Shown: one piece after another, positions 1 through 37,138 of the stretch
Layout: each line of letters begins with the position of its first letter
How positions within the stretch are numbered: position 1 is the stretch's first letter
From: a virus
IMG/VR virus record: IMGVR_UViG_3300038829_000053
Location: 1 to 37,138 of that record
Length of the DNA stretch: 37,138 bases
Strand: one strand, 5' to 3'
Position numbers and translations under genes: made by a program
Notes under the pieces: generated by a model
The model's input: only the letters and a program-made list of their open reading frames with translations
The model's database searches: none
What the model was told of the DNA's origin: nothing

Positions 1-127
1 CCTCTGCATGGGAGATGTATCACCTCCTTTCGGTGTCGGAACATTCCGACGTCATGTCGGTGTATGCAAGGTACTTGTTCCGACGATGTTCCTCGTTGCA
101 CTTCTTCGAGCAAACAAAGCCGTCAAT
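1..127. repeat. Terminal direct repeat, left copy (identical to 37012..37138)
   Basis: Positions 1-127 (cctctgcatggg...gccgtcaat) are repeated exactly at 37012-37138. This implies a circular or terminally redundant genome with a 37,011-bp unit. Confidence 0.95.
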
Positions 128-223
128 GAACTTGCCCCAGCCGAGCGTCTTGGTGCCACACTCGACGCATGGCTGCAAGACGAATGATTCCTTCACTGCA
201 ACTTCCTTGGGTCTCATAGTCAC
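20..223 (-). CDS. Small zinc-ribbon-like protein (67 aa)
   Basis: ATG start with an ATGA overlap onto the upstream gene (220-223). Contains CVEC...CSKKC cysteine pairs. It is the last gene before the wrap-around intergenic spacer. Confidence 0.6.
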   Translation of the reverse strand: MTMRPKEVAVKESFVLQPCVECGTKTLGWGKFIDGFVCSKKCNEEHRRNKYLAYTDMTSECSDTERR

Positions 224-498
224 ACTCCATTTCGCGCCCAGATGAGCACAGGTTTTTCATCGACGATTTTGTACTGGTACAACTCGCCCCGTGCGTCCAC
301 CATGACGACGTAGATGTCGCCCTTGTGGGTCACGATGAAGCAGTTGTACTTCTCTTTGAAGACAGTACAGATGCCCTGCCTGATGACGTCAGAGCCTTCG
401 AGGTTGACGTATTCGGCGCGGACACCAAGTGCCCAGAAACCGAGAACGATCAACAGAAAACAGACAACCACCTTACGGACTTGATAACGCGTTTCCAT
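220..498 (-). CDS. Membrane-anchored hypothetical protein (92 aa)
   Basis: N-terminal hydrophobic helix VVVCFLLIVLGFWALGV. TAATG overlap with the upstream gene at 498. Confidence 0.6.
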   Translation of the reverse strand: METRYQVRKVVVCFLLIVLGFWALGVRAEYVNLEGSDVIRQGICTVFKEKYNCFIVTHKGDIYVVMVDARGELYQYKIVDEKPVLIWARNGV

Positions 499-791
499 TA
501 CGAACTCCTTTCCTTAAGTATTGGGCAGGATTGATGGCGGAACGTGCCACCAATGTTGACGTACGAATCCTTGCGGATGTCGATTTCCATGCAACAGACT
601 TCGCAAAGATGAAACCGAGCGTCGTACGGGAGCTTTGGTCTTAGACTCGCTTCGATGTCATTCATCGCCTCCTTGATGAACAGATACCGTGTCGCGCCGT
701 ACAATGCACGGAGTATCTTGAGCACGACGTTCGTCTCATTCGGGGAGAACATCATTGTCGTCCCCAATGATTTTTCATAGAGGATTTTCAT
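498..791 (-). CDS. Hypothetical Cys-rich protein (97 aa)
   Basis: ATG preceded by AAAGGAG. Contains a CEVCC...HQSC motif. Confidence 0.6.
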   Translation of the reverse strand: MKILYEKSLGTTMMFSPNETNVVLKILRALYGATRYLFIKEAMNDIEASLRPKLPYDARFHLCEVCCMEIDIRKDSYVNIGGTFRHQSCPILKERSS

Positions 792-803
792 GGTGTACTC
801 CTT

Positions 804-998
804 TCAGAGTTGGTAGACGTGAGTCAGATATACGATGACATAATTCGGTACGATTCCTTTCTTTCTGAAGTTATCGTTGTCATCATTCAAGCTTGCATTC
901 GGCATATCCTTGTCGAATCTCCAGTAGTACGCGACTCGGAGAAACTCGATAGAGGAAAGCCGATGCTCTTTCAAATGGGTATGAATCAGAGTGAGCAT
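804..998 (-). CDS. Hypothetical protein (64 aa; start moved to ATG 998)
   Basis: The ORF-track start at 1025 lies inside a TATAAT box. ATG 998 is preceded by GAAAGGAAAATC (Shine-Dalgarno-like). Confidence 0.55.
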   Translation of the reverse strand: MLTLIHTHLKEHRLSSIEFLRVAYYWRFDKDMPNASLNDDNDNFRKKGIVPNYVIVYLTHVYQL

Positions 999-1024
999 GA
1001 TTTTCCTTTCAAAGAACTGCACCA

Positions 1025-1030
1025 ATTATA
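1025..1030 (-). promoter_or_regulatory. Putative -10 box TG-TATAAT
   Basis: The minus strand reads gcgTGTATAATtgg immediately downstream of the terminator at 1036-1064. A 26-nt leader with a Shine-Dalgarno sequence follows before ATG 998. Confidence 0.5.
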
Positions 1031-1035
1031 CACGC

Positions 1036-1064
1036 AAAAACGCCGCACTCATGGCGGCGTTTTT
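1036..1064 (-). terminator. Rho-independent terminator (bidirectional shape)
   Basis: aaaaaCGCCGC-actcatg-GCGGCGttttt: a 6-bp GC stem flanked by A5 and T5. It sits 20 nt after the stop of the 1084..1632 gene. Confidence 0.8.
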
Positions 1065-1083
1065 GCAATGAGGGGATATCCTC

Positions 1084-1632
1084 TTATTGGTATCTCCAGC
1101 TCCCGACGAATAGGTTAGCAGGATTCGACCTCGACGTTATAGATGCATTGAATGCTCCAAGTCCGCGATACGCGCCATACGGTAACATATCCTGTATGAT
1201 CCCGCGCGAATATTGCGCCAAGTCGCTTGTTGCCCATGACGTATCGAACCGAATGCCGTTGCCCGGCGTGTAAACTGCCTTTACTGTAACGGTCGTGTTG
1301 TATCTCACGAATCCGAGCGGTAAAAGCCATTGCGAATCTCCGGTGCGCGAGACACCGAATATCTGATTCTCATGCACGTAGAACCCGTACCCCGACTTGC
1401 CACCCACAACGTCGCCGGCTGTGACCCACGCGCTCTCGTCCTGCGTGTTGTCGACTGATATGGTTCCCTCGACGCTTGATACGCGAGAGAAATCAACCTC
1501 ACCGGAACTGCCTTCATGAATGCCGGATGTTGCGGTCACCGTGACCGGCGCTCCGAGCTCATACGCAAATGCAGAATTCCCGAACGAAATAAATGCCATT
1601 GCAAATGCCAAAACAAATATTGCCTTTTTCAT
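1084..1632 (-). CDS. Secreted protein of unknown function (182 aa, Sec signal peptide)
   Basis: N-terminus MKKAIFVLAFAMAFISFGNSAFA/YE, Shine-Dalgarno GAAGGA, own upstream -10 boxes and own terminator. Confidence 0.8.
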   Translation of the reverse strand: MKKAIFVLAFAMAFISFGNSAFAYELGAPVTVTATSGIHEGSSGEVDFSRVSSVEGTISVDNTQDESAWVTAGDVVGGKSGYGFYVHENQIFGVSRTGDSQWLLPLGFVRYNTTVTVKAVYTPGNGIRFDTSWATSDLAQYSRGIIQDMLPYGAYRGLGAFNASITSRSNPANLFVGSWRYQ

Positions 1633-1683
1633 GTCCTTCGATCAATTAGTACGGCGTGATAAAAGTGTTTGCCATACTCGATA

Positions 1684-1692
1684 ACTCTACCA
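1684..1692 (-). promoter_or_regulatory. Putative extended -10 box TGG-TAGAGT
   Basis: The minus strand reads ctaTGGTAGAGTtat in the spacer between the lysin stop (1732) and ATG 1632. It resembles the TGGTAGAAT and TGGTAGTAT boxes elsewhere in the genome. Confidence 0.4.
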
Positions 1693-1731
1693 TAGAAATA
1701 TCATATTGCATAGCCACCTGTGGGTAACGAA

Positions 1732-2799
1732 TTACCGCCAAAAAATGCTATTCAACTGCCCACGCGTCTGCGTCCCGACGTCATTCGCGCTCGGCCATTT
1801 GATACCATGTGCCCGTTGAAACTTCTCCACGGCCGTTGCTGTCTTGCCGCCATAGATGCCGAGCTCGCCTGCCGGTATAGGTGCGAGGTAACCGAGAATC
1901 ATCAAAGCGATCTGCACGAACTTCACCTCCTCGCTCTCGTCCCCCCGATGCACGTCCTTCTCGAAATGGTATTGAAACGCTGATGGCGCCGGAAGCGTCT
2001 TGAGAAAATCCGCGACGTCCTTCGGGATCTGTGCGATAGCCCACGCCTCAATCATCCACGGTCGCCACAATCCCGCATTGAACCTGCCCTCCCCTCCGGT
2101 ATTCCACGCCTTACTCCACGAGTTGAGTATAAAATCGAGCACATCGTCCTGCCATCCCTTGTGAACGATCTCATGTCCCGACACCACCACCGCCGGCGTT
2201 CGCAACGGGTCGATATCTTTTGCCCTCCATGATGGCGTCCACCACTCGTTGCCTATCTGCATCAAAAGAGAAACACCTCCATACAGGAACGTCGCGAGTC
2301 GCAGTGATCCTTTATCCGTCCCGATACGCACATACCCGGGCGTCTTGTACTTCTTTGCCTCGTCGAAAGCCGCTTGCGTAAGAATTGCATCGTCACGATA
2401 TTTTGATATTGGAAGCGTCGTGTCGTTCGAAACGGTCTTTGTTGTCGCGCATCCATACTGCCCGGATAACTTGCACACGAGTCGCGGAAACGTCCCTGCT
2501 GTGCTTCGGTACGGCTCCGCCGCGAGTCCGTCAAACCGCTTCGCGAGCGTATCGAGAAACCTCGGCGAAAAATCAACCACCTCGCCCGTCTTCAGAAACC
2601 ACCACAGCTTCATCACCACCACCCATGCTTGTGACACGCATGACGGCGTCTGCTTCTGATCCAGTACCTCCCCGGGAAGTGCCGTGCTGAACGATGCCGG
2701 CAACTTTACGTCTGGCGTGATGCCCGCCATTGCGCCCACGACATAATCGTCCCGATAATCTCTTGGCGACGGTATTGCTCCGAGAGCTGGTGTGTTCAT
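1732..2799 (-). CDS. Putative endolysin: papain-like C1 cysteine peptidase domain plus C-terminal PG_binding_1 domain (355 aa)
   Basis: DYRD...DQKQTPSC (Gln six residues before the Cys), GHEI...NSWSKAWNTGGEG (His/Asn region). C-terminal GDESEEVKFVQIALMILGYL...YGGKTATAVEKFQRAHGI...TRGQL matches the PG_binding_1 pattern. ATGA overlap with the SLT gene. Confidence 0.8.
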   Translation of the reverse strand: MNTPALGAIPSPRDYRDDYVVGAMAGITPDVKLPASFSTALPGEVLDQKQTPSCVSQAWVVVMKLWWFLKTGEVVDFSPRFLDTLAKRFDGLAAEPYRSTAGTFPRLVCKLSGQYGCATTKTVSNDTTLPISKYRDDAILTQAAFDEAKKYKTPGYVRIGTDKGSLRLATFLYGGVSLLMQIGNEWWTPSWRAKDIDPLRTPAVVVSGHEIVHKGWQDDVLDFILNSWSKAWNTGGEGRFNAGLWRPWMIEAWAIAQIPKDVADFLKTLPAPSAFQYHFEKDVHRGDESEEVKFVQIALMILGYLAPIPAGELGIYGGKTATAVEKFQRAHGIKWPSANDVGTQTRGQLNSIFWR

Positions 2800-3155
2800 G
2801 GTCGTTCCATCTCGGCCTTTACTTTTCTCCAGTACTCAAGTGTGTTCGGATTTCTCCACCCATCAGGCCCACCATTGTGTATGCGTGCGCGGTCTTCGTC
2901 AGTAGGCATTCGCCCGAGCCGATCAGACGTTGCGTAAATGCTCATGTAAAGCCAGAAAATTGCCAATGATACAGACATACGCCCGAGCAAATCCCGAGCA
3001 TCGAAAGACGTTCCGTATCGCCTATTCACATCGAGACAAGCCGGCTGTCGAATCTGCATAGGTCCATATGCCATGTAGTCGAGATGACGGTCACCGATCG
3101 CGTTCAAATCACCGCCTGACTCCACGATCATTATTGCGAAGTCGATTGATTTCAT
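2796..3155 (-). CDS. SLT-type lytic transglycosylase (119 aa)
   Basis: IVESGGDLNAIGD...AYGPMQIRQ motif (catalytic Glu-Ser and GxMQ). ATGA overlaps on both sides. Confidence 0.75.
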   Translation of the reverse strand: MKSIDFAIMIVESGGDLNAIGDRHLDYMAYGPMQIRQPACLDVNRRYGTSFDARDLLGRMSVSLAIFWLYMSIYATSDRLGRMPTDEDRARIHNGGPDGWRNPNTLEYWRKVKAEMERP

Positions 3156-3397
3156 ACGAATTTCTCACTGACGGTAACCTTGCCGTCGAGTGGCGCCGGT
3201 GCATCGAACTTCTCGAGGATGCTTTTGATGACCGTACTCGGGATACCAACGCCGGGAGTAATTTCTCCGTTAGCGAGGAACATTCTACAATCCTTATCAC
3301 CCTCGAATTTGAAGCCATCCGCAGGTCTGTCCGCCACCACTATGGCGAAATAGAGCTTGCGTGCTCGCTTCCTTCGAAATAAATCAGACAACGCCAT
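3152..3397 (-). CDS. Hypothetical protein (81 aa)
   Basis: Minus-strand ORF in the operon, with a 14-nt overlap onto the upstream gene. Confidence 0.55.
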   Translation of the reverse strand: MALSDLFRRKRARKLYFAIVVADRPADGFKFEGDKDCRMFLANGEITPGVGIPSTVIKSILEKFDAPAPLDGKVTVSEKFV

Positions 3398-3713
3398 GGC
3401 GGGTATAGTTACCGACTAATTTCTCAACACCGTATTCTCTGAATAACTCCTCGACCTCGGTAAGCAGTTTGATGCAGTGGTCTTGTCTCTGCTCCTGCGA
3501 CCACTGTTTCCCCTGCTCAAATCCTATCTCCATTTTGAAACAGCTCGCGGGTCCTTCGTGGTCGACGACTGACACGCGCGGTGGCTGTGGAACTAATGTA
3601 CTCGGTACTGGTGCGGTCGGCGCCATAGACTCTTGCATTTTCTTTACAGTCGCGGCGAGTTCCGTGACCGCCTTGCCGATCGTGATCATGGTATTTCGTT
3701 CGTCCTCGTTCAT
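3384..3713 (-). CDS. Hypothetical protein (109 aa)
   Basis: ATGA overlap with the HNH gene stop (3710-3713). Confidence 0.6.
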   Translation of the reverse strand: MNEDERNTMITIGKAVTELAATVKKMQESMAPTAPVPSTLVPQPPRVSVVDHEGPASCFKMEIGFEQGKQWSQEQRQDHCIKLLTEVEELFREYGVEKLVGNYTRHGVV

Positions 3714-4411
3714 AAAGATATTGTAGCACTCCGAAAGTCAAGTGTTTTCACACTCTTGCGACTATTGCATGGCTTACAAAGCGGTTGGATATTTTCTATA
3801 CCATCCGACCCTCCCATCGAAAGCGGAGTGATGTGGTCTTCCGTAAGCTTCACAAACGGCTCCTGTTGCTTGCAACAGAGACACATGTAGTTGAAGTGCT
3901 TTTTGAGTGCCTCCCACTCCTCGAGAGAATGCGAACCCTCTGCACCAGCTTTTCGTGCCACTCGTTCAAGTACTTTTTTTCGCAGATATTCTTTTCTATT
4001 TTCACCGACCGAAATACCTCCTTTCCAGTGTGGATGACTTTCACCACGCGGTACATGGGTGAGTGACCCATTTTCTTTCCTCCAAATATAAGCACTCAGT
4101 CGAACGCGCTGACCGTTCGGTAACACACCTTTCATCGATTCTTTCTCTCCATAGAAGTGAACCTCGTCGACAATTGTGTGGTTCTTTTTTTCTACCGTCC
4201 GTCTCGCGTACCCTCGTATTCTGAAAGCGTTGTGTACTGCCTGCCGAGTCATTCCGTATGATTCGAGAATGAACCTATCGGGCATGCTGGTGAATCGAAT
4301 CTGGTCAATGCCAACCTGCTCGAGCATGGTCATTATTTTTGCCTGCGATTTACCCCAGTACACATCGGTACTTTTGTATGCACCAGAAATCCAAGTGGGG
4401 GTTTTATTCAT
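3710..4411 (-). CDS. HNH endonuclease (233 aa)
   Basis: C-terminal CLCC...EDHITPLSMGGSDGIENIQPLCKPCNSRK (HNH with Cys4). Visibly more AT-rich than its neighbours. Confidence 0.85.
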   Translation of the reverse strand: MNKTPTWISGAYKSTDVYWGKSQAKIMTMLEQVGIDQIRFTSMPDRFILESYGMTRQAVHNAFRIRGYARRTVEKKNHTIVDEVHFYGEKESMKGVLPNGQRVRLSAYIWRKENGSLTHVPRGESHPHWKGGISVGENRKEYLRKKVLERVARKAGAEGSHSLEEWEALKKHFNYMCLCCKQQEPFVKLTEDHITPLSMGGSDGIENIQPLCKPCNSRKSVKTLDFRSATISL

Positions 4412-4757
4412 ATCGAGGATATTCTATCACATCTCCGTTCGGCAATTTTGCCTTTACCATGCCGAGAACCTTGCGATGCCCACACTTATCGAACCGATCG
4501 TGCCAGTGGCCGTGTTGACACTGCCACTCGCCGTTCTTCCGACGACCAGCCTCCTCCATAGCCTGCGCTGTGAAGATGCCCTCCACCCGGGACGGATTGA
4601 TTTTCTGGTCGCCGACCTTTATGAACTGCGGCCACTCCCCGCGCGGCACTTTGTCGAGCGCGTCGAGCGCCACAGCGCGATCCTTCTCAATCCAGATGAT
4701 GACACCGCCCATCATGCAGATGGCGACGAGTTCCTTGGTGATGGCGGTTTCGTTCAT
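4404..4757 (-). CDS. Hypothetical protein (117 aa; start uncertain among 4757, 4796 and TTG 4811)
   Basis: The ORF-track start is TTG. ATG 4757 (MNETAITKEL...) follows the stop of the small upstream ORF by 10 nt. Confidence 0.5.
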   Translation of the reverse strand: MNETAITKELVAICMMGGVIIWIEKDRAVALDALDKVPRGEWPQFIKVGDQKINPSRVEGIFTAQAMEEAGRRKNGEWQCQHGHWHDRFDKCGHRKVLGMVKAKLPNGDVIEYPRYE

Positions 4758-4767
4758 ATCTATACCA

Positions 4768-4917
4768 TTAGCGAGTAGATACCGCACCCAGTTCATAGAA
4801 GTGTTTCGCAATATCTAACGCACCCTCTTTTGTAAAAGAGACAGCATCAGCGTCTTTCCACGAATCACCGTCGCAGAAGTTGGCGAGCAATTCCTTCTTT
4901 ATATTTTCTTCGTTCAT
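4768..4917 (-). CDS. Small hypothetical protein (49 aa, below the ORF-track cutoff)
   Basis: Translated by hand as MNEENIKKELLANFCDGDSWKDADAVSFTKEGALDIAKHFYELGAVSTR. A strong Shine-Dalgarno (GAAGGAGGAAGG) lies 5 nt upstream of the ATG. Confidence 0.45.
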   Translation of the reverse strand: MNEENIKKELLANFCDGDSWKDADAVSFTKEGALDIAKHFYELGAVSTR

Positions 4918-4981
4918 ACATTCCTTCCTCCTTCGTGGAGTCGTGGGTATGCTTTCTCACATCGGCAGTAGGATATGTTGG

Positions 4982-5638
4982 TCATATCTCAACAACCGCC
5001 GATGTGCGGTTCTTCTTCATGAACGCCGATAATGCTCCAATTCTCTCCTCTAATTGCACTGCGGTCGTTATGGTCGGCGCGTACTTGCTCCCGTGAACCG
5101 CGACGGCCGCCTTGATGGCGTTCCTCGCCTTGTCGAACCCGATGCTCTGCACTACGCGCTGTAAGGCCGCACGCTGACTCTTGTTGGCGAACATACGTGC
5201 GTAGGACGGATTGACCGGCTTGAACTCCTCGATGAGGTCGTTGAGCGGATTGATATTCGGTGCGATCACACCGTCGAGAGATCTACCTTCTTTTTTCAAT
5301 ACAGTCACTGCTTTTTCAATTTCCGCACTTGTCACAAAAAGATTCTGTGTCTTCTCCTCCACCGGCTCTGAAGTGTACGCGAGATGATACTCCATCCGGC
5401 CACTCGGGAGCCGGCGACGCTCGAGCAACTTCGCGCGCTCCAGTTCCTTGAGTACGCGGAATACGATATCCTTGCTTTCCTTACATTCATCAGCGATCCG
5501 CGCGGCCGCGAAATCCCAATCGTCCGGCTTCGAGAAAAGATACGCGTACAGGCCCTTATCTTTCAACGATAAATCTGGTCGCGAGAGTACCTCGTTGGCG
5601 ACCATGGTGAACGGAACATTTGCCTTCGACAGCTTCAT
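4982..5638 (-). CDS. Winged-helix DNA-binding protein, possible replication initiator/organizer (218 aa)
   Basis: N-terminal pattern PFTMVANEVL...LSLKDKGLYAYL...DWDF...IADECKESKDIVFRVLKELERAKLLERRR is typical of phage Rep/DnaD-like wHTH domains. ATGA overlap with the upstream gene. Confidence 0.5.
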   Translation of the reverse strand: MKLSKANVPFTMVANEVLSRPDLSLKDKGLYAYLFSKPDDWDFAAARIADECKESKDIVFRVLKELERAKLLERRRLPSGRMEYHLAYTSEPVEEKTQNLFVTSAEIEKAVTVLKKEGRSLDGVIAPNINPLNDLIEEFKPVNPSYARMFANKSQRAALQRVVQSIGFDKARNAIKAAVAVHGSKYAPTITTAVQLEERIGALSAFMKKNRTSAVVEI

Positions 5639-6165
5639 GTTGATTTCATTATACCTTGTCTGTTAATGGAGTTATCCACTCCCGACCCGCGCGGCCTCCG
5701 ATTATTTGACTGCTCCTTCGGAGTCGCCCATCGGCAGTTTTTCTTTGAATATCCCTTATCGTTGTCAATGCGATCGAGTGTCATCCCAGCAGGTCGATCG
5801 CCCATATCCCTATAGAATCTCTCGAACTTCGACCACTCCTTGCACACCTTGATTCCCCTGTCGCCGTAATACTTATATTCTCGGTACTGCGGTTTATTGC
5901 ATCGATAAAACATTGCACACCACGTCTGATAAATCGGAGTACCCGACATCCCATGGGTTGTCTTCGTTTTTATTCGACTCTCGATAAGAAGACATCCGCA
6001 CGATCTCTTGTGGCCATTCCTCAAATTGACACCTTGAGTCTTCGTGACTTTCCCGCAATCGCATAGGCATGCATACATGAATTGCCCAGCATTCCCTTTC
6101 TCTGAAAGTGCCTTGGTGACGGTCAATCGACCGAATCGTTTACCCTCTAATAGTATTCTCTGCAT
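5635..6165 (-). CDS. HNH-like/homing-endonuclease-related DNA-binding protein (176 aa)
   Basis: GKRFGRLTV...CLCDCG...SCGC N-terminal Cys cluster and LDRIDNDKGYSKKNCRWATPKEQSNN C-terminal motif. This is a common free-standing phage gene family. Confidence 0.6.
   Translation of the reverse strand: MQRILLEGKRFGRLTVTKALSEKGNAGQFMYACLCDCGKVTKTQGVNLRNGHKRSCGCLLIESRIKTKTTHGMSGTPIYQTWCAMFYRCNKPQYREYKYYGDRGIKVCKEWSKFERFYRDMGDRPAGMTLDRIDNDKGYSKKNCRWATPKEQSNNRRPRGSGVDNSINRQGIMKST
5648..5653 (-). promoter_or_regulatory. Putative -10 box G-TATAAT, 9 nt upstream of ATG 5638
   Basis: The minus strand reads aagGTATAATgaaatcaacATG. The box is embedded in the 3' end of the upstream gene. Confidence 0.4.
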
Positions 6166-6171
6166 ACATAT

Positions 6172-6180
6172 ATACTACCA
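6172..6180 (-). promoter_or_regulatory. Putative extended -10 box TGG-TAGTAT, 6 nt upstream of ATG 6165
   Basis: The minus strand reads gtgaTGTGGTAGTATatatgtATG. Confidence 0.5.
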
Positions 6181-6185
6181 CATCA

Positions 6186-6656
6186 CTAACTCGGTAAATA
6201 ACCCAATTCGGCAGCTGTGGGGACAACAATTTCCAATTCCTCACAGTAGGACAAGTCCCGCTCGATGAGCTCCACGCATTCCGACTTCATCAGGTCGCCA
6301 TTCTCTGAAATCGACTTGCGTACCATAATAGTCTGCCCTCCAATTGTCACTGGTTTTTCTCCGAATACTATCCTCATCAGAGCATCGTGCATTTCTTCTT
6401 TTGTATACCCACAATGCTCCGCCAAATATCCGACCAAAGTCCAGTGATACCGCAACTGCGAATCACTCCGCATGTATCGCATCTCCGAGAACGTTGCCGA
6501 CACTTTCTTGCCGACCGGGAACCGCGAAATGCACGCATTGAGGTGATGAATGGATTTCGGCACGAACCGTTTGCGACCATCGACCTGCTTCACCTCTCCG
6601 ATGACGGAGAAGAGTACGCGCTTCTTGGGGATGCTTTTTTTCTTATTGTATTGCAT
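6186..6656 (-). CDS. NinB/Orf-like recombination mediator (tentative; 156 aa)
   Basis: RSDSQLRYHWTLVGYLAEHCGYTKEEMHDALM... resembles the RSxxQNxxxW...G...E pattern of lambda NinB. It sits in a recombination gene neighbourhood. Confidence 0.4.
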   Translation of the reverse strand: MQYNKKKSIPKKRVLFSVIGEVKQVDGRKRFVPKSIHHLNACISRFPVGKKVSATFSEMRYMRSDSQLRYHWTLVGYLAEHCGYTKEEMHDALMRIVFGEKPVTIGGQTIMVRKSISENGDLMKSECVELIERDLSYCEELEIVVPTAAELGYLPS

Positions 6657-7017
6657 GGCGTAATGGTACTCCCGGCGCTCCGTACTTCTCGTTCAGATAC
6701 TTTTTCATTCGCTCGTAGTTGACGACCTTCGACAATGCTGCCAGCTCCTCCTCGGTCGCGCGGTTCACCGCGATCCATACGTTGATTTCTTTCACGAGTC
6801 CGGGTCCCGAGTGCGCCCACCAGCAGAGTGGTACGATTGCGAACTTCTTCTGCACCTGTCTGCCTGCGAATATGAGTGCGTGTTCCCATTCGATGAGTTT
6901 GCCTGTGCGCGGGTCCGCGCCACACGAATGGTCTGCGAGTGTAGTGCGCCGTAGACATGTCTTATACTGCGGGTCATTCGCGCACTCTTCGCGGAGTTTG
7001 GGTGGCATGTTGTTCAT
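6643..7017 (-). CDS. Hypothetical Cys/His-rich protein (124 aa)
   Basis: ATGA overlap at 7014-7017. Contains an EWEHALIF...VPLCWWAH motif (possibly HNH-like; not assigned). Confidence 0.6.
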   Translation of the reverse strand: MNNMPPKLREECANDPQYKTCLRRTTLADHSCGADPRTGKLIEWEHALIFAGRQVQKKFAIVPLCWWAHSGPGLVKEINVWIAVNRATEEELAALSKVVNYERMKKYLNEKYGAPGVPLRHAIQ

Positions 7018-7220
7018 GGGAATATGTCAGATAACTTTTCGTATCTTCTAATCACTCCGCCCTTCATGTATTTCAATGCGCTTGGCCAGACATCGATGCC
7101 GTCAATTTTCCAGTGAAAGTCGGTATACATGATAACCTTGTGTCCGCTGTCCATGACTTCGTTGACGTCGATGCGCGCCTGCTCGAGTGCATTGCGTCTC
7201 CATGAGGCAGTCCTGCTCAT
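7014..7220 (-). CDS. Hypothetical protein (68 aa; trimmed from the 160-aa ORF)
   Basis: ATG 7220 forms an ATGA overlap with the stop of 7217..7678. The longer N-terminal extension is an Arg/Gly-rich overlap of the upstream gene. Confidence 0.5.
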   Translation of the reverse strand: MSRTASWRRNALEQARIDVNEVMDSGHKVIMYTDFHWKIDGIDVWPSALKYMKGGVIRRYEKLSDIFP

Positions 7221-7678
7221 AATCGCTCCGCATCCGGGTATTGCTCCATGAATGCCTCGATATTCGCCTCCGAAATCTCGAATGCTGTCCGTATACCGTC
7301 CTTTTTCGCGATAAAACGCACCTTGGTAGCGACTTTGACCGCCTCCTGCGCCTTTGCCTGTCCTACGAGCGCGTAACCGCACTTGAGCCCGTCCACGGCT
7401 TCCTGCACCATCGTCGCCCGCGCCTTGAGACTCCCGATGTACGCCTTGAGCTCGTCGCCATCCGACGGGTACCAGTATCCGCGCCCGGACGCGCATACCG
7501 GATACCCCTTAACCTGCAACGCGTGGATGATCGACCGCATATCCGCACCCTCCTTACCAGTTGCTCGCGCCTTGAGTCCGATCTGTATCGCCACCTCTTT
7601 GCCTGTCACCGGCTTATTGGCCGGATGCATCGAGATGATCTCGAGTGTGCGACGTTGCAGGTCGGTGAGGTCGGTCAT
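7217..7678 (-). CDS. Putative winged-helix DNA-binding protein (153 aa)
   Basis: LQRRTLEIISMHPANKPVTGKEVAIQIGL...MRSIIHALQVKGYPVCAS is a wHTH-like pattern. ATGA coupled on both sides. Confidence 0.55.
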   Translation of the reverse strand: MTDLTDLQRRTLEIISMHPANKPVTGKEVAIQIGLKARATGKEGADMRSIIHALQVKGYPVCASGRGYWYPSDGDELKAYIGSLKARATMVQEAVDGLKCGYALVGQAKAQEAVKVATKVRFIAKKDGIRTAFEISEANIEAFMEQYPDAERL

Positions 7679-8226
7679 ACATTCTTAGTTACCGAATACC
7701 CTGCTATGACACAAATACCGATTGCACGTTCGAGGATGCTGTCGCCGAGGATGGACGCCTCGTCGGGGATACAAGATTCAGGGTTCATTGGTTCAGTATC
7801 CAACCTGCGGGAGAACGAGACGCCGAGATCGCCGCTGCGAGGGCCGGGCCCATCGAAGCTGACGAGCGCACCCGCGACGTCGAAGTCGCCGACATGCACG
7901 AGGACGCCGTCAGACTCGCGACTACTTGTTCTTACGTAACAGTCACCGAAAGCATATTCACCTGTATCCTGATGATGTTTAATCACCGCCCACATGAGCA
8001 CAGCTACAGGTGGCACTTCGTCTCCCTTTGAAAGAAGTTTTTGTTGCTCGTCCCATGTCTTGTTGAATGAGTTTTCGACTGGTTCAAGTGAGACATCCCA
8101 TGTGCCTGTTATCTTCTCTTTGGCAAAGTTTTCGTTGTCGTACCATGCGTTTGTTTTGAAATAGAAGTAATTAGGAAACTCGGAACGAATATCGAGGAAT
8201 GATTTGTTTGTTAGGGTGATTTTCAT
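7675..8226 (-). CDS. Hypothetical protein (183 aa)
   Basis: ATGA coupled on both sides. No motif recognised. Confidence 0.65.
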   Translation of the reverse strand: MKITLTNKSFLDIRSEFPNYFYFKTNAWYDNENFAKEKITGTWDVSLEPVENSFNKTWDEQQKLLSKGDEVPPVAVLMWAVIKHHQDTGEYAFGDCYVRTSSRESDGVLVHVGDFDVAGALVSFDGPGPRSGDLGVSFSRRLDTEPMNPESCIPDEASILGDSILERAIGICVIAGYSVTKNV

Positions 8227-9167
8227 AGTGATCCACCGAGCTCACGATTAAGAAATGGGTCGGTCTCCTTCTGCCACTCCTGTATCGCCTTACAGTGCAA
8301 GAACGCCTTGAAGTCACGATCGGCGAACGAGTCCTCACTGTCGAGGAATACCGCCTCGAAGACCTGATACGGTTTGATTGGGTAGGTGCTGGGTTCGCTA
8401 CCCTTAAACTTTGCAACTGCCGCTTTGATCTCTTTCTTACGTGTCTCGCGCTTCATGTACTCCTCCTCGGAATACTTCGAGAGTCGGAGAGCATATCGCC
8501 CATCGTAACCTTTGAACTTCGTGCGCTCCTCCTCGTCAGCCTTAGAGTAAGCAACAGTCTGCATACGCACTGAGTTATAGAGTCCGTTGGAGCTCTTGAA
8601 GTCCCCCATACAGTGAGCGCCGTCGATAACCGCCTCGAAGTCCATGATACCGATATAGTCGTAGCGCATCGAGTAGACCGCACGCTCGGTCGACAGAAAC
8701 TTCACCTTGTGCTCATCGACCCATGCAAGGAATGAGTTGACCCCTGTGATCGCCTCTGGGAAGTTAGGAATCTCTGGCATCTTCTCGAATCCCTTCTGCT
8801 TGAGTTGATGACGGATATACGCCTCGCACCATCCGTGAATCTCATGACCGATATCTGCCGCCTGCTCAAGAAAGAGCTCGCTCTGAATCACTGCCTCGAT
8901 AGCCTTCTCCTCGTCAATCTTGCCACCCTTAGCGAGCGTATCGAGCAAGAAATCAAGAGTGATGTTCTGTTGCCAGCTCATGAGTGGCTTGCTCTTATCC
9001 ATGACCCCGATGATGCCCGTCACACCTCCCTTGCGCACAAACTTCTTGCCACCGTCACGGCTGATGTAGTGCATGTGCCCCTTCTCGTGGAATCGATGAA
9101 TCACCTTGCCACCATAGAGCTCTGTGTACATCACGCCCTCTTCTCCTTTTGCTGGTTTGTAGGTCAT
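8223..9167 (-). CDS. PD-(D/E)XK family exonuclease (314 aa)
   Basis: H-x-Y...GVTGIIGV...SW N-terminal pattern and IGIMDFEAVIDG...MGDFKSS (D...D-x-K) core. Adjacent to the Rad52-like annealase. Confidence 0.65.
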   Translation of the reverse strand: MTYKPAKGEEGVMYTELYGGKVIHRFHEKGHMHYISRDGGKKFVRKGGVTGIIGVMDKSKPLMSWQQNITLDFLLDTLAKGGKIDEEKAIEAVIQSELFLEQAADIGHEIHGWCEAYIRHQLKQKGFEKMPEIPNFPEAITGVNSFLAWVDEHKVKFLSTERAVYSMRYDYIGIMDFEAVIDGAHCMGDFKSSNGLYNSVRMQTVAYSKADEEERTKFKGYDGRYALRLSKYSEEEYMKRETRKKEIKAAVAKFKGSEPSTYPIKPYQVFEAVFLDSEDSFADRDFKAFLHCKAIQEWQKETDPFLNRELGGSL

Positions 9168-9168
9168 A

Positions 9169-9336
9169 TTAATTTTGTACTGTTACGATTTCTACACTTG
9201 CTTTGATAATTTTTTTGTACAGCCAGTCAGGACACCATCTCGGTCTCGGTCTGATGACAATCGCCATCTTATCGTCAATCGTTTGAGCAAGTTTGTATCC
9301 TTGCATTCGGCAAAACTTTTCAACAGGAGATTCCAT
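9169..9336 (-). CDS. Small hypothetical protein (55 aa, below cutoff)
   Basis: Translated by hand as MESPVEKFCRMQGYKLAQTIDDKMAIVIRPRPRWCPDWLYKKIIKASVEIVTVQN. AAGGAA lies 6 nt upstream. The ORF exactly fills the gap between the 9339 stop and ATG 9167. Confidence 0.45.
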   Translation of the reverse strand: MESPVEKFCRMQGYKLAQTIDDKMAIVIRPRPRWCPDWLYKKIIKASVEIVTVQN

Positions 9337-9338
9337 AT

Positions 9339-10172
9339 CTATTTCCTTGGATAGTGATTTTTACATAGCTCCCTCCCGAACATGCGCTTACTGTACTCAG
9401 CCTCCCCCTTCGTTAAATCTGCACCGCATCCACCCTTCGATAATGTCTGACAAACATGATCCTCGATTGGCTCGAGTGGCGCACCCTGCTGAACTGTCGG
9501 CTCCTCGTACACCTTACCTTGCGCCGGGCGTGTGTCCGTTGCTGGTAGTGGAGCAACCCCCGTCTCCTGCTTGTACTCCGCCTTGCCGTAGATATCCGAT
9601 GCGATGCCGAGCAACGATGCGCACTTCTTGAGAGCATCAGTCGATGCGGCCTTGAGGTCGTTGCCGTAGTCGAGCATCGTCTTAGTACCCTTGAGGTACT
9701 TCACCTCCGCGCGGCCGAACTGCATCTTACTGATTGTCTCGCCCGGACGCTGTCCGCGCACAGTAAGACGACCTTTGACCCATATATGCCCCTCGATCAT
9801 GCCGTGCTCCACGATCTCAAAATCCCAATTCCATGCGAACACGAAATTGAGCACCTTCTCGATGTATGAACCGGTGACGTAATCGAACACCTGACCGCCC
9901 TTGCCCGGACGTCGGTAGACATGCTCACGCGGTGTTTTCTGCACCATGCGAATAATCTGCGCATCGTTGAGCCATGTTTTCGGTATCGTGAGCTTCTTGC
10001 CCTCGCGCATCGGTTCCGCGAGATCCGTGACGGTAGGAATGAGTGGCACCTGCTCCACGCGCACCACGATCTCCGTTTTACTCACGCGCGGCTTAGATTC
10101 CTTCGGTATCTTACGCGCTGACTTCTTTACCACTACCTTTCGGCGTGACTTCTTTGCGATTTTTTTTGCCAT
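9339..10172 (-). CDS. Rad52/Rad22-family single-strand annealing protein (277 aa from ATG 10172)
   Basis: RRPGKGGQVFDYVTGSYIEKVLNFVFAWNWDFEIV...KAASTDALKKCASLLGIASDIYG matches the Rad52 core. Shine-Dalgarno AAGGAAG precedes ATG 10172. Lys-rich N-terminus and a Cys/His C-terminal tail. Confidence 0.75.
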   Translation of the reverse strand: MAKKIAKKSRRKVVVKKSARKIPKESKPRVSKTEIVVRVEQVPLIPTVTDLAEPMREGKKLTIPKTWLNDAQIIRMVQKTPREHVYRRPGKGGQVFDYVTGSYIEKVLNFVFAWNWDFEIVEHGMIEGHIWVKGRLTVRGQRPGETISKMQFGRAEVKYLKGTKTMLDYGNDLKAASTDALKKCASLLGIASDIYGKAEYKQETGVAPLPATDTRPAQGKVYEEPTVQQGAPLEPIEDHVCQTLSKGGCGADLTKGEAEYSKRMFGRELCKNHYPRK

Positions 10173-10437
10173 GGTCTTCCTTCTTAATTGGTAATCCGAA
10201 AATCTCACGCGCACCACCTGCTTTGTCCTCGTTGGCATACCTGATAACTGTATGCCCGAGTACACTCTGCACCTTTGCGAGAACATCCATACTGCCTGTT
10301 GGCTCTCCTACGCACACGCGGTGTTTTCCATCGACAATCAAGTCGAATCCATCCACCTCACGCGAGCGTTCGGATACGGCGTACCCTGAACACCAGAGTC
10401 TCCGTTTGACGATATTGATTATGTTTATTTTCGTCAT
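10111..10437 (-). CDS. Hypothetical protein (108 aa from ATG 10437)
   Basis: ATG 10437 lies 6 nt downstream of TATAAT. GYAV...DGFDLIVDGKHRVCVGE faintly resembles a PD-(D/E)XK/Hjc-type core (not assigned). The 3' end overlaps the annealase start by about 60 nt. Confidence 0.5.
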   Translation of the reverse strand: MTKINIINIVKRRLWCSGYAVSERSREVDGFDLIVDGKHRVCVGEPTGSMDVLAKVQSVLGHTVIRYANEDKAGGAREIFGLPIKKEDHGKKNRKEVTPKGSGKEVSA

Positions 10438-10443
10438 AAATCC

Positions 10444-10449
10444 ATTATA
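10444..10449 (-). promoter_or_regulatory. Putative -10 box G-TATAAT, 6 nt upstream of ATG 10437
   Basis: The minus strand reads atgagGTATAATggatttATGacg. Confidence 0.5.
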
Positions 10450-10505
10450 CCTCATTAATAATCTGCAACTGTGAAGTTATCCACTCCCTCGAGATTCGCA
10501 GACCG

Positions 10506-10773
10506 GGGCGCCGTTACTTTCGGGCTGTGCGACAATCGCTTGGTTTCGCTCGTTTTCGGTGGCTCTCGTGAATTGTGCTACCCCCATCTGTATGTCCGCA
10601 CTATCGACCCGATGAAAAGTCTCCAGTCTTTCTCCGAAGAGAATAGCGAGTGGGATACAAAACGCGCTCCTGCCGATCGTGACTGACCAAGTCGTGGCCG
10701 TTTTGCCGCTTATGTCGCCTCATCAACTATCCACGCTTCTGACAGACGAGTCCCTAAGTCCATCACGGCGCCC
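10506..10773 (-). ncRNA. Candidate structured RNA or regulatory element in a 338-nt ORF-free gap
   Basis: It is the largest gap without a credible ORF in a tightly packed genome. A 9-nt inverted repeat (acggcgccc at 10765-10773; gggcgccgt at 10506-10514) could close a roughly 268-nt domain. A UUCG-capped hairpin lies at 10630-10643 and a GCGA-capped hairpin near 10529-10549. Confidence 0.3.
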
Positions 10774-10793
10774 AGTTCTACGAACCTCAAAGA

Positions 10794-11009
10794 TCAACTC
10801 TCTTCGCTCCTCTTGATGACCACGATCGGATGCTTCCTGAATACCATGATCGGATTGAGTCGCCCGAGCCACTCCCAGATGAGTTCCTTGTACGCCGCAT
10901 ACTGAATGCGATCCATTTCAAGTGGTTCACCGACCTGAGTATCTTTCCCCTGCATCACCTGCTCGAGCTCATCGAGCGAACCGAACCTGACTCCTTGGTC
11001 GATTCTCAT
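10794..11009 (-). CDS. Hypothetical protein (71 aa)
   Basis: ATGA overlap with the upstream 57-aa ORF. Confidence 0.55.
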   Translation of the reverse strand: MRIDQGVRFGSLDELEQVMQGKDTQVGEPLEMDRIQYAAYKELIWEWLGRLNPIMVFRKHPIVVIKRSEES

Positions 11010-11179
11010 ACATCCTCTGTGAATGTCACGATGATGCCTGATTCACGATCGATGGCGCCAGCCGGCAGACTCTTCGTATGAATCATCCGCTTAACTTTAT
11101 TTACAGCGTCCGGTGATGTCTCCGCTTCGACCACTAACTGACCCGTGCGCTTCTCGCGCAGATGTACGATGTACTTCAT
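11006..11179 (-). CDS. Small hypothetical protein (57 aa, below cutoff)
   Basis: Translated by hand as MKYIVHLREKRTGQLVVEAETSPDAVNKVKRMIHTKSLPAGAIDRESGIIVTFTEDV. ATGA coupled at both ends. Confidence 0.45.
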   Translation of the reverse strand: MKYIVHLREKRTGQLVVEAETSPDAVNKVKRMIHTKSLPAGAIDRESGIIVTFTEDV

Positions 11180-11313
11180 ATCATTCTGCTATCATATACA
11201 CCCCCGGCTCGTGCTAATTCTGACAACTTGTTTGGAATAATCTTTGCATTCCACGACCGGTGCCGTCGCGGCCATGGAGTAGAAACTTCAAGTAGGTTGA
11301 GTGGTTTCTGCAT
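11176..11313 (-). CDS. Small hypothetical protein (45 aa, below cutoff)
   Basis: Translated by hand as MQKPLNLLEVSTPWPRRHRSWNAKIIPNKLSELARAGGVYDSRMI. It starts 2 nt after the 3D-domain gene stop and ends in an ATGA overlap. Confidence 0.35.
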   Translation of the reverse strand: MQKPLNLLEVSTPWPRRHRSWNAKIIPNKLSELARAGGVYDSRMI

Positions 11314-11315
11314 AC

Positions 11316-11714
11316 TCAATTAATTATTGCCACCTCGACTCGCTTCTTACCGAACTCAAACGCCTGCGCCTTTGAATGCATCCATATATCGAACCTTTCA
11401 CCGAACCGCGAGTGCATGCGATCGTCACATGTGTACTCCTGCCCGGCGATCAACACACGAGTCCCGAATGCATATCGCATTGGACACGCTACGCTCCCGG
11501 GTCCCGGGCGAGTACCGGCCGCGTTCTCGAACGGCGTACTGTCTGTCTCGTCAACGCTCGATGTGTACGCAGTGACTGTCGCCACCACCCTCTCGCCCTG
11601 TGGGACATCCGTGATGATTATCTGCGCCTCTGCGCTCGGAGTGAGTGCAACCATGAGGACTGTGACCATTGCGATAAATACGACCATGAGTGAGAATGCT
11701 AGGATGTCGTTCAT
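11316..11714 (-). CDS. Secreted or membrane-anchored 3D-domain protein (MltA/YabE/Rpf-associated cell-wall-cleaving fold; 132 aa)
   Basis: N-terminal hydrophobic signal ending in AEA. VTAYTSSVDETDSTPFENAAGTRPGPGSVACP...FGTRVLIAG..YTCDDRM...FDIW matches the 3D-domain pattern. Confidence 0.8.
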   Translation of the reverse strand: MNDILAFSLMVVFIAMVTVLMVALTPSAEAQIIITDVPQGERVVATVTAYTSSVDETDSTPFENAAGTRPGPGSVACPMRYAFGTRVLIAGQEYTCDDRMHSRFGERFDIWMHSKAQAFEFGKKRVEVAIIN

Positions 11715-11729
11715 GTTAGAAGTCGAAAG

Positions 11730-12431
11730 TTATTTTGTCCATACTTCAAGTGATGTAATTCGGGTAAGGAACCACTTGTCTAGGGAGTCAACGAGTTTCT
11801 TTTCAGCCGACCACGCCGACCACGCCGCCGACCTCGCCGCCGACCTCGCCGCCGACTCCGCCGACCACGCCGCCGACCTCGCCGCCGACCTCGCCGCCGA
11901 CCTCGCCGCCGACTCCGCCGACCACGCCGACCACGCCGCCGACCTCGCCGCCGACTCCGCCGACCTCGCCGCCGACCTCGCCGCCGACTCCGCCGACCTC
12001 GCCGCCGACCACGCCGCCGACTCATTTGCTTTTGTCGGCTCTGCTAACCACTTCTTAGCTGCTTCTATTGCATCACGCGGACGGGAGTCATTTGGATAGA
12101 CCTGTTCATAATTCTTAATGCACGACTCCGCTGCGAAAATAGAAAACGCAACTGAGTCCGCTTTCTTCCAGTGATAGGCTTTCACGATTCTCATATCAGA
12201 CCAACACTCTTTGTCGTCTTGAATATCGGAATCACCTTTGACTTCTACTTCGGCAAGTATTTCACCTTGAACATATCCTAGAGCCTGCAGAGGAGTCTTT
12301 GATGCGTGAAAACCCAAGTTGCAAATGTCTACTTTATCTTCGTGATACCACTCGCCCACTTTCCACTCGTGATTTCCTGAATCACTTTTGAGTCCAGTGC
12401 GGAGGAACTTATATAGTTTTTTAGTTTTCAT
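11730..12431 (-). CDS. Two-domain protein with an Ala-rich tandem repeat (233 aa from ATG 12431): N-terminal C-x-x-GFHA domain plus Imm5-like P-x-D-x-RPR-x-AIEAA helical repeat domain
   Basis: The ORF-track start is TTG 12533, whereas ATG 12431 is ATGA-coupled to an upstream micro-ORF. Motifs: ICNLGFHASKTPLQALGY; YPNDSRPRDAIEAAKKWL, followed by about 20 SAAR/SAAW/SAE units. Confidence 0.75.
   Translation of the reverse strand: MKTKKLYKFLRTGLKSDSGNHEWKVGEWYHEDKVDICNLGFHASKTPLQALGYVQGEILAEVEVKGDSDIQDDKECWSDMRIVKAYHWKKADSVAFSIFAAESCIKNYEQVYPNDSRPRDAIEAAKKWLAEPTKANESAAWSAARSAESAARSAARSAESAARSAAWSAWSAESAARSAARSAARSAAWSAESAARSAARSAAWSAWSAEKKLVDSLDKWFLTRITSLEVWTK
11806..12024. repeat. Imperfect 12-nt/9-nt tandem repeat (GCCGCCGAC-CTC/TCC/CAC and GCCGAC-CAC/CTC), about 20 units
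   Basis: Read directly from the sequence. It is in frame within 11730..12431. Several frames on both strands stay open across it, which creates spurious ORFs 11780..12025, 11803..12012 and 11416..12099. Confidence 0.95.
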
Positions 12432-12508
12432 ATCTCCGAGAGGATTACCGTCACGATTCCGATAAACACGACCATGAAGAAGAAACTGAAGATTGTGTCG
12501 CGCGTCAT
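12428..12508 (-). CDS. Micro-ORF D, hydrophobic peptide (26 aa)
   Basis: MTRDTIFSFFFMVVFIGIVTVILSEI. ATGA overlaps at both ends. Confidence 0.35.
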   Translation of the reverse strand: MTRDTIFSFFFMVVFIGIVTVILSEI

Positions 12509-12573
12509 AGGAGTATCCATCCGATGATGACAATTAACCAAAAAGCAAAGTATGTCTTTTCAACTGTACTCAT
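12505..12573 (-). CDS. Micro-ORF C, hydrophobic peptide (22 aa)
   Basis: MSTVEKTYFAFWLIVIIGWILL. ATGA overlaps at both ends. Confidence 0.35.
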   Translation of the reverse strand: MSTVEKTYFAFWLIVIIGWILL

Positions 12574-12707
12574 ACGCCTGCCGCAGCGAGCCGCTGCATC
12601 TTATGCGCCCACTCGACCATCGCGATGAAATTGAACACGAAAAATGTCGATGTCCTTCCTGCGTGGGAAACCGCCCACGCGTTCGGTGCCATTCGTTGGA
12701 TTGTCAT
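12570..12707 (-). CDS. Micro-ORF B (45 aa)
   Basis: MTIQRMAPNAWAVSHAGRTSTFFVFNFIAMVEWAHKMQRLAAAGV. ATGA overlaps at both ends. Confidence 0.35.
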   Translation of the reverse strand: MTIQRMAPNAWAVSHAGRTSTFFVFNFIAMVEWAHKMQRLAAAGV

Positions 12708-12793
12708 AAGCCGTTGTCCTCTAACCGAGCGTGCGAGTAATCATCCTCTTCTTTGACCTCGTCTTCTTCAAGAACTTCCTCGTCTGTGTCCAT
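12704..12793 (-). CDS. Micro-ORF A, highly acidic peptide (29 aa)
   Basis: MDTDEEVLEEDEVKEEDDYSHARLEDNGL. Strong Shine-Dalgarno (AAAGGAG) upstream. It is the first ORF after the control region. Confidence 0.4.
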   Translation of the reverse strand: MDTDEEVLEEDEVKEEDDYSHARLEDNGL

Positions 12794-12890
12794 ACTCCTT
12801 TGAGTGATTATTAACCGGCTCTCGCCGTACAACCACTATAACATAAAAGATTACTGATATATAACTACAATGGCTACCTGTGGACAAAGT

Positions 12891-12898
12891 ATATTACA
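12891..12898 (-). promoter_or_regulatory. Putative -10 box TG-TAATAT for the 12793-downstream operon
   Basis: The minus strand reads gtggTGTAATATacTTTGTCCACAGGTAGCC. The predicted transcription start falls at the TTGTCCACAGG motif. Confidence 0.4.
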
Positions 12899-12931
12899 CC
12901 ACATTTCTATAAAATACCCTCATTGCACTGG

Positions 12932-12968
12932 TGCAAGGAGGCTTTTCTGCAAGGAGGTGTTTCTGCAA
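12932..12968. repeat. 16-bp direct repeats (2.3 copies), iteron/operator-like
   Basis: tgcaaggaggcttttc / tgcaaggaggtgtttc / tgcaa. They are overlapped by the palindrome TTGCAC-tg-GTGCAA (12923-12936). A third AAGGAGG lies at 12980-12986. Confidence 0.7.
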
Positions 12969-13016
12969 CCATAAGTAATAAGGAGGGACACAAAATAAAA
13001 CGTATCTTTATAGCAA

Positions 13017-13038
13017 AATGCCCTCTTTCGAGGACATT
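13017..13038 (-). terminator. Hairpin terminator candidate (second of a tandem pair)
   Basis: The minus-strand RNA reads AAUGUCCUC-GAAA-GAGGGCAUU followed by UUGCUAU. The stem contains a G.U pair only on the minus-strand transcript (C.A on the plus strand), which supports minus-strand function. Confidence 0.5.
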
Positions 13039-13086
13039 CTGCTTATCGAAGGATGCTCACCATAGCTGATGGGCAAAATAGTGGTT

Positions 13087-13113
13087 GTGCCTACTTACGG
13101 GGTGGTACGGCAC
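13087..13113 (-). terminator. Hairpin terminator candidate after the last virion-module gene
   Basis: The minus-strand RNA reads GUGCCGUAC-caccccguaa-GUAGGCAC (8 bp with one bulge), followed by aaccacUAUUUUG. Confidence 0.45.
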
Positions 13114-13135
13114 TAACCAATCCCCAGCCACCTCC

Positions 13136-13390
13136 CTACCCAATGTTCCCGAGTGGAGTGACCACTTCTCCCTGACTGTTACTGAAGAAGTTCTTGGTCA
13201 TATAGGTCACGAAACCGATCACCGCGCCATTGATCGCGAGGTTCAATATCTCGCCCCAGTTCGCATTGAAGAGGTCGAACCCAGGCGTCTGAAACGCCGC
13301 CGCGATCGGCAGAGCGAATCCCGCGAGAACCGCCATAACAAGACCCTTCTGCACGTCGCTCAAATTCAGTCTGAATATTCCGCTGCTCAT
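13136..13390 (-). CDS. Small membrane protein, holin-like (84 aa, two hydrophobic segments)
   Basis: GLVMAVLAGFALPIAAAF and ILNLAINGAVIGFVTYM segments. Confidence 0.55.
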   Translation of the reverse strand: MSSGIFRLNLSDVQKGLVMAVLAGFALPIAAAFQTPGFDLFNANWGEILNLAINGAVIGFVTYMTKNFFSNSQGEVVTPLGNIG

Positions 13391-13487
13391 GATGTGAATG
13401 TTATCAATAACAATCTGACCGCGCTACTACCGAGTGGGGACAGTCTGAATTATTCCGTTGCATTTTGAACAATGTTTCATGTCCCAC

Positions 13488-13493
13488 ATTGTA
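13488..13493 (-). promoter_or_regulatory. Putative -10 box G-TACAAT, 7 nt upstream of an ATG (13480)
   Basis: The minus strand reads tgtgGTACAATgtgggacATGaaa. The ATG opens a 17-codon ORF (MKHCSKCNGIIQTVPTR, 13427..13480) ahead of the 84-aa gene. Confidence 0.4.
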
Positions 13494-13506
13494 CCACATA
13501 AACATT

Positions 13507-15735
13507 TTACTTAACTTTAGTTTTCCCCTTCTTTTTCGTAACCACACTCCCGGGTGGTGCGCCGGGCTTCTCCGAGTATCGGTAGATGCCCTCCTGAGAC
13601 CCCTGATTCCCCTGTTGTTTGCCCGCTGGTGCCACTTTCGCCACCGGAACCACCTCCGGCGCCTTTGTGGCCGTTTCGGCCGCTGTGGGAGCGATTTTGC
13701 CCTTCCCTCCGAGCTTCCCGCGAGTGAGTAGCTTCTTGCCCCACGGAGTAGTGAAAAGCTTCGTGATGCCGTATTCGATACCGATCTTCGGGAGAAGTAC
13801 CCCGAGTCCGGGGCCGACCGCGAGTACGAGATTGATTCCGACTTGGAGTTTCTCTGCCGTAGGGGATCCAGCTACCATCTTTGTACCCTTACCCATAGCG
13901 GCGGCCATCTGCTTGAGGTCCATAAGCTTCTGAAGCTCCTCCGGTGAAAACACTCTCTGCAATACCTTCGTATCATACGCTTCAATCGCCTGCGCGAGCC
14001 GGCCGGGCTGAACCTTCCCATCGAGTGTGGCGCGTTCGATGATGTCGTCCGCAATTGAACTTCGGAGCAGATCCTTGAGCTGCTGCAGTCCTCGCTCGCC
14101 TACGAGCTCGCGTATAGTGTCATCTCCGTACTTTGTGAGCATTGCCGCAAGCTTCCCGGGATTCATCTTGCCCGTAAGAGGAACGATCGCTGACTGGATG
14201 ACGGTATTCATGAATGCATCGCCTACCGACTGGAACGCCTCCGCGCCGACGAGCTCCTTGAGTTCGCGAATCGCTGTGGCATCACCTGCTTTTATGAGGG
14301 ACCCGAATATACGCTCCGGACTCCGGGCGTTCTTAATCGTCCGCCCCATAATAGAATTAATCTTATTGATACCGGCCTTGTAAAATTCATTGGCCGCCTT
14401 GAGCGCGTTTGAAGCTTCAACGCCGGATGCTGAAACAGTGGTGTCGAGATCCTTTGAAAGCGCCGCATATATCCGTTTGAGACTTGCTGTGTCGCCTGTA
14501 GCGATCGGGTCCGTGCGGTTCCCAAGCTTCGACCCGATATCGGATCGCGTCTGTTTTACATTGGCGAAAGTGCGCTTATCCGCGGTCGAAAGGTTATTAC
14601 GAAGCGACTGATAGTACCGAGCGGTGTTCCGAGCCGTTGGGTCACTCGATGCCATCTTCTGCGCGATTATCTCGTCGAGAGCTTTCTTAGTCTCATCAAG
14701 AATGGCCTGTTGGGTGCCGATGCGTGAGGATGCCTCGTCGTAAAGCTTCGCCTTTGTTTCGTTAAAAGTCTTCGTGGCGGTCGTGAGAGCTCCCTTGAGC
14801 TCGGTACCGACATTCTCGAGCGTCACACCCGGCTTTATGAGCGTTTGCGGATCCGCGTACTTTCGGAGCGACTCCGCGACCTTAGACATTCCAGCTTGTG
14901 CCTCCTCGACTATCTTTGTAACAGCTGCACCGCCGAACCACGAGCTCTGCGCTATTGCCTCTGCTCCCTGAACTGCACGATTCGTTGTGACGGCTGATAC
15001 TGGCGCTTCGATGCCGTATTTCTTAAATGTCTCAGCGACATCCGGCGCAGTACTTCTGACTGATGCTCCGAGAATATCGTCCGCTTCCTTTTCTGCTATT
15101 GAAACTGCCCTCGTAGGAATCACCGACTTAATCTTCGTACCTACTTTCTCAGCTGCACCGATGACCGGCTGTGTCGCTATCTTCGCACCCTTGGGACCAA
15201 TCGCGAGAGTGATTGTATCCACGAAATCCTGCACATCTCCGGCAAGTTCAGGATTCGTCTTTGCAATATCGCCAACCTTCGCACCAAAGTCATTCGTAAC
15301 ATCGAGGAATTTCCCGACCCTATCCGACATAGCAATGCGCTGTGCAATTGGGAGATCCGATAGATGCTCTATTGCGCTCTCGATCGTTGCTGAAAGCGGA
15401 GCGAATAGAACACGCGCACCAGCACCGACCGCCTGCATTGGAGCTTTGAGAGCAACCAGGGGTTTCTCTATCGCCGGCGCGTTGCCGAACTGCTCGGCAG
15501 TTTTTTGTATCCTCGCCGCGCCCGTTTCTCCCTCCTTAGTCGCGATTTCACTGATGCGTTGCACGATGGGTCCCTTAGGAAGATTCGCTCCGGGGATGTT
15601 CGATTGCGGCGTGATCGACGGGGCGACTTCTCCGAACGATGCGAAATCAAAACTACCCGACTTCGGTACCACTGGTGCTACTCCGCTTTTCGGCGGCGCC
15701 GTTGTCCCTCCGAATGTTGAGAAGTCGAATGCCAT
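13507..15735 (-). CDS. Large alpha-helical virion protein, internal/ejection- or tape-measure-like (742 aa)
   Basis: Position in the tail module. Ala/Lys/Glu-rich helical composition, C-terminal hydrophobic segment and basic tail. No motif recognised. Confidence 0.55.
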   Translation of the reverse strand: MAFDFSTFGGTTAPPKSGVAPVVPKSGSFDFASFGEVAPSITPQSNIPGANLPKGPIVQRISEIATKEGETGAARIQKTAEQFGNAPAIEKPLVALKAPMQAVGAGARVLFAPLSATIESAIEHLSDLPIAQRIAMSDRVGKFLDVTNDFGAKVGDIAKTNPELAGDVQDFVDTITLAIGPKGAKIATQPVIGAAEKVGTKIKSVIPTRAVSIAEKEADDILGASVRSTAPDVAETFKKYGIEAPVSAVTTNRAVQGAEAIAQSSWFGGAAVTKIVEEAQAGMSKVAESLRKYADPQTLIKPGVTLENVGTELKGALTTATKTFNETKAKLYDEASSRIGTQQAILDETKKALDEIIAQKMASSDPTARNTARYYQSLRNNLSTADKRTFANVKQTRSDIGSKLGNRTDPIATGDTASLKRIYAALSKDLDTTVSASGVEASNALKAANEFYKAGINKINSIMGRTIKNARSPERIFGSLIKAGDATAIRELKELVGAEAFQSVGDAFMNTVIQSAIVPLTGKMNPGKLAAMLTKYGDDTIRELVGERGLQQLKDLLRSSIADDIIERATLDGKVQPGRLAQAIEAYDTKVLQRVFSPEELQKLMDLKQMAAAMGKGTKMVAGSPTAEKLQVGINLVLAVGPGLGVLLPKIGIEYGITKLFTTPWGKKLLTRGKLGGKGKIAPTAAETATKAPEVVPVAKVAPAGKQQGNQGSQEGIYRYSEKPGAPPGSVVTKKKGKTKVK

Positions 15736-15737
15736 AC

Positions 15738-17198
15738 TTAGTCTATAAACTCAATCAGGTACCCTTGCAAATATGCCGAATTCGCCTCCTCCGATGTAAC
15801 TGACCCCTCTTTTGTTTTTCCATCAGGACTGGTGATTCTGACCTTCTGTGGCTGACCGGCCGCGAGCCCAAATGCACCGCGCACCTTCCTGACTTCCTTC
15901 TTGAAGTCTTCGTTGCCGAGACTCGACCGCCCCGCGTCGTTTATACCGAGCGATGACCCAGCATCGGCAATCATTTTGCCTTCAAAGTCGGACACCGCGC
16001 CCTGCCCCTTCAGTTTCTGGCGATTCTCCAAAGAGAGGATTGCCTTCAACTGCTTCGCTTTATTCTGTGCGAGCTGTGTTTTAGTTCCGGGAGTGAATGC
16101 GCTCAATCCGGGAACACCAGCAATCGCATTCAGTGTGCCGTCGCCAATGTTCAAAAGCTCATTCACGAGACCATAATTCTGTGTAATCTCACCTTCTGCA
16201 AGTTTCTTCGCATCACTCTTTTCTGTCGCTTTGTCGATGCTCTCCTGTGTCACCTCCGGCACCCCGACTTTCTTGAACGTTCCATCTCGCTTATTGAGCA
16301 TGTAAATACCGTCCTTGCGCGAGACCACATCGATATCCTTCGGGTCCACTCCTCCCGATATCGGCAAGTCCACTGTCTCGGTCGTGATAGTCCCGTCCCG
16401 ATTCTTTTTGAAAAACACTGCCTTATTGCCGAAAATCTCCGGCTTGTCCTTGTTGATGTATGCGTTGCTGTTGGCGATTTTGAGTCCCTGATACAGCTGA
16501 TCGAACGTCGCCGAATCATATCCTGTCTGATCAAGAAGTTTCTGTCTCTGCTCGCTCGTGAGCTCGGCACCGGATGTTGCCAGTGCAGTGAAATCAGTAC
16601 GTGCTTGTGTAGCCTGATCCTTAAGAAATGTTGAATAGTCGGTAGCGTTCTTTGATGCAGACGTCTTGGCGTTCTGAATGAGTGAGTCCGCGCGAGTGTT
16701 TACACCTGCCAGAATATTGCTTATTTTTTCTGCACTCGCCGCACTGATAGCACGTTCCTCTTGGACATTGGCTTGATAGGTTTTCTCTTCCTGCGTATCT
16801 CCAATAGGGCTTCCGATAACGCCAGTCGATGCGCTAAGTGCTCGAGTGCGTCCTGATCTCTCTGTACCTCGAACGCGAGCACTCGCAAGTTCTGTCTGTG
16901 TGAGTTCATTGACGGCATCTATTTGCGCCTGTACATCCTTGCGTGCATTCTCGCGGATTGTTGCTTCATTGACTGGTGTAACTGGTGTCTTATCGTTCGC
17001 ACCGCCGGGATCGAATTGTTCACTACCTCCTGAATAAGGAACGCCGCCGGGCGTACGAGTCGTGACTGTCGCAGGTGTTGGTGTAGGTGCTTGCGATGAT
17101 TCGAACCTTGAGACACCATTCGGGTCGGTTACATTGTAACCAGTGATTCTGTTTTGTTCGTCGTAAACGGGAGAGTATGCCATATTAGTTTGTGCCAT
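15738..17198 (-). CDS. Virion structural protein (486 aa)
   Basis: Position in the tail module. Its stop lies 2 nt upstream of the ATG of the next gene (TAAgtATG at 15735-15740). Confidence 0.55.
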   Translation of the reverse strand: MAQTNMAYSPVYDEQNRITGYNVTDPNGVSRFESSQAPTPTPATVTTRTPGGVPYSGGSEQFDPGGANDKTPVTPVNEATIRENARKDVQAQIDAVNELTQTELASARVRGTERSGRTRALSASTGVIGSPIGDTQEEKTYQANVQEERAISAASAEKISNILAGVNTRADSLIQNAKTSASKNATDYSTFLKDQATQARTDFTALATSGAELTSEQRQKLLDQTGYDSATFDQLYQGLKIANSNAYINKDKPEIFGNKAVFFKKNRDGTITTETVDLPISGGVDPKDIDVVSRKDGIYMLNKRDGTFKKVGVPEVTQESIDKATEKSDAKKLAEGEITQNYGLVNELLNIGDGTLNAIAGVPGLSAFTPGTKTQLAQNKAKQLKAILSLENRQKLKGQGAVSDFEGKMIADAGSSLGINDAGRSSLGNEDFKKEVRKVRGAFGLAAGQPQKVRITSPDGKTKEGSVTSEEANSAYLQGYLIEFID

Positions 17199-18678
17199 AC
17201 ACTTTGATCACTGTCCCAATCGGTGTATTGAATCCACCCCCACATTGGCTCCAAGTGATCTGCGTTATCTGAGCTGAAGTGTTATTCCATACACCGCTTC
17301 CGTTATAGTAATCTGGTGCATGAGCACCTGAATCGCTGGCTGTACCTTGAGCAATTATTGATTTCCGTTTTGCAGATGGATTGTTTATGTCGGCAATTAT
17401 ATATGCGTCGGTCGTAGTAGCATTACCAAAACCCAATTGAAATAACGTCACATCAGAATTGATATTTCTTAAAATATTGTTTACGAATTGCTTGCTTGCA
17501 TATTTCGCGGTCGCGTCGCTGTTGAATTGCATACAAAAATTATCATGCGTCGCACCCGGCACATACACAACCACCTTTAAATTGTCATATGCCGCGAAAG
17601 AAGTCGTACTTGCAAACAGCATAGTCGCAGTCGTCGTAGTAGATATGAGTGGTACGCCGCTAATCGTCGCCCAAGATAGGTTCCCGCTCCCGTCATTTTG
17701 AAGAGAAGTTCCGGCTGACTGTGAAGTAGGAAAAACATACGCAAGCGAATTAAGTGTAAGATTCTTGACCGAAGAAGCGGCTATATTTATAGCACCAGTG
17801 AAGGTGAAGTTTGCAGTTAAATCAATCCATGCTTGCTTAATCTTTCCTGTCAAATCTGCGATGACACTACATCCAGCACCGGCCGTTCCGGTATATCCTG
17901 TTGCGCATCCGTACTGAGGTGTATCAGTTGCGTTCTGCGCCTGCATTACATACGGAGTATTAACCGTCGTTGGTGTAGACGACGCCGCTTGCAGAGCAGT
18001 CGCGAGTCGAACGAGGCCAGTTACGGATTCACTTGAGGTTGCTCCACCAGCAAGGACTCCGCTATCGACATATGTTTTGTCGACAATCTGCGTCCCGACT
18101 GAAAATGTCGGGTGCGATGTATATGAAAGTATATTCGGGAATGTGCCGATGCCGTTCACGATGCGCGAGAGAATCATCAGTTGAGGACCATCCGTTATCT
18201 TCACTGAAGCCCCGCGCCGGTGGCTCTTTTTTAGAGTTGCCACAGTGGTCGTACCAGTGATGACGGATACTCCACGTGTCATATTCGTACATGCCGTGCT
18301 TGTACAATCGGCCAGCACCATTTCCTGTGAAGCGGTACCCTCGTCGATGATGAACGCATAGGTGCTTGATGCGAGCGTAGTACCTGCAAGATCGGAAGCC
18401 GATGTGAGGGTCATCGATGTCGCGCTTGACGATATGGCACTCGCAAGTGAAGTTCCGAAGAGGGCGATGCTTGTCGGTACGTCGTTAGTGGCGCCAAGCA
18501 TCTGCTGTGCCTTTAGAGTAGAGAACTCATCTTGCACCTTCATGAATTCATTCCATATCGTTGCGGTCTCGATTTTAGTCGCATACGGCTGGAGATTAAC
18601 CGGCGGAGTGAAAAGACCAGAGAACATCAGTGAGATTCCCGAAACTATCACTGCGATGGCGGATAGGAGAGTGCTCAT
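17185..18678 (-). CDS. Tail fibre/spike-like protein with an N-terminal hydrophobic anchor (497 aa from ATG 18678)
   Basis: The ORF-track start is TTG. ATG 18678 lies 6 nt downstream of TATAAT. N-terminus MSTLLSAIAVIVSGISLMFSGLF. Ser/Thr/Gly-rich beta-type composition. Confidence 0.55.
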   Translation of the reverse strand: MSTLLSAIAVIVSGISLMFSGLFTPPVNLQPYATKIETATIWNEFMKVQDEFSTLKAQQMLGATNDVPTSIALFGTSLASAISSSATSMTLTSASDLAGTTLASSTYAFIIDEGTASQEMVLADCTSTACTNMTRGVSVITGTTTVATLKKSHRRGASVKITDGPQLMILSRIVNGIGTFPNILSYTSHPTFSVGTQIVDKTYVDSGVLAGGATSSESVTGLVRLATALQAASSTPTTVNTPYVMQAQNATDTPQYGCATGYTGTAGAGCSVIADLTGKIKQAWIDLTANFTFTGAINIAASSVKNLTLNSLAYVFPTSQSAGTSLQNDGSGNLSWATISGVPLISTTTTATMLFASTTSFAAYDNLKVVVYVPGATHDNFCMQFNSDATAKYASKQFVNNILRNINSDVTLFQLGFGNATTTDAYIIADINNPSAKRKSIIAQGTASDSGAHAPDYYNGSGVWNNTSAQITQITWSQCGGGFNTPIGTVIKVYGTN

Positions 18679-18684
18679 GGCGTT

Positions 18685-18690
18685 ATTATA
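18685..18690 (-). promoter_or_regulatory. Putative -10 box TG-TATAAT, 6 nt upstream of ATG 18678
   Basis: The minus strand reads accTTGTATAATaacgccATGagc. Confidence 0.5.
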
Positions 18691-18726
18691 CAAGGTTTAT
18701 AAAATAAATGAAGTGTTGTCCACATA

Positions 18727-20622
18727 TCAGTTGCGATATTTCTGCGGGATTTTATTATTCTTCACCCGGATGTCGCGAAACCTCACGAGCGAAAAGCTAA
18801 AATAGCCTATTCCGTCGATCGGCGCGAGCGGGTCGGTGATATCTATCCCGCGCTCGAATCGAATCTTTACGCGCTCGAACTTATCGAGTCGCATCGGCAA
18901 TGAACGGAAGTAGTGATACGCCGTGATGTTATCTCCAACGCCCACTTGCCCTCCTATAGGGTGCCTCCCAATGGTATCCGCGCCCACGTCAACCGATTGG
19001 CTCCGGTCGACGTAAGAACCCGAGCCGAGTATCTGCCCTATAGTGACGAACGCCCCATCATCCACGGATGCCTTCACGTCGAATACCTGATCGGGGCCGA
19101 TATTGCCCTCTATCTCGAGGTACTTGACCTTCTTGAGTACCCCGGGATACTCCAAATCCCATTCGTTTAGTTCGGCGAAGCCGTCCACTACCGATCCGTC
19201 ATCGTCACTGCCCGAGAATACGGTGACCACGTTCCCGGTGATTGACTCGCCGAATATGAGAGTTCCGCCGTATACTTTTGCGCAGAGACCCCAGTAATCA
19301 ACGATGTCGAACGCCTTCCAAATCTTGTTGTACATCACGAATCGGTTGTTGCTCGCCGAGCCCTCCGTTCGGCAACCGACGATGATGTAGTCTTCCCATT
19401 CTTCAATGAAGCACTTGTCGAAAAGATACGCCGAGAGGTCGATGTTGTCTGACACTACTTTACCATCGATAGCTGTAGACCCGCCCTGAAGCCTGATGAC
19501 TTTCAATCGCGGCTGCCCTTTATCGACTGCGTTGATATAGAAAATACCAAGCGATGTGCCTTTGATGGCGCGATGATTCGGTATACCCTCCCTATCACGA
19601 AAAATAAGATTGCTCGCGGCAGTGTCGTCCTTGGTAAGTGTGAGCGCATAGGTATTGCGTTTGTGCATGCAATACTCCGTGTCGCCGTAACTTTCAATAC
19701 CCATGAGAGGTCCGCCGTCTCCTTGTATTAAAACATTTCCTTGTGCAGCGACTCGGGTCGCCGAGAATGAAAAGTCCGCGATGCCAGTACTGGTAGTATC
19801 TTCCCACTGATAATCTGCTGTACCGGCTCCGACAAGCGTAGTAGTAACTGCGCCGGTAGTATAATTAATTGTTCCACTTGCTCCCAAGTCTCCAGTGAGA
19901 GTTCCATCCCGATTATCGGAAAGTATTTCACCCGATGCCGTGTGCGTTATCACAACTCCAAAGCATGTGCGCTTACTACCTGCCGCCTTGAATGCAAGTG
20001 TTGCCGTTGCCACACTCGCGAGCGCCTCAGCAGTGACGGTCGTATACGCGCGCGCATCGATGTACGACATGTACACATTCTGTTCGTCCTTACGCCCCGA
20101 TCCGCTTGCCGCGTTACGATTCCACAAGAACATGCGCGACTGCTTGATGCGGATGAAACCGCGAAACACGGTGGAAAGTAAATCGGTGATGCTTCCCGGA
20201 TTAGCGATAAGAATCTTGTAAATAGACGATAGAGGACTCGACCAGAATCCTTGAGCTCCAGCTTGTGAGCCGTAGGTATCGAACTCGAAATCGTCGCTGT
20301 TGGATGCCGTTGGAGCCGCATCACTACCTGTCTCGAGCCATCCTTCCGTCACTGAATCGTAGTATTCGAATTTGCGCGTGCCGTGTCTCTTGCGGAATGG
20401 TATCTCTGTGCCAGAAGAGTCGAGCTTCGTTCCTACGCCGAGGCCGGCAACCGAACCTGCACCGATGTCCGCACCGAGAATCTTCGAACCCCTGCGCAAT
20501 TCCATGTGATCGCCCTTGGTGAGAAAGTTCAAAGATTTAGATATAGATCCAATGGGAATTGAATTTGGCTCTATAAGATCAATCGTTCCCTTATCCCATG
20601 TTCTCATTTCTTTTGAAATCAT
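18727..20622 (-). CDS. Large tail structural protein (631 aa; tubular-B/nozzle-like by position only)
   Basis: It follows a 228-aa protein, as in podovirus tail-tube gene pairs. No motif recognised. Confidence 0.5.
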   Translation of the reverse strand: MISKEMRTWDKGTIDLIEPNSIPIGSISKSLNFLTKGDHMELRRGSKILGADIGAGSVAGLGVGTKLDSSGTEIPFRKRHGTRKFEYYDSVTEGWLETGSDAAPTASNSDDFEFDTYGSQAGAQGFWSSPLSSIYKILIANPGSITDLLSTVFRGFIRIKQSRMFLWNRNAASGSGRKDEQNVYMSYIDARAYTTVTAEALASVATATLAFKAAGSKRTCFGVVITHTASGEILSDNRDGTLTGDLGASGTINYTTGAVTTTLVGAGTADYQWEDTTSTGIADFSFSATRVAAQGNVLIQGDGGPLMGIESYGDTEYCMHKRNTYALTLTKDDTAASNLIFRDREGIPNHRAIKGTSLGIFYINAVDKGQPRLKVIRLQGGSTAIDGKVVSDNIDLSAYLFDKCFIEEWEDYIIVGCRTEGSASNNRFVMYNKIWKAFDIVDYWGLCAKVYGGTLIFGESITGNVVTVFSGSDDDGSVVDGFAELNEWDLEYPGVLKKVKYLEIEGNIGPDQVFDVKASVDDGAFVTIGQILGSGSYVDRSQSVDVGADTIGRHPIGGQVGVGDNITAYHYFRSLPMRLDKFERVKIRFERGIDITDPLAPIDGIGYFSFSLVRFRDIRVKNNKIPQKYRN

Positions 20623-20623
20623 T

Positions 20624-21310
20624 TTAGTAGTTCGGTATGTCTACAACATCCGCTGGCGTGAACTCGTTGCCCGACCGCAACGGCGTGGAACTGTTACCGA
20701 ATAACTTCATCCGGCGCTTCGTATCCCAAGAAATCATCGCGTTGTAGAGTTCGCGGTGCGCGGCGTTTAGATACGGCACTTGCTGACGAGCGATATCATC
20801 CGCATCGATGCCTCCGAGATGCATGGCAGCCATGTCGAATGCGATGATGGGCACGAACCGCGCCGGCCATACGATCGTGGTAGTGAGTGCTTTCTGTGCC
20901 GTTGAAAGCCCAACGAGAGATGTCGGGAGTCGTTTATACCATAGATAAATCGTCTGCGCCGATCCGCCAGTGAAGACTATCTTTTTGTTGAGATAGTCGA
21001 TAGAGTATCGATTCATCGCGCCGATGTGATTGAGCACATCCTCATACGGAGACGGTAGGTATTCGTTCTGGCCGCCGGCGCCACCGAACACCCTGTATGG
21101 TTCCTCAAAGTCTGCCGGAAGCGAGTGTTGTGTCTGCCACGTATCGTTCGCGCCTTGCGTAATGCTTGAATCGAGCTTCATCAAAAATGTCCATGCACGC
21201 ATGTCATTTCTTTTTGAGTACGCGACATCTGCGAGAACTGATTCAGTTACGGTGTCCACTTCATCGTCTACCAAGTCACGAAAAAAGGTCATTAGGTCGT
21301 CGTATGACAT
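20624..21310 (-). CDS. Tail/adaptor structural protein (228 aa)
   Basis: Assigned by position. TAAaATG junction with the downstream gene. Confidence 0.5.
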   Translation of the reverse strand: MSYDDLMTFFRDLVDDEVDTVTESVLADVAYSKRNDMRAWTFLMKLDSSITQGANDTWQTQHSLPADFEEPYRVFGGAGGQNEYLPSPYEDVLNHIGAMNRYSIDYLNKKIVFTGGSAQTIYLWYKRLPTSLVGLSTAQKALTTTIVWPARFVPIIAFDMAAMHLGGIDADDIARQQVPYLNAAHRELYNAMISWDTKRRMKLFGNSSTPLRSGNEFTPADVVDIPNY

Positions 21311-22188
21311 AGTCGTAGTTTATCGAATAAAGTGGCGAATGGCGATACTATCCGAGTGAAGAACGTCTTGCTTTTCTCTGCTTCTACCACCGCTTTCTCC
21401 GCATCCTCCCTCGGCATATCGAGGAAAGTGAATGCTCCGAATGTGAACGCTTGATTCAGTGCCTCTCGCTTAATCCAGAAAATACCATTGTCGCCGATGG
21501 ATTTGCCGTTTGAGAGTTGCAGTTTGATGTAGTCCCCGCGCCAGCCGAATGCTTTGACCGCATGCCCGAATGTCTGACCGGACGGCGCTGTCTCGATTGT
21601 GGGACCGTCGTAGGTCCATACCGATCGCCAGTTGCATCCGGTAAAGATTGACCGCTTCTCGTTACGCGTTTGCCACATCGCACTGCGCATGTTATCGAAT
21701 ACGTCGCCGGGACCATCTACTGTAAAGAACGTTTTCTTAGCATGCTTTTTAGCTTCCTCTTTTTCATCCTGCGTAAAAGGATAAGTCGCCGCCCACTCAC
21801 GATCCTCTTGCGTTGCAGGATTAGTGATCTTCGATAAATCCTTTGCCTCGAGGAATCCCCAAGGCCCCTCCTTTCGAAGCATGGCCGACTTACAGGCCGA
21901 CCGCAGGTCCGCCCCCCACTCCGCAGGATTGCCCGTTATAGACTTCGTGGAGCCAAATGTGAAGAAAGGGTCAAGTGCCACTCCTTCCTCGTCCTCTGAC
22001 ACAGCAGTGAGGGCGTAGGCGGTGCACATATCAGTCTGCCCTTGATCCTTGATTATAAGTGGCTTTGCAACTTCATACTCATCCGGCAAGTCCGTTGGAA
22101 CCGCATTCCCTACCACCGCGCCGAGCTTGAAATCGCGCTCGTCTACAGGTGTCGGCCAGAGTGAATTGGTAGGGTGTTTCATGTTCAT
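21292..22188 (-). CDS. Papain-like C1 cysteine peptidase, paralogue of the lysin catalytic domain (298 aa)
   Basis: DERDFKLGA...IIKDQGQTDMCTAYAL (Gln six residues before the Cys) and FGHAVKAFGW...LSNGKSIGDNGIFWI (His/Asn region). ATGA overlap with the upstream 87-aa membrane protein. Confidence 0.7.
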   Translation of the reverse strand: MNMKHPTNSLWPTPVDERDFKLGAVVGNAVPTDLPDEYEVAKPLIIKDQGQTDMCTAYALTAVSEDEEGVALDPFFTFGSTKSITGNPAEWGADLRSACKSAMLRKEGPWGFLEAKDLSKITNPATQEDREWAATYPFTQDEKEEAKKHAKKTFFTVDGPGDVFDNMRSAMWQTRNEKRSIFTGCNWRSVWTYDGPTIETAPSGQTFGHAVKAFGWRGDYIKLQLSNGKSIGDNGIFWIKREALNQAFTFGAFTFLDMPREDAEKAVVEAEKSKTFFTRIVSPFATLFDKLRLCHTTT

Positions 22189-22448
22189 TTTATACCGAGC
22201 TTAATTTGCCCCCACGCCACTACTCCTGCTGCCAGAATCAGAAGCCATTTGAAAAGTACGGTCAAGCCCACTTTCGCTTGTATGAAAGGTTCTACTTGTG
22301 CGATGTGTAAATCAACTTTCTTCTCAAAGGTGTCAGCCCGTTCGTTTTGAGTGACAAGTATCTTATGAATCGCGTCTATCTTTACATTGACAACATCCTC
22401 AATCTTTTTCTCTACCGCGCCTATGATTGCTTTGGTTTCAAGGTTCAT
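22185..22448 (-). CDS. Tail-anchored membrane protein, holin-like candidate (87 aa)
   Basis: N-terminal coiled-coil-like region and C-terminal TM segment VGLTVLFKWLLILAAGVVAW. Confidence 0.5.
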   Translation of the reverse strand: MNLETKAIIGAVEKKIEDVVNVKIDAIHKILVTQNERADTFEKKVDLHIAQVEPFIQAKVGLTVLFKWLLILAAGVVAWGQIKLGIK

Positions 22449-22468
22449 ATCAGAATATCCGATTCATA

Positions 22469-24388
22469 CTATTCATACTTCTCACACCGCCCCACGAACC
22501 AGTCGCTTGTGAACGTTGCGCCGGATATCACCACATTCGTCGGCGTTGAAGAAGCGACCACCGCGACGGCTGTTCCAGTCTCCTGCGTTATGGTACACAC
22601 TGGTGCGGTGGTAAATGTCTTCGAGAATGTAATGGTGCAAGATGTGGCAAGCACGCTTCCCGCAAGCACACGCCAGTTCGTGTCATTGCCATAAATTGCG
22701 GGAGAGGTGCCGCAAGAAGATACCGTTGGTATTACGCCTGAAGTAACAAGATGTCCTTTTGAATCTATAGAGAAGTTCGGAAGTCCATTGTTTGTGGTAG
22801 TTGCGACAGCGAAGGTTCCGATAGCGGTAAGTTTGTATGCTGGACTTGTCGTGCTGATGCCTATATTTCCGCTTGAAAGGACCGTGCCCTCTCCATTGAT
22901 ACCTGTCCCGAAGATCAGATTGCCTATATTGAGTTGATTGGAGCCGTTAATCGAGGGGAGTGCAATATCATAGCCGATAGCTATATTGTTTGCGCCTGTA
23001 GCAGTGGTAGATGCAACGAAAGTGCCAAAGAAGGTGTTCCTACTACCTGTAGTGAGCGCTTGTCCATTTAAATACCCAAAAAGAGAATTACTGGTGAAAG
23101 AGTTGCTTGCGACACCCTTTCCAGCATTTGATCCGACTGCGGTATTGAAGAACCCTGTCTGAGTGTTATTGAGAGATGTGTCTCCAATGGCGACATTGTT
23201 TGACCCTGTGCTGATTCGTTGTCCTGCCCCACTACCAAAGGCAGAATTAGATCCCACAGTCGTCTGAGCAAGTGTGTTATTACCAAATGCAGAATTAGAT
23301 CCACCACTCACGTTAGCAAAGAGAGTGCCATTACCAAAGGCGTTATTGGAGTTGCCCGATACGTTTGACTGCATCGAGTTCAGTCCAAAAGCGTTGTTGA
23401 ATCCACCAGTAGTATTACTTTTAAGTGTGTTGAATCCGAAAGCACTATTTGCTGGTGCCGTGTTGACTGAAAGAGCATTTAATCCAATCGCCGTCTCGGA
23501 TGAGTTCGCCACAAATAGAGGTGTTGTGTTGACGAAAAATACACCACCCGTCGTCTGAATATTAAGGTTGACCGCGCCAAGTGATGCATCTGCAATGTTA
23601 TCAGTATAGGTTGTGGTCGTATTATTATTTATGGTTGTGACCAGATACATTGCTCTAAACACACCATCTGCTGTCTTATTTCGGTATATATTGCGTGCAA
23701 TGACATTCCCATCGGAGGATACAGGAATGCTCGTCAGATTTATTTGCTGTGAGACTGGAGAGATCGTTGATGATAATGAACCCACTTCTGTCTCACTTGT
23801 CGCAGTAACATAAGAAACGCGATAGGAATAGCTTCCAGTAAGCACGCCCGCTGCACCAAGTGCAATGATCGGAGTACCTGTTGGCGCGAGCACCGACGAA
23901 AATCTGATATCGCCAGCATCTATGTCGAGCTTTTTCTGCGGATTCGTCGTCCCGATGCCGACGTTGCCGCTAATCGTTGCAAGATTCACATTCGACGTGA
24001 AGGTTGATGAAGCAGTTGAGAGGAAGCCATTGAGGAATCCGAGCGTAGTCGAAGTGGCGTTGCCGTAAGAGACTGGGGTGAATGGGAATTCCCCACCGGC
24101 CGACGACCATGCAGTGATACAGTCCGGCGAAGCATTATTGATACAGAACGTCGTCGCATACGAACGCGATGTCGTCGCTGTCGAGAATGGCAAGTATATA
24201 TTCTTTCCATTCGTGCGCGGTGTGATCGCCGAGAATGGTGTCGAGGTGCTTGTCCACTGATCGAGTGTATTGATCGTCCCCGTCCCCCCGCCGAGACCTT
24301 GCACGGTCACCATTGATGCTATCTTTCCGATGATTACGATGAGTGTACCAACAATGATTGTGCTGACGATGATTTGTCTCAATTTCAT
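22469..24388 (-). CDS. Tail fibre with YadA-head-like NSxAxG beta-roll repeats and an N-terminal hydrophobic helix (639 aa from ATG 24388)
   Basis: ATG 24388 is ATGA-coupled to the upstream stop. Repeats include NNAFGLNS, SNNAFGNGT, SNSAFGNNT, SNSAFGSGA, SNNVAIGDTS, FNTAVGSNA and ANNIAIGYD. DNA-level near-repeats lie at 23233-23254 and 23281-23302. Confidence 0.7.
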   Translation of the reverse strand: MKLRQIIVSTIIVGTLIVIIGKIASMVTVQGLGGGTGTINTLDQWTSTSTPFSAITPRTNGKNIYLPFSTATTSRSYATTFCINNASPDCITAWSSAGGEFPFTPVSYGNATSTTLGFLNGFLSTASSTFTSNVNLATISGNVGIGTTNPQKKLDIDAGDIRFSSVLAPTGTPIIALGAAGVLTGSYSYRVSYVTATSETEVGSLSSTISPVSQQINLTSIPVSSDGNVIARNIYRNKTADGVFRAMYLVTTINNNTTTTYTDNIADASLGAVNLNIQTTGGVFFVNTTPLFVANSSETAIGLNALSVNTAPANSAFGFNTLKSNTTGGFNNAFGLNSMQSNVSGNSNNAFGNGTLFANVSGGSNSAFGNNTLAQTTVGSNSAFGSGAGQRISTGSNNVAIGDTSLNNTQTGFFNTAVGSNAGKGVASNSFTSNSLFGYLNGQALTTGSRNTFFGTFVASTTATGANNIAIGYDIALPSINGSNQLNIGNLIFGTGINGEGTVLSSGNIGISTTSPAYKLTAIGTFAVATTTNNGLPNFSIDSKGHLVTSGVIPTVSSCGTSPAIYGNDTNWRVLAGSVLATSCTITFSKTFTTAPVCTITQETGTAVAVVASSTPTNVVISGATFTSDWFVGRCEKYE

Positions 24389-25233
24389 GGATTTTTCATT
24401 ATATTTCTCATAGCATCTTCCCATCGAACCGCAACTGGCTCATCGACCATTGCCTTATCGATTGCTTCTCGTACCACGGCTTCAATTTTTTCTGCGGCAG
24501 ACAATCGTTTATTCGTCGACAATGTATTCCCTTTTTTGATCTCATCGACCAGTTCCAAGTGATTCTTCGTAACTAATTGATTCGCTTCATCAATGCGATC
24601 TTTCGCATCGTCGAGTGATTTTTGTATCAAAGATAGTTCGTTTTTAAGTTTTTCCGGTATATTTGATTCTACTTGCTCGATCATCTTGCCAATATCCGCG
24701 ATGACCCTTGTTATTGACGAGAAATCGACCGCTGGGACCACTGTACGAGCCGATTCGACTGTTTGCACGATATGCGCCTTCAAATCGCCCGTAGCCCCAT
24801 TTATTGCACTATTCACGATGCCTCGAATGTCTATCGGCGGTTCCGGAACTTTTTCTGCCGCCAGAAGTGCGGCCGCTATTATTTCCTCGATTCGTTTATA
24901 ACTAATACTGCTTCCCCCTCCGCCGAAATGTTGCTGTCGCATCTCGACGAGATATGTCTCAATTTCCTGTCCATATACATCGCTCAATGTAGTGTACCCG
25001 CTATCCGTGTAGACGCGCGTTGAAATCGAAATGTAGATTGCATCGCTCGACTTCGACGGCACCTGATATTCAGTTGAGAATCGCTGACCACCGCGATCCG
25101 TTAAATCCTTGGTATCTAACAATGCATCCGTCCGGGCATTGCGGATAGTGGCTCGCACATAGTACGTACCCGTATCATTCGGGTCCGCGAGTTGCCTGAC
25201 TATCGCAAATACTTCTCCGGGTGAAAGTTGCAT
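24385..25233 (-). CDS. Virion-module hypothetical protein (282 aa)
   Basis: Assigned by position, with ATGA coupling to the fibre gene. Confidence 0.55.
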   Translation of the reverse strand: MQLSPGEVFAIVRQLADPNDTGTYYVRATIRNARTDALLDTKDLTDRGGQRFSTEYQVPSKSSDAIYISISTRVYTDSGYTTLSDVYGQEIETYLVEMRQQHFGGGGSSISYKRIEEIIAAALLAAEKVPEPPIDIRGIVNSAINGATGDLKAHIVQTVESARTVVPAVDFSSITRVIADIGKMIEQVESNIPEKLKNELSLIQKSLDDAKDRIDEANQLVTKNHLELVDEIKKGNTLSTNKRLSAAEKIEAVVREAIDKAMVDEPVAVRWEDAMRNIMKNP

Positions 25234-25239
25234 AGATGT

Positions 25240-25665
25240 TTATATCGTTTCTGATACCGTAATTGCTTGAGAAGTAAAGCTGTATACCCTCCACGCGGAA
25301 CATCCGTATATGCCAGAATCATACGCAACCGTGGTGCTTGCTAACTGTAGGTGGCCGCTTACGCCAGATGGAACAAACCCTATCAGATCGGTAAGCCCGA
25401 TCATAATTGGACTCGCGTACGTCGTTATGATACGTGAATTGCATGTGCTGCTTGCGAATACAAGAGATGCTGTTGTGTTCACAGTAGCGGGTGATGTGGT
25501 TGACACTTTTGTAACAAGTCCTATTGGTGCGCCACCGGCATTTTGTGCGACCGGTGCATACTTCTCATTCGTTACCTTGCCAACCGAATCATAGAGATAC
25601 CAGAGTCCGCCGATGACCGAGCCGGCGATTGCTGTCCATATTGCGATTGCTAAGATGTTTTTCAT
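25240..25665 (-). CDS. Virion-module protein with N-terminal membrane anchor (141 aa)
   Basis: MKNILAIAIWTAIAGSVIGGLWYLY, then Ser/Thr-rich beta-type sequence. Confidence 0.55.
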   Translation of the reverse strand: MKNILAIAIWTAIAGSVIGGLWYLYDSVGKVTNEKYAPVAQNAGGAPIGLVTKVSTTSPATVNTTASLVFASSTCNSRIITTYASPIMIGLTDLIGFVPSGVSGHLQLASTTVAYDSGIYGCSAWRVYSFTSQAITVSETI

Positions 25666-25706
25666 AGTTGTGTAAGTGATTAATTTCTACGGTACCGCCC
25701 TGACCC

Positions 25707-25724
25707 CAGCGGCCGAAGCCGCTG
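25707..25724 (-). terminator. GC-rich UUCG-capped hairpin without a U-tract (stability element or weak terminator)
   Basis: The minus-strand RNA reads CAGCGGC-UUCG-GCCGCUG. It begins 13 nt after the stop of the 218-aa gene. Confidence 0.35.
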
Positions 25725-25736
25725 TTCGTCAAAGCG

Positions 25737-26393
25737 CTACAGTGATGGAGCGCCTGCTCGTGAACTATGCACGCGCACATTGAAGATCGGGTTGAAACCG
25801 CGATTTGTAGAAGTCGCAGTCTCACATGCCGCTCCATTCGCCGCACCCGCGATAGAACAAGCAGTGGTGTCCTGTTGAAGGACTCCGTACACGCATGACC
25901 CTGTAGGAATCAATATCGCGCCGTTACCCTTTCCTTGTACTGCCGCGTAAACGGAATTCGTCGTCGAAGCTGTCGTTGAGGTTGCAATGCCGAGCGCTTG
26001 AATAAGCGCTCGTTTGCCCTCCGCAAGTGTGCCGAAGTCTACCCACGTGGCGATCGACGTTGAAGTGGTCGCGAAAATCGAAAACTTCGTCGTCGAACTT
26101 GCCGTCTCGCCGGTAAGTACGACCGCCGAACCGAAGTCCGACAGCACATCCTGACCCGTGCGATTGCAGTAGACCTGAACACTCGTTGCTTGTGGCGGGA
26201 GTTTCGCACTCGCCCACTTCATGTTGAGATCGCCCGCTTTGATACCGTCGATGAACTCCTGAAGTCCCGCGCGTTCGCCTCCCACATTCTGTCCTGCCGG
26301 AGCCTGAGCTCCGCCGAAGATTGAGAACGCGAGTGCGACAATCGCAATAGCAACGGCGGCGACTCCGACGAACTTACCATTGGAAGTTTCCAT
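25737..26393 (-). CDS. Virion-module protein with N-terminal membrane anchor (218 aa)
   Basis: METSNGKFVGVAAVAIAIVALAFSIFGG, then Thr/Ser/Ala-rich sequence containing Cys. It lies immediately downstream of the capsid gene. Confidence 0.55.
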   Translation of the reverse strand: METSNGKFVGVAAVAIAIVALAFSIFGGAQAPAGQNVGGERAGLQEFIDGIKAGDLNMKWASAKLPPQATSVQVYCNRTGQDVLSDFGSAVVLTGETASSTTKFSIFATTSTSIATWVDFGTLAEGKRALIQALGIATSTTASTTNSVYAAVQGKGNGAILIPTGSCVYGVLQQDTTACSIAGAANGAACETATSTNRGFNPIFNVRVHSSRAGAPSL

Positions 26394-26427
26394 AGGTGTG
26401 AATCGTTATGCCGTTAAGGCCGTGCTA

Positions 26428-27669
26428 TTAGAAGACTCCTTGACCGGAATCTGCGCGAACTCTCACGTCGACAAGGGCCCGAGCGCCCTCCGCGAAAGTC
26501 TTAAGTCCGTACAGTGTGTACGGAAGAACGTTTTTGCCGAGCTTATCCGGCACTTCCTTAACTTCGACTTTAGGCTTGGCTTGAATGACGAGGTCAATCG
26601 ATCCGGCCTTGCCGAAGAGTTGGTGCTGAATCTGAAGCGCACCCGTCCATACGTCTGCCGCTGGAGTGAGAGTCTCCGAGACAGCGATCAAACCGACACC
26701 CTCAAATACGATGTCGATATAGGTCGTGCCATTGGTGGCTGTCATACCGATAAGCAGATCGCGGTTTGCGGCCGTGACCTCGAAATACGTGTCGACTGCG
26801 CCCACCGTGGCCGCATATCCCTGCGTATTGTTGAGGGCTTCGGTAAACTGTGCCGAGCACAGCGCCGCCGTTGCCTGAATGGAGAAGTCTCCAGACGATA
26901 CAGCCGAACCATCTGCACGTGCGGTGAACACGACACCGTTGATGGTGACAGTGTCAGCAGCAGTGAAGATCGTCGAAGTGACCAAACGAGCGGAGAACGC
27001 GAGCGAATTCGACACGTGGAGTTTGAATCCCATGTACGAACCGATGTTCCCGTTCACGCCTGTCGTGTCGCCGAGCGGAGTCTCGCGGTTCGAGAAGAAG
27101 CTCAATAGCACGCTCTCAACTTCTGGCGAGATGATGGCGACGAGATTCGTGAGACCGCCGGGAAGGTTCTGCTTTTGCAGCTTCTTCTTTGCCTCGGTGA
27201 ACATCTTGAGAATGTTCGCCGTGGTAAGGGTGTAGCCGTTGCCAGCAGTACCGCCGTTGATCTCCACATCGTCCACCTTGGACGTTGCGTTTGCGTACTC
27301 GCCGAGGACGTCGCCGTCGATGAAGTTCGTGAGAACTGTCGCTGCGTCGTCCGCGTACTCATTAAGAACTCGATAGTTGTGTTGCAACGCATCGAGATCG
27401 TCCACGTAGAACGGAACCACCTTCGAAACGTTCACCGTGAGCGTCTCATCCGTGTCCGTGAGGTCACGAATGGTGACGGCCGTTCCACGCGTGTAGGTAC
27501 GCGCGTAGAGGGTCGAACGATATGGACGATGAACAGTCTGACCCTTTGTGAGGGTAGCCTGCTCTTCCATGCTCACGATGGCAACGTATACCGCCTGTCG
27601 GTATGCCGTTCGTTGCATGCGTCGCGACCAATAGGCCGCAAAGGATGCCGAACTGAATGAATTTGCCAT
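26428..27669 (-). CDS. Major capsid protein (HK97-fold, P22/T7-like coat family; 413 aa)
   Basis: N-terminal FAAYWSRRMQRTAYRQAVYVAIV...LTKGQTVHRPY pattern is typical of this coat family. It sits directly after the scaffold gene. Confidence 0.8.
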   Translation of the reverse strand: MANSFSSASFAAYWSRRMQRTAYRQAVYVAIVSMEEQATLTKGQTVHRPYRSTLYARTYTRGTAVTIRDLTDTDETLTVNVSKVVPFYVDDLDALQHNYRVLNEYADDAATVLTNFIDGDVLGEYANATSKVDDVEINGGTAGNGYTLTTANILKMFTEAKKKLQKQNLPGGLTNLVAIISPEVESVLLSFFSNRETPLGDTTGVNGNIGSYMGFKLHVSNSLAFSARLVTSTIFTAADTVTINGVVFTARADGSAVSSGDFSIQATAALCSAQFTEALNNTQGYAATVGAVDTYFEVTAANRDLLIGMTATNGTTYIDIVFEGVGLIAVSETLTPAADVWTGALQIQHQLFGKAGSIDLVIQAKPKVEVKEVPDKLGKNVLPYTLYGLKTFAEGARALVDVRVRADSGQGVF

Positions 27670-27748
27670 AACGATTAAATTAGACCGAATAAATCCGGTG
27701 CAGTAATCGTTGGCAATTCCTTTTTAGGGATAAATGTTACCGATACTG

Positions 27749-28675
27749 CTACTTCCGACCTTTCGGTACGGTTGTCCGGGTGAATCGGCTGTTTCCACCT
27801 CCGATCCGACTCGTGAATTCTTCGAACTCACTGTCGCTCATGTTGTCGATCTGCTCTGGCGTAAGATCGTCGAGCGTTGTCGGCGATGCAGGAGCACGTC
27901 CTGCACCTCCCTTTCCACTCTCTGCACTTGTGCGACCCGTTGGGACCGTTGGTGCGATGAGATTCGGATTGAGTCGGATGATGTCTGCAACCGAGTAGTT
28001 GGCATAGGTTGTGGTGTACGCGAGTTCCTTGATCTTGGCGTTCATTTCCGCGGTGACCGGCTTATCGCCGAGTACGAGCTTCAAAGCATCCTGAGCGGAC
28101 TGTCCGCCCAACTCAGCTTCAAAACCCTGTGCCTCTTTGATCTCCTTGTCGCGCTGTTGTGAAGTCGCGATTGTCGTCTTGATCTCGTTTATACCCAGTC
28201 GTGATTCGATAACGGATGTCATTCGGTCGAGCATCGCTCCTGCAACCTCCGGAGTTATGTTGAACTCCTCGGCGAGCTTGCCTACATCTTCCGATGTGGC
28301 GCCGCCTTTTTGCGTGGTCGCTTTTGCGAGAGCCTGTTCAAGTTCGGTGGCGTGACGCGCCTCCAACTCTTGCTCAAACTTTTTCAGCTCTTCCTTGTGC
28401 TTCCATATCGGCATTGACTGTGGAGTGCGTCCCGGCTTGTCCGGGTCTTCCCCTGTGCCTTCTGCCGCTATCCGAGCCGCTTCCGCTTCCGCGGCCAGCT
28501 CTTCGGCGGTTTTTTCAACGTGCTGTTCGTCCGGTTTCTTTTCTTCTGCAATATCGACGAGCGTACCGTCCGCTTCTTGCTCTTCGATTACTTCTGGGTC
28601 GGCGCCTGCAACGATAGCTGCTTTGCCGGCCTCGGTCTTCGGTTCGTAAGCCATAAAAATTAGACCAGTGGTCAT
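27749..28675 (-). CDS. Scaffolding protein (308 aa from ATG 28675; alternatives GTG 28687 and ATG 28654)
   Basis: Acidic, Ala/Glu/Lys-rich helical protein located between the portal region and the capsid gene. Confidence 0.6.
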   Translation of the reverse strand: MTTGLIFMAYEPKTEAGKAAIVAGADPEVIEEQEADGTLVDIAEEKKPDEQHVEKTAEELAAEAEAARIAAEGTGEDPDKPGRTPQSMPIWKHKEELKKFEQELEARHATELEQALAKATTQKGGATSEDVGKLAEEFNITPEVAGAMLDRMTSVIESRLGINEIKTTIATSQQRDKEIKEAQGFEAELGGQSAQDALKLVLGDKPVTAEMNAKIKELAYTTTYANYSVADIIRLNPNLIAPTVPTGRTSAESGKGGAGRAPASPTTLDDLTPEQIDNMSDSEFEEFTSRIGGGNSRFTRTTVPKGRK

Positions 28676-28679
28676 TAGT

Positions 28680-28820
28680 GTCGCCACACACGCGACAGAG
28701 GACTTTTTCGGGAGTAACTCATTCCCAGACAGTTAATCGGGCTGCCACACACCCCGCGTTTCCCTTTCGGGACCCGGCTCTTCGTTCGATTGTTCGAGCA
28801 GAGAGCCGGAACCCGTCCGG
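28680..28820 (-). promoter_or_regulatory. GC-rich multi-hairpin leader upstream of the scaffold gene
   Basis: Hairpins lie at 28680-28696 (GTCGC/GCGAC), 28710-28726, 28738-28756, 28761-28772 (UCCC-GAAA-GGGA on the minus RNA) and 28774-28809 (8-bp CCGGCUCU/AGAGCCGG). An alternative hairpin at 28806-28820 competes with the last one. The motif GTGTGTGGC occurs twice. Confidence 0.4.
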
Positions 28821-28826
28821 CGGTGG

Positions 28827-29090
28827 TTATTCTGCCACTACAGTGCGACCTTCTGCCTTCCCGGCGAACTCCGCCGCGAGGTCAAGAAATCCCGCGCCAT
28901 GCTCCGCATTGGAGTATGTGCGAATGAGACCATTCGCATCATGCACCTGCACGGCTGAAGCATTCTTCGAGATACCTCCCAAAGCTTCTTTGGCCGCCTT
29001 CGCCGCCGCGACCTCCGCCGCCTTAGCGGCAACTGCTGCCTCCTTGGCTGCCTTCGCTTCTGCTATCTCTACCGGTGTTTTCTTTGCCAT
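28827..29090 (-). CDS. Hypothetical protein with Ala/Lys-rich N-terminal helix (87 aa)
   Basis: ATG start, within the head module. Confidence 0.55.
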   Translation of the reverse strand: MAKKTPVEIAEAKAAKEAAVAAKAAEVAAAKAAKEALGGISKNASAVQVHDANGLIRTYSNAEHGAGFLDLAAEFAGKAEGRTVVAE

Positions 29091-29101
29091 AACAATTAAA
29101 A

Positions 29102-29227
29102 TTATGTATAACGTCGCACACTCTTCTTGCCCTTATCGACCCTACCCTTCGGCATCATCTTTTTGGTCGGAGTGCCGACCATTCCTTTCATCCTCTCTGG
29201 TACAACTCTTTTCATTATGTTCATCAT
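29102..29227 (-). CDS. Possible very basic, Met-rich micro-protein (41 aa, below cutoff)
   Basis: Translated by hand as MMNIMKRVVPERMKGMVGTPTKKMMPKGRVDKGKKSVRRYT. No Shine-Dalgarno sequence. It fills an otherwise empty 143-nt gap. Confidence 0.25.
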   Translation of the reverse strand: MMNIMKRVVPERMKGMVGTPTKKMMPKGRVDKGKKSVRRYT

Positions 29228-29233
29228 AGCAGT

Positions 29234-29605
29234 TTACTCTTCGCTCGGGGCGTTATCCCCAAGCTGTCCGTCCAATTCTTCGTCGAGTGTTTTTTCTATA
29301 CTCTCAATCGTCTGGTCGACATCGAAGAATGAAAGTATCCATCGCACCTCACCTCGTCGTGCGAAATATGCGTGGCGCTTAATCTCTTCGAGGTCTTCCT
29401 TGTTCGACAAGATAAGCGAGTACTGCCGCTCTCGATCGCGCAGGGTCTTGAGCAGTAATTTGAACGCCGGATGATCGCCGAGATTCTTCTTGAGCGATGC
29501 GGTCTTGAGGGCTTTTTGCATCGCTTGCACAGCGCTCTGCTGGTCTGGCCTGTAATTATCAAGTTGCTCCACCAACTTTGACATCTTGATATCGACGTTG
29601 CTCAT
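29234..29605 (-). CDS. Hypothetical protein (123 aa)
   Basis: ATGA overlap with the HNH-AP2 gene stop. Confidence 0.6.
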   Translation of the reverse strand: MSNVDIKMSKLVEQLDNYRPDQQSAVQAMQKALKTASLKKNLGDHPAFKLLLKTLRDRERQYSLILSNKEDLEEIKRHAYFARRGEVRWILSFFDVDQTIESIEKTLDEELDGQLGDNAPSEE

Positions 29606-30072
29606 ACTCGTGAAAAGTTACCGTGGTATTTAATACACGCTTCTACATACGCTTCGTGAGCATCAAATTTTGATACGAAAAGTCCGATATTGACCTTCTT
29701 CCCGTTCGTCATTATTTCAACCCTCCACTTTCCAGTAGCCTTATGAAGGCACACACCTTTGAATCCAGATGTATTGTCCTTATGCATTTTCACGTTTCTG
29801 GTATTTTCCGCATGAGTGCATACTCTCAAATTACTGCGCTGGTTATTCAACCCATCGCCATCGATGTGGTCAGTGTCCATTCCTTCCGGAGTCTCCATGA
29901 TCTCGCGATGCATTTTTACCGAAGTAGCCTTCCCTTTAATTCGCTTGGTATTGCGCGATGCATAAAATGTACTTCCGTCTTTTCGTGCATTCCATTTGTG
30001 CAACCTTAACCATTCAAAATCTTTGTCGTCTACGAGGGCGTATTTTCCTTGCGATAGTGGTATTTGTTTCAT
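29602..30072 (-). CDS. HNH endonuclease with C-terminal AP2-type DNA-binding domain (homing-endonuclease type; 156 aa)
   Basis: DTDHIDGDGLNNQRSNLRVCTHAENTRN (HNH_3-like) followed by SGFKGVCLHKATGKWRVEIMTNGKKVNIGLFVSKFDAHEAYVEA (AP2-like). Clearly more AT-rich than the flanking portal gene. Confidence 0.85.
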   Translation of the reverse strand: MKQIPLSQGKYALVDDKDFEWLRLHKWNARKDGSTFYASRNTKRIKGKATSVKMHREIMETPEGMDTDHIDGDGLNNQRSNLRVCTHAENTRNVKMHKDNTSGFKGVCLHKATGKWRVEIMTNGKKVNIGLFVSKFDAHEAYVEACIKYHGNFSRV

Positions 30073-30076
30073 AGCA

Positions 30077-32200
30077 TTATGCGCCAGTTATCGGCGTGCC
30101 GGCGGCCGCGGCGGCCTGCGGCGTGGTAGGTGTGCCCATGAAAGCAGTGTTATCCGCAACAGGTGAACCCGGGATGACCGTTTGACCTGTTGGTGCGCCG
30201 ATACCACCTTCTGGAGCAGGAACGCCCCCTTGCCCCATTTTTGCGCCTTCCATCGCTATTTGTAACCTCGTTTTACGCATCATATTTTCAACCGCGATGC
30301 CCATGTGCGCTCCGGCATAGTCCATGAGTGCTGTGTATGTATCCAGATCGAGGTCGTCGGAATCCTGTGCGAAGTCGACGATCGTCTGCATGTAAAGCGT
30401 AGTGGCTCCGCGATGTTGCTTCGGTGTCTTGCCGAGCAGTATCTCTTGAATGGCCTGATGCGCTTGTGAAATAAGAAGCTCCGAACCGGGCGGTTGGTTA
30501 TCGAGAAACCTCTTGACCTCTCCGTCCTCCCACCCGGCGTTGCGAAGACTCTCCTCGATAAGTACATCGGGATTCATTCGTGCCGCCGTATTAGGGTTCG
30601 CCATGAGAAGCGCAAGTGCATTCTCTTTGGTATTTTTCTTAATCTCGTCCGCGGCCGCCTCCGCCTGACCGCCGACAATCGTGATATCAAACTCCTGCAC
30701 TTGCTTGTCGACATCGCTCTTTGTAAGAATCGTCCAGTTGTATCCCTTGTCACCAATCATGCGCACCATCACGCCATCGCTCGTGATGTTCTCTTTGATT
30801 CCATAAAAGAACTTGAGTCCCTTACTGCCCCATGCTTCGCTGTAAGATTTATTGTACAAACCAAGACGGTCGGCGACCTGTTGCAAATTACCGAAATAGA
30901 TGCCAACGCGCTTATCCTCCGTTGCGCCTTGTGAGCCGGGCGTGATGCCGGTCTTAGTACCTGATATCTGATCCATGTACGTCATGAGATTGATGGTGGC
31001 CGCTTCGTCCACGCCTTCAATCTTGAGCTCGTAAATGCCTGACGATATTGCTTGCGTCGCTGACATGCCAGCCGTGACCTCTACCAGCCCGTCCGGTCGC
31101 CATTCGAGCTGTGCCGGGTCCGTGAACACGGCCGGATCGTAAGCACGCTGATGATAAATCTTGCGGTCACGCGCGTCGAGCGCCTGATTGAAAATGACGT
31201 TCATCGAATCTGCTACCGGGCGCATATCGTCCGCCGGCGCCTTCGACCAGAAGTTGAAAGCGTCCGGGTGCGTGTGCCACGCATCAAACGGGTCGCAGTC
31301 ATTCTCGAATACATCGGTCAACGGACATCCGCGAATCCAGATACCAGTGTGCGGTTCGAATAGCAGGTAATACTTCTCGCCGTTGTCGGGGTCTTCCATA
31401 TACCACTCCACGAAGTTGTAAATCGGAATGCCGACATAACTTCCCTGATCCACATTGAAACCGAGTGCGCGCAATCGGTCGGTCTTCTCCATGTAGAGTT
31501 GCTGGAACTCCTTCTGATCGCGGGACCCGAACGAAATAAGAAGTTTGAGAACCTGACGACGATTGTACGTTGCGTTCGTTCCTGTGGCTCCGCGCGTAAG
31601 CTGTGACTTTGTCTTAAAAATGTTGCGCTGACCCTTGAACGTATGATTCTGCAAAAGCTGTCCGCCCATCGGCTCGCATTCGAAGTCGAGATAATCGATG
31701 ACATCGTACACGCTGACGTACTTGCCGTCCTCGTTACGATACGCGTAGGTCTTGCTGATGCCGACACCCGAGAGCGTTGCAAGTTTCTTCTCCTGACGGT
31801 CTTTGAGCGCCCACTGATTTTTTACTGAAATGGACTCCTGATCCCACTTCGCTTGAACCTTCTGCGCGAGCTCCATATCCGCAACGTCCTGATATCCGTA
31901 CTTCACGCGCGGTGGATCATCAATCTTCGAAAGCAGAGTGTCCACATAACCTGACATGAGCGGGAGCGGCACATTCCATCGCCCCTTGAGTGCCTTCTTC
32001 GTCTTGCCGTAGTACAGGTCTTCGTTTTTCTGAATCTCCATCATGCGCTTCTCCTTGTACTTCATCGACGTAAGAAGTTGCTGTTGTGCTATCGCAACAA
32101 GTCGCTCGGCACGCTTCTCTTCGGGTGTTTGTGCTGCGAAAAGCTCCTCGTTTGAAATAGGAGACTTGATCGGCTCTTCGACGTTAGACTTCTTGGCCAT
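30077..32200 (-). CDS. Portal protein (707 aa)
   Basis: Assigned from its size and its position downstream of the large terminase and upstream of the scaffold and capsid genes. Gly/Pro/Ala-rich C-terminal tail. Confidence 0.7.
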   Translation of the reverse strand: MAKKSNVEEPIKSPISNEELFAAQTPEEKRAERLVAIAQQQLLTSMKYKEKRMMEIQKNEDLYYGKTKKALKGRWNVPLPLMSGYVDTLLSKIDDPPRVKYGYQDVADMELAQKVQAKWDQESISVKNQWALKDRQEKKLATLSGVGISKTYAYRNEDGKYVSVYDVIDYLDFECEPMGGQLLQNHTFKGQRNIFKTKSQLTRGATGTNATYNRRQVLKLLISFGSRDQKEFQQLYMEKTDRLRALGFNVDQGSYVGIPIYNFVEWYMEDPDNGEKYYLLFEPHTGIWIRGCPLTDVFENDCDPFDAWHTHPDAFNFWSKAPADDMRPVADSMNVIFNQALDARDRKIYHQRAYDPAVFTDPAQLEWRPDGLVEVTAGMSATQAISSGIYELKIEGVDEAATINLMTYMDQISGTKTGITPGSQGATEDKRVGIYFGNLQQVADRLGLYNKSYSEAWGSKGLKFFYGIKENITSDGVMVRMIGDKGYNWTILTKSDVDKQVQEFDITIVGGQAEAAADEIKKNTKENALALLMANPNTAARMNPDVLIEESLRNAGWEDGEVKRFLDNQPPGSELLISQAHQAIQEILLGKTPKQHRGATTLYMQTIVDFAQDSDDLDLDTYTALMDYAGAHMGIAVENMMRKTRLQIAMEGAKMGQGGVPAPEGGIGAPTGQTVIPGSPVADNTAFMGTPTTPQAAAAAGTPITGA

Positions 32201-32549
32201 GTTGTGTGAAAAGCTGTCGCCAGAATGCTGGGCTCACGAATCTACGAAAATCTCGATGATACGGCTCCTGCCCTCCGTTCTCTGTCTTCATCTCTTGGCT
32301 CTTCTCGAGGTACTCGAGCTCGAACGCCATGTACTCCTCCGAGAGCTTTGATGATGCGATGTCGTGCGCGGCATCCAATCCGTCCTGCTTATCTTTGTAC
32401 ACGTCCCGAATCTCCTGCACCTTTTCTCTCTGCCACGTTGATACCATGTGCGATGCATAAAATTGCTGAAGCTTCTTTGACAACGCGACCGCTGGCTTCT
32501 TCGCCTCCTCGGCTCGTCTCGCACGTGAAGCTCGTGAGATGTTACCCAT
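32184..32549 (-). CDS. Hypothetical protein (121 aa from ATG 32549)
   Basis: The ORF-track start is TTG 32606, inside a hairpin. ATG 32549 lies 7 nt downstream of TACAAT. Confidence 0.5.
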   Translation of the reverse strand: MGNISRASRARRAEEAKKPAVALSKKLQQFYASHMVSTWQREKVQEIRDVYKDKQDGLDAAHDIASSKLSEEYMAFELEYLEKSQEMKTENGGQEPYHRDFRRFVSPAFWRQLFTQHGQEV

Positions 32550-32556
32550 TGCCTCT

Positions 32557-32562
32557 ATTGTA
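32557..32562 (-). promoter_or_regulatory. Putative -10 box G-TACAAT, 7 nt upstream of ATG 32549
   Basis: The minus strand reads gtcaaGTACAATagaggcaATGggt, just downstream of the hairpin at 32606-32632. Confidence 0.45.
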
Positions 32563-32605
32563 CTTGACCGATAGTGAAAGCGATAGTGGGGCTGTGTATA
32601 ACGCA

Positions 32606-32632
32606 AACGCCCCGAGCTGGTGGCGGGGCGTT
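32606..32632 (-). terminator. Strong 9-bp hairpin (terminator/attenuator candidate) between the terminase and portal units
   Basis: AACGCCCCG-(9 nt)-CGGGGCGTT, followed on the minus strand by UGCGUUAU (weak U-tract). Confidence 0.5.
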
Positions 32633-32635
32633 GTG

Positions 32636-32764
32636 CTATACTATGCTGGTAATGGCGACCTCTGGCGGGGTTGCTTTTTGTTTTGCCTCACTATCCCGAT
32701 ACCCTGTTGCGGCAGCGACTGCCGCGTACCGCTTCGCGAACCCTGCTTGCTTCACGAGCTTCAT
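32636..32764 (-). CDS. Possible small protein (42 aa, below cutoff)
   Basis: Translated by hand as MKLVKQAGFAKRYAAVAAATGYRDSEAKQKATPPEVAITSIV. Weak ribosome-binding site. Lies between the TerL stop and the hairpin. Confidence 0.25.
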   Translation of the reverse strand: MKLVKQAGFAKRYAAVAAATGYRDSEAKQKATPPEVAITSIV

Positions 32765-32808
32765 CTGATTCTTACTCTTGAGATGCCGGTAGATTCCTGC
32801 GACGTAAG

Positions 32809-34461
32809 TTATCCGTGGTATTCCGACACACTCTCATTCACACCCTGACGGTACGGCACTTTCTTCGTGACAACCGCGACGTTGCGCATCTCGAATGCGA
32901 TGCACCCTGCGCGGAGTAAATCGAAGTGTCGCGTGATGCCCTCCACTTCGCTCCGGCGACTCGCTGAATCAAGGTCGCGCTTCGTGAACGCGCGCATCTC
33001 CATCAAGAGTGCGAGTGACGGCACCTCGAGCTCGCCATCGTTGTACGCGGTACGAAACGCGAAATAGATAGCCGCAACGTTCGCGCTCGTTGCTTCCCAT
33101 CCGAGGTCTTTGGTAACGCGCTGATCCACCGTATCCGTCTTGACCTGCTGATAGATACGCGGATACTTGAGCACCTTGAGCTGGGTGACGGTTGCATAGC
33201 CGGTGTTGTTGAGCTCCGGGGCCAGTAAGCATTCGCCGAATAGATTCCCATGCGCGCGCATCTCGTAAGCAAACATGTCCGGTGAAATGGTGTTGCTCGC
33301 ATAGGTCCCGATAACCTTAGCCGCCACACCGGCGCCGGGCGAAAACCTGATGCCCACATCTGCGCATGAGTCCCTCCCGACTCCCTTGGCCGTGTCACCA
33401 CCGAATGCGTAGCGGTACTTCGCTACATACTCCTCGAATATAGAAAGCCCTCCGACCGCGCGGAGTGCCGGCTTCATCTTTGCCTTCGCAATATCCTTGT
33501 CGATCCGTTCTCTATCGAAGAACGGCTCACCGGCCGCCTCGGGGTTATTCATCATCTCGGCTTCGTACACTTTGCGACCGGATGCGTTCAAGTCCTGCTT
33601 CAACTGCATGAGCGACACGACCCACTCCTTGCGCTCGCGCCCGGCGTTTATCTGAACCGCTTCCTCGTTCGTGCGCACATACTTGTCCGGCCATGCTATC
33701 TCCCCATCCTTTTCTACCGCGACCATCTGCACGCGCCACGCGATAGGATTTGCGGCCGCCTCCGCGATCATCTGCGCTACCGATCCGACCTCACTGATGT
33801 AGTTGCCGAGGAATAAGACTTGCCCATCTACCGAGAGCCCTGCCTTGAGCTCATCGATGTGCTTGATTATCTTCGTCGTCACCGGCGCTGACTCCGTGGT
33901 CTTGGTGGTCTCGTAATCCTCCACCACGTAGAGATCAGGTCGGAACCTGTCGAAGATGCGCCCGCGCGTGCCCTCCTGCGTCGTGTACGCCTTGACCTTG
34001 ACCCTGTTGGTCGTGATGAACTCGCCCATGCGCTTCATCTTGGAATATCTGGCAACTGCCTTCGGGTCCTCATAGAACAGCTGACCGAAGTCCGCGACCA
34101 GTCGCCTATTGGTCTGCAACCACGTCGAAATATCGAAGAGCGCCTGCTCGCTGTTGCTCTTGTCGTATGCATCCCAGTTGATGAATCGCTTCTTGCGGTA
34201 GGCGATGCAGTAGACGACGTACATCTTCGCAACAGTGGTCTTGGCCGACTCACGAAACATGACCCATAAAAGAAAGCGAAACTTGCCTCGTGTGAACTCA
34301 TTCAAAAGCTTATACATCACCCATTGAAAGCCGGGTATCGCGTAGGTGAAATGCTCCGCGAAATAATACATAGCGAACAGTGCGAAGTCCTGCTCGCATG
34401 CGTACACGCGTGCATCGCGCTTTGCCGTGACGACCCATTCCAATAGTTCGCGGCCGATCAT
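32809..34461 (-). CDS. terL: Terminase large subunit (550 aa from ATG 34461; GTG 34500 is an alternative)
   Basis: Walker-A-like FRESAKTT, Walker-B-like DLYVVEDYE and nuclease-domain FGGDTAKGVGRDSCADVGI. The position is typical of this gene. Confidence 0.85.
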   Translation of the reverse strand: MIGRELLEWVVTAKRDARVYACEQDFALFAMYYFAEHFTYAIPGFQWVMYKLLNEFTRGKFRFLLWVMFRESAKTTVAKMYVVYCIAYRKKRFINWDAYDKSNSEQALFDISTWLQTNRRLVADFGQLFYEDPKAVARYSKMKRMGEFITTNRVKVKAYTTQEGTRGRIFDRFRPDLYVVEDYETTKTTESAPVTTKIIKHIDELKAGLSVDGQVLFLGNYISEVGSVAQMIAEAAANPIAWRVQMVAVEKDGEIAWPDKYVRTNEEAVQINAGRERKEWVVSLMQLKQDLNASGRKVYEAEMMNNPEAAGEPFFDRERIDKDIAKAKMKPALRAVGGLSIFEEYVAKYRYAFGGDTAKGVGRDSCADVGIRFSPGAGVAAKVIGTYASNTISPDMFAYEMRAHGNLFGECLLAPELNNTGYATVTQLKVLKYPRIYQQVKTDTVDQRVTKDLGWEATSANVAAIYFAFRTAYNDGELEVPSLALLMEMRAFTKRDLDSASRRSEVEGITRHFDLLRAGCIAFEMRNVAVVTKKVPYRQGVNESVSEYHG

Positions 34462-34462
34462 G

Positions 34463-34825
34463 TTATCTGTGGTTGATGTAGTAATCGTATGCCGGCGCAC
34501 CGTATGCTCTGTTCACTTCCGCAAGACTGAATCCAGTAACTGCCGAAACCTCCGCCGATGTTTTACCCGACTCCTTGATTATCTTCACTTGCTCGTATTG
34601 TATCTGTGCGAACGGCGGTGTCTTTATCCTCGGCGTTCTGAATGAGATACCATTGCGCGATAGGTATCGCAGAATGGTCGCACGTGACCGCCCTACACGC
34701 TCCGCAATTTCATCAACCGGCAATCCCTCGTCTCGTTTCAAACTGACGATCGTCTCGACTTCGTCCTCCGTAAGCGGATTATTATACCCAGTCGGCTTTG
34801 CATCACTGAGTACCAACTTGCTCAT
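34463..34825 (-). CDS. Double-HTH DNA-binding protein, small-terminase candidate (120 aa)
   Basis: LPVDEIAERVGRSRATILRYLSRNG and TSAEVSAVTGFSLAEVNRAY helix-turn-helix segments. Immediately upstream of TerL. Confidence 0.55.
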   Translation of the reverse strand: MSKLVLSDAKPTGYNNPLTEDEVETIVSLKRDEGLPVDEIAERVGRSRATILRYLSRNGISFRTPRIKTPPFAQIQYEQVKIIKESGKTSAEVSAVTGFSLAEVNRAYGAPAYDYYINHR

Positions 34826-35403
34826 GGCGCTGTGTTCTTCTGAATGAGATGGTCAATCGCCTTTCGTTCCTCTTCCGTGAGTCCCTCGCCGATGTCGCCG
34901 GGATGCTCGATGCCGAGTTGCTCGCGCCAGTCCTCGACTATCTTCATATACGCGAGCATGCGCTGGGCATCACCTTCCTCAAGTCCCTTGCGGTAAAGCG
35001 ATGCCATAAGGTTCTTCGTGAGTGGCTTGAATGTGCGCTTGACCTCCGCGAGATAATCATTGCCGGTCTCAATATCTTTGCGCCATCGTGAGAGCGTTTG
35101 CGGTATCACTCCGAACTCATCTGCGAACTGTTGCATCGTAGATATTGCCAGCAACTGAATCGTGATGTTATCCGTGATGCCGAGCAACTCTGTGATTCGT
35201 TCTGGTTTACCTTTGAACGTATCCGGGAGCACGCACCACATTCTGAATACTTCCCTCGTGTGCTGTTTGCCCTCCTGCCTATTGCGCTCTCCAGCCGGCA
35301 TGTTCTTCTCCAGTTTCGCGAGCTCAAGCACTGATGGTGCTTCCTGCGGTGGTGGTGCCTTCTTAACCTTTTTCTTCACTGGCGAAGTCTTCTTCTTTTT
35401 CAT
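34822..35403 (-). CDS. HTH protein, small-terminase candidate (193 aa from ATG 35403)
   Basis: The ORF-track start is GTG 35418. ATG 35403 lies 6 nt downstream of TACAAT. TMQQFADEFGVIPQTLSRWRKD resembles a TerS N-terminal HTH. Confidence 0.5.
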   Translation of the reverse strand: MKKKKTSPVKKKVKKAPPPQEAPSVLELAKLEKNMPAGERNRQEGKQHTREVFRMWCVLPDTFKGKPERITELLGITDNITIQLLAISTMQQFADEFGVIPQTLSRWRKDIETGNDYLAEVKRTFKPLTKNLMASLYRKGLEEGDAQRMLAYMKIVEDWREQLGIEHPGDIGEGLTEEERKAIDHLIQKNTAP

Positions 35404-35409
35404 GATCGT

Positions 35410-35415
35410 ATTGTA
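35410..35415 (-). promoter_or_regulatory. Putative -10 box TG-TACAAT, 6 nt upstream of ATG 35403
   Basis: The minus strand reads tagTGTACAATacgatcATGaaa, directly after the stop of the 173-aa gene. Confidence 0.5.
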
Positions 35416-35417
35416 CA

Positions 35418-35939
35418 CTACCCATTCACGTACTCTTCATAACTGATTGACTTACGAATGCACATCACATCATCTAAATCGAAACCTTTCTCCGAGGATA
35501 TACCATCGGCGGTCATGCCCTGCGATGACATTGTCTTGATGGTGTCGTAAGAGGATCGACTGAAACGCATCTTGCCGGAACCGCTTCTCTTTGGTGTGAA
35601 GTCGTCCACGATGCCATTTTTCACTACGGGACCATTGATATTTATTCCGATGCCTCCCATCTCCTTGCACCATTTGAAATGGCGAGTGCCGGTGGAACCG
35701 CAACACTCCTTCGTGGTGAACCTGCCTGACTTCGGTTTATCGCCCAGCACACTTCCGACGGTCTTGCGTGCTACCTTCACCACTTCCTTCGGGACATCAA
35801 CGCCGGACGGCGCCGTGCCTGCCCTGATGAAAGCGTGCGCGAGTATCGTGTCTACAATCTCGTCCTGCGTGAGCTCGCGCTCGAATGCGCTCTCTCCCTG
35901 ATCATTGAAGATGGTGATGCTGCCCGAGTACTTGCTCAT
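35418..35939 (-). CDS. Hypothetical protein (173 aa)
   Basis: ATGA coupled to the upstream gene. Contains a CCGSTGTRHFKWC motif. No family recognised. Confidence 0.6.
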   Translation of the reverse strand: MSKYSGSITIFNDQGESAFERELTQDEIVDTILAHAFIRAGTAPSGVDVPKEVVKVARKTVGSVLGDKPKSGRFTTKECCGSTGTRHFKWCKEMGGIGININGPVVKNGIVDDFTPKRSGSGKMRFSRSSYDTIKTMSSQGMTADGISSEKGFDLDDVMCIRKSISYEEYVNG

Positions 35940-36208
35940 ACCAGTATTCCCCTACTCCTGAACATCGAAATAACCTGCTCGCGCGAGTTAGCGAAATATT
36001 GCTTCTCTTTGCCCGACACTCTGAACTGAACGCCTTGCCATCTGCGTGATGCGCGGTTAGCTGGGCGACCTTCTTTCTGTGTTCTCTCTGACAATGAACC
36101 GGGCGTTGGCTCGCTAACGGCATGTTTAATATGCTGATACTTTGCTGAATGTTTTACACTACATACACTGCATGATGCTCTCTCTTCGTCGGTTGAGCAG
36201 TAACTCAT
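35936..36208 (-). CDS. Hypothetical Cys-containing protein (90 aa)
   Basis: ATGA coupled on both sides. Confidence 0.55.
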   Translation of the reverse strand: MSYCSTDEERASCSVCSVKHSAKYQHIKHAVSEPTPGSLSERTQKEGRPANRASRRWQGVQFRVSGKEKQYFANSREQVISMFRSRGILV

Positions 36209-36477
36209 ACCTCTGTGACTTCGTACCAGTCCGTCGCCACGAGATCAACCATGCTCGGCGACCACGTGCCGATTGATCCGTCTGCCCCGCACATATCGAT
36301 ATGCGCTCGATAGGTGACATCTGTGCCCTCCGGGAAGAACTTATTGAGCGGCGCGCGACTGACGGCGAACTTACTGCCGTCCACCAAAAACACATATCGC
36401 GCATTCTTCCACTCCCGACGTCCCCACGCTCCCCCTGCCTTGATGCCTGCTAATGCGATGCTGAAATCTGTTTCCAT
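36205..36477 (-). CDS. DUF2829-family protein (Tad2-like candidate anti-Thoeris sponge; 90 aa)
   Basis: DFSIALAGIKAGGAWGRREW at the N-terminus and GTWSPSMVDLVATDWYEV at the C-terminus match the DUF2829 signature (F..AL..lK.G....R..W ... W.pS..DLlA.DWe.v). Shine-Dalgarno GAAGGA upstream. Confidence 0.7.
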   Translation of the reverse strand: METDFSIALAGIKAGGAWGRREWKNARYVFLVDGSKFAVSRAPLNKFFPEGTDVTYRAHIDMCGADGSIGTWSPSMVDLVATDWYEVTEV

Positions 36478-36489
36478 ATGATCCTTCGA

Positions 36490-36888
36490 TTAGTGAATAC
36501 CAAAACGCTTGTAAAACCGATCGACGAGATCGCCGACCAGATAGCACAGTGCCTCCTCATTCTTCCCCGCCGATTCTGTCGTGCACTCCACGCTCTTGAT
36601 CTTGCGCCGCGCCAATACCGAGAATCCTGCGTGCGTCATCTCGTGTGCGACGTTCCCCCGAGTGAGATGTGGCTTTGAGAAGTAGATGATCGCCGCGTGA
36701 CCGGCCGGAATGAGATCCTTGTATGTGCAACAGTACGCCATCGTATTGTTCGCCACGCCACTCATGCTCCCCTTTGCCCCATCCTTGCGAATCGCATCGA
36801 GCATATCCCGCTGCGTTGCGTACACCCGGCACTCGACTTTCATCCGCGACCCGGTTGGATAAATCACATGGATGATGGGTGACCGCAT
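36490..36888 (-). CDS. Small HExxH zinc-metalloprotease-like protein (132 aa)
   Basis: Contains a GNVAHEMTHAGF motif. It is the first gene after the wrap-around spacer, and its ATG lies 6 nt downstream of TAGAAT. Confidence 0.6.
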   Translation of the reverse strand: MRSPIIHVIYPTGSRMKVECRVYATQRDMLDAIRKDGAKGSMSGVANNTMAYCCTYKDLIPAGHAAIIYFSKPHLTRGNVAHEMTHAGFSVLARRKIKSVECTTESAGKNEEALCYLVGDLVDRFYKRFGIH

Positions 36889-36894
36889 GCCTAC

Positions 36895-36903
36895 ATTCTA
36901 CCA
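36895..36903 (-). promoter_or_regulatory. Putative extended -10 box TGG-TAGAAT, 6 nt upstream of ATG 36888
   Basis: The minus strand reads TTGACAgggggctggcaTGGTAGAATgtaggcATG. A perfect TTGACA lies at 36915-36920, but with only a 14-nt spacer. Confidence 0.55.
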
Positions 36904-36974
36904 TGCCAGCCCCCTGTCAAATCGAGCTGTGCACAACAAAAATACGGCGCAAATACGCCACTGATTTATATAGT

Positions 36975-37000
36975 GACGCTGCGGTTTTATCCACAGCGTC
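36975..37000. promoter_or_regulatory. 7-bp inverted repeat hairpin carrying a perfect DnaA-box-like 9-mer
   Basis: GACGCTG-(12 nt)-CAGCGTC. TTATCCACA at 36987-36995 spans the loop and the 3' arm. It sits in the spacer between the last and first genes of the circular map. Confidence 0.5.
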
Positions 37001-37011
37001 TTGCAGGTAAC

Positions 37012-37138
37012 CCTCTGCATGGGAGATGTATCACCTCCTTTCGGTGTCGGAACATTCCGACGTCATGTCGGTGTATGCAAGGTACTTGTTCCGACGATGT
37101 TCCTCGTTGCACTTCTTCGAGCAAACAAAGCCGTCAAT
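37012..37138. repeat. Terminal direct repeat, right copy (identical to 1..127)
   Basis: Exact 127-bp duplicate of the window start. Confidence 0.95.

Follow-up and report, generated by a model that had tools for sequence, protein, structure and literature searches.

Based on a recurrent box upstream of start codons, its statistical excess and its conservation at orthologous genes, the transcription units of an uncultured phage are likely driven by host extended -10 promoters of the sigma-70 type that would yield leaderless mRNAs. The window analyzed (the whole stretch of 37,138 nucleotides) is a complete phage genome of ~37.0 kb with a 127-bp terminal overlap, the genes of which all lie on the minus strand; the phage is podovirus-like, with a portal and an adaptor of the SU10 type. 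In the proposed mechanism, host RNA polymerase with a sigma-70-type factor would read promoters without a -35 element through the extended -10 sequence (T-G-n-T-A-n-n-A-T). At no fewer than 13 putative units, 6-7 nt (9 nt in two of them) separate the end of the hexamer from the ATG of the leading gene. By this geometry, initiation about 7 nt past the hexamer would coincide with the A of the ATG or precede it by 2-3 nt. Such an mRNA would possess neither a leader nor a Shine-Dalgarno (SD) site, and the ribosome would have to start on the 5'-terminal AUG, while later genes in the unit may be translated via stop-start overlap, a few SD sites or an SD-independent route.

The hexamer TANNAT occurs 96 times on each strand. 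On the gene strand, these copies are followed by an ATG at spacer 6 in nine cases and at spacer 7 in five, other spacers giving ~1-2, and a start-independent histogram of TANNAT-to-ATG spacers has no peak on the opposite strand. The 14 cases of TANNAT-6/7-ATG exceed the 3.79±1.88 (maximum 9) obtained from 300 first-order Markov simulations. TANNAT stands at spacer 6/7 before 9 of 49 gene-start ATGs, taken from a list curated with prior knowledge of the box sites, versus 5 of 668 other same-strand ATGs (Fisher p=2.4e-8), and GTANNAT before 7/49 versus 1/668; the original observation is real. Support independent of the curated list comes from the start-independent spacer histograms and from conserved N-termini in relatives. 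Across five related genomes, the first ATG of a long ORF has TANNNT at spacer 6 in 26 of 185 cases, with adjacent spacers at 5 or fewer, and TGnTANNNT boxes are followed by an ATG at spacer 6 in 19 of 66 cases. In more distant relatives (capsid 42-55% identical, 33-47% G+C) the spacer-6 peak is absent and there is at most a spacer-8 peak. A scan for standard -35/-10 promoters gave no excess. TANNAT is short and frequent enough for chance or base composition to be considered as its source, but none of the 300 simulations reached the observed count, the peak is strand-specific, and orthologous genes of four further genomes show the pattern too; together with the Fisher test, these results led to rejection of this exceedingly improbable origin.

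All eight boxes of the original prediction are present exactly as written when the minus strand is read, including GTACAAT-7-ATG at 32549, GTATAAT-6-ATG at 10437, GTATAAT-9-ATG at 5638 and (TG)GTACAAT-7-ATG at 13480. Their list was incomplete, and six sites (ATGs 29215, 21310, 13390, 6656, 4411 and 3713) were added, besides three leadered promoters described below. The leaderless-type sites, with their counterparts in related genomes (L numbers), are as follows.

36886..36903, minus strand: promoter A, TGG TAGAAT, 6 nt, ATG 36888 (TGGTAGAAT-6-ATG) of the first early gene (132 aa); TGGTA(G/A)AAT-6-ATG is kept in L025, L022 and L011.
35401..35418, minus strand: promoter B, GTG TACAAT, 6 nt, ATG 35403 ((G)TGTACAAT-6-ATG) of a 193-aa gene heading the unit of small and large terminase; in orthologues the ATG follows TAGGAT or TACGAT by 6 nt, and it is the start picked by the gene caller in L011 and L022.
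32547..32565, minus strand: promoter C, AAG TACAAT, 7 nt, ATG 32549 of a 121-aa gene preceding the portal gene; orthologues have TATGAT with 7 or 8 nt spacing.
29213..29231, minus strand: promoter D (added), TGC TATGAT, 7 nt, ATG 29215 of a 37-aa ORF, followed by an 87-aa gene and the scaffold and major capsid genes; the box TGCTATGAT also occurs in L025 and L011, there 6 nt from the ATG. The window retains this promoter and lacks the ~95-aa first gene.
21308..21325, minus strand: promoter E (added, weaker), CGA TAAACT, 6 nt, ATG 21310 of the SU10-type adaptor gene; TAGAAT, TAAGAT or TAAACT, 6 nt, ATG in L027, L026 and L028.
18676..18693, minus strand: promoter F, TTG TATAAT, 6 nt, ATG 18678 (TGTATAAT-6-ATG) of a 497-aa tail-fibre-like gene; TGA TACACT, 6 nt, ATG in three relatives.
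13478..13496, minus strand: micro-ORF box, TGG TACAAT (a perfect extended -10), 7 nt, ATG 13480 of a 17-codon micro-ORF.
13388..13406, minus strand: promoter G (added), TGA TAACAT, 7 nt, ATG 13390 of an 84-aa membrane protein gene; TAACAT, spacing and ATG are invariant in L028 and L022.
10435..10452, minus strand: promoter I, AGG TATAAT, 6 nt, ATG 10437 of a 108-aa gene heading the Rad52-type recombination unit; TATAAT-6-ATG also in L028, L022 and L011.
6654..6671, minus strand: candidate J (added, weak), GAG TACCAT, 6 nt, ATG 6656 of a NinB/Orf-like gene.
6163..6180, minus strand: promoter K, TGG TAGTAT, 6 nt, ATG 6165 (TGGTAGTAT-6-ATG) of a window-specific HNH endonuclease gene.
5636..5656, minus strand: promoter L, AGG TATAAT, 9 nt, ATG 5638 of a replication-initiator-like gene (HTH_36), with an expected leader of 2-3 nt; TATAAT-9-ATG is retained in L025 and L011.
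4409..4429, minus strand: promoter M (added), TGA TAGAAT, 9 nt, ATG 4411 of a window-specific HNH endonuclease gene; at this position relatives have TG(C)TA..AT, 6 nt, ATG before a methyltransferase gene.
3711..3728, minus strand: promoter N (added), TGC TACAAT, 6 nt, ATG 3713 of a 109-aa gene heading the lysis unit; TG(C/T)TATAAT-6-ATG in three relatives.

Comparison with four related genomes of uncultured phages shows that box, 6-7 nt spacing and ATG persist at orthologous genes despite diverged flanks. For 12 of 14 promoter groups the hexamer and ATG, and nearly always the spacing, are kept in three to four genomes, with hexamer positions 3-4 and the flanks variable; the other two groups consist of one site each. 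T1, A2 and T6 of the hexamer are retained together with the TG of the extended -10. Among 45 aligned family sites, of which orthologous ones are non-independent observations, the G of TGn is found in 36, its T in 25 and hexamer A5 in 39, and the -35 region carries no information. The conserved upstream base is therefore the G of TGnTAnnAT, one position beyond the hexamer-adjacent G of the original prediction, which holds for its own eight sites by construction and is found at only 21 of the 45. The start codon is ATG at all 45 sites; a pyrimidine at -1 (41/45 versus 126/158 other genes, p=0.056) is not site-specific.

Conservation of the N-termini reaches upstream beyond the starts that automatic gene callers had assigned. 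The N-terminus MG(N/R/A)ISR.SRA.RAEE of the promoter C gene is conserved beyond the called starts, that of the promoter F gene is likewise conserved (the tail-fibre-like protein in the protein collection is a 480-aa version with a start 17 codons too late), and MKLSKANVPF of the promoter L gene is retained in L025 and L011. The N-terminus M..EER.TMI of the promoter N gene occurs in three relatives, in two of which the start was called 8 codons too late. The 13480 micro-ORF, one of the eight ATGs listed originally, is not conserved: it sits in a window-specific insertion and has no counterpart in L022 or L028. Candidate J is of low confidence because no orthologue is available and GGAG lies 12 nt from its ATG.

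As had been claimed, no SD-like motif lies in the usual window at any of the eight starts; a GAGG is found 12 nt from ATG 10437. The box spacing equals the canonical distance from a -10 element to the transcription start, which counts for initiation at or near the ATG. Transcription starting at the ATG or within 1-3 nt of it, as originally proposed, is supported by this spacing, the conserved hexamer and TG and the ATG-only starts, with further support from upstream terminators, the failure to detect a phage-encoded polymerase or sigma factor and the precedent of Deinococcus and Actinobacteria. Promoters A and C and a leadered promoter at 1025 each come right after a terminator hairpin, and several boxes follow long gaps.

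36944..36961, minus strand: weak terminator-like hairpin with T-run upstream of promoter A (-7.8 kcal/mol, z -1.8); a clean GCCGCC...GGCGGTTTTTT hairpin occupies the matching place in L011.
32606..32632, minus strand: terminator-like hairpin ending the terminase unit, a 9-bp G+C-rich stem followed by TTTGCGTT (-14.9 kcal/mol, z -2.15).
1034-1066: strong bidirectional terminator directly before the 1025 promoter (-21.6 kcal/mol, z -5.75).

The idea that the boxes divide the genome into sensible units is roughly right: the early, terminase, portal, head, adaptor, fibre, recombination and replication units each begin with a box. The label "anti-defence cassette" has no Pfam or PHROGs support in the window. 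A relative carries a Tad2-like gene in its early region. The original prediction also counted eight plus-strand matches to ATT[GA]TAC, one of them inside the portal gene; there are in fact 10, of which seven are at gene starts or the 1025 promoter as described, two lie in the portal gene (30851 and 31562) and one in a 120-aa HTH gene (34781), and the other strand has 3 further matches.

The coexistence of two initiation modes was too simple a scheme. Leaderless and SD or overlap starts do exist, and among 57 starts 13 are leaderless-type, 16 overlap an upstream stop, 12 are SD-like (~4 strong) and 16 show nothing recognizable; more than half of the starts carry no leaderless box and no SD-like motif. 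Many internal genes initiate without SD behind A/T-rich sequence, so that an A/T-rich hexamer near the start could partly reflect a translation signal. Taken further, TANNAT would be not a promoter but an SD-independent translation signal, an A/U-rich, unstructured landing site for the ribosome or S1 in leadered polycistronic mRNAs, similar to the non-SD motif of GeneMarkS-2 group B genomes. About half of the phage genes, lacking both SD and -10 box, have upstream regions enriched in AATTA, ATTAA and TAACT, in line with such a signal, and the 16S rRNA of some Parcubacteria has no anti-SD motif (PMC9297842). Boxes B, E, L, M and N fall within the 3' end of the preceding gene or overlap it; read-through is therefore possible, and their ATGs may then also be translated inside a polycistronic mRNA. 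Yet an A/U-rich pad does not predict the conserved T1, A2 and T6 or the TG two positions upstream, the spacing is fixed at 6-7 nt, and the internal no-SD genes have no TAnnnT at a fixed position. With two boxes placed after terminator hairpins and several after long gaps, and with the upstream 9-mer described next, which also precedes leadered -10 boxes, a pure translation signal is unlikely.

About half of the leaderless ATGs have, starting 42-53 nt upstream, a DnaA-box-like 9-mer (TTRTNCACA) in one or the other orientation, a feature new to this analysis; family-wide, 27 of 97 copies fall in this range versus 1.6 expected.

36928..36936, minus strand: 9-mer of promoter A, TTGTGCACA, 48 nt upstream of ATG 36888; identical in L025 and inverted (CTATCCACA) in L011, 39 nt upstream of the L011 ATG.
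32593..32601, minus strand: 9-mer of promoter C, TTATACACA, 52 nt upstream of ATG 32549; each of the four genomes has it, at 51-53 nt.
29253..29261, plus strand: inverted 9-mer of promoter D, TTATCCCCA, 46 nt upstream of ATG 29215.
18716..18724, plus strand: inverted 9-mer of promoter F, TTGTCCACA, 46 nt upstream of ATG 18678; identical in L028, forward (G/A)TATGCACA at 51 nt in L026 and L027.
13435..13443, minus strand: degenerate 9-mer of promoter G, CTGTCCCCA, 53 nt upstream of ATG 13390; an invariant block in the three-genome alignment, left out of the 9-mer statistics because of two mismatches to TTATNCACA.
10477..10485, plus strand: inverted 9-mer of promoter I, TTATCCACT, 48 nt upstream of ATG 10437; perfect TTATCCACA in L022 and TTGTCCACA in L011, at 49-50 nt.
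5672..5680, plus strand: inverted 9-mer of promoter L, TTATCCACT, 42 nt upstream of ATG 5638.

The 9-mer is not confined to leaderless sites: it is found ahead of two extended -10 boxes with a leader and an SD-like site. The three leadered promoters are the following.

12835..12887, minus strand: 9-mer TTGTCCACA (12887-12879) and TGT TATAGT (12843-12835), with a conserved leader and AAGGAG site downstream; the L028 counterpart is TTATGCACA, 30 nt, TGGTAGAGT and the conserved leader.
1684..1727, minus strand: candidate, 9-mer TTACCCACA (1727-1719) and TGG TAGAGT (1692-1684), 51 nt to ATG 1632.
1025..1033, minus strand: GTG TATAAT, 26 nt to ATG 998, with the SD-like site AAAGGAAA.

Centred near -44 at about half of the promoters, the 9-mer is most likely a putative transcription factor binding site. 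Neither CPR genome loci nor more distant phages show an enrichment of its pairing with the -10 box; the pairing is therefore specific to this phage family. The promoters could accordingly be read by a phage-modified or phage-directed polymerase, with a phage activator on the 9-mer replacing -35 recognition, in the manner of MotA/AsiA at the middle promoters of T4; such a scheme would fit the missing -35 and the gene content of the phage, which includes several conserved small proteins without known function as well as HTH proteins. However, promoter A, the earliest, carries the 9-mer and has to fire ahead of all phage protein synthesis, about half of the promoters have no 9-mer, and the 9-mer sequence matches a host-type DnaA box rather than a novel one. 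No homologue of MotA, AsiA, gp39 or sigma was detected by Pfam or PHROGs in the window. In well-studied bacteria, extended -10 promoters work without an activator, and a phage-directed polymerase appears improbable.

Recognition of the extended -10 by the host's own polymerase is also in keeping with Pfam scans of the window ORFs, covering all large ones, which gave no hit to RNA polymerase or sigma factor domains; the sole sigma-region-4-like HTH belongs to a small protein beside the terminase gene. The host is probably a member of the Patescibacteria (CPR), because the cellular homologues of the endolysin-like gene are mostly in CPR genomes. Loci in CPR genome bins show TGnTAnnnT, then 6-8 nt, then the ATG of long ORFs, including genes for a GT2 glycosyltransferase and a cytosine methyltransferase.

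The grammar itself is already known as GeneMarkS-2 "group C" or the Deinococcus "-10-motif". In group C, predicted for Actinobacteria, a Pribnow box 6-8 nt from the start marks leaderless first genes (PMC6028130), and in Deinococcus TANNNT, invariant at T1, A2 and T6, is placed 6-7 bp before ORFs and has an experimentally documented promoter function (PMC12340547). Most middle and late mRNAs of the Thermus phage phiYS40 are leaderless (PMC3594737). The arrangement has been described before in Actinobacteria, Deinococcus and Thermus phages, whereas here it is shared by the members of a phage family with Patescibacteria (CPR) as probable hosts.

On the gene strand of the window, 9 of the 96 TANNAT hexamers are followed by ATG after a spacer of 6 nt and 5 after a spacer of 7 nt, with other spacers at about 1-2, and no spacer peak for TANNAT-ATG is present on the opposite strand. 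The 14 pairs with a 6- or 7-nt spacer compare with 3.8±1.9 in simulation (maximum 9 in 300 simulations), and among ATGs of the gene strand the box precedes 9 of the 49 at gene starts and 5 of the 668 remaining ones (p=2.4e-8). All eight boxes of the original prediction, which read them as leaderless promoters, are present as written, and the 13 leaderless-type sites now recognized in the window show no Shine-Dalgarno (SD)-like motif 3-11 nt from their ATG. The accompanying by-eye count of eight ATT[GA]TAC matches was wrong: the plus strand holds 10, of which seven are at gene starts or the promoter near 1025, two are in the portal gene and one is in a 120-aa HTH gene. The following sites were added, the number after each box being the spacer to the ATG in nt.

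ATG 29215, minus strand: TGCTATGAT-7, a box common to the relatives and retained despite the absence of the unit's first gene
ATG 21310, minus strand: TAAACT-6, before the adaptor gene
ATG 13390, minus strand: TGATAACAT-7, invariant in three genomes
ATG 6656, minus strand: TACCAT-6, weak
ATG 4411, minus strand: TGATAGAAT-9
ATG 3713, minus strand: TGCTACAAT-6
1033-1025, minus strand: leadered extended -10 box before ATG 998
1692-1684, minus strand: leadered extended -10 box before ATG 1632
12843-12835, minus strand: leadered extended -10 box followed by a conserved leader

Leaderless-type sites stand at what would be the first genes of the early, terminase, portal, head, adaptor, fibre, recombination, replication and lysis modules. 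Terminator-like hairpins are located directly upstream of promoter A, before ATG 36888 (-7.8 kcal/mol), promoter C, before ATG 32549 (-14.9 kcal/mol), and the 1025 promoter (-21.6 kcal/mol; z -5.75). Two leaderless-type sites follow terminator hairpins and five overlap the preceding gene.

A search with the endolysin-like protein (2799-1732) and the fibre-like protein (18678-17185) retrieved four related uncultured phage genomes (L011+L027, 34.2 kb; L022+L026, 36.4 kb; L025, from a 19.3-kb contig; L028, from a 20-kb contig), which are syntenic with the window and encode proteins 31-94% identical to its own. In these related genomes, TANNNT with a spacer of 6 nt precedes 26 of 185 first ATGs of long ORFs, neighbouring spacers accounting for at most five each, and 19 of 66 TGnTANNNT boxes are followed by ATG at that same distance. 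The sites were arranged into 14 promoter groups, two of which hold one site each; the hexamer and the ATG, nearly always with their spacing, are kept in three to four genomes for 12 of the 14. The flanks and hexamer positions 3-4 vary among orthologous promoters, as in the 193-aa gene (TACAAT, TAGGAT, TAGGAT and TACGAT) and the fibre gene (TATAAT, TACACT, TACACT and TACACT). The micro-ORF at 13480, which had been counted among the predicted starts, has a perfect TGGTACAAT box but is unsupported as an ORF, because it sits in an insertion of ~80 nt missing from L022 and L028. At 29102-29231, the head unit of the window is without the ~95-aa first gene present in L025, L011 and L022; the TGCTATGAT promoter is kept and adjoins instead a 37-aa ORF, the C-terminus of which is similar to a DUF6496-type protein of the relatives.

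Across 45 aligned sites, the spacer is 6 nt in 34, 7 nt in six, 8 nt in one and 9 nt in four. A purine follows the hexamer at 41 sites, A5 is found at 39, and TG at -15/-14 (T in 25 of 45, G in 36 of 45, or 80%) corresponds to the classical extended -10, TGnTAnnAT; the G that had been placed directly beside the hexamer is there at only 21 sites. In extended -10 promoters the lack of a -35 element is made up for by a TG placed one base before the hexamer, and the -35 position of the 45 aligned sites has zero information content, conservation being confined to the 9-bp extended -10. This extent, instead of about 20 bp, together with the lack of a polymerase domain in Pfam scans of the ORFs, led to rejection of promoters for a T7-like single-subunit polymerase. 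A canonical sigma-70 -35/-10 architecture was likewise rejected, since a scan gave no more matches than shuffled sequences and none at the sites. TTGACA or TTGACG occurs 14 nt upstream of the hexamer in promoter A (36915-36920) and in three orthologues of promoter N (ATG 3713), and 10 nt upstream in promoter N of the window itself (3736-3741); the relatives concerned are L025, L022 and L011. As a -35 element this motif was discarded, because its spacer is too short and it is absent from the other promoters and from loci of the Candidate Phyla Radiation (CPR). A pyrimidine at -1 was not specific enough to serve as start-site evidence (p=0.056). Leaderless translation requires an ATG start, and ATG is the start codon at 45 of 45 aligned sites, the scan itself having selected for ATG. 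The distant relatives L001-L009 show no peak at a spacer of 6 nt and at most a peak at 8 nt with TGn boxes. The main rival explanation, in which the box acts as an A/U-rich translation signal within a leadered mRNA, is disfavoured by the TG extension and the -10-specific pattern of conservation, as well as by the fixed spacing and the terminators.

The leaderless starts also bear on annotation. In several leaderless groups, automatic gene calls in the relatives begin 8-17 codons downstream of the leaderless ATG (15715 versus 15745 in L011; 9057 versus 9081 in L022; 7462 versus 7507 and 9067 versus 9115 in L025), and the fibre protein of the collection has 480 aa, compared with 497 aa from the leaderless ATG (18627-18678). 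Yet the stretch from the leaderless ATG to the called start shows conserved residues, for example MG(N/R/A)ISR.SRA.RAEE, M..EER.TMI and MST(L/I)(L/F)SAIA. Such under-calling of starts is typical of leaderless genes (PMC6028130, PMC12340547). A systematic annotation error, affecting several genes in the relatives and in the protein collection, would thereby be fixed and, if the reading is true, nearly all promoters of an uncultured phage lineage, at least 16, would be mapped from sequence alone.

The first 127 bp of the window (1-127) recur exactly at 37012-37138 as a direct terminal repeat, which makes the window a complete phage genome of ~37.0 kb, circularly assembled or terminally redundant. 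Its G+C content is 51%, and the minus strand carries every convincing ORF. No nucleotide match to the window was found among deposited phages, and for terminase and capsid the identity to any of them does not exceed about 30%, so that no cultured relative or host is available. Pfam and PHROGs recognized a Rad52-family protein, a NinB/Orf-like protein, a replication-initiator-like HTH_36 protein and two papain-like/PG_binding_1 cell-wall hydrolases. Other genes are as follows.

32200-30077, minus strand: SU10-type portal (Pfam/PHROGs)
21310-20624, minus strand: SU10-type adaptor (Pfam/PHROGs)
34500-32809, minus strand: large terminase-sized ORF, with an HTH protein alongside (Pfam/PHROGs)
29602-30072: HNH endonuclease gene, absent from relatives
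5635-6165: HNH endonuclease gene, absent from relatives
3710-4411: HNH endonuclease gene, absent from relatives

The three HNH endonuclease genes, likewise recognized with Pfam and PHROGs, are probably homing insertions, and in two of them (ATG 6165 and 4411) an extended -10 box of their own adjoins the ATG. The first early protein (36490-36888; 132 aa; phrog_1365), 92% identical in L025, carries an HExxH motif (HEMTH) and may be a small metallopeptidase. Neither Pfam nor PHROGs gave any confirmation of the "anti-defence" label that the early genes had received. A 267-aa protein with a TTG start (11730-12533) combines DUF7666 and Imm5-like domains with a long run of SAARSAESAARSAAWSA-type repeats, and the relatives encode no homologue of it.

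Pfam scans of the ORFs, all large ones included, detected no RNA polymerase or sigma factor domain, and scans of the window found neither tRNAs nor Rfam matches. Given the failure to detect a polymerase or sigma factor of the phage, and the textbook form of the extended -10 element, the most economical model, and a likely one, is that the host sigma-70-type holoenzyme would make a leaderless mRNA for the first gene of each unit. A hexamer ending 6 nt before the ATG would direct initiation ~7 nt downstream, at the A of the ATG, and a 9-nt spacer would yield a leader of 2-3 nt.

Among 57 starts, 13 are leaderless-type, 16 overlap an upstream stop (ATGA and similar), 12 are SD-like and 16 show nothing recognisable, and only about four of the 12 SD-like motifs are strong. 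The proposal that two modes of initiation coexist thus understated the SD-independent share. Approximately 16 genes, including those for the portal, the capsid and several tail proteins (starts at 32200, 29605, 27669, 26393, 25665, 25233, 20622, 15735, 9167 and others), have no SD, stop-start overlap or -10 box. Their upstream sequences are A/T-rich, with AATTA, ATTAA and TAACT enriched 5-6 fold and TTCACA located 4-6 nt before the ATG at several of them, which suggests that an SD-independent internal initiation may operate there. As a general start signal, CACAG/TTCACA was not retained: CACAG has 54 copies on the gene strand with no enrichment near starts, and seven copies at most 70 nt from a start are close to the 10% expected, only the full 9-mer described below being significant.

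Several features related to SD sequences were observed beside these classes. A cassette of four small genes (20-1066; 64, 97, 92 and 67 aa) lies behind a strong bidirectional terminator and a leadered TGTATAAT promoter; SD-like sites are present at three of its four starts, two of them AAAGGAG, in which it differs from the rest of the genome, and none of its genes has a homologue in any relative. This cassette looks like a recently acquired moron. The sequence AAAGGAGGTGAT (37034-37045, minus strand; also 1-33, plus strand) is a 12-nt perfect complement of the canonical 16S rRNA 3' end; 9 nt after it, or 13 nt after its GGAGG core, comes the ATG of a 40-aa ORF of doubtful status. Because this ORF overlaps the terminator and promoter A, AAAGGAGGTGAT is probably not an ordinary ribosome-binding site. 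A non-coding region of ~340 nt (12800-13136, minus strand), partly conserved in L028 and L022, includes a terminator-like hairpin and the only three copies of the anti-SD-like CCTCCT on the gene strand (12986, 12957 and 12941, within 46 nt), two of which form a direct repeat, CCTCCTTGCA. The region could be an origin, an RNA or a set of protein-binding repeats.

A 9-mer, (G)TT(A/G)TNCACA, recurs upstream of the promoters in both orientations; its consensus, (G)TT(A/G)T(C/G/A)CACA, cannot be told apart from that of the relaxed DnaA box, TTATNCACA. When the DnaA-box consensus itself was searched with at most one mismatch, 27 of 97 matches in the five genomes started between 25 and 75 nt before a leaderless ATG, most of them at 45-53 nt, against 1.6 expected (p about 2e-25, uncorrected for shared ancestry). 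In the window alone, 6 of 25 matches are so placed, against 0.45 expected (p=4e-6). Copies near promoters of the window, which are conserved in the relatives, are as follows.

36928-36936: 9-mer before ATG 36888
32593-32601: 9-mer before ATG 32549
29253-29261: 9-mer before ATG 29215
18716-18724: 9-mer before ATG 18678
10477-10485: 9-mer before ATG 10437
5672-5680: 9-mer before ATG 5638
1719-1727: 9-mer before the leadered box at 1692
12879-12887: 9-mer before the leadered box at 12843, conserved in L028
36987-36995, plus strand: perfect TTATCCACA, 107 nt upstream of the first early ATG

In addition, ATG 13390 is preceded at 53 nt by an invariant but degenerate copy, CTGTCCCCA. Twenty-two copies upstream of leaderless starts in the five genomes were aligned, and two more stand before leadered promoters of the window; the information is limited to a 9-10-mer, and the element spans about -48 to -40, directly upstream of the -35 location and in a typical activator position. 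The occurrence of the 9-mer also with leadered promoters further disfavours the reading of the box as an A/U-rich translation signal. The element resembles DnaA boxes in its consensus and in its use of both orientations, DnaA binding being putative; unlike the boxes of DnaA-box origins, the copies in the window show no origin-type clustering but are scattered, each promoter concerned having a single one whose distance from the ATG is fixed at 42-53 nt. Neither CPR genome loci nor the more distant phages show any enrichment of the 9-mer paired with the -10 box, and the pairing therefore belongs to the phage family of the window and is no general host promoter element. The presence of a 9-mer at the first early promoter argues for a host factor, or for a repressing role. 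By its constant spacing from half of the promoters, the 9-mer may link the host replication initiator, or another factor, to phage transcription.

The assignment of a host depends on the endolysin-like protein. The terminase query had no match in 185,579 species genomes. The endolysin-like protein (1732-2799) consists of a papain-like N-terminal part and PG_binding_1, and a profile of its family matched nine loci (L013-L021), whose titles name Candidatus Kaiserbacteria, Tayloriibacteriota, Taylorbacteria, Saccharibacteria, Peribacteria, "uncultured bacterium" (three loci) and Stellaceae (one locus). One "uncultured bacterium" locus is on the 687-kb contig CAWKPH010000001.1 and also has weak homologues of three tail genes. 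Genome-encoded members of the family are almost all in Patescibacteria bins, on which basis a host among the Patescibacteria seems reasonably likely. In the CPR loci, a clean TGnTAnnnT followed after 6-8 nt by the ATG of long ORFs was found, for example at cellular-type genes for a GT2 glycosyltransferase and a cytosine methyltransferase and at the endolysin homologues themselves, the signal in the spacer histogram being modest. CPR ribosomes are reduced and often lack the anti-SD. The anti-SD motif is undetectable in about half of Parcubacteria (PMC9297842), in keeping with a phage in which SD sites are seldom used. A literature search retrieved no relevant report of leaderless transcription in CPR, Patescibacteria or Saccharibacteria. 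The fusion of a -10 box to ATG, known from Actinobacteria and Deinococcus-Thermus, would then also be a feature of CPR phages and probably of CPR genomes. Tentatively, and with considerable doubt, almost the whole programme of the phage family could be imagined to run from composite promoters (9-mer at ~-44, no -35, extended -10 and start codon at +1) in a probable Patescibacteria (CPR) host, leaderless early, structural and recombination transcription being coupled to host DnaA, or DnaA being titrated; leaderless initiation from the -10 alone would then be general, and so far undescribed, in CPR.

Comparable arrangements are known in bacteria and in other phages. The leaderless cI mRNA made from lambda PRM begins with the A of its AUG, an activator being bound near -42; lambda has one such leaderless gene, versus at least 13 predicted in the window phage, and the upstream element of the latter resembles a DnaA box, not a phage repressor operator. 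In T4 middle promoters, which depend on the MotA and AsiA proteins, a MotA box centred at -30 is combined with a sigma-70 -10, frequently extended. The logic in the window is similar, in that a 9-bp box would take the place of the -35 next to a -10; a T4-type middle promoter was rejected for the window, because its box is centred near -44 and has a different sequence, and no MotA or AsiA homologue was found with Pfam or PHROGs. Middle and late promoters of the Thermus thermophilus phages phiYS40 and P23-45 have no -35 and rely on a -10 or extended -10. Most middle and late mRNAs of phiYS40 are leaderless (PMC3594737). The window phage would also use host RNA polymerase on -10-type promoters to give leaderless transcripts, but it has no sequence relationship to these phages and no detected homologue of the Thermus-phage RNA-polymerase-binding proteins, and its leaderless starts are in all temporal modules, the first early gene included.

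The closest parallels are the group C genomes of GeneMarkS-2, which belong to Actinobacteria and Deinococcus-Thermus and in which a Pribnow box lies 6-8 nt from the start of leaderless first genes (PMC6028130), and the experimentally supported "-10-motif" of Deinococcus, TANNNT at 6-7 bp upstream of ORFs (PMC12340547). Shared with them are TANNNT located 6-8 nt upstream of the start codon of genes that would here be the first of their operons, invariant T1, A2 and T6, the absence of an SD at these genes with ribosome-binding sites at others, and starts that are called late. In contrast to them, the window is a phage genome with 51% G+C and a probable Patescibacteria host lineage, TGn is unusually frequent (80%), an extra 9-mer is present near -44 at about half of the sites, and most non-leaderless genes have no SD. 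The basic leaderless mechanism has therefore already been described, and the core finding is a known grammar. What is new is its occurrence in an uncultured family of SU10-like phages whose host is probably a CPR bacterium, its density, with about 13 of 16-17 predicted promoters leaderless, and the coupling of leaderless promoters to a DnaA-box-like 9-mer.

Follow-up and report, generated by a model that had tools for sequence, protein, structure and literature searches.

A candidate structured RNA cassette upstream of the recombination genes of a groundwater phage

The window, by which we mean the whole stretch of DNA analysed, spans all 37,138 bp of IMG/VR record IMGVR_UViG_3300038829_000053, a complete virus record with 127-bp direct terminal repeats. 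Every credible gene of the record lies on the minus strand. A gene-free stretch sits between a lysis-like block upstream, which includes a peptidase-like gene (11316-11714) and small genes (11006-11179 and 10794-11009), and a recombination block downstream, which includes genes for a Rad52-like annealing protein (the recombinase; 9339-10172) and an exonuclease (8223-9167). The gene that borders the stretch upstream encodes 71 amino acids (10794-11009, minus strand) and ends in a UGA codon at 10794-10796; the one that borders it downstream encodes 108 amino acids (10111-10437, minus strand), is the first of the recombination block, is probably leaderless, and overlaps the Rad52-like gene by 62 nt. 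Homologues of the 108-aa gene were found in the related loci L003, L004, L007, L019, and L102, and the Rad52-like protein has many relatives, on contigs of 35-47 kb. The most likely start of the 108-aa gene is the ATG at 10437, not the one at 10455, with a TATAAT sequence resembling a -10 box (10444-10449, minus strand) located 6 nt ahead of it; in this phage, 13 gene starts on the minus strand share this TAnnAT-spacer-ATG pattern. Thus, the noncoding stretch runs from 10438 to 10793. A preliminary description had given its bounds as 10456-10793, and while its gene-free nature stands, its lower end shifts to 10438. The TATAAT box is native to the site and also occurs in relatives that carry an endonuclease gene there (see below). 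The flank of the stretch contains a predicted leaderless promoter.

Coding potential was flat or negative in all six frames over 10456-10793 and positive in the flanking genes, which bears out the description of this region as free of open reading frames. Neither of the two longest open frames of the gap matched a Pfam family, and a PHROGs search with the open frames returned a single weak match (E 0.26). An 80-codon stop-free frame (10480-10719) shares the frame of the downstream gene and is separated from it by one TAA. The preliminary description had also reported a 9-nt sequence, acggcgccc (10765-10773), with an exact reverse complement at 10506-10514; both positions are exact. A perfect 9-nt inverted repeat, however, turns up in 12% of shuffles of the region, and the minimum-free-energy z-score of the region is only -1.49 for the minus strand and -0.15 for the plus strand. 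Since both signals are weak alone, the significance of the region comes from comparison with homologous copies in other phages.

Two relatives, L003 and L004, have recombinases 86-87% identical to that of the window. In both, blastn alignments with the window break off at 10807 and pick up again at 10457, so that 10458-10806 is replaced. At this location, which we call site A, they carry a gene of 116-118 amino acids with CxxC...HH...CxxHH motifs and a match to a PHROG endonuclease family, namely a free-standing HNH endonuclease. In L007, whose recombinase is 71% identical, site A is a 357-nt gene-free gap that holds a copy of the RNA element described below, and the ends of this gap match those of the gap in the window; a further relative, at 81%, has a 352-nt gene-free gap there. 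A second location, site B, lies between the recombinase stop codon and the exonuclease start. It is occupied in L004 by a homologous noncoding element of about 320 nt, in L003 by an HNH-AP2 gene, and is empty in L007 and L105. The L004 copy arrived at site B with a TAnnAT box of its own, in place of a tight 6-nt gene junction; comparison of the filled (L004) and empty (L007) states shows that the replacement is imprecise and that a promoter-like box was gained. This box would fit a cassette that otherwise cuts off expression of the genes downstream of it.

Pattern scans covering IMG/VR, the JGI metagenomes, and the GTDB genomes added a further distinct copy, which L018 and L019, both short groundwater contigs, carry ahead of a homologue of the 108-aa gene and behind a different upstream gene; real copies came only from Hainich groundwater. 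The known family therefore comprises four distinct copies (window, L007, L004, and L018/L019), all from related groundwater phages. Pattern matches in L009 and L021 fell inside coding genes and were set aside as chance, as were single-arm matches in L034, L064, and L092. We built a covariance model (R1), trimmed of flanks, from the L007, L004, L018, and L019 sequences, leaving out the copy in the window. R1 gave a full-length match in the window at 10491-10788 (58.1 bits, E 5e-18), its sole match there, and nhmmer matched the same element with an E value of 6e-63. The element thus identified, a structured noncoding RNA of 298 nt, occupies 10491-10788 on the gene strand (minus), and both methods give a copy number of one in the complete 37-kb genome. 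Neither nhmmer nor R1 detected a further copy among 94 related-phage loci (1.13 Mb); the other gaps free of open reading frames that were surveyed near the recombinase gene are ordinary terminator and promoter regions. Blastn of GenBank phages with the region and two of the other copies gave no match, and in the literature we found no description of such an RNA. In every one of the four contexts the element is sense to the surrounding genes and is placed between a stop codon and the start or promoter of the next gene; in three of the four it begins 5-9 nt past the upstream stop codon.

The predicted fold is a three-segment rod of about 32 bp that pairs the two ends of the element, a four-way junction, an inner three-way junction, and two candidate pseudoknots. 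Besides the rod it has some eight further helices, and every helix is complementary, with its order preserved, in each of the four distinct copies. All positions given here are on the minus strand. The outermost rod segment, H1, pairs GAGGUUCGUAGA (10777-10788, starting 5 nt after the UGA of the 71-aa gene) with UCUGCGAAUCUC (10491-10502) over 12 bp, including two G-U pairs. Its seventh pair is C-G in the window and L007, G-C in L004, and U-A in L018. The GTAGAAC sequence at 10775-10781, taken in the preliminary description for a near-promoter box, belongs instead to the 5' strand of this closing helix. We rejected a local hairpin, GGUUC-GUA-GAACC, in place of H1: it would contain a G-G mismatch in L004, whereas the long-range partner covaries. 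The second segment, H2, pairs GGGCGCCGU (10765-10773) with ACGGCGCCC (10506-10514) and is the 9-nt inverted repeat noted earlier, so the long-range pairing proposed for that repeat turns out to be one part of a longer closing rod. The other copies have GGGCAUCGU/ACGAUGCCC here, which amounts to two compensatory pair changes. The third segment, H3, pairs ACUU.GGG (10752-10759) with CCC..AAGU (10516-10524) and covaries as well, with UCAAUCGAG/CUUGAUUGA in L007 and UCAGUCGGA/UCCGAUUGA in L004. Across the four copies H1 is 12 bp, H2 9-12 bp, and H3 7-9 bp, with a 5-6-nt bulge between H2 and H3.

The junction at the inner end of the rod bears a hairpin (Pc), a long helix (Pd), and a small hairpin (Pg). 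Pc (10715-10749) has an outer stem UCGUCU/AGGCGA, an inner stem GUCA/UGAU, and a 14-nt loop. Its outer stem reads GUGCGU/ACGCAU in L007 and GCGGAU/AUCCGU in L004, with both sides changed in four of the six pairs. Within the loop, CGUGG (10731-10735) could form the first candidate pseudoknot, PK1, with CCACG (10693-10697), which is followed by a conserved ACGAC. The corresponding pairings are CACGC/GCGUG in L007, CGUGC/GCACG in L004, and CGUAC/GUACG in L018; both sides change in four of the five pairs, and every cell is paired. Pg (10529-10539) is GCGA-UUG-UCGC in the window and GCGG-GUG-CCGC in L018. A hairpin capped by GCGA had been proposed previously; this is probably Pg, in which GCGA is a stem strand, paired with UCGC around a UUG loop, and not the cap.

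Pd is a long helix around the core, variable in sequence, whose counterparts covary in the other copies. In the window, where it was taken from a ViennaRNA fold with forced pairs, it joins UUGGU (10686-10690) to ACCAA (10540-10544). Beyond it lies the core, where GUAUCYC and GRGGGUA pair and so enclose the hairpins Pe and Pf. The core helix, Y, is formed in the window by UCCC (10652-10655), in a conserved GUAUCCC, and GGGG (10582-10585), in a conserved GAUGGGGGUA; in L007 and L004 it is UCUC/GAGG. Pe is the hairpin UUCUC-UUCG-GAGAA (10630-10643), whose position had been reported correctly, and which is a reduced form: in the other copies Pe has a longer stem and a loop of 14-21 nt. Pf (10606-10621) is GAC...GUC in the window and CCC-GCAA-GGG, CCC-GUAA-GGG, or CGCC-UUGG-GGCG elsewhere, such that its cap is GCAA or GUAA in two copies.

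The bulge between H2 and H3, GAUGGA in the window (10759-10764), is the 5' strand of the second candidate pseudoknot, PK2. Its partner in the other copies is the large Pe loop, with pairings of UUAUGGA/UCCAUAA in L004, UUGCGG/CCGCAA in L007, and GCGGA/UCCGC in L018. In the window we infer that the bulge can pair with UUCAUC (10611-10616) of the Pf loop instead. An alternative assignment of UUGCGGAU and AAUCCGCAG of L007 as group I P and Q elements was rejected, because L004 lacks that pairing, whereas the pairing of bulge to loop is kept in all three other copies. The window's copy could be a degenerating variant, since it scores no better than shuffled sequence (z -1.49) and the large Pe loop with the pseudoknot partner is missing. 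The L007 and L004 copies have z-scores of -4.9 and -4.8.

We assessed the model against controls in which the partner strands were slid. In an alignment fitted to the model (74 pairs), and with the low power of only four distinct sequences, 95.5% of cells are paired versus 35-43% with slid partners, and both sides change in 27 pairs versus four to nine in the slid controls; none of 500 shuffles reached the observed pairing values. A hand-checked set of 49 pairs includes 22 that vary, 17 of them changed on both sides, and leaves one of 181 cells unpaired. Twenty cells are G-U pairs, each of which would read as an A-C mismatch on the other strand. Sequence conservation within the element is highest in the rod, with one 24-mer identical in three copies; an ordinary RNA helix would not usually be so conserved, which points tentatively to recognition of its sequence, as RNA or as DNA, and counts against the explanation favoured below. 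A miniature inverted-repeat transposable element (MITE) was considered and rejected: inverted arms are present, but on one of the strands every imperfection in them is of G-U type, and one position covaries; there is neither a direct repeat that would mark a target-site duplication at the junctions nor more than a single copy per genome.

These data bear on whether the stretch could be a decayed protein gene, or filler with chance structure, a reading that we regard as hardly credible. It could appeal to the weak z-score of the window's copy, to the 80-codon frame that lies one TAA from the downstream gene in the same frame, and to an intact gene at the same site in relatives, which the preliminary description had named as the sign of a pseudogene. 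Such a gene does exist in L003 and L004, but it is an unrelated HNH endonuclease cassette that resembles the element neither in DNA nor in protein sequence; in tblastn, the HNH proteins of this site gave only scattered noise. The open frames of the element also lack significant family matches and positive coding potential, none of its reading frames stays open across all copies, the positions of the stops vary among them, and every helix is retained in the window by way of compensatory changes. The earlier suggestion of a structured RNA, by comparison, has gained homologues in related phages, many compensatory changes, G-U pairs confined to the gene strand, and pseudoknot candidates. As far as these comparisons reach, the constraint on the element is structural, not coding, and the window carries at 10491-10788 (minus strand) a gene-like cassette for an RNA of about 300 nt with a predicted complex fold, a member of a small family outside Rfam 15.

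That no known family could be recognised by eye has now been checked by cmscan against Rfam 15, which matched no family at the gathering threshold, nor for the window, L007, and L018 at E values up to 10, or for L003, L004, and L007 at E values up to 1. RNase P RNA, tmRNA, 6S RNA, SRP RNA, known riboswitches, and small ribozymes were rejected for want of an Rfam match, as were ROOL, GOLLD, OLE, raiA, and HEARO; a search of the window with ARAGORN gave neither a tRNA nor a tmRNA. A retron msr-msd was rejected because no RVT_1 match was found in six frames of the 37-kb genome, while control genomes did match. The omega RNAs of TnpB or IscB and the bridge RNAs of IS110 were rejected because the genome has no match to PF07282 (the TnpB-type zinc ribbon) or DEDD_Tnp_IS110, and the flanking genes have no transposon nuclease or recombinase domains. 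A group I intron was rejected on the lack of an Rfam intron match and because the element interrupts no gene in any of its four contexts.

Group I and group II introns are not known to have an end architecture of one long end-to-end rod. The element, whose ends are joined by just such a rod, is unlike them in this respect, and splicing would restore nothing because it lies between genes. We therefore consider it quite improbable that the element is a ribozyme-type, intron-like selfish element without an open reading frame, whose fold removes or cleaves the insert while neighbouring homing endonucleases spread it in trans. Its length of about 300 nt, pseudoknotted core, and GNRA tetraloops do resemble those of large ribozymes, its sense orientation in all four contexts would suit such a role, and HNH endonuclease genes alternate with it at the same sites. 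There is also a precedent in phage T4 (mobE with I-TevIII), where, as outlined in PMC2790892, a free-standing HNH endonuclease drives the homing in trans of an element whose own endonuclease is defunct. Against these points stand the lack of a match to any Rfam ribozyme or intron model at E values up to 10 and, in the comparison of L004 with L007, an imprecise replacement at site B that brought a promoter-like box along.

The 3' flank contains a DnaA-box-like motif, TTATCCACT (10477-10485, plus strand), with one mismatch; it lies 6 nt beyond the element and outside the RNA. The motif sits in a 14-mer, AGTTATCCACTCCC, which recurs at 5670-5683. An 8-mer, TTATCCAC, is enriched about sixfold within 1 kb upstream of the Rad52-like gene, where it occurs at 27 of 91 loci, and its density is 0.27-0.35 per kb near the recombinase gene versus about 0.05 per kb elsewhere. 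The box is found at the site together with the RNA, with an HNH gene (L003), or with neither insert (L102), and is absent beside the site-B copy of L004. Because it is there whatever the occupant, the DnaA-like motif, like the -10 box, is a feature of the operon boundary, not of the element.

This ownership matters for the idea, also raised in the preliminary description, of a replication element, that is, an origin acting as DNA or a primer RNA or origin transcript tied to the adjacent box. That such boxes are enriched ahead of the Rad52-like operon throughout the phage group would favour it, and there are known parallels: ColE1 RNA II and the T4 origin transcripts are folded pre-primer RNAs, and the element resembles them as a folded noncoding RNA beside a motif like that bound by a replication protein. 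It differs from them in being dispensable in relatives and present at different sites, next to a box that is not its own. Five whole IMG/VR relatives lack the element, three of them complete or near-complete (CheckV 98-100%), as does the 10.8-kb recombination region of L003. Moreover, no more than one DnaA-like box lies nearby, the 20 G-U cells pair on one strand only, and the genome has a separate HTH_36 initiator-like gene (4982-5638). With different sites in different phages and absence from relatives, the reading is unsupported for the RNA, and the element was rejected as a phage origin; we regard any such role as very improbable.

The operon boundary itself suggests another role, as a cis-acting part of the mRNA, and no separate RNA product, that would stabilise the 3' end of the upstream late or lysis transcript, insulate it, or terminate it ahead of the promoter of the recombination operon. 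In its favour, 5 nt separate the element from the preceding stop codon, about 40 nt lie between its end and the -10 box of a leaderless start, and the upstream operon of the window lacks a predicted intrinsic terminator. At the equivalent boundary, more distant relatives have a promoter, a DnaA box, and hairpins of the terminator type. Protection of a 3' end, however, needs far less than 300 nt of folded RNA with conserved junction nucleotides and pseudoknots, and no U-tract follows the rod. The L004 copy, furthermore, interrupts the recombination operon by separating the recombinase gene from the exonuclease gene, two genes whose coupling is tight in relatives. On balance we find this role unlikely.

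The explanation that we favour, with moderate confidence, is a mobile accessory cassette for a structured RNA, which has no promoter, is cotranscribed with the genes upstream of it, and is probably cut out at its closing rod. The element would probably be transcribed as the tail of the upstream operon, because no promoter or terminator of its own was found and because it starts 5-9 nt after a stop codon. RNase III cuts the flanking stems of rRNA operons and the intercistronic R sites of phage T7. H1-H3 provide the geometry of such flanking stems, a helix of at least about 20 bp, in all four copies. As RNase III cleaves helices like this rod, the RNA would probably be released as a discrete, end-protected molecule of about 250-300 nt, by an excision like that of rRNA. 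The element is like RNase III stems in that, within a predicted polycistronic transcript, its two flanks form a helix that exceeds 20 bp and contains small internal loops. It is unlike the T7 R sites, which are local hairpins of about 60 nt, in that its rod encloses a folded domain of 230 nt, and unlike RNase III stems in general in that a bulge of the rod appears, in the model, to join a pseudoknot.

Judged by its distribution, which is patchy, involves two sites, and does not extend to the more distant complete relatives, the element is probably accessory. Its role would accordingly be a non-essential one, exerted in trans or on the transcript, and the conserved junction nucleotides and putative pseudoknots argue for specific binding or catalysis. 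The patchy distribution at endonuclease hot spots suggests that the favoured mobile cassette spreads between phages by recombination at sites made hot by homing endonucleases, possibly helped in trans by the neighbouring enzymes. A bolder proposal, which we think rather unlikely, is that the cassette is itself selfish: without an open reading frame, its conserved fold, as a ribozyme or a factor-bound RNA, would drive or license its own spread, compete with homing endonuclease genes, and shield the occupied site, with the rod as a recognition module.

Phage genomes are packed, so 300 bases spent on an elaborate conserved fold imply a function worth the cost; pseudoknots, GNRA loops, and conserved junction nucleotides are hallmarks of RNAs with specific binding or catalysis. 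The family is new, within the broad kind already known as orphan structured phage RNAs. Like ROOL, GOLLD, OLE, and raiA, it is a long, multihelix, pseudoknotted RNA with GNRA loops, associated with phages, without a partner protein, and recognised only by comparative sequence analysis; cryo-EM work on ornate large noncoding RNAs of bacteria and phages is outlined in bioRxiv 10.1101/2024.12.08.627333. Unlike them, it is shorter (about 300 nt), matches no Rfam family, is known from four copies in one phage clade, has its ends clamped by a rod of about 32 bp, and alternates with homing endonuclease genes. Its cassette-like behaviour, that of a unit without a promoter trading places with homing endonuclease genes around a recombinase gene, is an unusual lifestyle. 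With so small a family, the element is for now a well-supported lead rather than a mechanism. Excision by RNase III, if it occurs, would give phages a compact means of housing RNA genes within operons, and a link between the fold and either mobility or immunity against homing endonucleases would make the element a new class of selfish element.

The setting has parallels among mobile elements of phages. Endonuclease-driven inheritance of a tRNA gene region by T4 SegB is outlined in PMC2330249, and nuclease genes at the boundaries of genetic exchange between phages in PMC10448857. Like mobilised introns without an open reading frame and the defunct element of T4, as far as these are covered in PMC2790892, the element is a nuclease-less insert, here one encoding a structured RNA, in an HNH hot spot, and its presence, absence, and position vary. 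Unlike mobilised introns, it lies outside genes and has neither an intron model match nor intron ends, and its mobility would follow from its distribution only.

The head of the recombination operon carries a DnaA-box-like motif, TTATCCAC(A/T), at window positions 10477-10485 (+). Of 91 related loci, 27 contain the 8-mer in the 1-kb region that precedes the Rad52-like gene (L003, L010, L013, L018, L024-L038 and L102, among others). The 8-mer is enriched in that region, with a density of approximately 0.3 per kb as opposed to approximately 0.05 per kb elsewhere. The 14-mer AGTTATCCACTCCC, which contains the window's copy of the motif, occurs a second time at 5670-5683, a short distance ahead of the HTH_36 initiator-like gene, and a perfect DnaA box lies near the right end of the genome (36987-36995). 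The placement of these sequences suggests that they may serve at early promoters or an origin, either as binding sites for the host DnaA or as sites for a phage regulator.

A second recurring arrangement was observed at gene starts. On the gene strand (-) of the window, 13 starts of ORFs of at least 40 aa have TAnnAT 6-9 nt ahead of the ATG, often with G or TG just before the box and with no Shine-Dalgarno site (starts at 36888, 35403, 32549, 24388, 18678, 13390, 11687, 10437, 6656, 6165, 5638, 4411 and 3713). These 13 are drawn from 19 TAnnAT-spacer-ATG boxes on that strand; the corresponding figure for the opposite strand is 5 of 9. The pattern fits leaderless transcription units.

Within the recombination operon, the start of the Rad52-like gene is overlapped by the preceding gene, which encodes 108-139 aa, in every close relative. 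The overlap measures 56-62 nt (window 10111-10172; L003 5001-5056; L004 5001-5059; L007 5001-5062), and the recombinase's own AGGAGG site is located within that preceding gene. The two genes seem to share a long overlap that has been conserved. In three more distant relatives (L010, L011 and L015), the region downstream of the recombination block encodes an RNA ligase and a polynucleotide kinase-phosphatase, a module of the tRNA-repair type; neither gene is present in the window phage within the region examined.

Inside the RNA element, 80 codons without a stop (window 10480-10719, -) share the frame of the downstream gene (10111-10455, -), from which they are separated by one TAA. The shared frame is probably a coincidence, because the stop-free stretch is not kept in the other copies of the element.

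In close relatives, intergenic positions near the lysis genes and near the recombination genes hold various free-standing homing endonuclease genes of the HNH_3, small HNH, HNH-AP2 and GIY-YIG types (L003 2600-3172, 4317-4673 and 5933-6286; L004 4264-4614; L007 3043-3492; L103 about 1040-1400). The L103 gene is missing from the source annotation; its NUMOD4/HNH-like motifs were recognised by eye. Inserts of either type, RNA element or small HNH gene, have the sequence GATCTT near their left junction (window 10790-10797; L004 5825-5832 and about 4280-4287; L003 about 4333-4340); this could be microhomology, an endonuclease-related motif or, since it is just a 6-mer, a chance occurrence.

What the first reader, a model, noticed from the sequence alone, without database searches (positions are those of the whole stretch)
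11730..12431. Phage protein fusing a C-x-x-GFHA domain to an Imm5-like domain that is expanded by a 219-bp Ala-rich tandem repeat
The C-terminal half begins with YPNDSRPRDAIEAAKKWL. The P-x-D-x-RPR-x-AIEAA-x-x-W motif followed by Ala-rich helices is what I associate with the putative immunity family Imm5 of polymorphic-toxin systems. Here the helical part is built from about 20 SAAR/SAAW/SAE units. These are encoded by near-perfect 12-nt and 9-nt DNA repeats (11806-12024) that are far more GC-rich than the rest of the gene. The N-terminal half (KVGEWYHEDKVDICNLGFHASKTPLQALGY...) resembles a widespread phage and bacterial domain of unknown function. The repeat could vary in copy number by slippage. 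An immunity-like domain in the first operon after the control region suggests neutralisation of a host toxin or effector.
Basis: partly seen in the sequence, partly recalled or inferred. Interest (0 to 1): 0.7.

Follow-up and report, generated by a model that had tools for sequence, protein, structure and literature searches.

The report
Phage protein with hypervariable alanine-rich hairpin
This phage gene is an ordinary member of a very large, uncharacterised family (DUF7666 fused to an Imm5-like domain) whose tail is a slippage-prone alanine-rich repeat predicted to form a helical hairpin of variable length; its "immunity" role is only a name so far.

Summary
Window 11730-12431 (minus strand) encodes a 233-aa protein with three parts:
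- an N-terminal DUF7666 domain (52 bits, cut-off 27);
- an Imm5-like helical base carrying the D-x-RPR-x-AIEAA motif (Pfam 27.6 bits, cut-off 25; 98.9% profile-profile probability against canonical Imm5_like proteins);
- a 219-nt array of exactly 20 near-identical 12-nt and 9-nt units (SAAR, SAAW, SAE, SAW), 81% GC against 43% for the rest of the gene.

The array is not an unusual expansion. Relatives with complete genes carry one too, with a median length of 73 aa, the same as here. Each lineage uses essentially one alanine codon, which points to recent DNA-level amplification.

A groundwater contig identical over 19 kb differs only by a 165-nt in-frame deletion inside the array. Several other pairs of near-identical genes differ in the same way. 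However, 14 of 79 related viral contigs end inside the repeat, so any single assembled copy number is uncertain.

AlphaFold2 (pLDDT 92) predicts one long antiparallel helical hairpin, not a solenoid, and its length follows the repeat. The large residues recur every 3.65 residues, one helical turn.

No toxin gene, conserved neighbour, defence-library match or solved structural relative was found. The immunity function is therefore untested.

The parts
11730..12431 (-). Whole gene, 233 aa plus stop; DUF7666 + Imm5-like base + repeat hairpin + conserved tail
   Evidence: ORF list and sequence; Pfam; more than 2,100 homologues
12162..12419 (-). DUF7666 domain (aa 5-90), beta-rich
   Evidence: PF24703, 52.1 bits against cut-off 27. 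All 117 aligned relatives match it. AF2 predicts strands 4-87. BFVD fold matches to DUF7666 proteins.
12300..12323 (-). C-x-x-G-F-H-A-S signature (aa 37-44): C37 conserved in at least 90%; G40, H42, S44 invariant
   Evidence: Alignment A1 of 117 sequences
12021..12164 (-). Imm5-like helical base (aa 90-137): helices 90-111 and 117-130
   Evidence: PF21805, 27.6 bits against cut-off 25 over aa 94-172. hhalign against canonical Imm5_like proteins: 98.9%, E 1.9e-17, query aa 80-154. AF2 model.
12075..12089 (-). D115-S-R117-P118-R119 motif, matching the 'R, D' signature given for Imm5
   Evidence: D115 invariant; R117, P118 and R119 at least 90% conserved. Signature as listed in PMC3482391.
11802..12020 (-). 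Tandem array of 20 units (thirteen of 12 nt, seven of 9 nt) encoding aa 138-210. It forms most of both arms of the predicted helical hairpin (H134-179, turn 180-184, H185-225).
   Evidence: units, GC 0.81; hairpin; 3.68-residue periodicity, above every one of 500 shuffles; 165-nt in-frame difference from L001
11733..11801 (-). Conserved non-repetitive C-terminal tail KKLVDSLDKWFLTRITSLEVWTK (aa 211-233). It shows that the reading frame is kept through the array.
   Evidence: A similar tail (consensus KI..WF..R.K.L) follows the array in relatives. AF2 puts it in the second hairpin arm.
12833..13135 (-). Non-coding, AT-richer gap upstream of the gene cluster; candidate regulatory region with a tandem 16-nt repeat at 12932-12963
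   Evidence: No promoter-like site was reported in the gap, and the counts for the scanned region 10400-13600 equalled chance.
12428..12793 (-). Four small upstream ORFs with overlapping stop and start codons: 29-aa acidic (12704-12793), 45 aa (12570-12707), 22-aa hydrophobic (12505-12573), 26-aa hydrophobic (12428-12508, ATGA overlap with the target start)
   Evidence: Sequence and translations. The gene calls on the identical contig L001 include the 29-aa and 45-aa ORFs.
11316..11714 (-). Downstream gene, 15 nt after the target's stop: 132 aa, hydrophobic N-terminus, weak PHROG similarity to a family annotated as cell-wall peptidase
   Evidence: phrog_6631 E 6e-10; phrog_2307 E 2e-6

Best explanation
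The gene encodes a cytoplasmic, non-structural accessory protein of a 37-kb tailed phage from groundwater. It belongs to the very large DUF7666 + Imm5-like family.

Anatomy (shown or predicted):
- A beta-rich DUF7666 head with an invariant G-x-H-x-S signature preceded by a near-invariant cysteine.
- A two-helix Imm5-like base carrying the D-x-RPR motif.
- A long antiparallel Ala/Ser-rich helical hairpin, followed by a conserved tail.

The hairpin is encoded by 12-nt and 9-nt units, that is, 4 and 3 residues. They are mixed so that the average unit is 3.65 residues, one helical turn. This places Ser/Ala on the packing faces and the bulky W, R and E residues in a stripe along one face.

Because the units are near-identical DNA, the array probably gains, loses and reshuffles units, by slipped-strand mispairing or unequal recombination (inferred). 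Changes are always in frame, so hairpin length and the order of displayed residues change much faster than the rest of the gene.

Function (inferred, not shown): the Imm5-like part and hairpin act as a fast-evolving protein-binding surface that sequesters a host or competitor protein, such as a toxin or a defence effector. The DUF7666 head would supply a conserved second activity or docking site.
For: Domains:
- establish both domain assignments.

Structure:
- AF2 gives pLDDT 92 and pTM 0.81, with helices 134-179 and 185-225.
- The 178-aa allele P0001 has the same head and base but a hairpin of 134-151 and 156-170.
- The large residues recur every 3.68 residues here, with more spectral power than any of 500 shuffles. 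The median is 3.65 over 138 distinct relatives.

DNA-level turnover:
- Identical codons are used for each unit type.
- Each lineage's array uses essentially one Ala codon: GCG, GCT, GCC or GCA. A median 75% of 12-mers in an array are duplicated.
- L001 is identical to the window over 19,086 nt except for a 165-nt in-frame indel in the array. All five apparent mismatches fall inside the repeat.
- At least five other pairs have 98-100% identical N-terminal parts but different arrays.

Non-structural, mobile accessory gene:
- None of 12 window neighbours was found at 159 related loci, apart from the exonuclease at 3. Relatives sit beside YopX-like, NinG-like, replication and terminase genes.
- Some relatives carry an N-terminal 'A1S_2505 family phage non-structural protein' domain.

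Binding or immunity theme:
- Homology to Imm5_like.
- One protein (P0121) has 11 tandem Imm5_like modules, resembling the polyimmunity proteins described in PMC3482391.
- Iyer et al. 2011 proposed Imm5 as a scaffold able to bind structurally different toxins.
Against: - No partner or target is known.
- No toxin domain was found among the 20 window neighbours and larger ORFs scanned.
- PADLOC and NCBIfam gave no match.
- Canonical stand-alone Imm5_like genes sampled in five bacterial and archaeal loci sit beside housekeeping-type genes, not toxins.
- Imm5 immunity is itself only a computational prediction.
- The window protein matches only positions 12-89 of the 129-position Imm5_like profile.
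- The hairpin is an AF2 prediction on low-complexity sequence.
- Repeat-length differences come from short-read assemblies, which visibly struggle with this region.
Confidence: 0.45

Rival explanations
1. The array is a tolerated, selectively near-neutral low-complexity hairpin. Slippage changes its length without consequence. The function lies entirely in the DUF7666 head and the Imm5-like base.
For: Array length ranges from 18 to 139 aa among typical relatives with intact heads and tails. The displayed residues differ widely between lineages: W/R/E, Y/N, D/H, G/W. The short allele P0001 is predicted to fold equally well.
Against: The frame and the helical register are kept across 138 relatives; the median period is 3.65 residues with an interquartile range of 3.48-3.75. 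An array was present in nearly all complete genes examined. The conserved tail always follows it. These points indicate selection on at least helix geometry.
Confidence: 0.3
2. The exact copy number in this window, and/or the 165-nt difference from L001, is an assembly artefact: collapse or mis-ordering of a repeat longer than the reads. It would not be biological variation.
For: 14 of 79 IMG/VR contigs end inside the array and 4 more end within 300 nt after the gene. One MAG contig has Ns there. Both the window (127-nt terminal overlap) and L001 (contig name k127_) appear to be k=127 short-read assemblies. The two genomes are otherwise identical.
Against: The longest exact internal repeat in the array is 50 nt, well below k=127, so the long allele is unambiguous at that k. 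The short allele is only 54 nt of repeat, so single reads would span it. Arrays of similar size occur in frame in relatives from many independent assemblies. Several other near-identical pairs also differ.
Confidence: 0.2
3. The protein is primarily an enzyme. The conserved Cys37 and His42 of DUF7666 are catalytic, and the hairpin is a spacer or targeting arm.
For: G40, H42 and S44 are invariant and C37, E57 and D73 are conserved in at least 90% of relatives. DUF7666 is fused to different repeat modules (ankyrin, DUF4116) in giant viruses, as a constant effector head would be. Some relatives have N-terminal fusions to an A1S_2505 domain and, marginally, a Macro domain.
Against: There is no fold or sequence similarity to any solved enzyme. 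A five-residue Cys-to-His spacing is not, to my knowledge, a known catalytic arrangement.
Confidence: 0.15
4. It is a membrane-active or lysis-accessory protein. The W/R-rich amphipathic helices bind membranes, matching the tiny hydrophobic ORFs upstream and the secreted peptidase-like protein downstream.
For: Local context. The array has 9 Arg and 6 Trp.
Against: The context is not conserved in any of 159 related loci. Many relatives display acidic or polar residues (D, E, N, H) instead. There is no signal peptide or transmembrane segment.
Confidence: 0.05
5. It is a virion structural protein, a coiled-coil fibre or needle.
For: Weak PHROG matches to tail-fibre families (E 0.1-0.16) over the Ala-rich part.
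Against: Those matches are insignificant and confined to low-complexity sequence. The gene lies outside the head and tail module. In relatives it lies among replication and Nin-region-like genes.
Confidence: 0.03

Closest known systems
Imm5_like (Pfam PF21805) and Imm5 (PF14423), predicted immunity proteins of polymorphic toxin systems (Iyer 2011, PMC3239186; Zhang 2012, PMC3482391)
   Same: A homologous helical segment with the ...FE..YP.D.RPR.AIEA...W motif (hhalign 98.9%), followed by Ala-rich helices. It is mostly alpha-helical and has the conserved R and D.
   Different: Canonical members are stand-alone proteins of 140-180 aa. Their later helices are non-repetitive (AAHAAARDA, AARAAGHAAAT.HV..HA, W-Q). 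Here that part is replaced by a tandem-repeat hairpin plus a different tail, and a DUF7666 domain is fused in front. No toxin neighbour is present, and the window protein itself does not reach PF14423.
DUF7666 (PF24703) proteins of phages, bacteria and giant viruses
   Same: The same beta-rich domain with the C..G.H signature. BFVD fold matches have probability 1.0 and rmsd about 2 A over about 90 residues.
   Different: In giant viruses the domain is joined to ankyrin or DUF4116 repeats, and in some phages to much longer proteins. Here it is joined to Imm5-like. No member has a known function.
Polyimmunity proteins (tandem immunity domains; Zhang 2012)
   Same: Relative P0121 carries 11 tandem Imm5_like modules. 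This shows the module is used in the serial arrangement described for immunity domains.
   Different: The window protein has one module, and its internal repetition is at the level of 3-4 residues, not whole domains.
In-frame simple-sequence repeat variation of bacterial surface and virulence proteins, and contingency loci (general knowledge, not tested here)
   Same: Near-identical short DNA units, copy number differing between otherwise identical genomes, and homogenisation within a gene.
   Different: Unit lengths are multiples of three, so this is length variation rather than on/off phase variation. The protein is phage-encoded and apparently cytoplasmic.
Alacoil-type Ala-rich antiparallel coiled coils (general knowledge)
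   Same: Small residues at 3-4 spacing on the packing face of two antiparallel helices; periodicity 3.65; AF2 hairpin.
   Different: Known only as a structural motif. No homology is implied, and the geometry here is predicted, not solved.

Membership tests
DUF7666 (PF24703) | Score at or above Pfam's gathering threshold over most of the profile | tested here: met
   52.1 bits against 27, profile positions 2-91 of 95. All 117 relatives match.
DUF7666 (PF24703) | Same fold as other DUF7666 proteins | tested here: met
   Foldseek against BFVD: DUF7666 proteins at E 6e-6 to 4e-4, probability 1.0. Both sides are predicted structures.
Imm5_like (PF21805) | Score at or above the gathering threshold | tested here: met
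   27.6 bits against 25, a marginal pass, over profile positions 12-89 of 129 only. 89 of 117 relatives match at E <= 0.001.
Imm5_like (PF21805) | Homology to canonical full-length members | tested here: met
   hhalign of A1 against seven canonical members (those scanned score 126-151 bits): probability 98.9%, E 1.9e-17, 73 columns.
Imm5_like (PF21805) | Complete domain including the C-terminal helices with their invariant H, H, Y and W-Q positions | tested here: not met
   The alignment stops at template column 88 of 172. The canonical invariant H96, H100, Y107, W125 and Q126 have no counterpart; the tandem array and a different tail take their place.
Imm5 (PF14423) immunity protein sensu Zhang et al. 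2012 | Mostly alpha-helical with conserved R and D | tested here: met
   AF2 predicts helices from residue 90 onward. D115 is invariant and R117 and R119 are at least 90% conserved. The definition was read.
Imm5 (PF14423) immunity protein sensu Zhang et al. 2012 | Match to the PF14423 profile | tested here: not met
   The window protein has no PF14423 match at E <= 1. Only 11 of 117 relatives match at E <= 0.001.
Imm5 (PF14423) immunity protein sensu Zhang et al. 2012 | Adjacent toxin gene (DYW-type deaminase, CdiA-CT or another polymorphic toxin) | tested here: not met
   No toxin domain in the 20 window neighbours and larger ORFs scanned. No conserved neighbour across 159 loci. The recurrent neighbours are ordinary phage genes.
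Imm5 (PF14423) immunity protein sensu Zhang et al. 2012 | Protects against a cognate toxin | not testable with these tools
   Needs co-expression and rescue assays. The papers read present Imm5 as a prediction from gene neighbourhoods and report no experiment on it.
Hypervariable in-frame tandem-repeat (contingency-like) locus | Near-identical short units whose number differs between otherwise identical genomes | tested here: met
   The unit types have identical codons. There is a 165-nt indel against L001, which is otherwise 100% identical over 19 kb. At least five further pairs behave the same way. Caveat: all are short-read assemblies.
Hypervariable in-frame tandem-repeat (contingency-like) locus | Length heterogeneity within one population, at read level | not testable with these tools
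   No reads are available. Contigs ending in the array (14 of 79) fit either heterogeneity or simple assembly failure.
Ala-rich antiparallel coiled-coil hairpin | Helical periodicity of core and surface residues, and a hairpin whose length follows the repeat | tested here: met
   Period 3.68 (window) and median 3.65 (family). AF2 models of the long and short alleles. Prediction only.

The most novel reading that the evidence does not exclude
The array is a phage contingency locus. By constantly adding, deleting and reshuffling 3- and 4-residue units tuned to one helical turn, phage populations would generate libraries of helical hairpins. These would differ in length and in the order of interaction-prone residues (W, R, Y, E, D, H) displayed on an inert Ala/Ser scaffold. 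That amounts to a minimalist, rapidly evolvable binder used against host toxins or defence effectors. The hosts may be ultra-small Patescibacteria or DPANN archaea, in whose MAG bins the closest relatives are found.
Probability: 0.2. Interest if true: 0.75.

Novelty: new member of a known kind. Interest (0 to 1): 0.4.

Why it matters
This particular gene is one more member of a catalogued but functionally blank family: 1,363 clusters at 50% identity match its non-repeat part.

The family-wide behaviour found here may be worth more than the gene:
- Each lineage re-amplifies its own codon-homogeneous Ala-rich array.
- The mix of 3- and 4-residue units keeps an alpha-helical register.
- Array length differs between otherwise identical genes.
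- The array breaks short-read assemblies.

I found no description of this in the searchable literature.

If the hairpin is a binding surface, the family would be a simple natural system for fast diversification of a protein binder in phages. It would also be a candidate counter-defence or immunity module in phages of uncultured hosts.

In practice, the array can explain contig ends and unreliable gene models in viromes.

Tried and rejected
- DNA similarity of 9000-16000 to 50,697 GenBank phages: none.
- tblastn of the protein against the same set: one weak hit, Methanosarcina virus MetMV, 36% over 77 aa, annotated hypothetical.
- PDB by sequence profile: only chance matches to MBP fusion constructs.
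- Foldseek against PDB with both models: nothing below E 0.9.
- NCBIfam and PADLOC: no match for the protein.
- PHROGs: only families of unknown function.
- Rfam and tRNA scans of the window: nothing.
- Promoter and terminator scan around the gene: counts equal to shuffled controls.
- Exact 29-nt flank of the array searched in JGI metagenome contigs and IMG/VR to find more alleles of this phage: no match.
- The exact 233-aa product is not on record in the contig index.
- Window neighbours searched at 159 related loci: none conserved.
- A1S_2505 N-terminal domain of relatives against PDB sequences: nothing. My impression that it is macro-like therefore rests on motif resemblance only.
- Literature searches for DUF7666, Imm5_like and the repeat peptides: no relevant paper. 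PMC10469887 has no whole-word 'Imm5'.
- The alternative-frame ORFs inside the array (81-aa RRRG..., 69-aa GGEV..., plus-strand 227-aa ADHAADLAADL...) were rejected as by-products of the repeat. Only the S-A-A-x frame joins the conserved head and tail.
- The L103 long-read chromosome copy appeared frame-disrupted and was not pursued.
- Searches were input errors.
Full report
**1. What is in the sequence.**

The minus strand of window 11730-12431 carries a 233-aa ORF. The ATG at 12431 has GGAG five bases upstream and overlaps, as ATGA, the stop of a 26-aa hydrophobic ORF. Relatives start at the same MK..LYKF, so the longer TTG-initiated reading from 12533 is not the gene.

KVGEWYHEDKVDICNLGFHASKTPLQALGY lies in the N-terminal half, YPNDSRPRDAIEAAKKWL is at residues 111-128, and an Ala/Ser-rich array follows.

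The array consists of exactly 20 units:
- 9 SAAR (TCGGCGGCGAGG)
- 4 SAAW (TCGGCGGCGTGG)
- 5 SAE (four TCGGCGGAG and a terminal TCGGCTGAA)
- 2 SAW (TCGGCGTGG)

That is 219 nt at 11802-12020 when cut at unit boundaries. Tandem Repeats Finder reports 11806-12023 with periods 12, 21 and 33. GC is 0.81 in the array, 0.43 before it and 0.39 after it.

**2. Domain identity.**

Pfam assigns residues 5-90 to DUF7666 (52.1 bits, cut-off 27). It assigns residues 94-172 to Imm5_like (27.6 bits, cut-off 25, profile positions 12-89 of 129). Of 117 aligned relatives, all match DUF7666, 89 match Imm5_like, 17 match DUF6931 and 11 match Imm5 proper.

Because the Imm5_like score is marginal, I tested it independently. 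I aligned seven canonical stand-alone Imm5_like proteins from bacterial and archaeal genomes (those scanned score 126-151 bits). I then compared that profile with the profile of the phage family. hhalign gives 98.9% probability and E 1.9e-17 over 73 columns. It pairs SIFAAESCIKNYEQVYPNDSRPRDAIEAAKKWL with WA.DCAEHVL..FE..YP.D.RPR.AIEA...W.

The homology is therefore real, but it covers only the first half of the canonical domain. The later canonical helices, with their invariant His, Tyr and Trp-Gln positions, have no counterpart. In the phage family the tandem array and a different conserved tail occupy that place.

In the alignment G40, H42, S44, K74, D115, A121 and I122 are invariant. C37, R117, P118 and R119 are conserved in at least 90% of sequences. 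D115 and the arginines fit the 'R, D' signature that Zhang et al. 2012 list for Imm5.

**3. Predicted structure.**

AlphaFold2 with the 117-sequence alignment gives pLDDT 92 and pTM 0.81. The model has:
- a beta-rich head (strands between residues 4 and 87);
- two helices (90-111 and 117-130);
- one long antiparallel helical hairpin (134-179, turn 180-184, 185-225), whose second arm ends in the conserved tail.

The 178-aa allele P0001 gives the same head and base with a short hairpin, 134-151 and 156-170, at pLDDT 91. The array therefore sets the hairpin length.

A sequence-only test agrees. The non-small residues in the array recur with a period of 3.68 residues, with power 3.5 against a maximum of 2.2 in 500 shuffles. 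Across 138 distinct relatives the median period is 3.65, with an interquartile range of 3.48-3.75. Thirteen 4-residue units and seven 3-residue units average 3.65 residues, one alpha-helical turn. The mixture of 12-nt and 9-nt units is therefore what keeps Ser/Ala and the bulky W/R/E residues on fixed helix faces.

Neither model has a significant match in the PDB by fold or by sequence. Against predicted viral structures, the head matches DUF7666 proteins of phages. It also matches giant-virus proteins annotated as ankyrin or DUF4116 repeat proteins.

**4. The array is a family trait and turns over quickly.**

The word-indexed search found more than 2,100 relatives. A full HMMER scan with the non-repetitive residues 1-137 found 1,363 clusters at 50% identity.

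The relatives examined with complete genes have an Ala-rich array at the same position, followed by a similar tail. The residues displayed differ by lineage: SAAW/SAAR/SAE, AAYAAAN, AARAADAA, AAWAAAG and AAHAAAD. The median array length in 68 complete genes is 73 aa, the same as here, so this gene is not unusually expanded.

Within each gene the array uses essentially one alanine codon, for example 55 GCT, 70 GCC, 42 GCG or 52 GCA. A median 75% of its 12-mers are duplicated. Third-position GC ranges from 0.08 to 0.96 between lineages. This is the signature of recent DNA-level amplification repeated independently in each lineage. It also means the extreme GC seen here is partly a lineage accident.

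**5. Copy-number variation.**

Contig L001 (ENA groundwater metagenome ERZ909581, 19,086 nt) matches window 2028-21278. The only structural difference is a 165-nt in-frame deletion of 15 units. All five apparent mismatches lie inside the array and come from the overlapping BLAST blocks. Outside the array the two sequences are identical.

Other pairs have 98-100% identical N-terminal parts but arrays of different length or order: L051/P0164, P0063/P0066, P0055/P0119, P0091/P0102 and P0070/P0109. In P0109 the tail is also out of frame.

Against this, 14 of 79 related IMG/VR contigs end inside the array and four more end within 300 nt after the gene. A random end would fall in about 220 nt of a 40-kb genome roughly 0.5% of the time (my estimate). 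Short-read assemblers clearly fail at this region.

For this window the long allele is unambiguous at k=127, because its longest exact internal repeat is 50 nt. The 54-nt short allele would be spanned by single reads. I therefore think both alleles are probably real, but only reads can settle it.

**6. Genomic setting.**

The window's first and last 127 nt are identical, so it is a circular assembly of 37,011 bp. All plausible genes are on the minus strand. The order along that strand is:
- terminase (32809-34500);
- major head protein (26428-27669);
- tail spike-like protein (22469-24424);
- a protein similar to ones ejected on infection (15738-17198);
- a 742-aa protein;
- an 84-aa hydrophobic protein;
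- a 300-nt non-coding gap (12833-13135);
- a tight cluster of four tiny ORFs, the target, and a 132-aa protein with a hydrophobic N-terminus and weak similarity to a PHROG family annotated as cell-wall peptidase;
- a Rad52-like protein, an exonuclease, a replication initiator, an HNH protein and an endolysin-like protein.

However, the promoter scan was at chance level.

None of 12 window neighbours was found at 159 related loci, apart from the exonuclease at 3. In those loci the gene lies among YopX-like, NinG-like, replication, methylase, transglycosylase and terminase genes. It behaves as a mobile accessory gene. The one recurrent partner is a ~57-aa CxxC protein immediately downstream in 21 of 102 loci, and it is absent here.

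The closest genome-collection matches are ~40-kb contigs binned with Patescibacteria, and more distant ones with DPANN archaea. This hints at the hosts, but mis-binning is possible.

**7. Function.**

Nothing tested supports or excludes immunity. Imm5 was defined computationally as a neighbour of DYW-type deaminase and CdiA-CT toxins.

Here there is no toxin domain in the window ORFs scanned and no PADLOC or NCBIfam match. Canonical Imm5_like genes sampled in cellular genomes sit beside a GH31 glycosidase, a PNP oxidase and GNAT acetyltransferases. In one locus (L147) two Imm5_like paralogues lie next to a NACHT-like ATPase.

Three observations favour a binding or conflict role:
- homology to Imm5_like;
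- a 2,410-aa protein with 11 tandem Imm5_like modules, resembling polyimmunity proteins;
- fusions of the whole DUF7666 + Imm5-like unit to an A1S_2505 'phage non-structural protein' domain and, marginally, to a Macro domain.

My best reading is a cytoplasmic accessory protein whose fast-changing hairpin is a binding surface for a host or competitor protein. The conserved DUF7666 head would be a second functional site. I hold the anatomy with high confidence and the function with low confidence.

**8. Verdict.**

- The domain calls and the slippage idea are supported.
- 'Expanded', 'solenoid' and 'neutralises a host toxin' are not supported.
- The gene is a typical new member of a catalogued, uncharacterised family.
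- The family-wide, register-preserving, codon-homogeneous repeat turnover is the interesting part. I could not find it described in the literature.

Noticed in passing
window 1-127 and 37012-37138: The first and last 127 nt are identical. The window is therefore a circular (or terminally redundant) assembly of 37,011 bp, probably made at k=127.
   Followed up: partly
window 12833-13135 (tandem repeat at 12932-12963): A 300-nt AT-richer non-coding gap lies upstream of the gene cluster. It contains a tandem 16-nt direct repeat, TGCAAGGAGGCTTTTC / TGCAAGGAGGTGTTTC (GAAAAGCCTCCTTGCA on the coding strand). It may be a regulatory element. No promoter-like site was reported in the gap, and the counts for the scanned region equalled chance.
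   Followed up: partly
window 12428-12573, minus strand: Two tiny hydrophobic ORFs, MSTVEKTYFAFWLIVIIGWILL (22 aa) and MTRDTIFSFFFMVVFIGIVTVILSEI (26 aa), are chained by ATGA overlaps to each other and to the target gene. The second resembles the N-terminus of the downstream 132-aa protein (MNDILAFSLMVVFIAMVTVLMVAL).
   Followed up: no
L015 6825-6998, L017 6717-6893, L028 6681-6848 and 18 further loci: A conserved ~57-aa protein (..EEVRKHIQECEGKHTQQAIYSTFHDALTQVCFGCKKIRSTI) starts at or within a few bases of the stop codon of the DUF7666 + Imm5-like gene in most of the 21 (of 102) related loci that carry it. It is absent from this window and has no Pfam, NCBIfam or PADLOC match.
   Followed up: partly
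L022 1413-2188 and 3519-4420: One viral contig carries two copies of the two-gene cassette (DUF7666 + Imm5-like gene followed by the small CxxC gene). This suggests the pair is duplicated as a unit.
   Followed up: no
relatives P0030, P0062, P0117, P0124 (N-terminal ~120 aa); P0137 (residues 41-117): Some family members carry an extra N-terminal domain. P0030 and P0117 match NCBIfam A1S_2505_Nterm 'phage non-structural protein' (about 130 bits). P0062 and P0124 show the same N-terminal motif (IFVFGSN...) but were not scanned against NCBIfam. P0137 instead has a marginal Macro-domain match (21.8 bits, cut-off 22).
   Followed up: partly
protein P0121 (2,410 aa, metagenomic): A giant protein made of 11-12 tandem Imm5_like modules (263 bits, 11 stretches), without DUF7666.
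   Followed up: partly
L003, L007, L010, L031, L056, L060, L066, L080 and others (3' ends); L090: 14 of 79 IMG/VR contigs terminate inside the Ala-rich array, many of them near-genome-length contigs. One MAG contig has a run of N there. The repeat is a recurrent assembly breakpoint in viromes.
   Followed up: yes
window 11416-12099 (+), 11780-12025 (-), 11803-12012 (-): Long alternative-frame ORFs run through the array (ADHAADLAADL..., RRRGRRS..., GGEVGGV...). They are by-products of the repeat, not genes, and could mislead gene callers.
   Followed up: yes
window 8223-10286, minus strand: A recombination module directly follows the cluster: a Rad52/22-family protein (9339-10286; the contig's own gene call is a shorter 277-aa version) and an exonuclease (8223-9167).
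   Followed up: no
L081-L102 (genome contigs): The closest cellular-genome matches are ~40-kb or short contigs binned into Patescibacteria (Paceibacterota, Nomurabacteria, Portnoybacteria, Microgenomates). More distant ones are in DPANN archaeal MAGs. These may be phages of ultra-small hosts, or mis-binned phage contigs.
   Followed up: no

Follow-up and report, generated by a model that had tools for sequence, protein, structure and literature searches.

The window analysed here, a 37,138-nt stretch of phage DNA from a groundwater metagenome, carries the gene for a small Tad2-like protein within a run of genes that continues into the packaging genes. The window begins and ends with an exact direct repeat, and the contig is circular or circularly permuted; its unique length is 37,011 bp, and the join is confirmed by a differently rotated public copy. 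Megablast found no near DNA relative among the GenBank phages, and PHROG scans of the window genes found neither an integrase nor a repressor.

Every recognisable gene is on the minus strand. In the direction of transcription, the order starts with a 132-aa gene bearing an HExxH motif, followed by the Tad2-like gene, a 90-aa ORF, genes of 173 and 198 aa, a 120-aa helix-turn-helix (HTH) gene and the gene for the large terminase subunit (TerL). After TerL come a 707-aa portal-sized gene (which matched no family), the major head protein, a tail spike and lysis-type peptidases. The order ends with recombination and replication genes, then small genes, and finally a 65-aa Cys-rich ORF that crosses the window ends and is followed by the hairpin and promoter-like site described below. 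Two HNH endonuclease genes sit in the replication and recombination module. Positions are collected in Table 1.

Table 1. Features of the locus and of the surrounding window, numbered from the first letter of the window.
Feature	Position	Strand	Basis and remarks
Exact terminal direct repeat, 127 bp	1..127 = 37012..37138		Exact-match test
65-aa Cys-rich ORF	217..1 continuing 37011..37031	minus	C-x2-C ... C-x3-C, zinc-ribbon-like
HNH endonuclease gene	3710-4411	minus	phrog_2118, E=4e-14
HNH endonuclease gene	5635-6165	minus	phrog_374, E=4e-60
173-aa backbone gene	35418..35939	minus	Closes the slot downstream; 40% identical to the 181-aa gene of L026
90-aa ORF of unknown function	35936..36208	minus	ORF list; directly downstream of the Tad2-like gene
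Variable accessory slot	35940..36456	minus	blastn and tblastn against L026 and L027; holds most of the Tad2-like gene and the 90-aa ORF
Tad2-like (PF11195) gene, 90 aa	36205..36477	minus	ORF list, Pfam, PDB sequence matches, AF2, Foldseek, purifying selection
Central module of the Tad2-like gene (residues 32-61)	~36295-36384	minus	V-x-G-S-x-F-x-V-x-R-x-P-L ... E-G-T ... Y-x-x-H-x-D
Shine-Dalgarno-like GAAGGA	36482..36487	minus	4 nt upstream of the Tad2-like ATG; read from sequence
132-aa backbone gene, HEMTH (HExxH)	36490..36888	minus	phrog_1365, unknown function; first gene after the promoter-like site
Sigma-70-like promoter match, TTGACA-N14-(TG)gTAGAAT	36895..36920	minus	Ends 6 nt before the ATG at 36888
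Terminator-like hairpin with U-run	36944..36961	minus	Follows the 65-aa gene and precedes the promoter-like site

The initial annotation of this DNA had proposed a leaderless-type promoter at the head of the gene run. A promoter scan with spacers of 16-18 nt found no site upstream of the operon; the actual spacer is 14 nt, combined with an extended -10 box. The match is the sole instance of TTGACA-N13-18-TANAAT in the 37-kb window, where 0.16 would be expected, and 13 of 100 shuffled sequences contained at least one. Three relatives (L026, L027 and L028), with protein identity down to 59%, retain its -10 box at 6-7 nt from the ATG. The match to consensus and the retention of the -10 box together support the predicted leaderless-type promoter. 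The further suggestion of early anti-defence expression is not supported: from the Tad2-like gene to TerL every junction is overlapping or nearly so, with overlapping stop and start codons, and the string of genes runs on into the terminase and packaging genes.

The hairpin gives a folding z-score of -1.2 in the window, which is not significant alone, and of -3.6 in L026, which is strong. In L026 (positions 1031-1052) both arms of the stem have changed (GGCG...CGCC against GGCA...TGCC) and still pair, and runs of A and U border the hairpin there, as in a two-way terminator.

The genes that surround the Tad2-like gene are for the most part poorly represented in databases. The 132-aa protein has three homologs, the only ones found, in L026 (95% identity), L027 (84%) and L028 (59%); it matched nothing in Pfam or among PDB sequences, and its AF2 model (pLDDT 63) gave no Foldseek match at E<=0.001. 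Its motif H82-E-M-T-H86 is conserved, which suggests a small zinc metallopeptidase, and its translation would begin at a leaderless start. The 90-aa ORF that follows the Tad2-like gene is tied to both of its neighbours by 4-nt overlaps, at its start with the Tad2-like stop codon and at its end with the start codon of the 173-aa gene. It matched no Pfam family, PHROG or structure, and two of the four public copies have no gene call for it. One homolog of it was found, upstream of the terminase in a related 38-kb phage that lacks a Tad2 gene. The 173-aa protein, for which no family or structure match was found, shares its N-terminus with L027.

The Tad2-like gene and the fold of its product

The Tad2-like ORF starts with ATG on the minus strand, a point that the initial annotation left unstated; translated on the plus strand, the same interval is interrupted by many stops. 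Its product, METDFSIALAGIKAGGAWGRREWKNARYVFLVDGSKFAVSRAPLNKFFPEGTDVTYRAHIDMCGADGSIGTWSPSMVDLVATDWYEVTEV, carries letter for letter the two halves of the DUF2829 signature on which the original assignment was built, F5-xx-AL-xx-IKAG-x4-R20-xx-W23 near the N-terminus and W72-SPS-xx-DLVA-x-DW-x-EV87 near the C-terminus. The assignment holds at the level of the family profile. Pfam PF11195 ('Tad2-like', the DUF2829 profile) matches residues 4-87 over profile positions 2-73 of 73, with E=5.3e-14 and 53 bits against a curated gathering cut-off of 25; the characterised Tad2 proteins score higher on this profile, at 80-90 bits. The product also matches PHROGs 872 and 1048, neither of known function, and PADLOC and NCBIfam returned no match for the gene or its neighbours.

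Searching the sequences of solved structures in the PDB gave ModTad2 (8V3E/9EIB) at E=1.4e-7, followed by HgmTad2/AcrIIA7 at 0.015, SptTad2 at 0.027 and SPO1 Tad2 at 0.055. Consistent with these matches, an AF2 single-chain model built on an alignment of 69 homologs (pLDDT 96.9, pTM 0.82) shows a helix (H5-13), six strands, a second helix (H76-80) and a terminal strand (E84-87), which is the topology (alpha1, antiparallel sheet, short helix, strand) described for Tad2 (10.1101/2023.05.01.538930). When the model was compared with the PDB by Foldseek, the top 24 matches were all Tad2 chains (E<=1.6e-4, probability 1.00) and the 25th had E=1.4. The best was 9EIB, ModTad2 with His-ADPR, at a TM-score of 0.74-0.76 and 29% identity, and in BFVD, the collection of viral predicted structures, the top matches were exclusively Tad2-like/DUF2829 proteins. 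The residues shared across the family (R20, W23, W72, S75, D78, D83 and W84) are all present in the product and invariant in its clade; in 150 wider representatives S75 is found in 100, and each of the other six in 143-148. On the strength of the profile match, the sequence matches to solved Tad2 chains and the fold, the protein is a further member of the known and well-sampled Tad2 family.

Searching 5.8 billion clusters returned 69 homologs, 65 of which form a tight clade of proteins of about 90 aa with 56-80% identity. HMMER over 1.84 billion representatives extended this to 754 clusters at E<=1e-3 and 304 at E<=1e-10. Exact query peptides had no match in IMG/VR, where profile-derived patterns brought up 101 more distant relatives.

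An ORF of this length could also be a chance reading frame or a decayed gene with no function, and its small size, taken alone, speaks for such an origin. However, it matches a curated family (E=5e-14), it shares 19 invariant columns with the 65 clade members, and it has a ribosome-binding site. Compared with six homologous genes, it shows saturated synonymous divergence (pS 0.8-0.9) against a pN of about 0.2, and dN/dS in the only two pairs for which it could be computed was 0.07-0.18. These conservation data refute a chance or decayed ORF, to which we give practically no credence; the Tad2-like ORF is a real gene under strong purifying selection.

A variable slot and the mobility of the gene

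Two close relatives of the phage, L026 and L027, which carry 132-aa genes 95% and 84% identical to that of the window and a TerL that is 85% identical, place the Tad2-like gene in a variable position. Both keep the order of the 132-aa gene, the slot, a gene like the 173-aa gene, the 198-aa gene, the 120-aa gene and TerL. The DNA of L026 is homologous (92.6% identity) as far as roughly 22 nt inside the Tad2-like ORF, and homology picks up again where the 173-aa gene begins. Within the slot, L026 has genes of 77 and 170 aa and L027 a single gene of 81 aa, all unrelated to the window genes. The 77-81-aa slot proteins (L026:1514-1747 and L027:537-782) have in common a motif, VHYHTRGSADG-x-FPP, and no Pfam match. 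By position, these slot genes, including the 170-aa ORF of L026, are candidates for alternative accessory or counter-defence genes.

The same comparison bears on the claim that the Tad2-like gene is the second member of a four-gene cassette. The first and fourth genes of the supposed cassette belong to the backbone, and only the Tad2-like gene and the ORF after it are swapped; none of its neighbours recurs with the Tad2-like gene in other phages. Comparison with L026, L027 and the other Tad2-like loci therefore led us to reject a conserved four-gene cassette.

Another way to view the slot is to follow the gene rather than the position. At other loci the Tad2-like gene is 74-78% identical to that of the window, and TerL is only 29% identical in two of them (L002 and L003), with no TerL match at the remaining Tad2-like loci compared. 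Its surroundings differ from one locus to the next: it lies between portal-sized and capsid-like genes in L002, beside primase and helicase genes in L005, and among small genes in an 89-kb phage (L025). The gene thus behaves as a mobile accessory gene in a hot spot, a pattern that fits an anti-defence accessory gene.

Some copies occur in bacterial rather than free phage settings. One end of a prophage in a 268-kb contig (L023:11325-13643) carries a gene of the clade, and its neighbours are a BglII-type endonuclease, an MT-A70 methyltransferase and a phage integrase, so that a counter-defence candidate there adjoins a defence (restriction-modification) module. Single clade copies with no phage genes within 10 kb were found on the chromosome of Edaphobacter acidisoli (L001:10001-10261) and on a 73-kb contig (L024:10001-10261). 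Between these two and the prophage copy in L023, similarity is confined to the gene and some 35 nt of flank to either side. The orphan copies may be prophage remnants or may represent a very small mobile unit.

The orphan copies are also a reason to ask whether the protein binds its small molecule for some end unrelated to blocking a signalling defence system, such as buffering a host second messenger for take-over or regulation, or a cellular role. In E. acidisoli and on the 73-kb contig they stand among housekeeping-type genes, and HgmTad2 and SptTad2 bind c-di-GMP with high affinity (PMC10680739). On the other hand, most copies with enough context are in phage or prophage DNA, the window gene is in a swap-in slot, and the orphan copies could themselves be what is left of prophages. 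We consider such a non-defence role unlikely.

Pocket residues and the central segment

In SPO1 Tad2 (gp34.65; PDB 8SME/8SMF/8SMG), which binds 1''-3' and 1''-2' gcADPR and blocks type I Thoeris, the main ligand contacts are W25, N26, W73 and D79, the adenine is contacted by T78, I63 and T65, and water is held by N26, D67, H71, W73, S76 and D79 (10.1101/2023.05.01.538930). The window protein shares with it the family, the fold and a length of about 89-90 aa, at 27% identity (E 0.055) and with a central region that is unrelated in sequence. Five of these ten contacts are identical (W23, D66, W72, S75 and D78, corresponding to SPO1 W25, D67, W73, S76 and D79) and one is conservatively changed (M62 for I63). 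The other four are replaced (N26 by K24, T65 by G64, H71 by G70 and T78 by V77), and these positions take in one residue of each of the two sets mutated at the gcADPR site of HgmTad2, W21A/N22A and S90A/T92A/D93A (PMC10680739). The aromatic and acidic core of the canonical pocket is thus kept, and the full gcADPR-type contact set (SPO1 W25, N26, W73, S76, T78 and D79) is not present.

The replacements fall into two altered motifs. The loop between beta1 and beta2 reads W-K-N-A-R against W-N-G-K-G and is one residue shorter, and the alpha3 motif reads S-M-V-D instead of S-Q-T/S-D. Both are fixed, or nearly so, in the clade (K24 in 62, N25 in 65, M76 in 64 and V77 in 65 of its 65 members) and rare outside it. 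Of the 150 wider representatives, 93 carry N and 6 carry K at position 24, and 93 have Q at position 76; at position 77, S or T occurs in 66 and V in 9. Of 69 parsable relatives in IMG/VR, 57 have W-N-G-K, two W-K-N-A and one S-M-V-D, with both variant motifs together in a single relative. The covered portion of the 2023 homolog table, which lists over 650 Tad2 proteins, contains GWNGKG 184 times and neither WKNA nor PSMVD. Accordingly, none of the experimentally tested Tad2 proteins is known to be a near relative. Since the loop and the alpha3 motif are remodelled and fixed in the clade, the exact ligand may differ from those of known Tad2 proteins; the caution of the initial annotation, that the ligand and the targeted system could differ from those of SPO1 Tad2, was well placed.

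The closest solved relative by both sequence and fold is ModTad2 (also MoTad2), from a Myroides odoratus prophage (PDB 8V3E apo, 9EIB with His-ADPR), which sequesters His-ADPR and, in a second pocket, cUMP and cCMP. The two proteins are similar in length, have short central insertions (24 residues in ModTad2, 26 here), share Y56-R57 (in K-Y-R-P-Y) and have a hydrophobic residue at the position of SPO1 Q77 (V in ModTad2, M here). ModTad2 differs in keeping W-N-G-K and S-V-S-D, where the window protein has W-K-N and S-M-V-D, and in being without the GSxFxVxRxPL...HxD central module.

This module occupies a 26-residue segment, from beta2 to the H-x-D strand, that is common to the window protein and all 150 nearest representatives. 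Its near-invariant residues are V32, G34, S35, F37, V39, R41, P43, L44, G51, Y56, H59 and D61, and it is without counterpart in the four solved proteins, SPO1, Mod, Spt and Hgm Tad2. The length of the insertion is likewise constant: the window protein, every one of the 65 clade members and 149 of the 150 representatives have 26 residues. By comparison, the insertion is 35 residues in SptTad2, as aligned here, and 41 in HgmTad2 (PMC10680739). In these two proteins (HgmTad2, which is AcrIIA7, PDB 8KBI-8KBM and 8WJC; SptTad2, 8WJD), which share the family and the core fold with the window protein, the insertion of 35-41 residues between beta2 and beta5 builds the pocket for cGG and cGAMP. At 26 residues, the central segment is too short to be this cyclic-dinucleotide-binding insertion.

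Two features of the segment hint at a ligand site. Y56 aligns with HgmTad2 F70, which stacks on a base in the second, cyclic-dinucleotide pocket (PMC10680739), and the Y-R pair (Y56-R57) is shared with ModTad2, which binds cUMP in its second site. From this we infer that the central module may form a second ligand site. We know of no structure or experiment for the module.

The polar residues of the module raise the question of whether the protein is instead an enzyme that cleaves or modifies the signal, with a catalytic site made of H59 and D61 together with Y56 and R41. H59 is present in 148 and D61 in all 150 representatives of the subfamily, both positions being hydrophobic in SPO1, Mod, Spt and Hgm Tad2, and polar conservation of this degree needs a functional explanation. 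A second binding pocket would explain it equally well, however, given the alignment of Y56 with HgmTad2 F70 in a sponge-type pocket. Ligand degradation is known for no Tad2 and SPO1 Tad2 yielded no degradation products (10.1101/2023.05.01.538930), and Foldseek matched no enzyme fold. Catalysis of this kind is in our view quite improbable.

HgmTad2 brings in a different function for the family. A 2026 report describes head-less AcrIIA7 (the same protein as HgmTad2) as binding tracrRNA via K58, K66, K71, K93 and R101 (pdAcrIIA7 numbering; PMC13133391), so that an AcrIIA7-type anti-CRISPR would act as a tetramer that binds tracrRNA in a positively charged groove and blocks guide assembly of Cas9. 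The window protein shares its family with AcrIIA7/HgmTad2 and matches it by sequence and fold, and the equivalents of K58 and K66 are basic (K13 and R21). Yet the position of K71 (the lysine in W-N-G-K) is deleted, K93 and R101 sit in the long HgmTad2 insertion and are absent from the shorter one (41 against 26 residues), the net charge of the window protein and its clade is -3, and identity with HgmTad2 is merely 24%. Moreover, the anti-Cas9 activity of HgmTad2 and other Tad2 proteins was not reproduced by another group (PMC10680739). An anti-CRISPR function through tracrRNA is accordingly very improbable for the window protein.

A candidate sponge for nucleotide-derived immune signals

The best explanation of the gene is, with reasonable probability, that it encodes a homo-oligomeric sponge of the Tad2 type for a nucleotide-derived immune signal. 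The protein would then be a short, single-domain counter-defence member of the family; its 90 aa are in the range of functional sponges (SPO1 Tad2 has 89 aa). By analogy with the solved members it would most likely assemble as a homotetramer, which in the Tad2 family consists of two V-shaped dimers, with pockets at the subunit interfaces that bind and sequester, without cleavage, an alarm molecule made by the host on infection. With the alarm molecule sequestered, the host effector would never be switched on.

Of the possible ligands, the likeliest class would be Thoeris signals derived from ADP-ribose, similar to His-ADPR or cyclic ADPR, given that His-ADPR is the ligand of the nearest solved relative and that the pocket retains its Trp/Ser/Asp core. 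A different or broader specificity is plausible in view of the remodelled loop and helix motif. The family itself gives reason to expect this: in the 2025 screen of 84 sponges, which included Tad2_71 and other homologs from the same family as the window protein, single Tad2 proteins could block Thoeris I, II, IV, CBASS or Pycsar, so that shifted or broad specificity is to be expected among its members (PMC12393519). The screen set was drawn from IMG/VR, where the clade of the window protein is nearly absent (one of the 69 parsable relatives).

A more specific proposal is that the clade with the WKNA and SMVD motifs is tuned to an immune signal outside the known set of 3'cADPR, 2'cADPR, His-ADPR, N7-cADPR, cUMP/cCMP and cyclic di- and trinucleotides. 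Such a signal could come from an uncharacterised TIR or nucleotide-cyclase system in soil or groundwater bacteria, for example Acidobacteriota. We regard this as a long shot, and the clade might instead bind an already known signal in a novel manner. If the proposal were true, the protein would be usable as bait to fish out the new signal, as ModTad2 was for His-ADPR; Tad2 sponges are already tools for immune-signal discovery in this sense, His-ADPR having been found bound to ModTad2.

A Tad2-like gene in a phage is by itself routine, and Pfam recognises this one at once. IMG/VR holds 2,783 non-redundant Tad2 homologs, and published inhibition across the family extends to Thoeris I, II and IV, CBASS and Pycsar (PMC12393519, among other sources). 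What goes beyond the routine here is the combination of a fixed pocket variant, a central module with no structural representative and a clean swap-in slot. UniRef already labels a close relative 'Thoeris anti-defense 2-like', and the clade occurs in groundwater and other metagenome assemblies.
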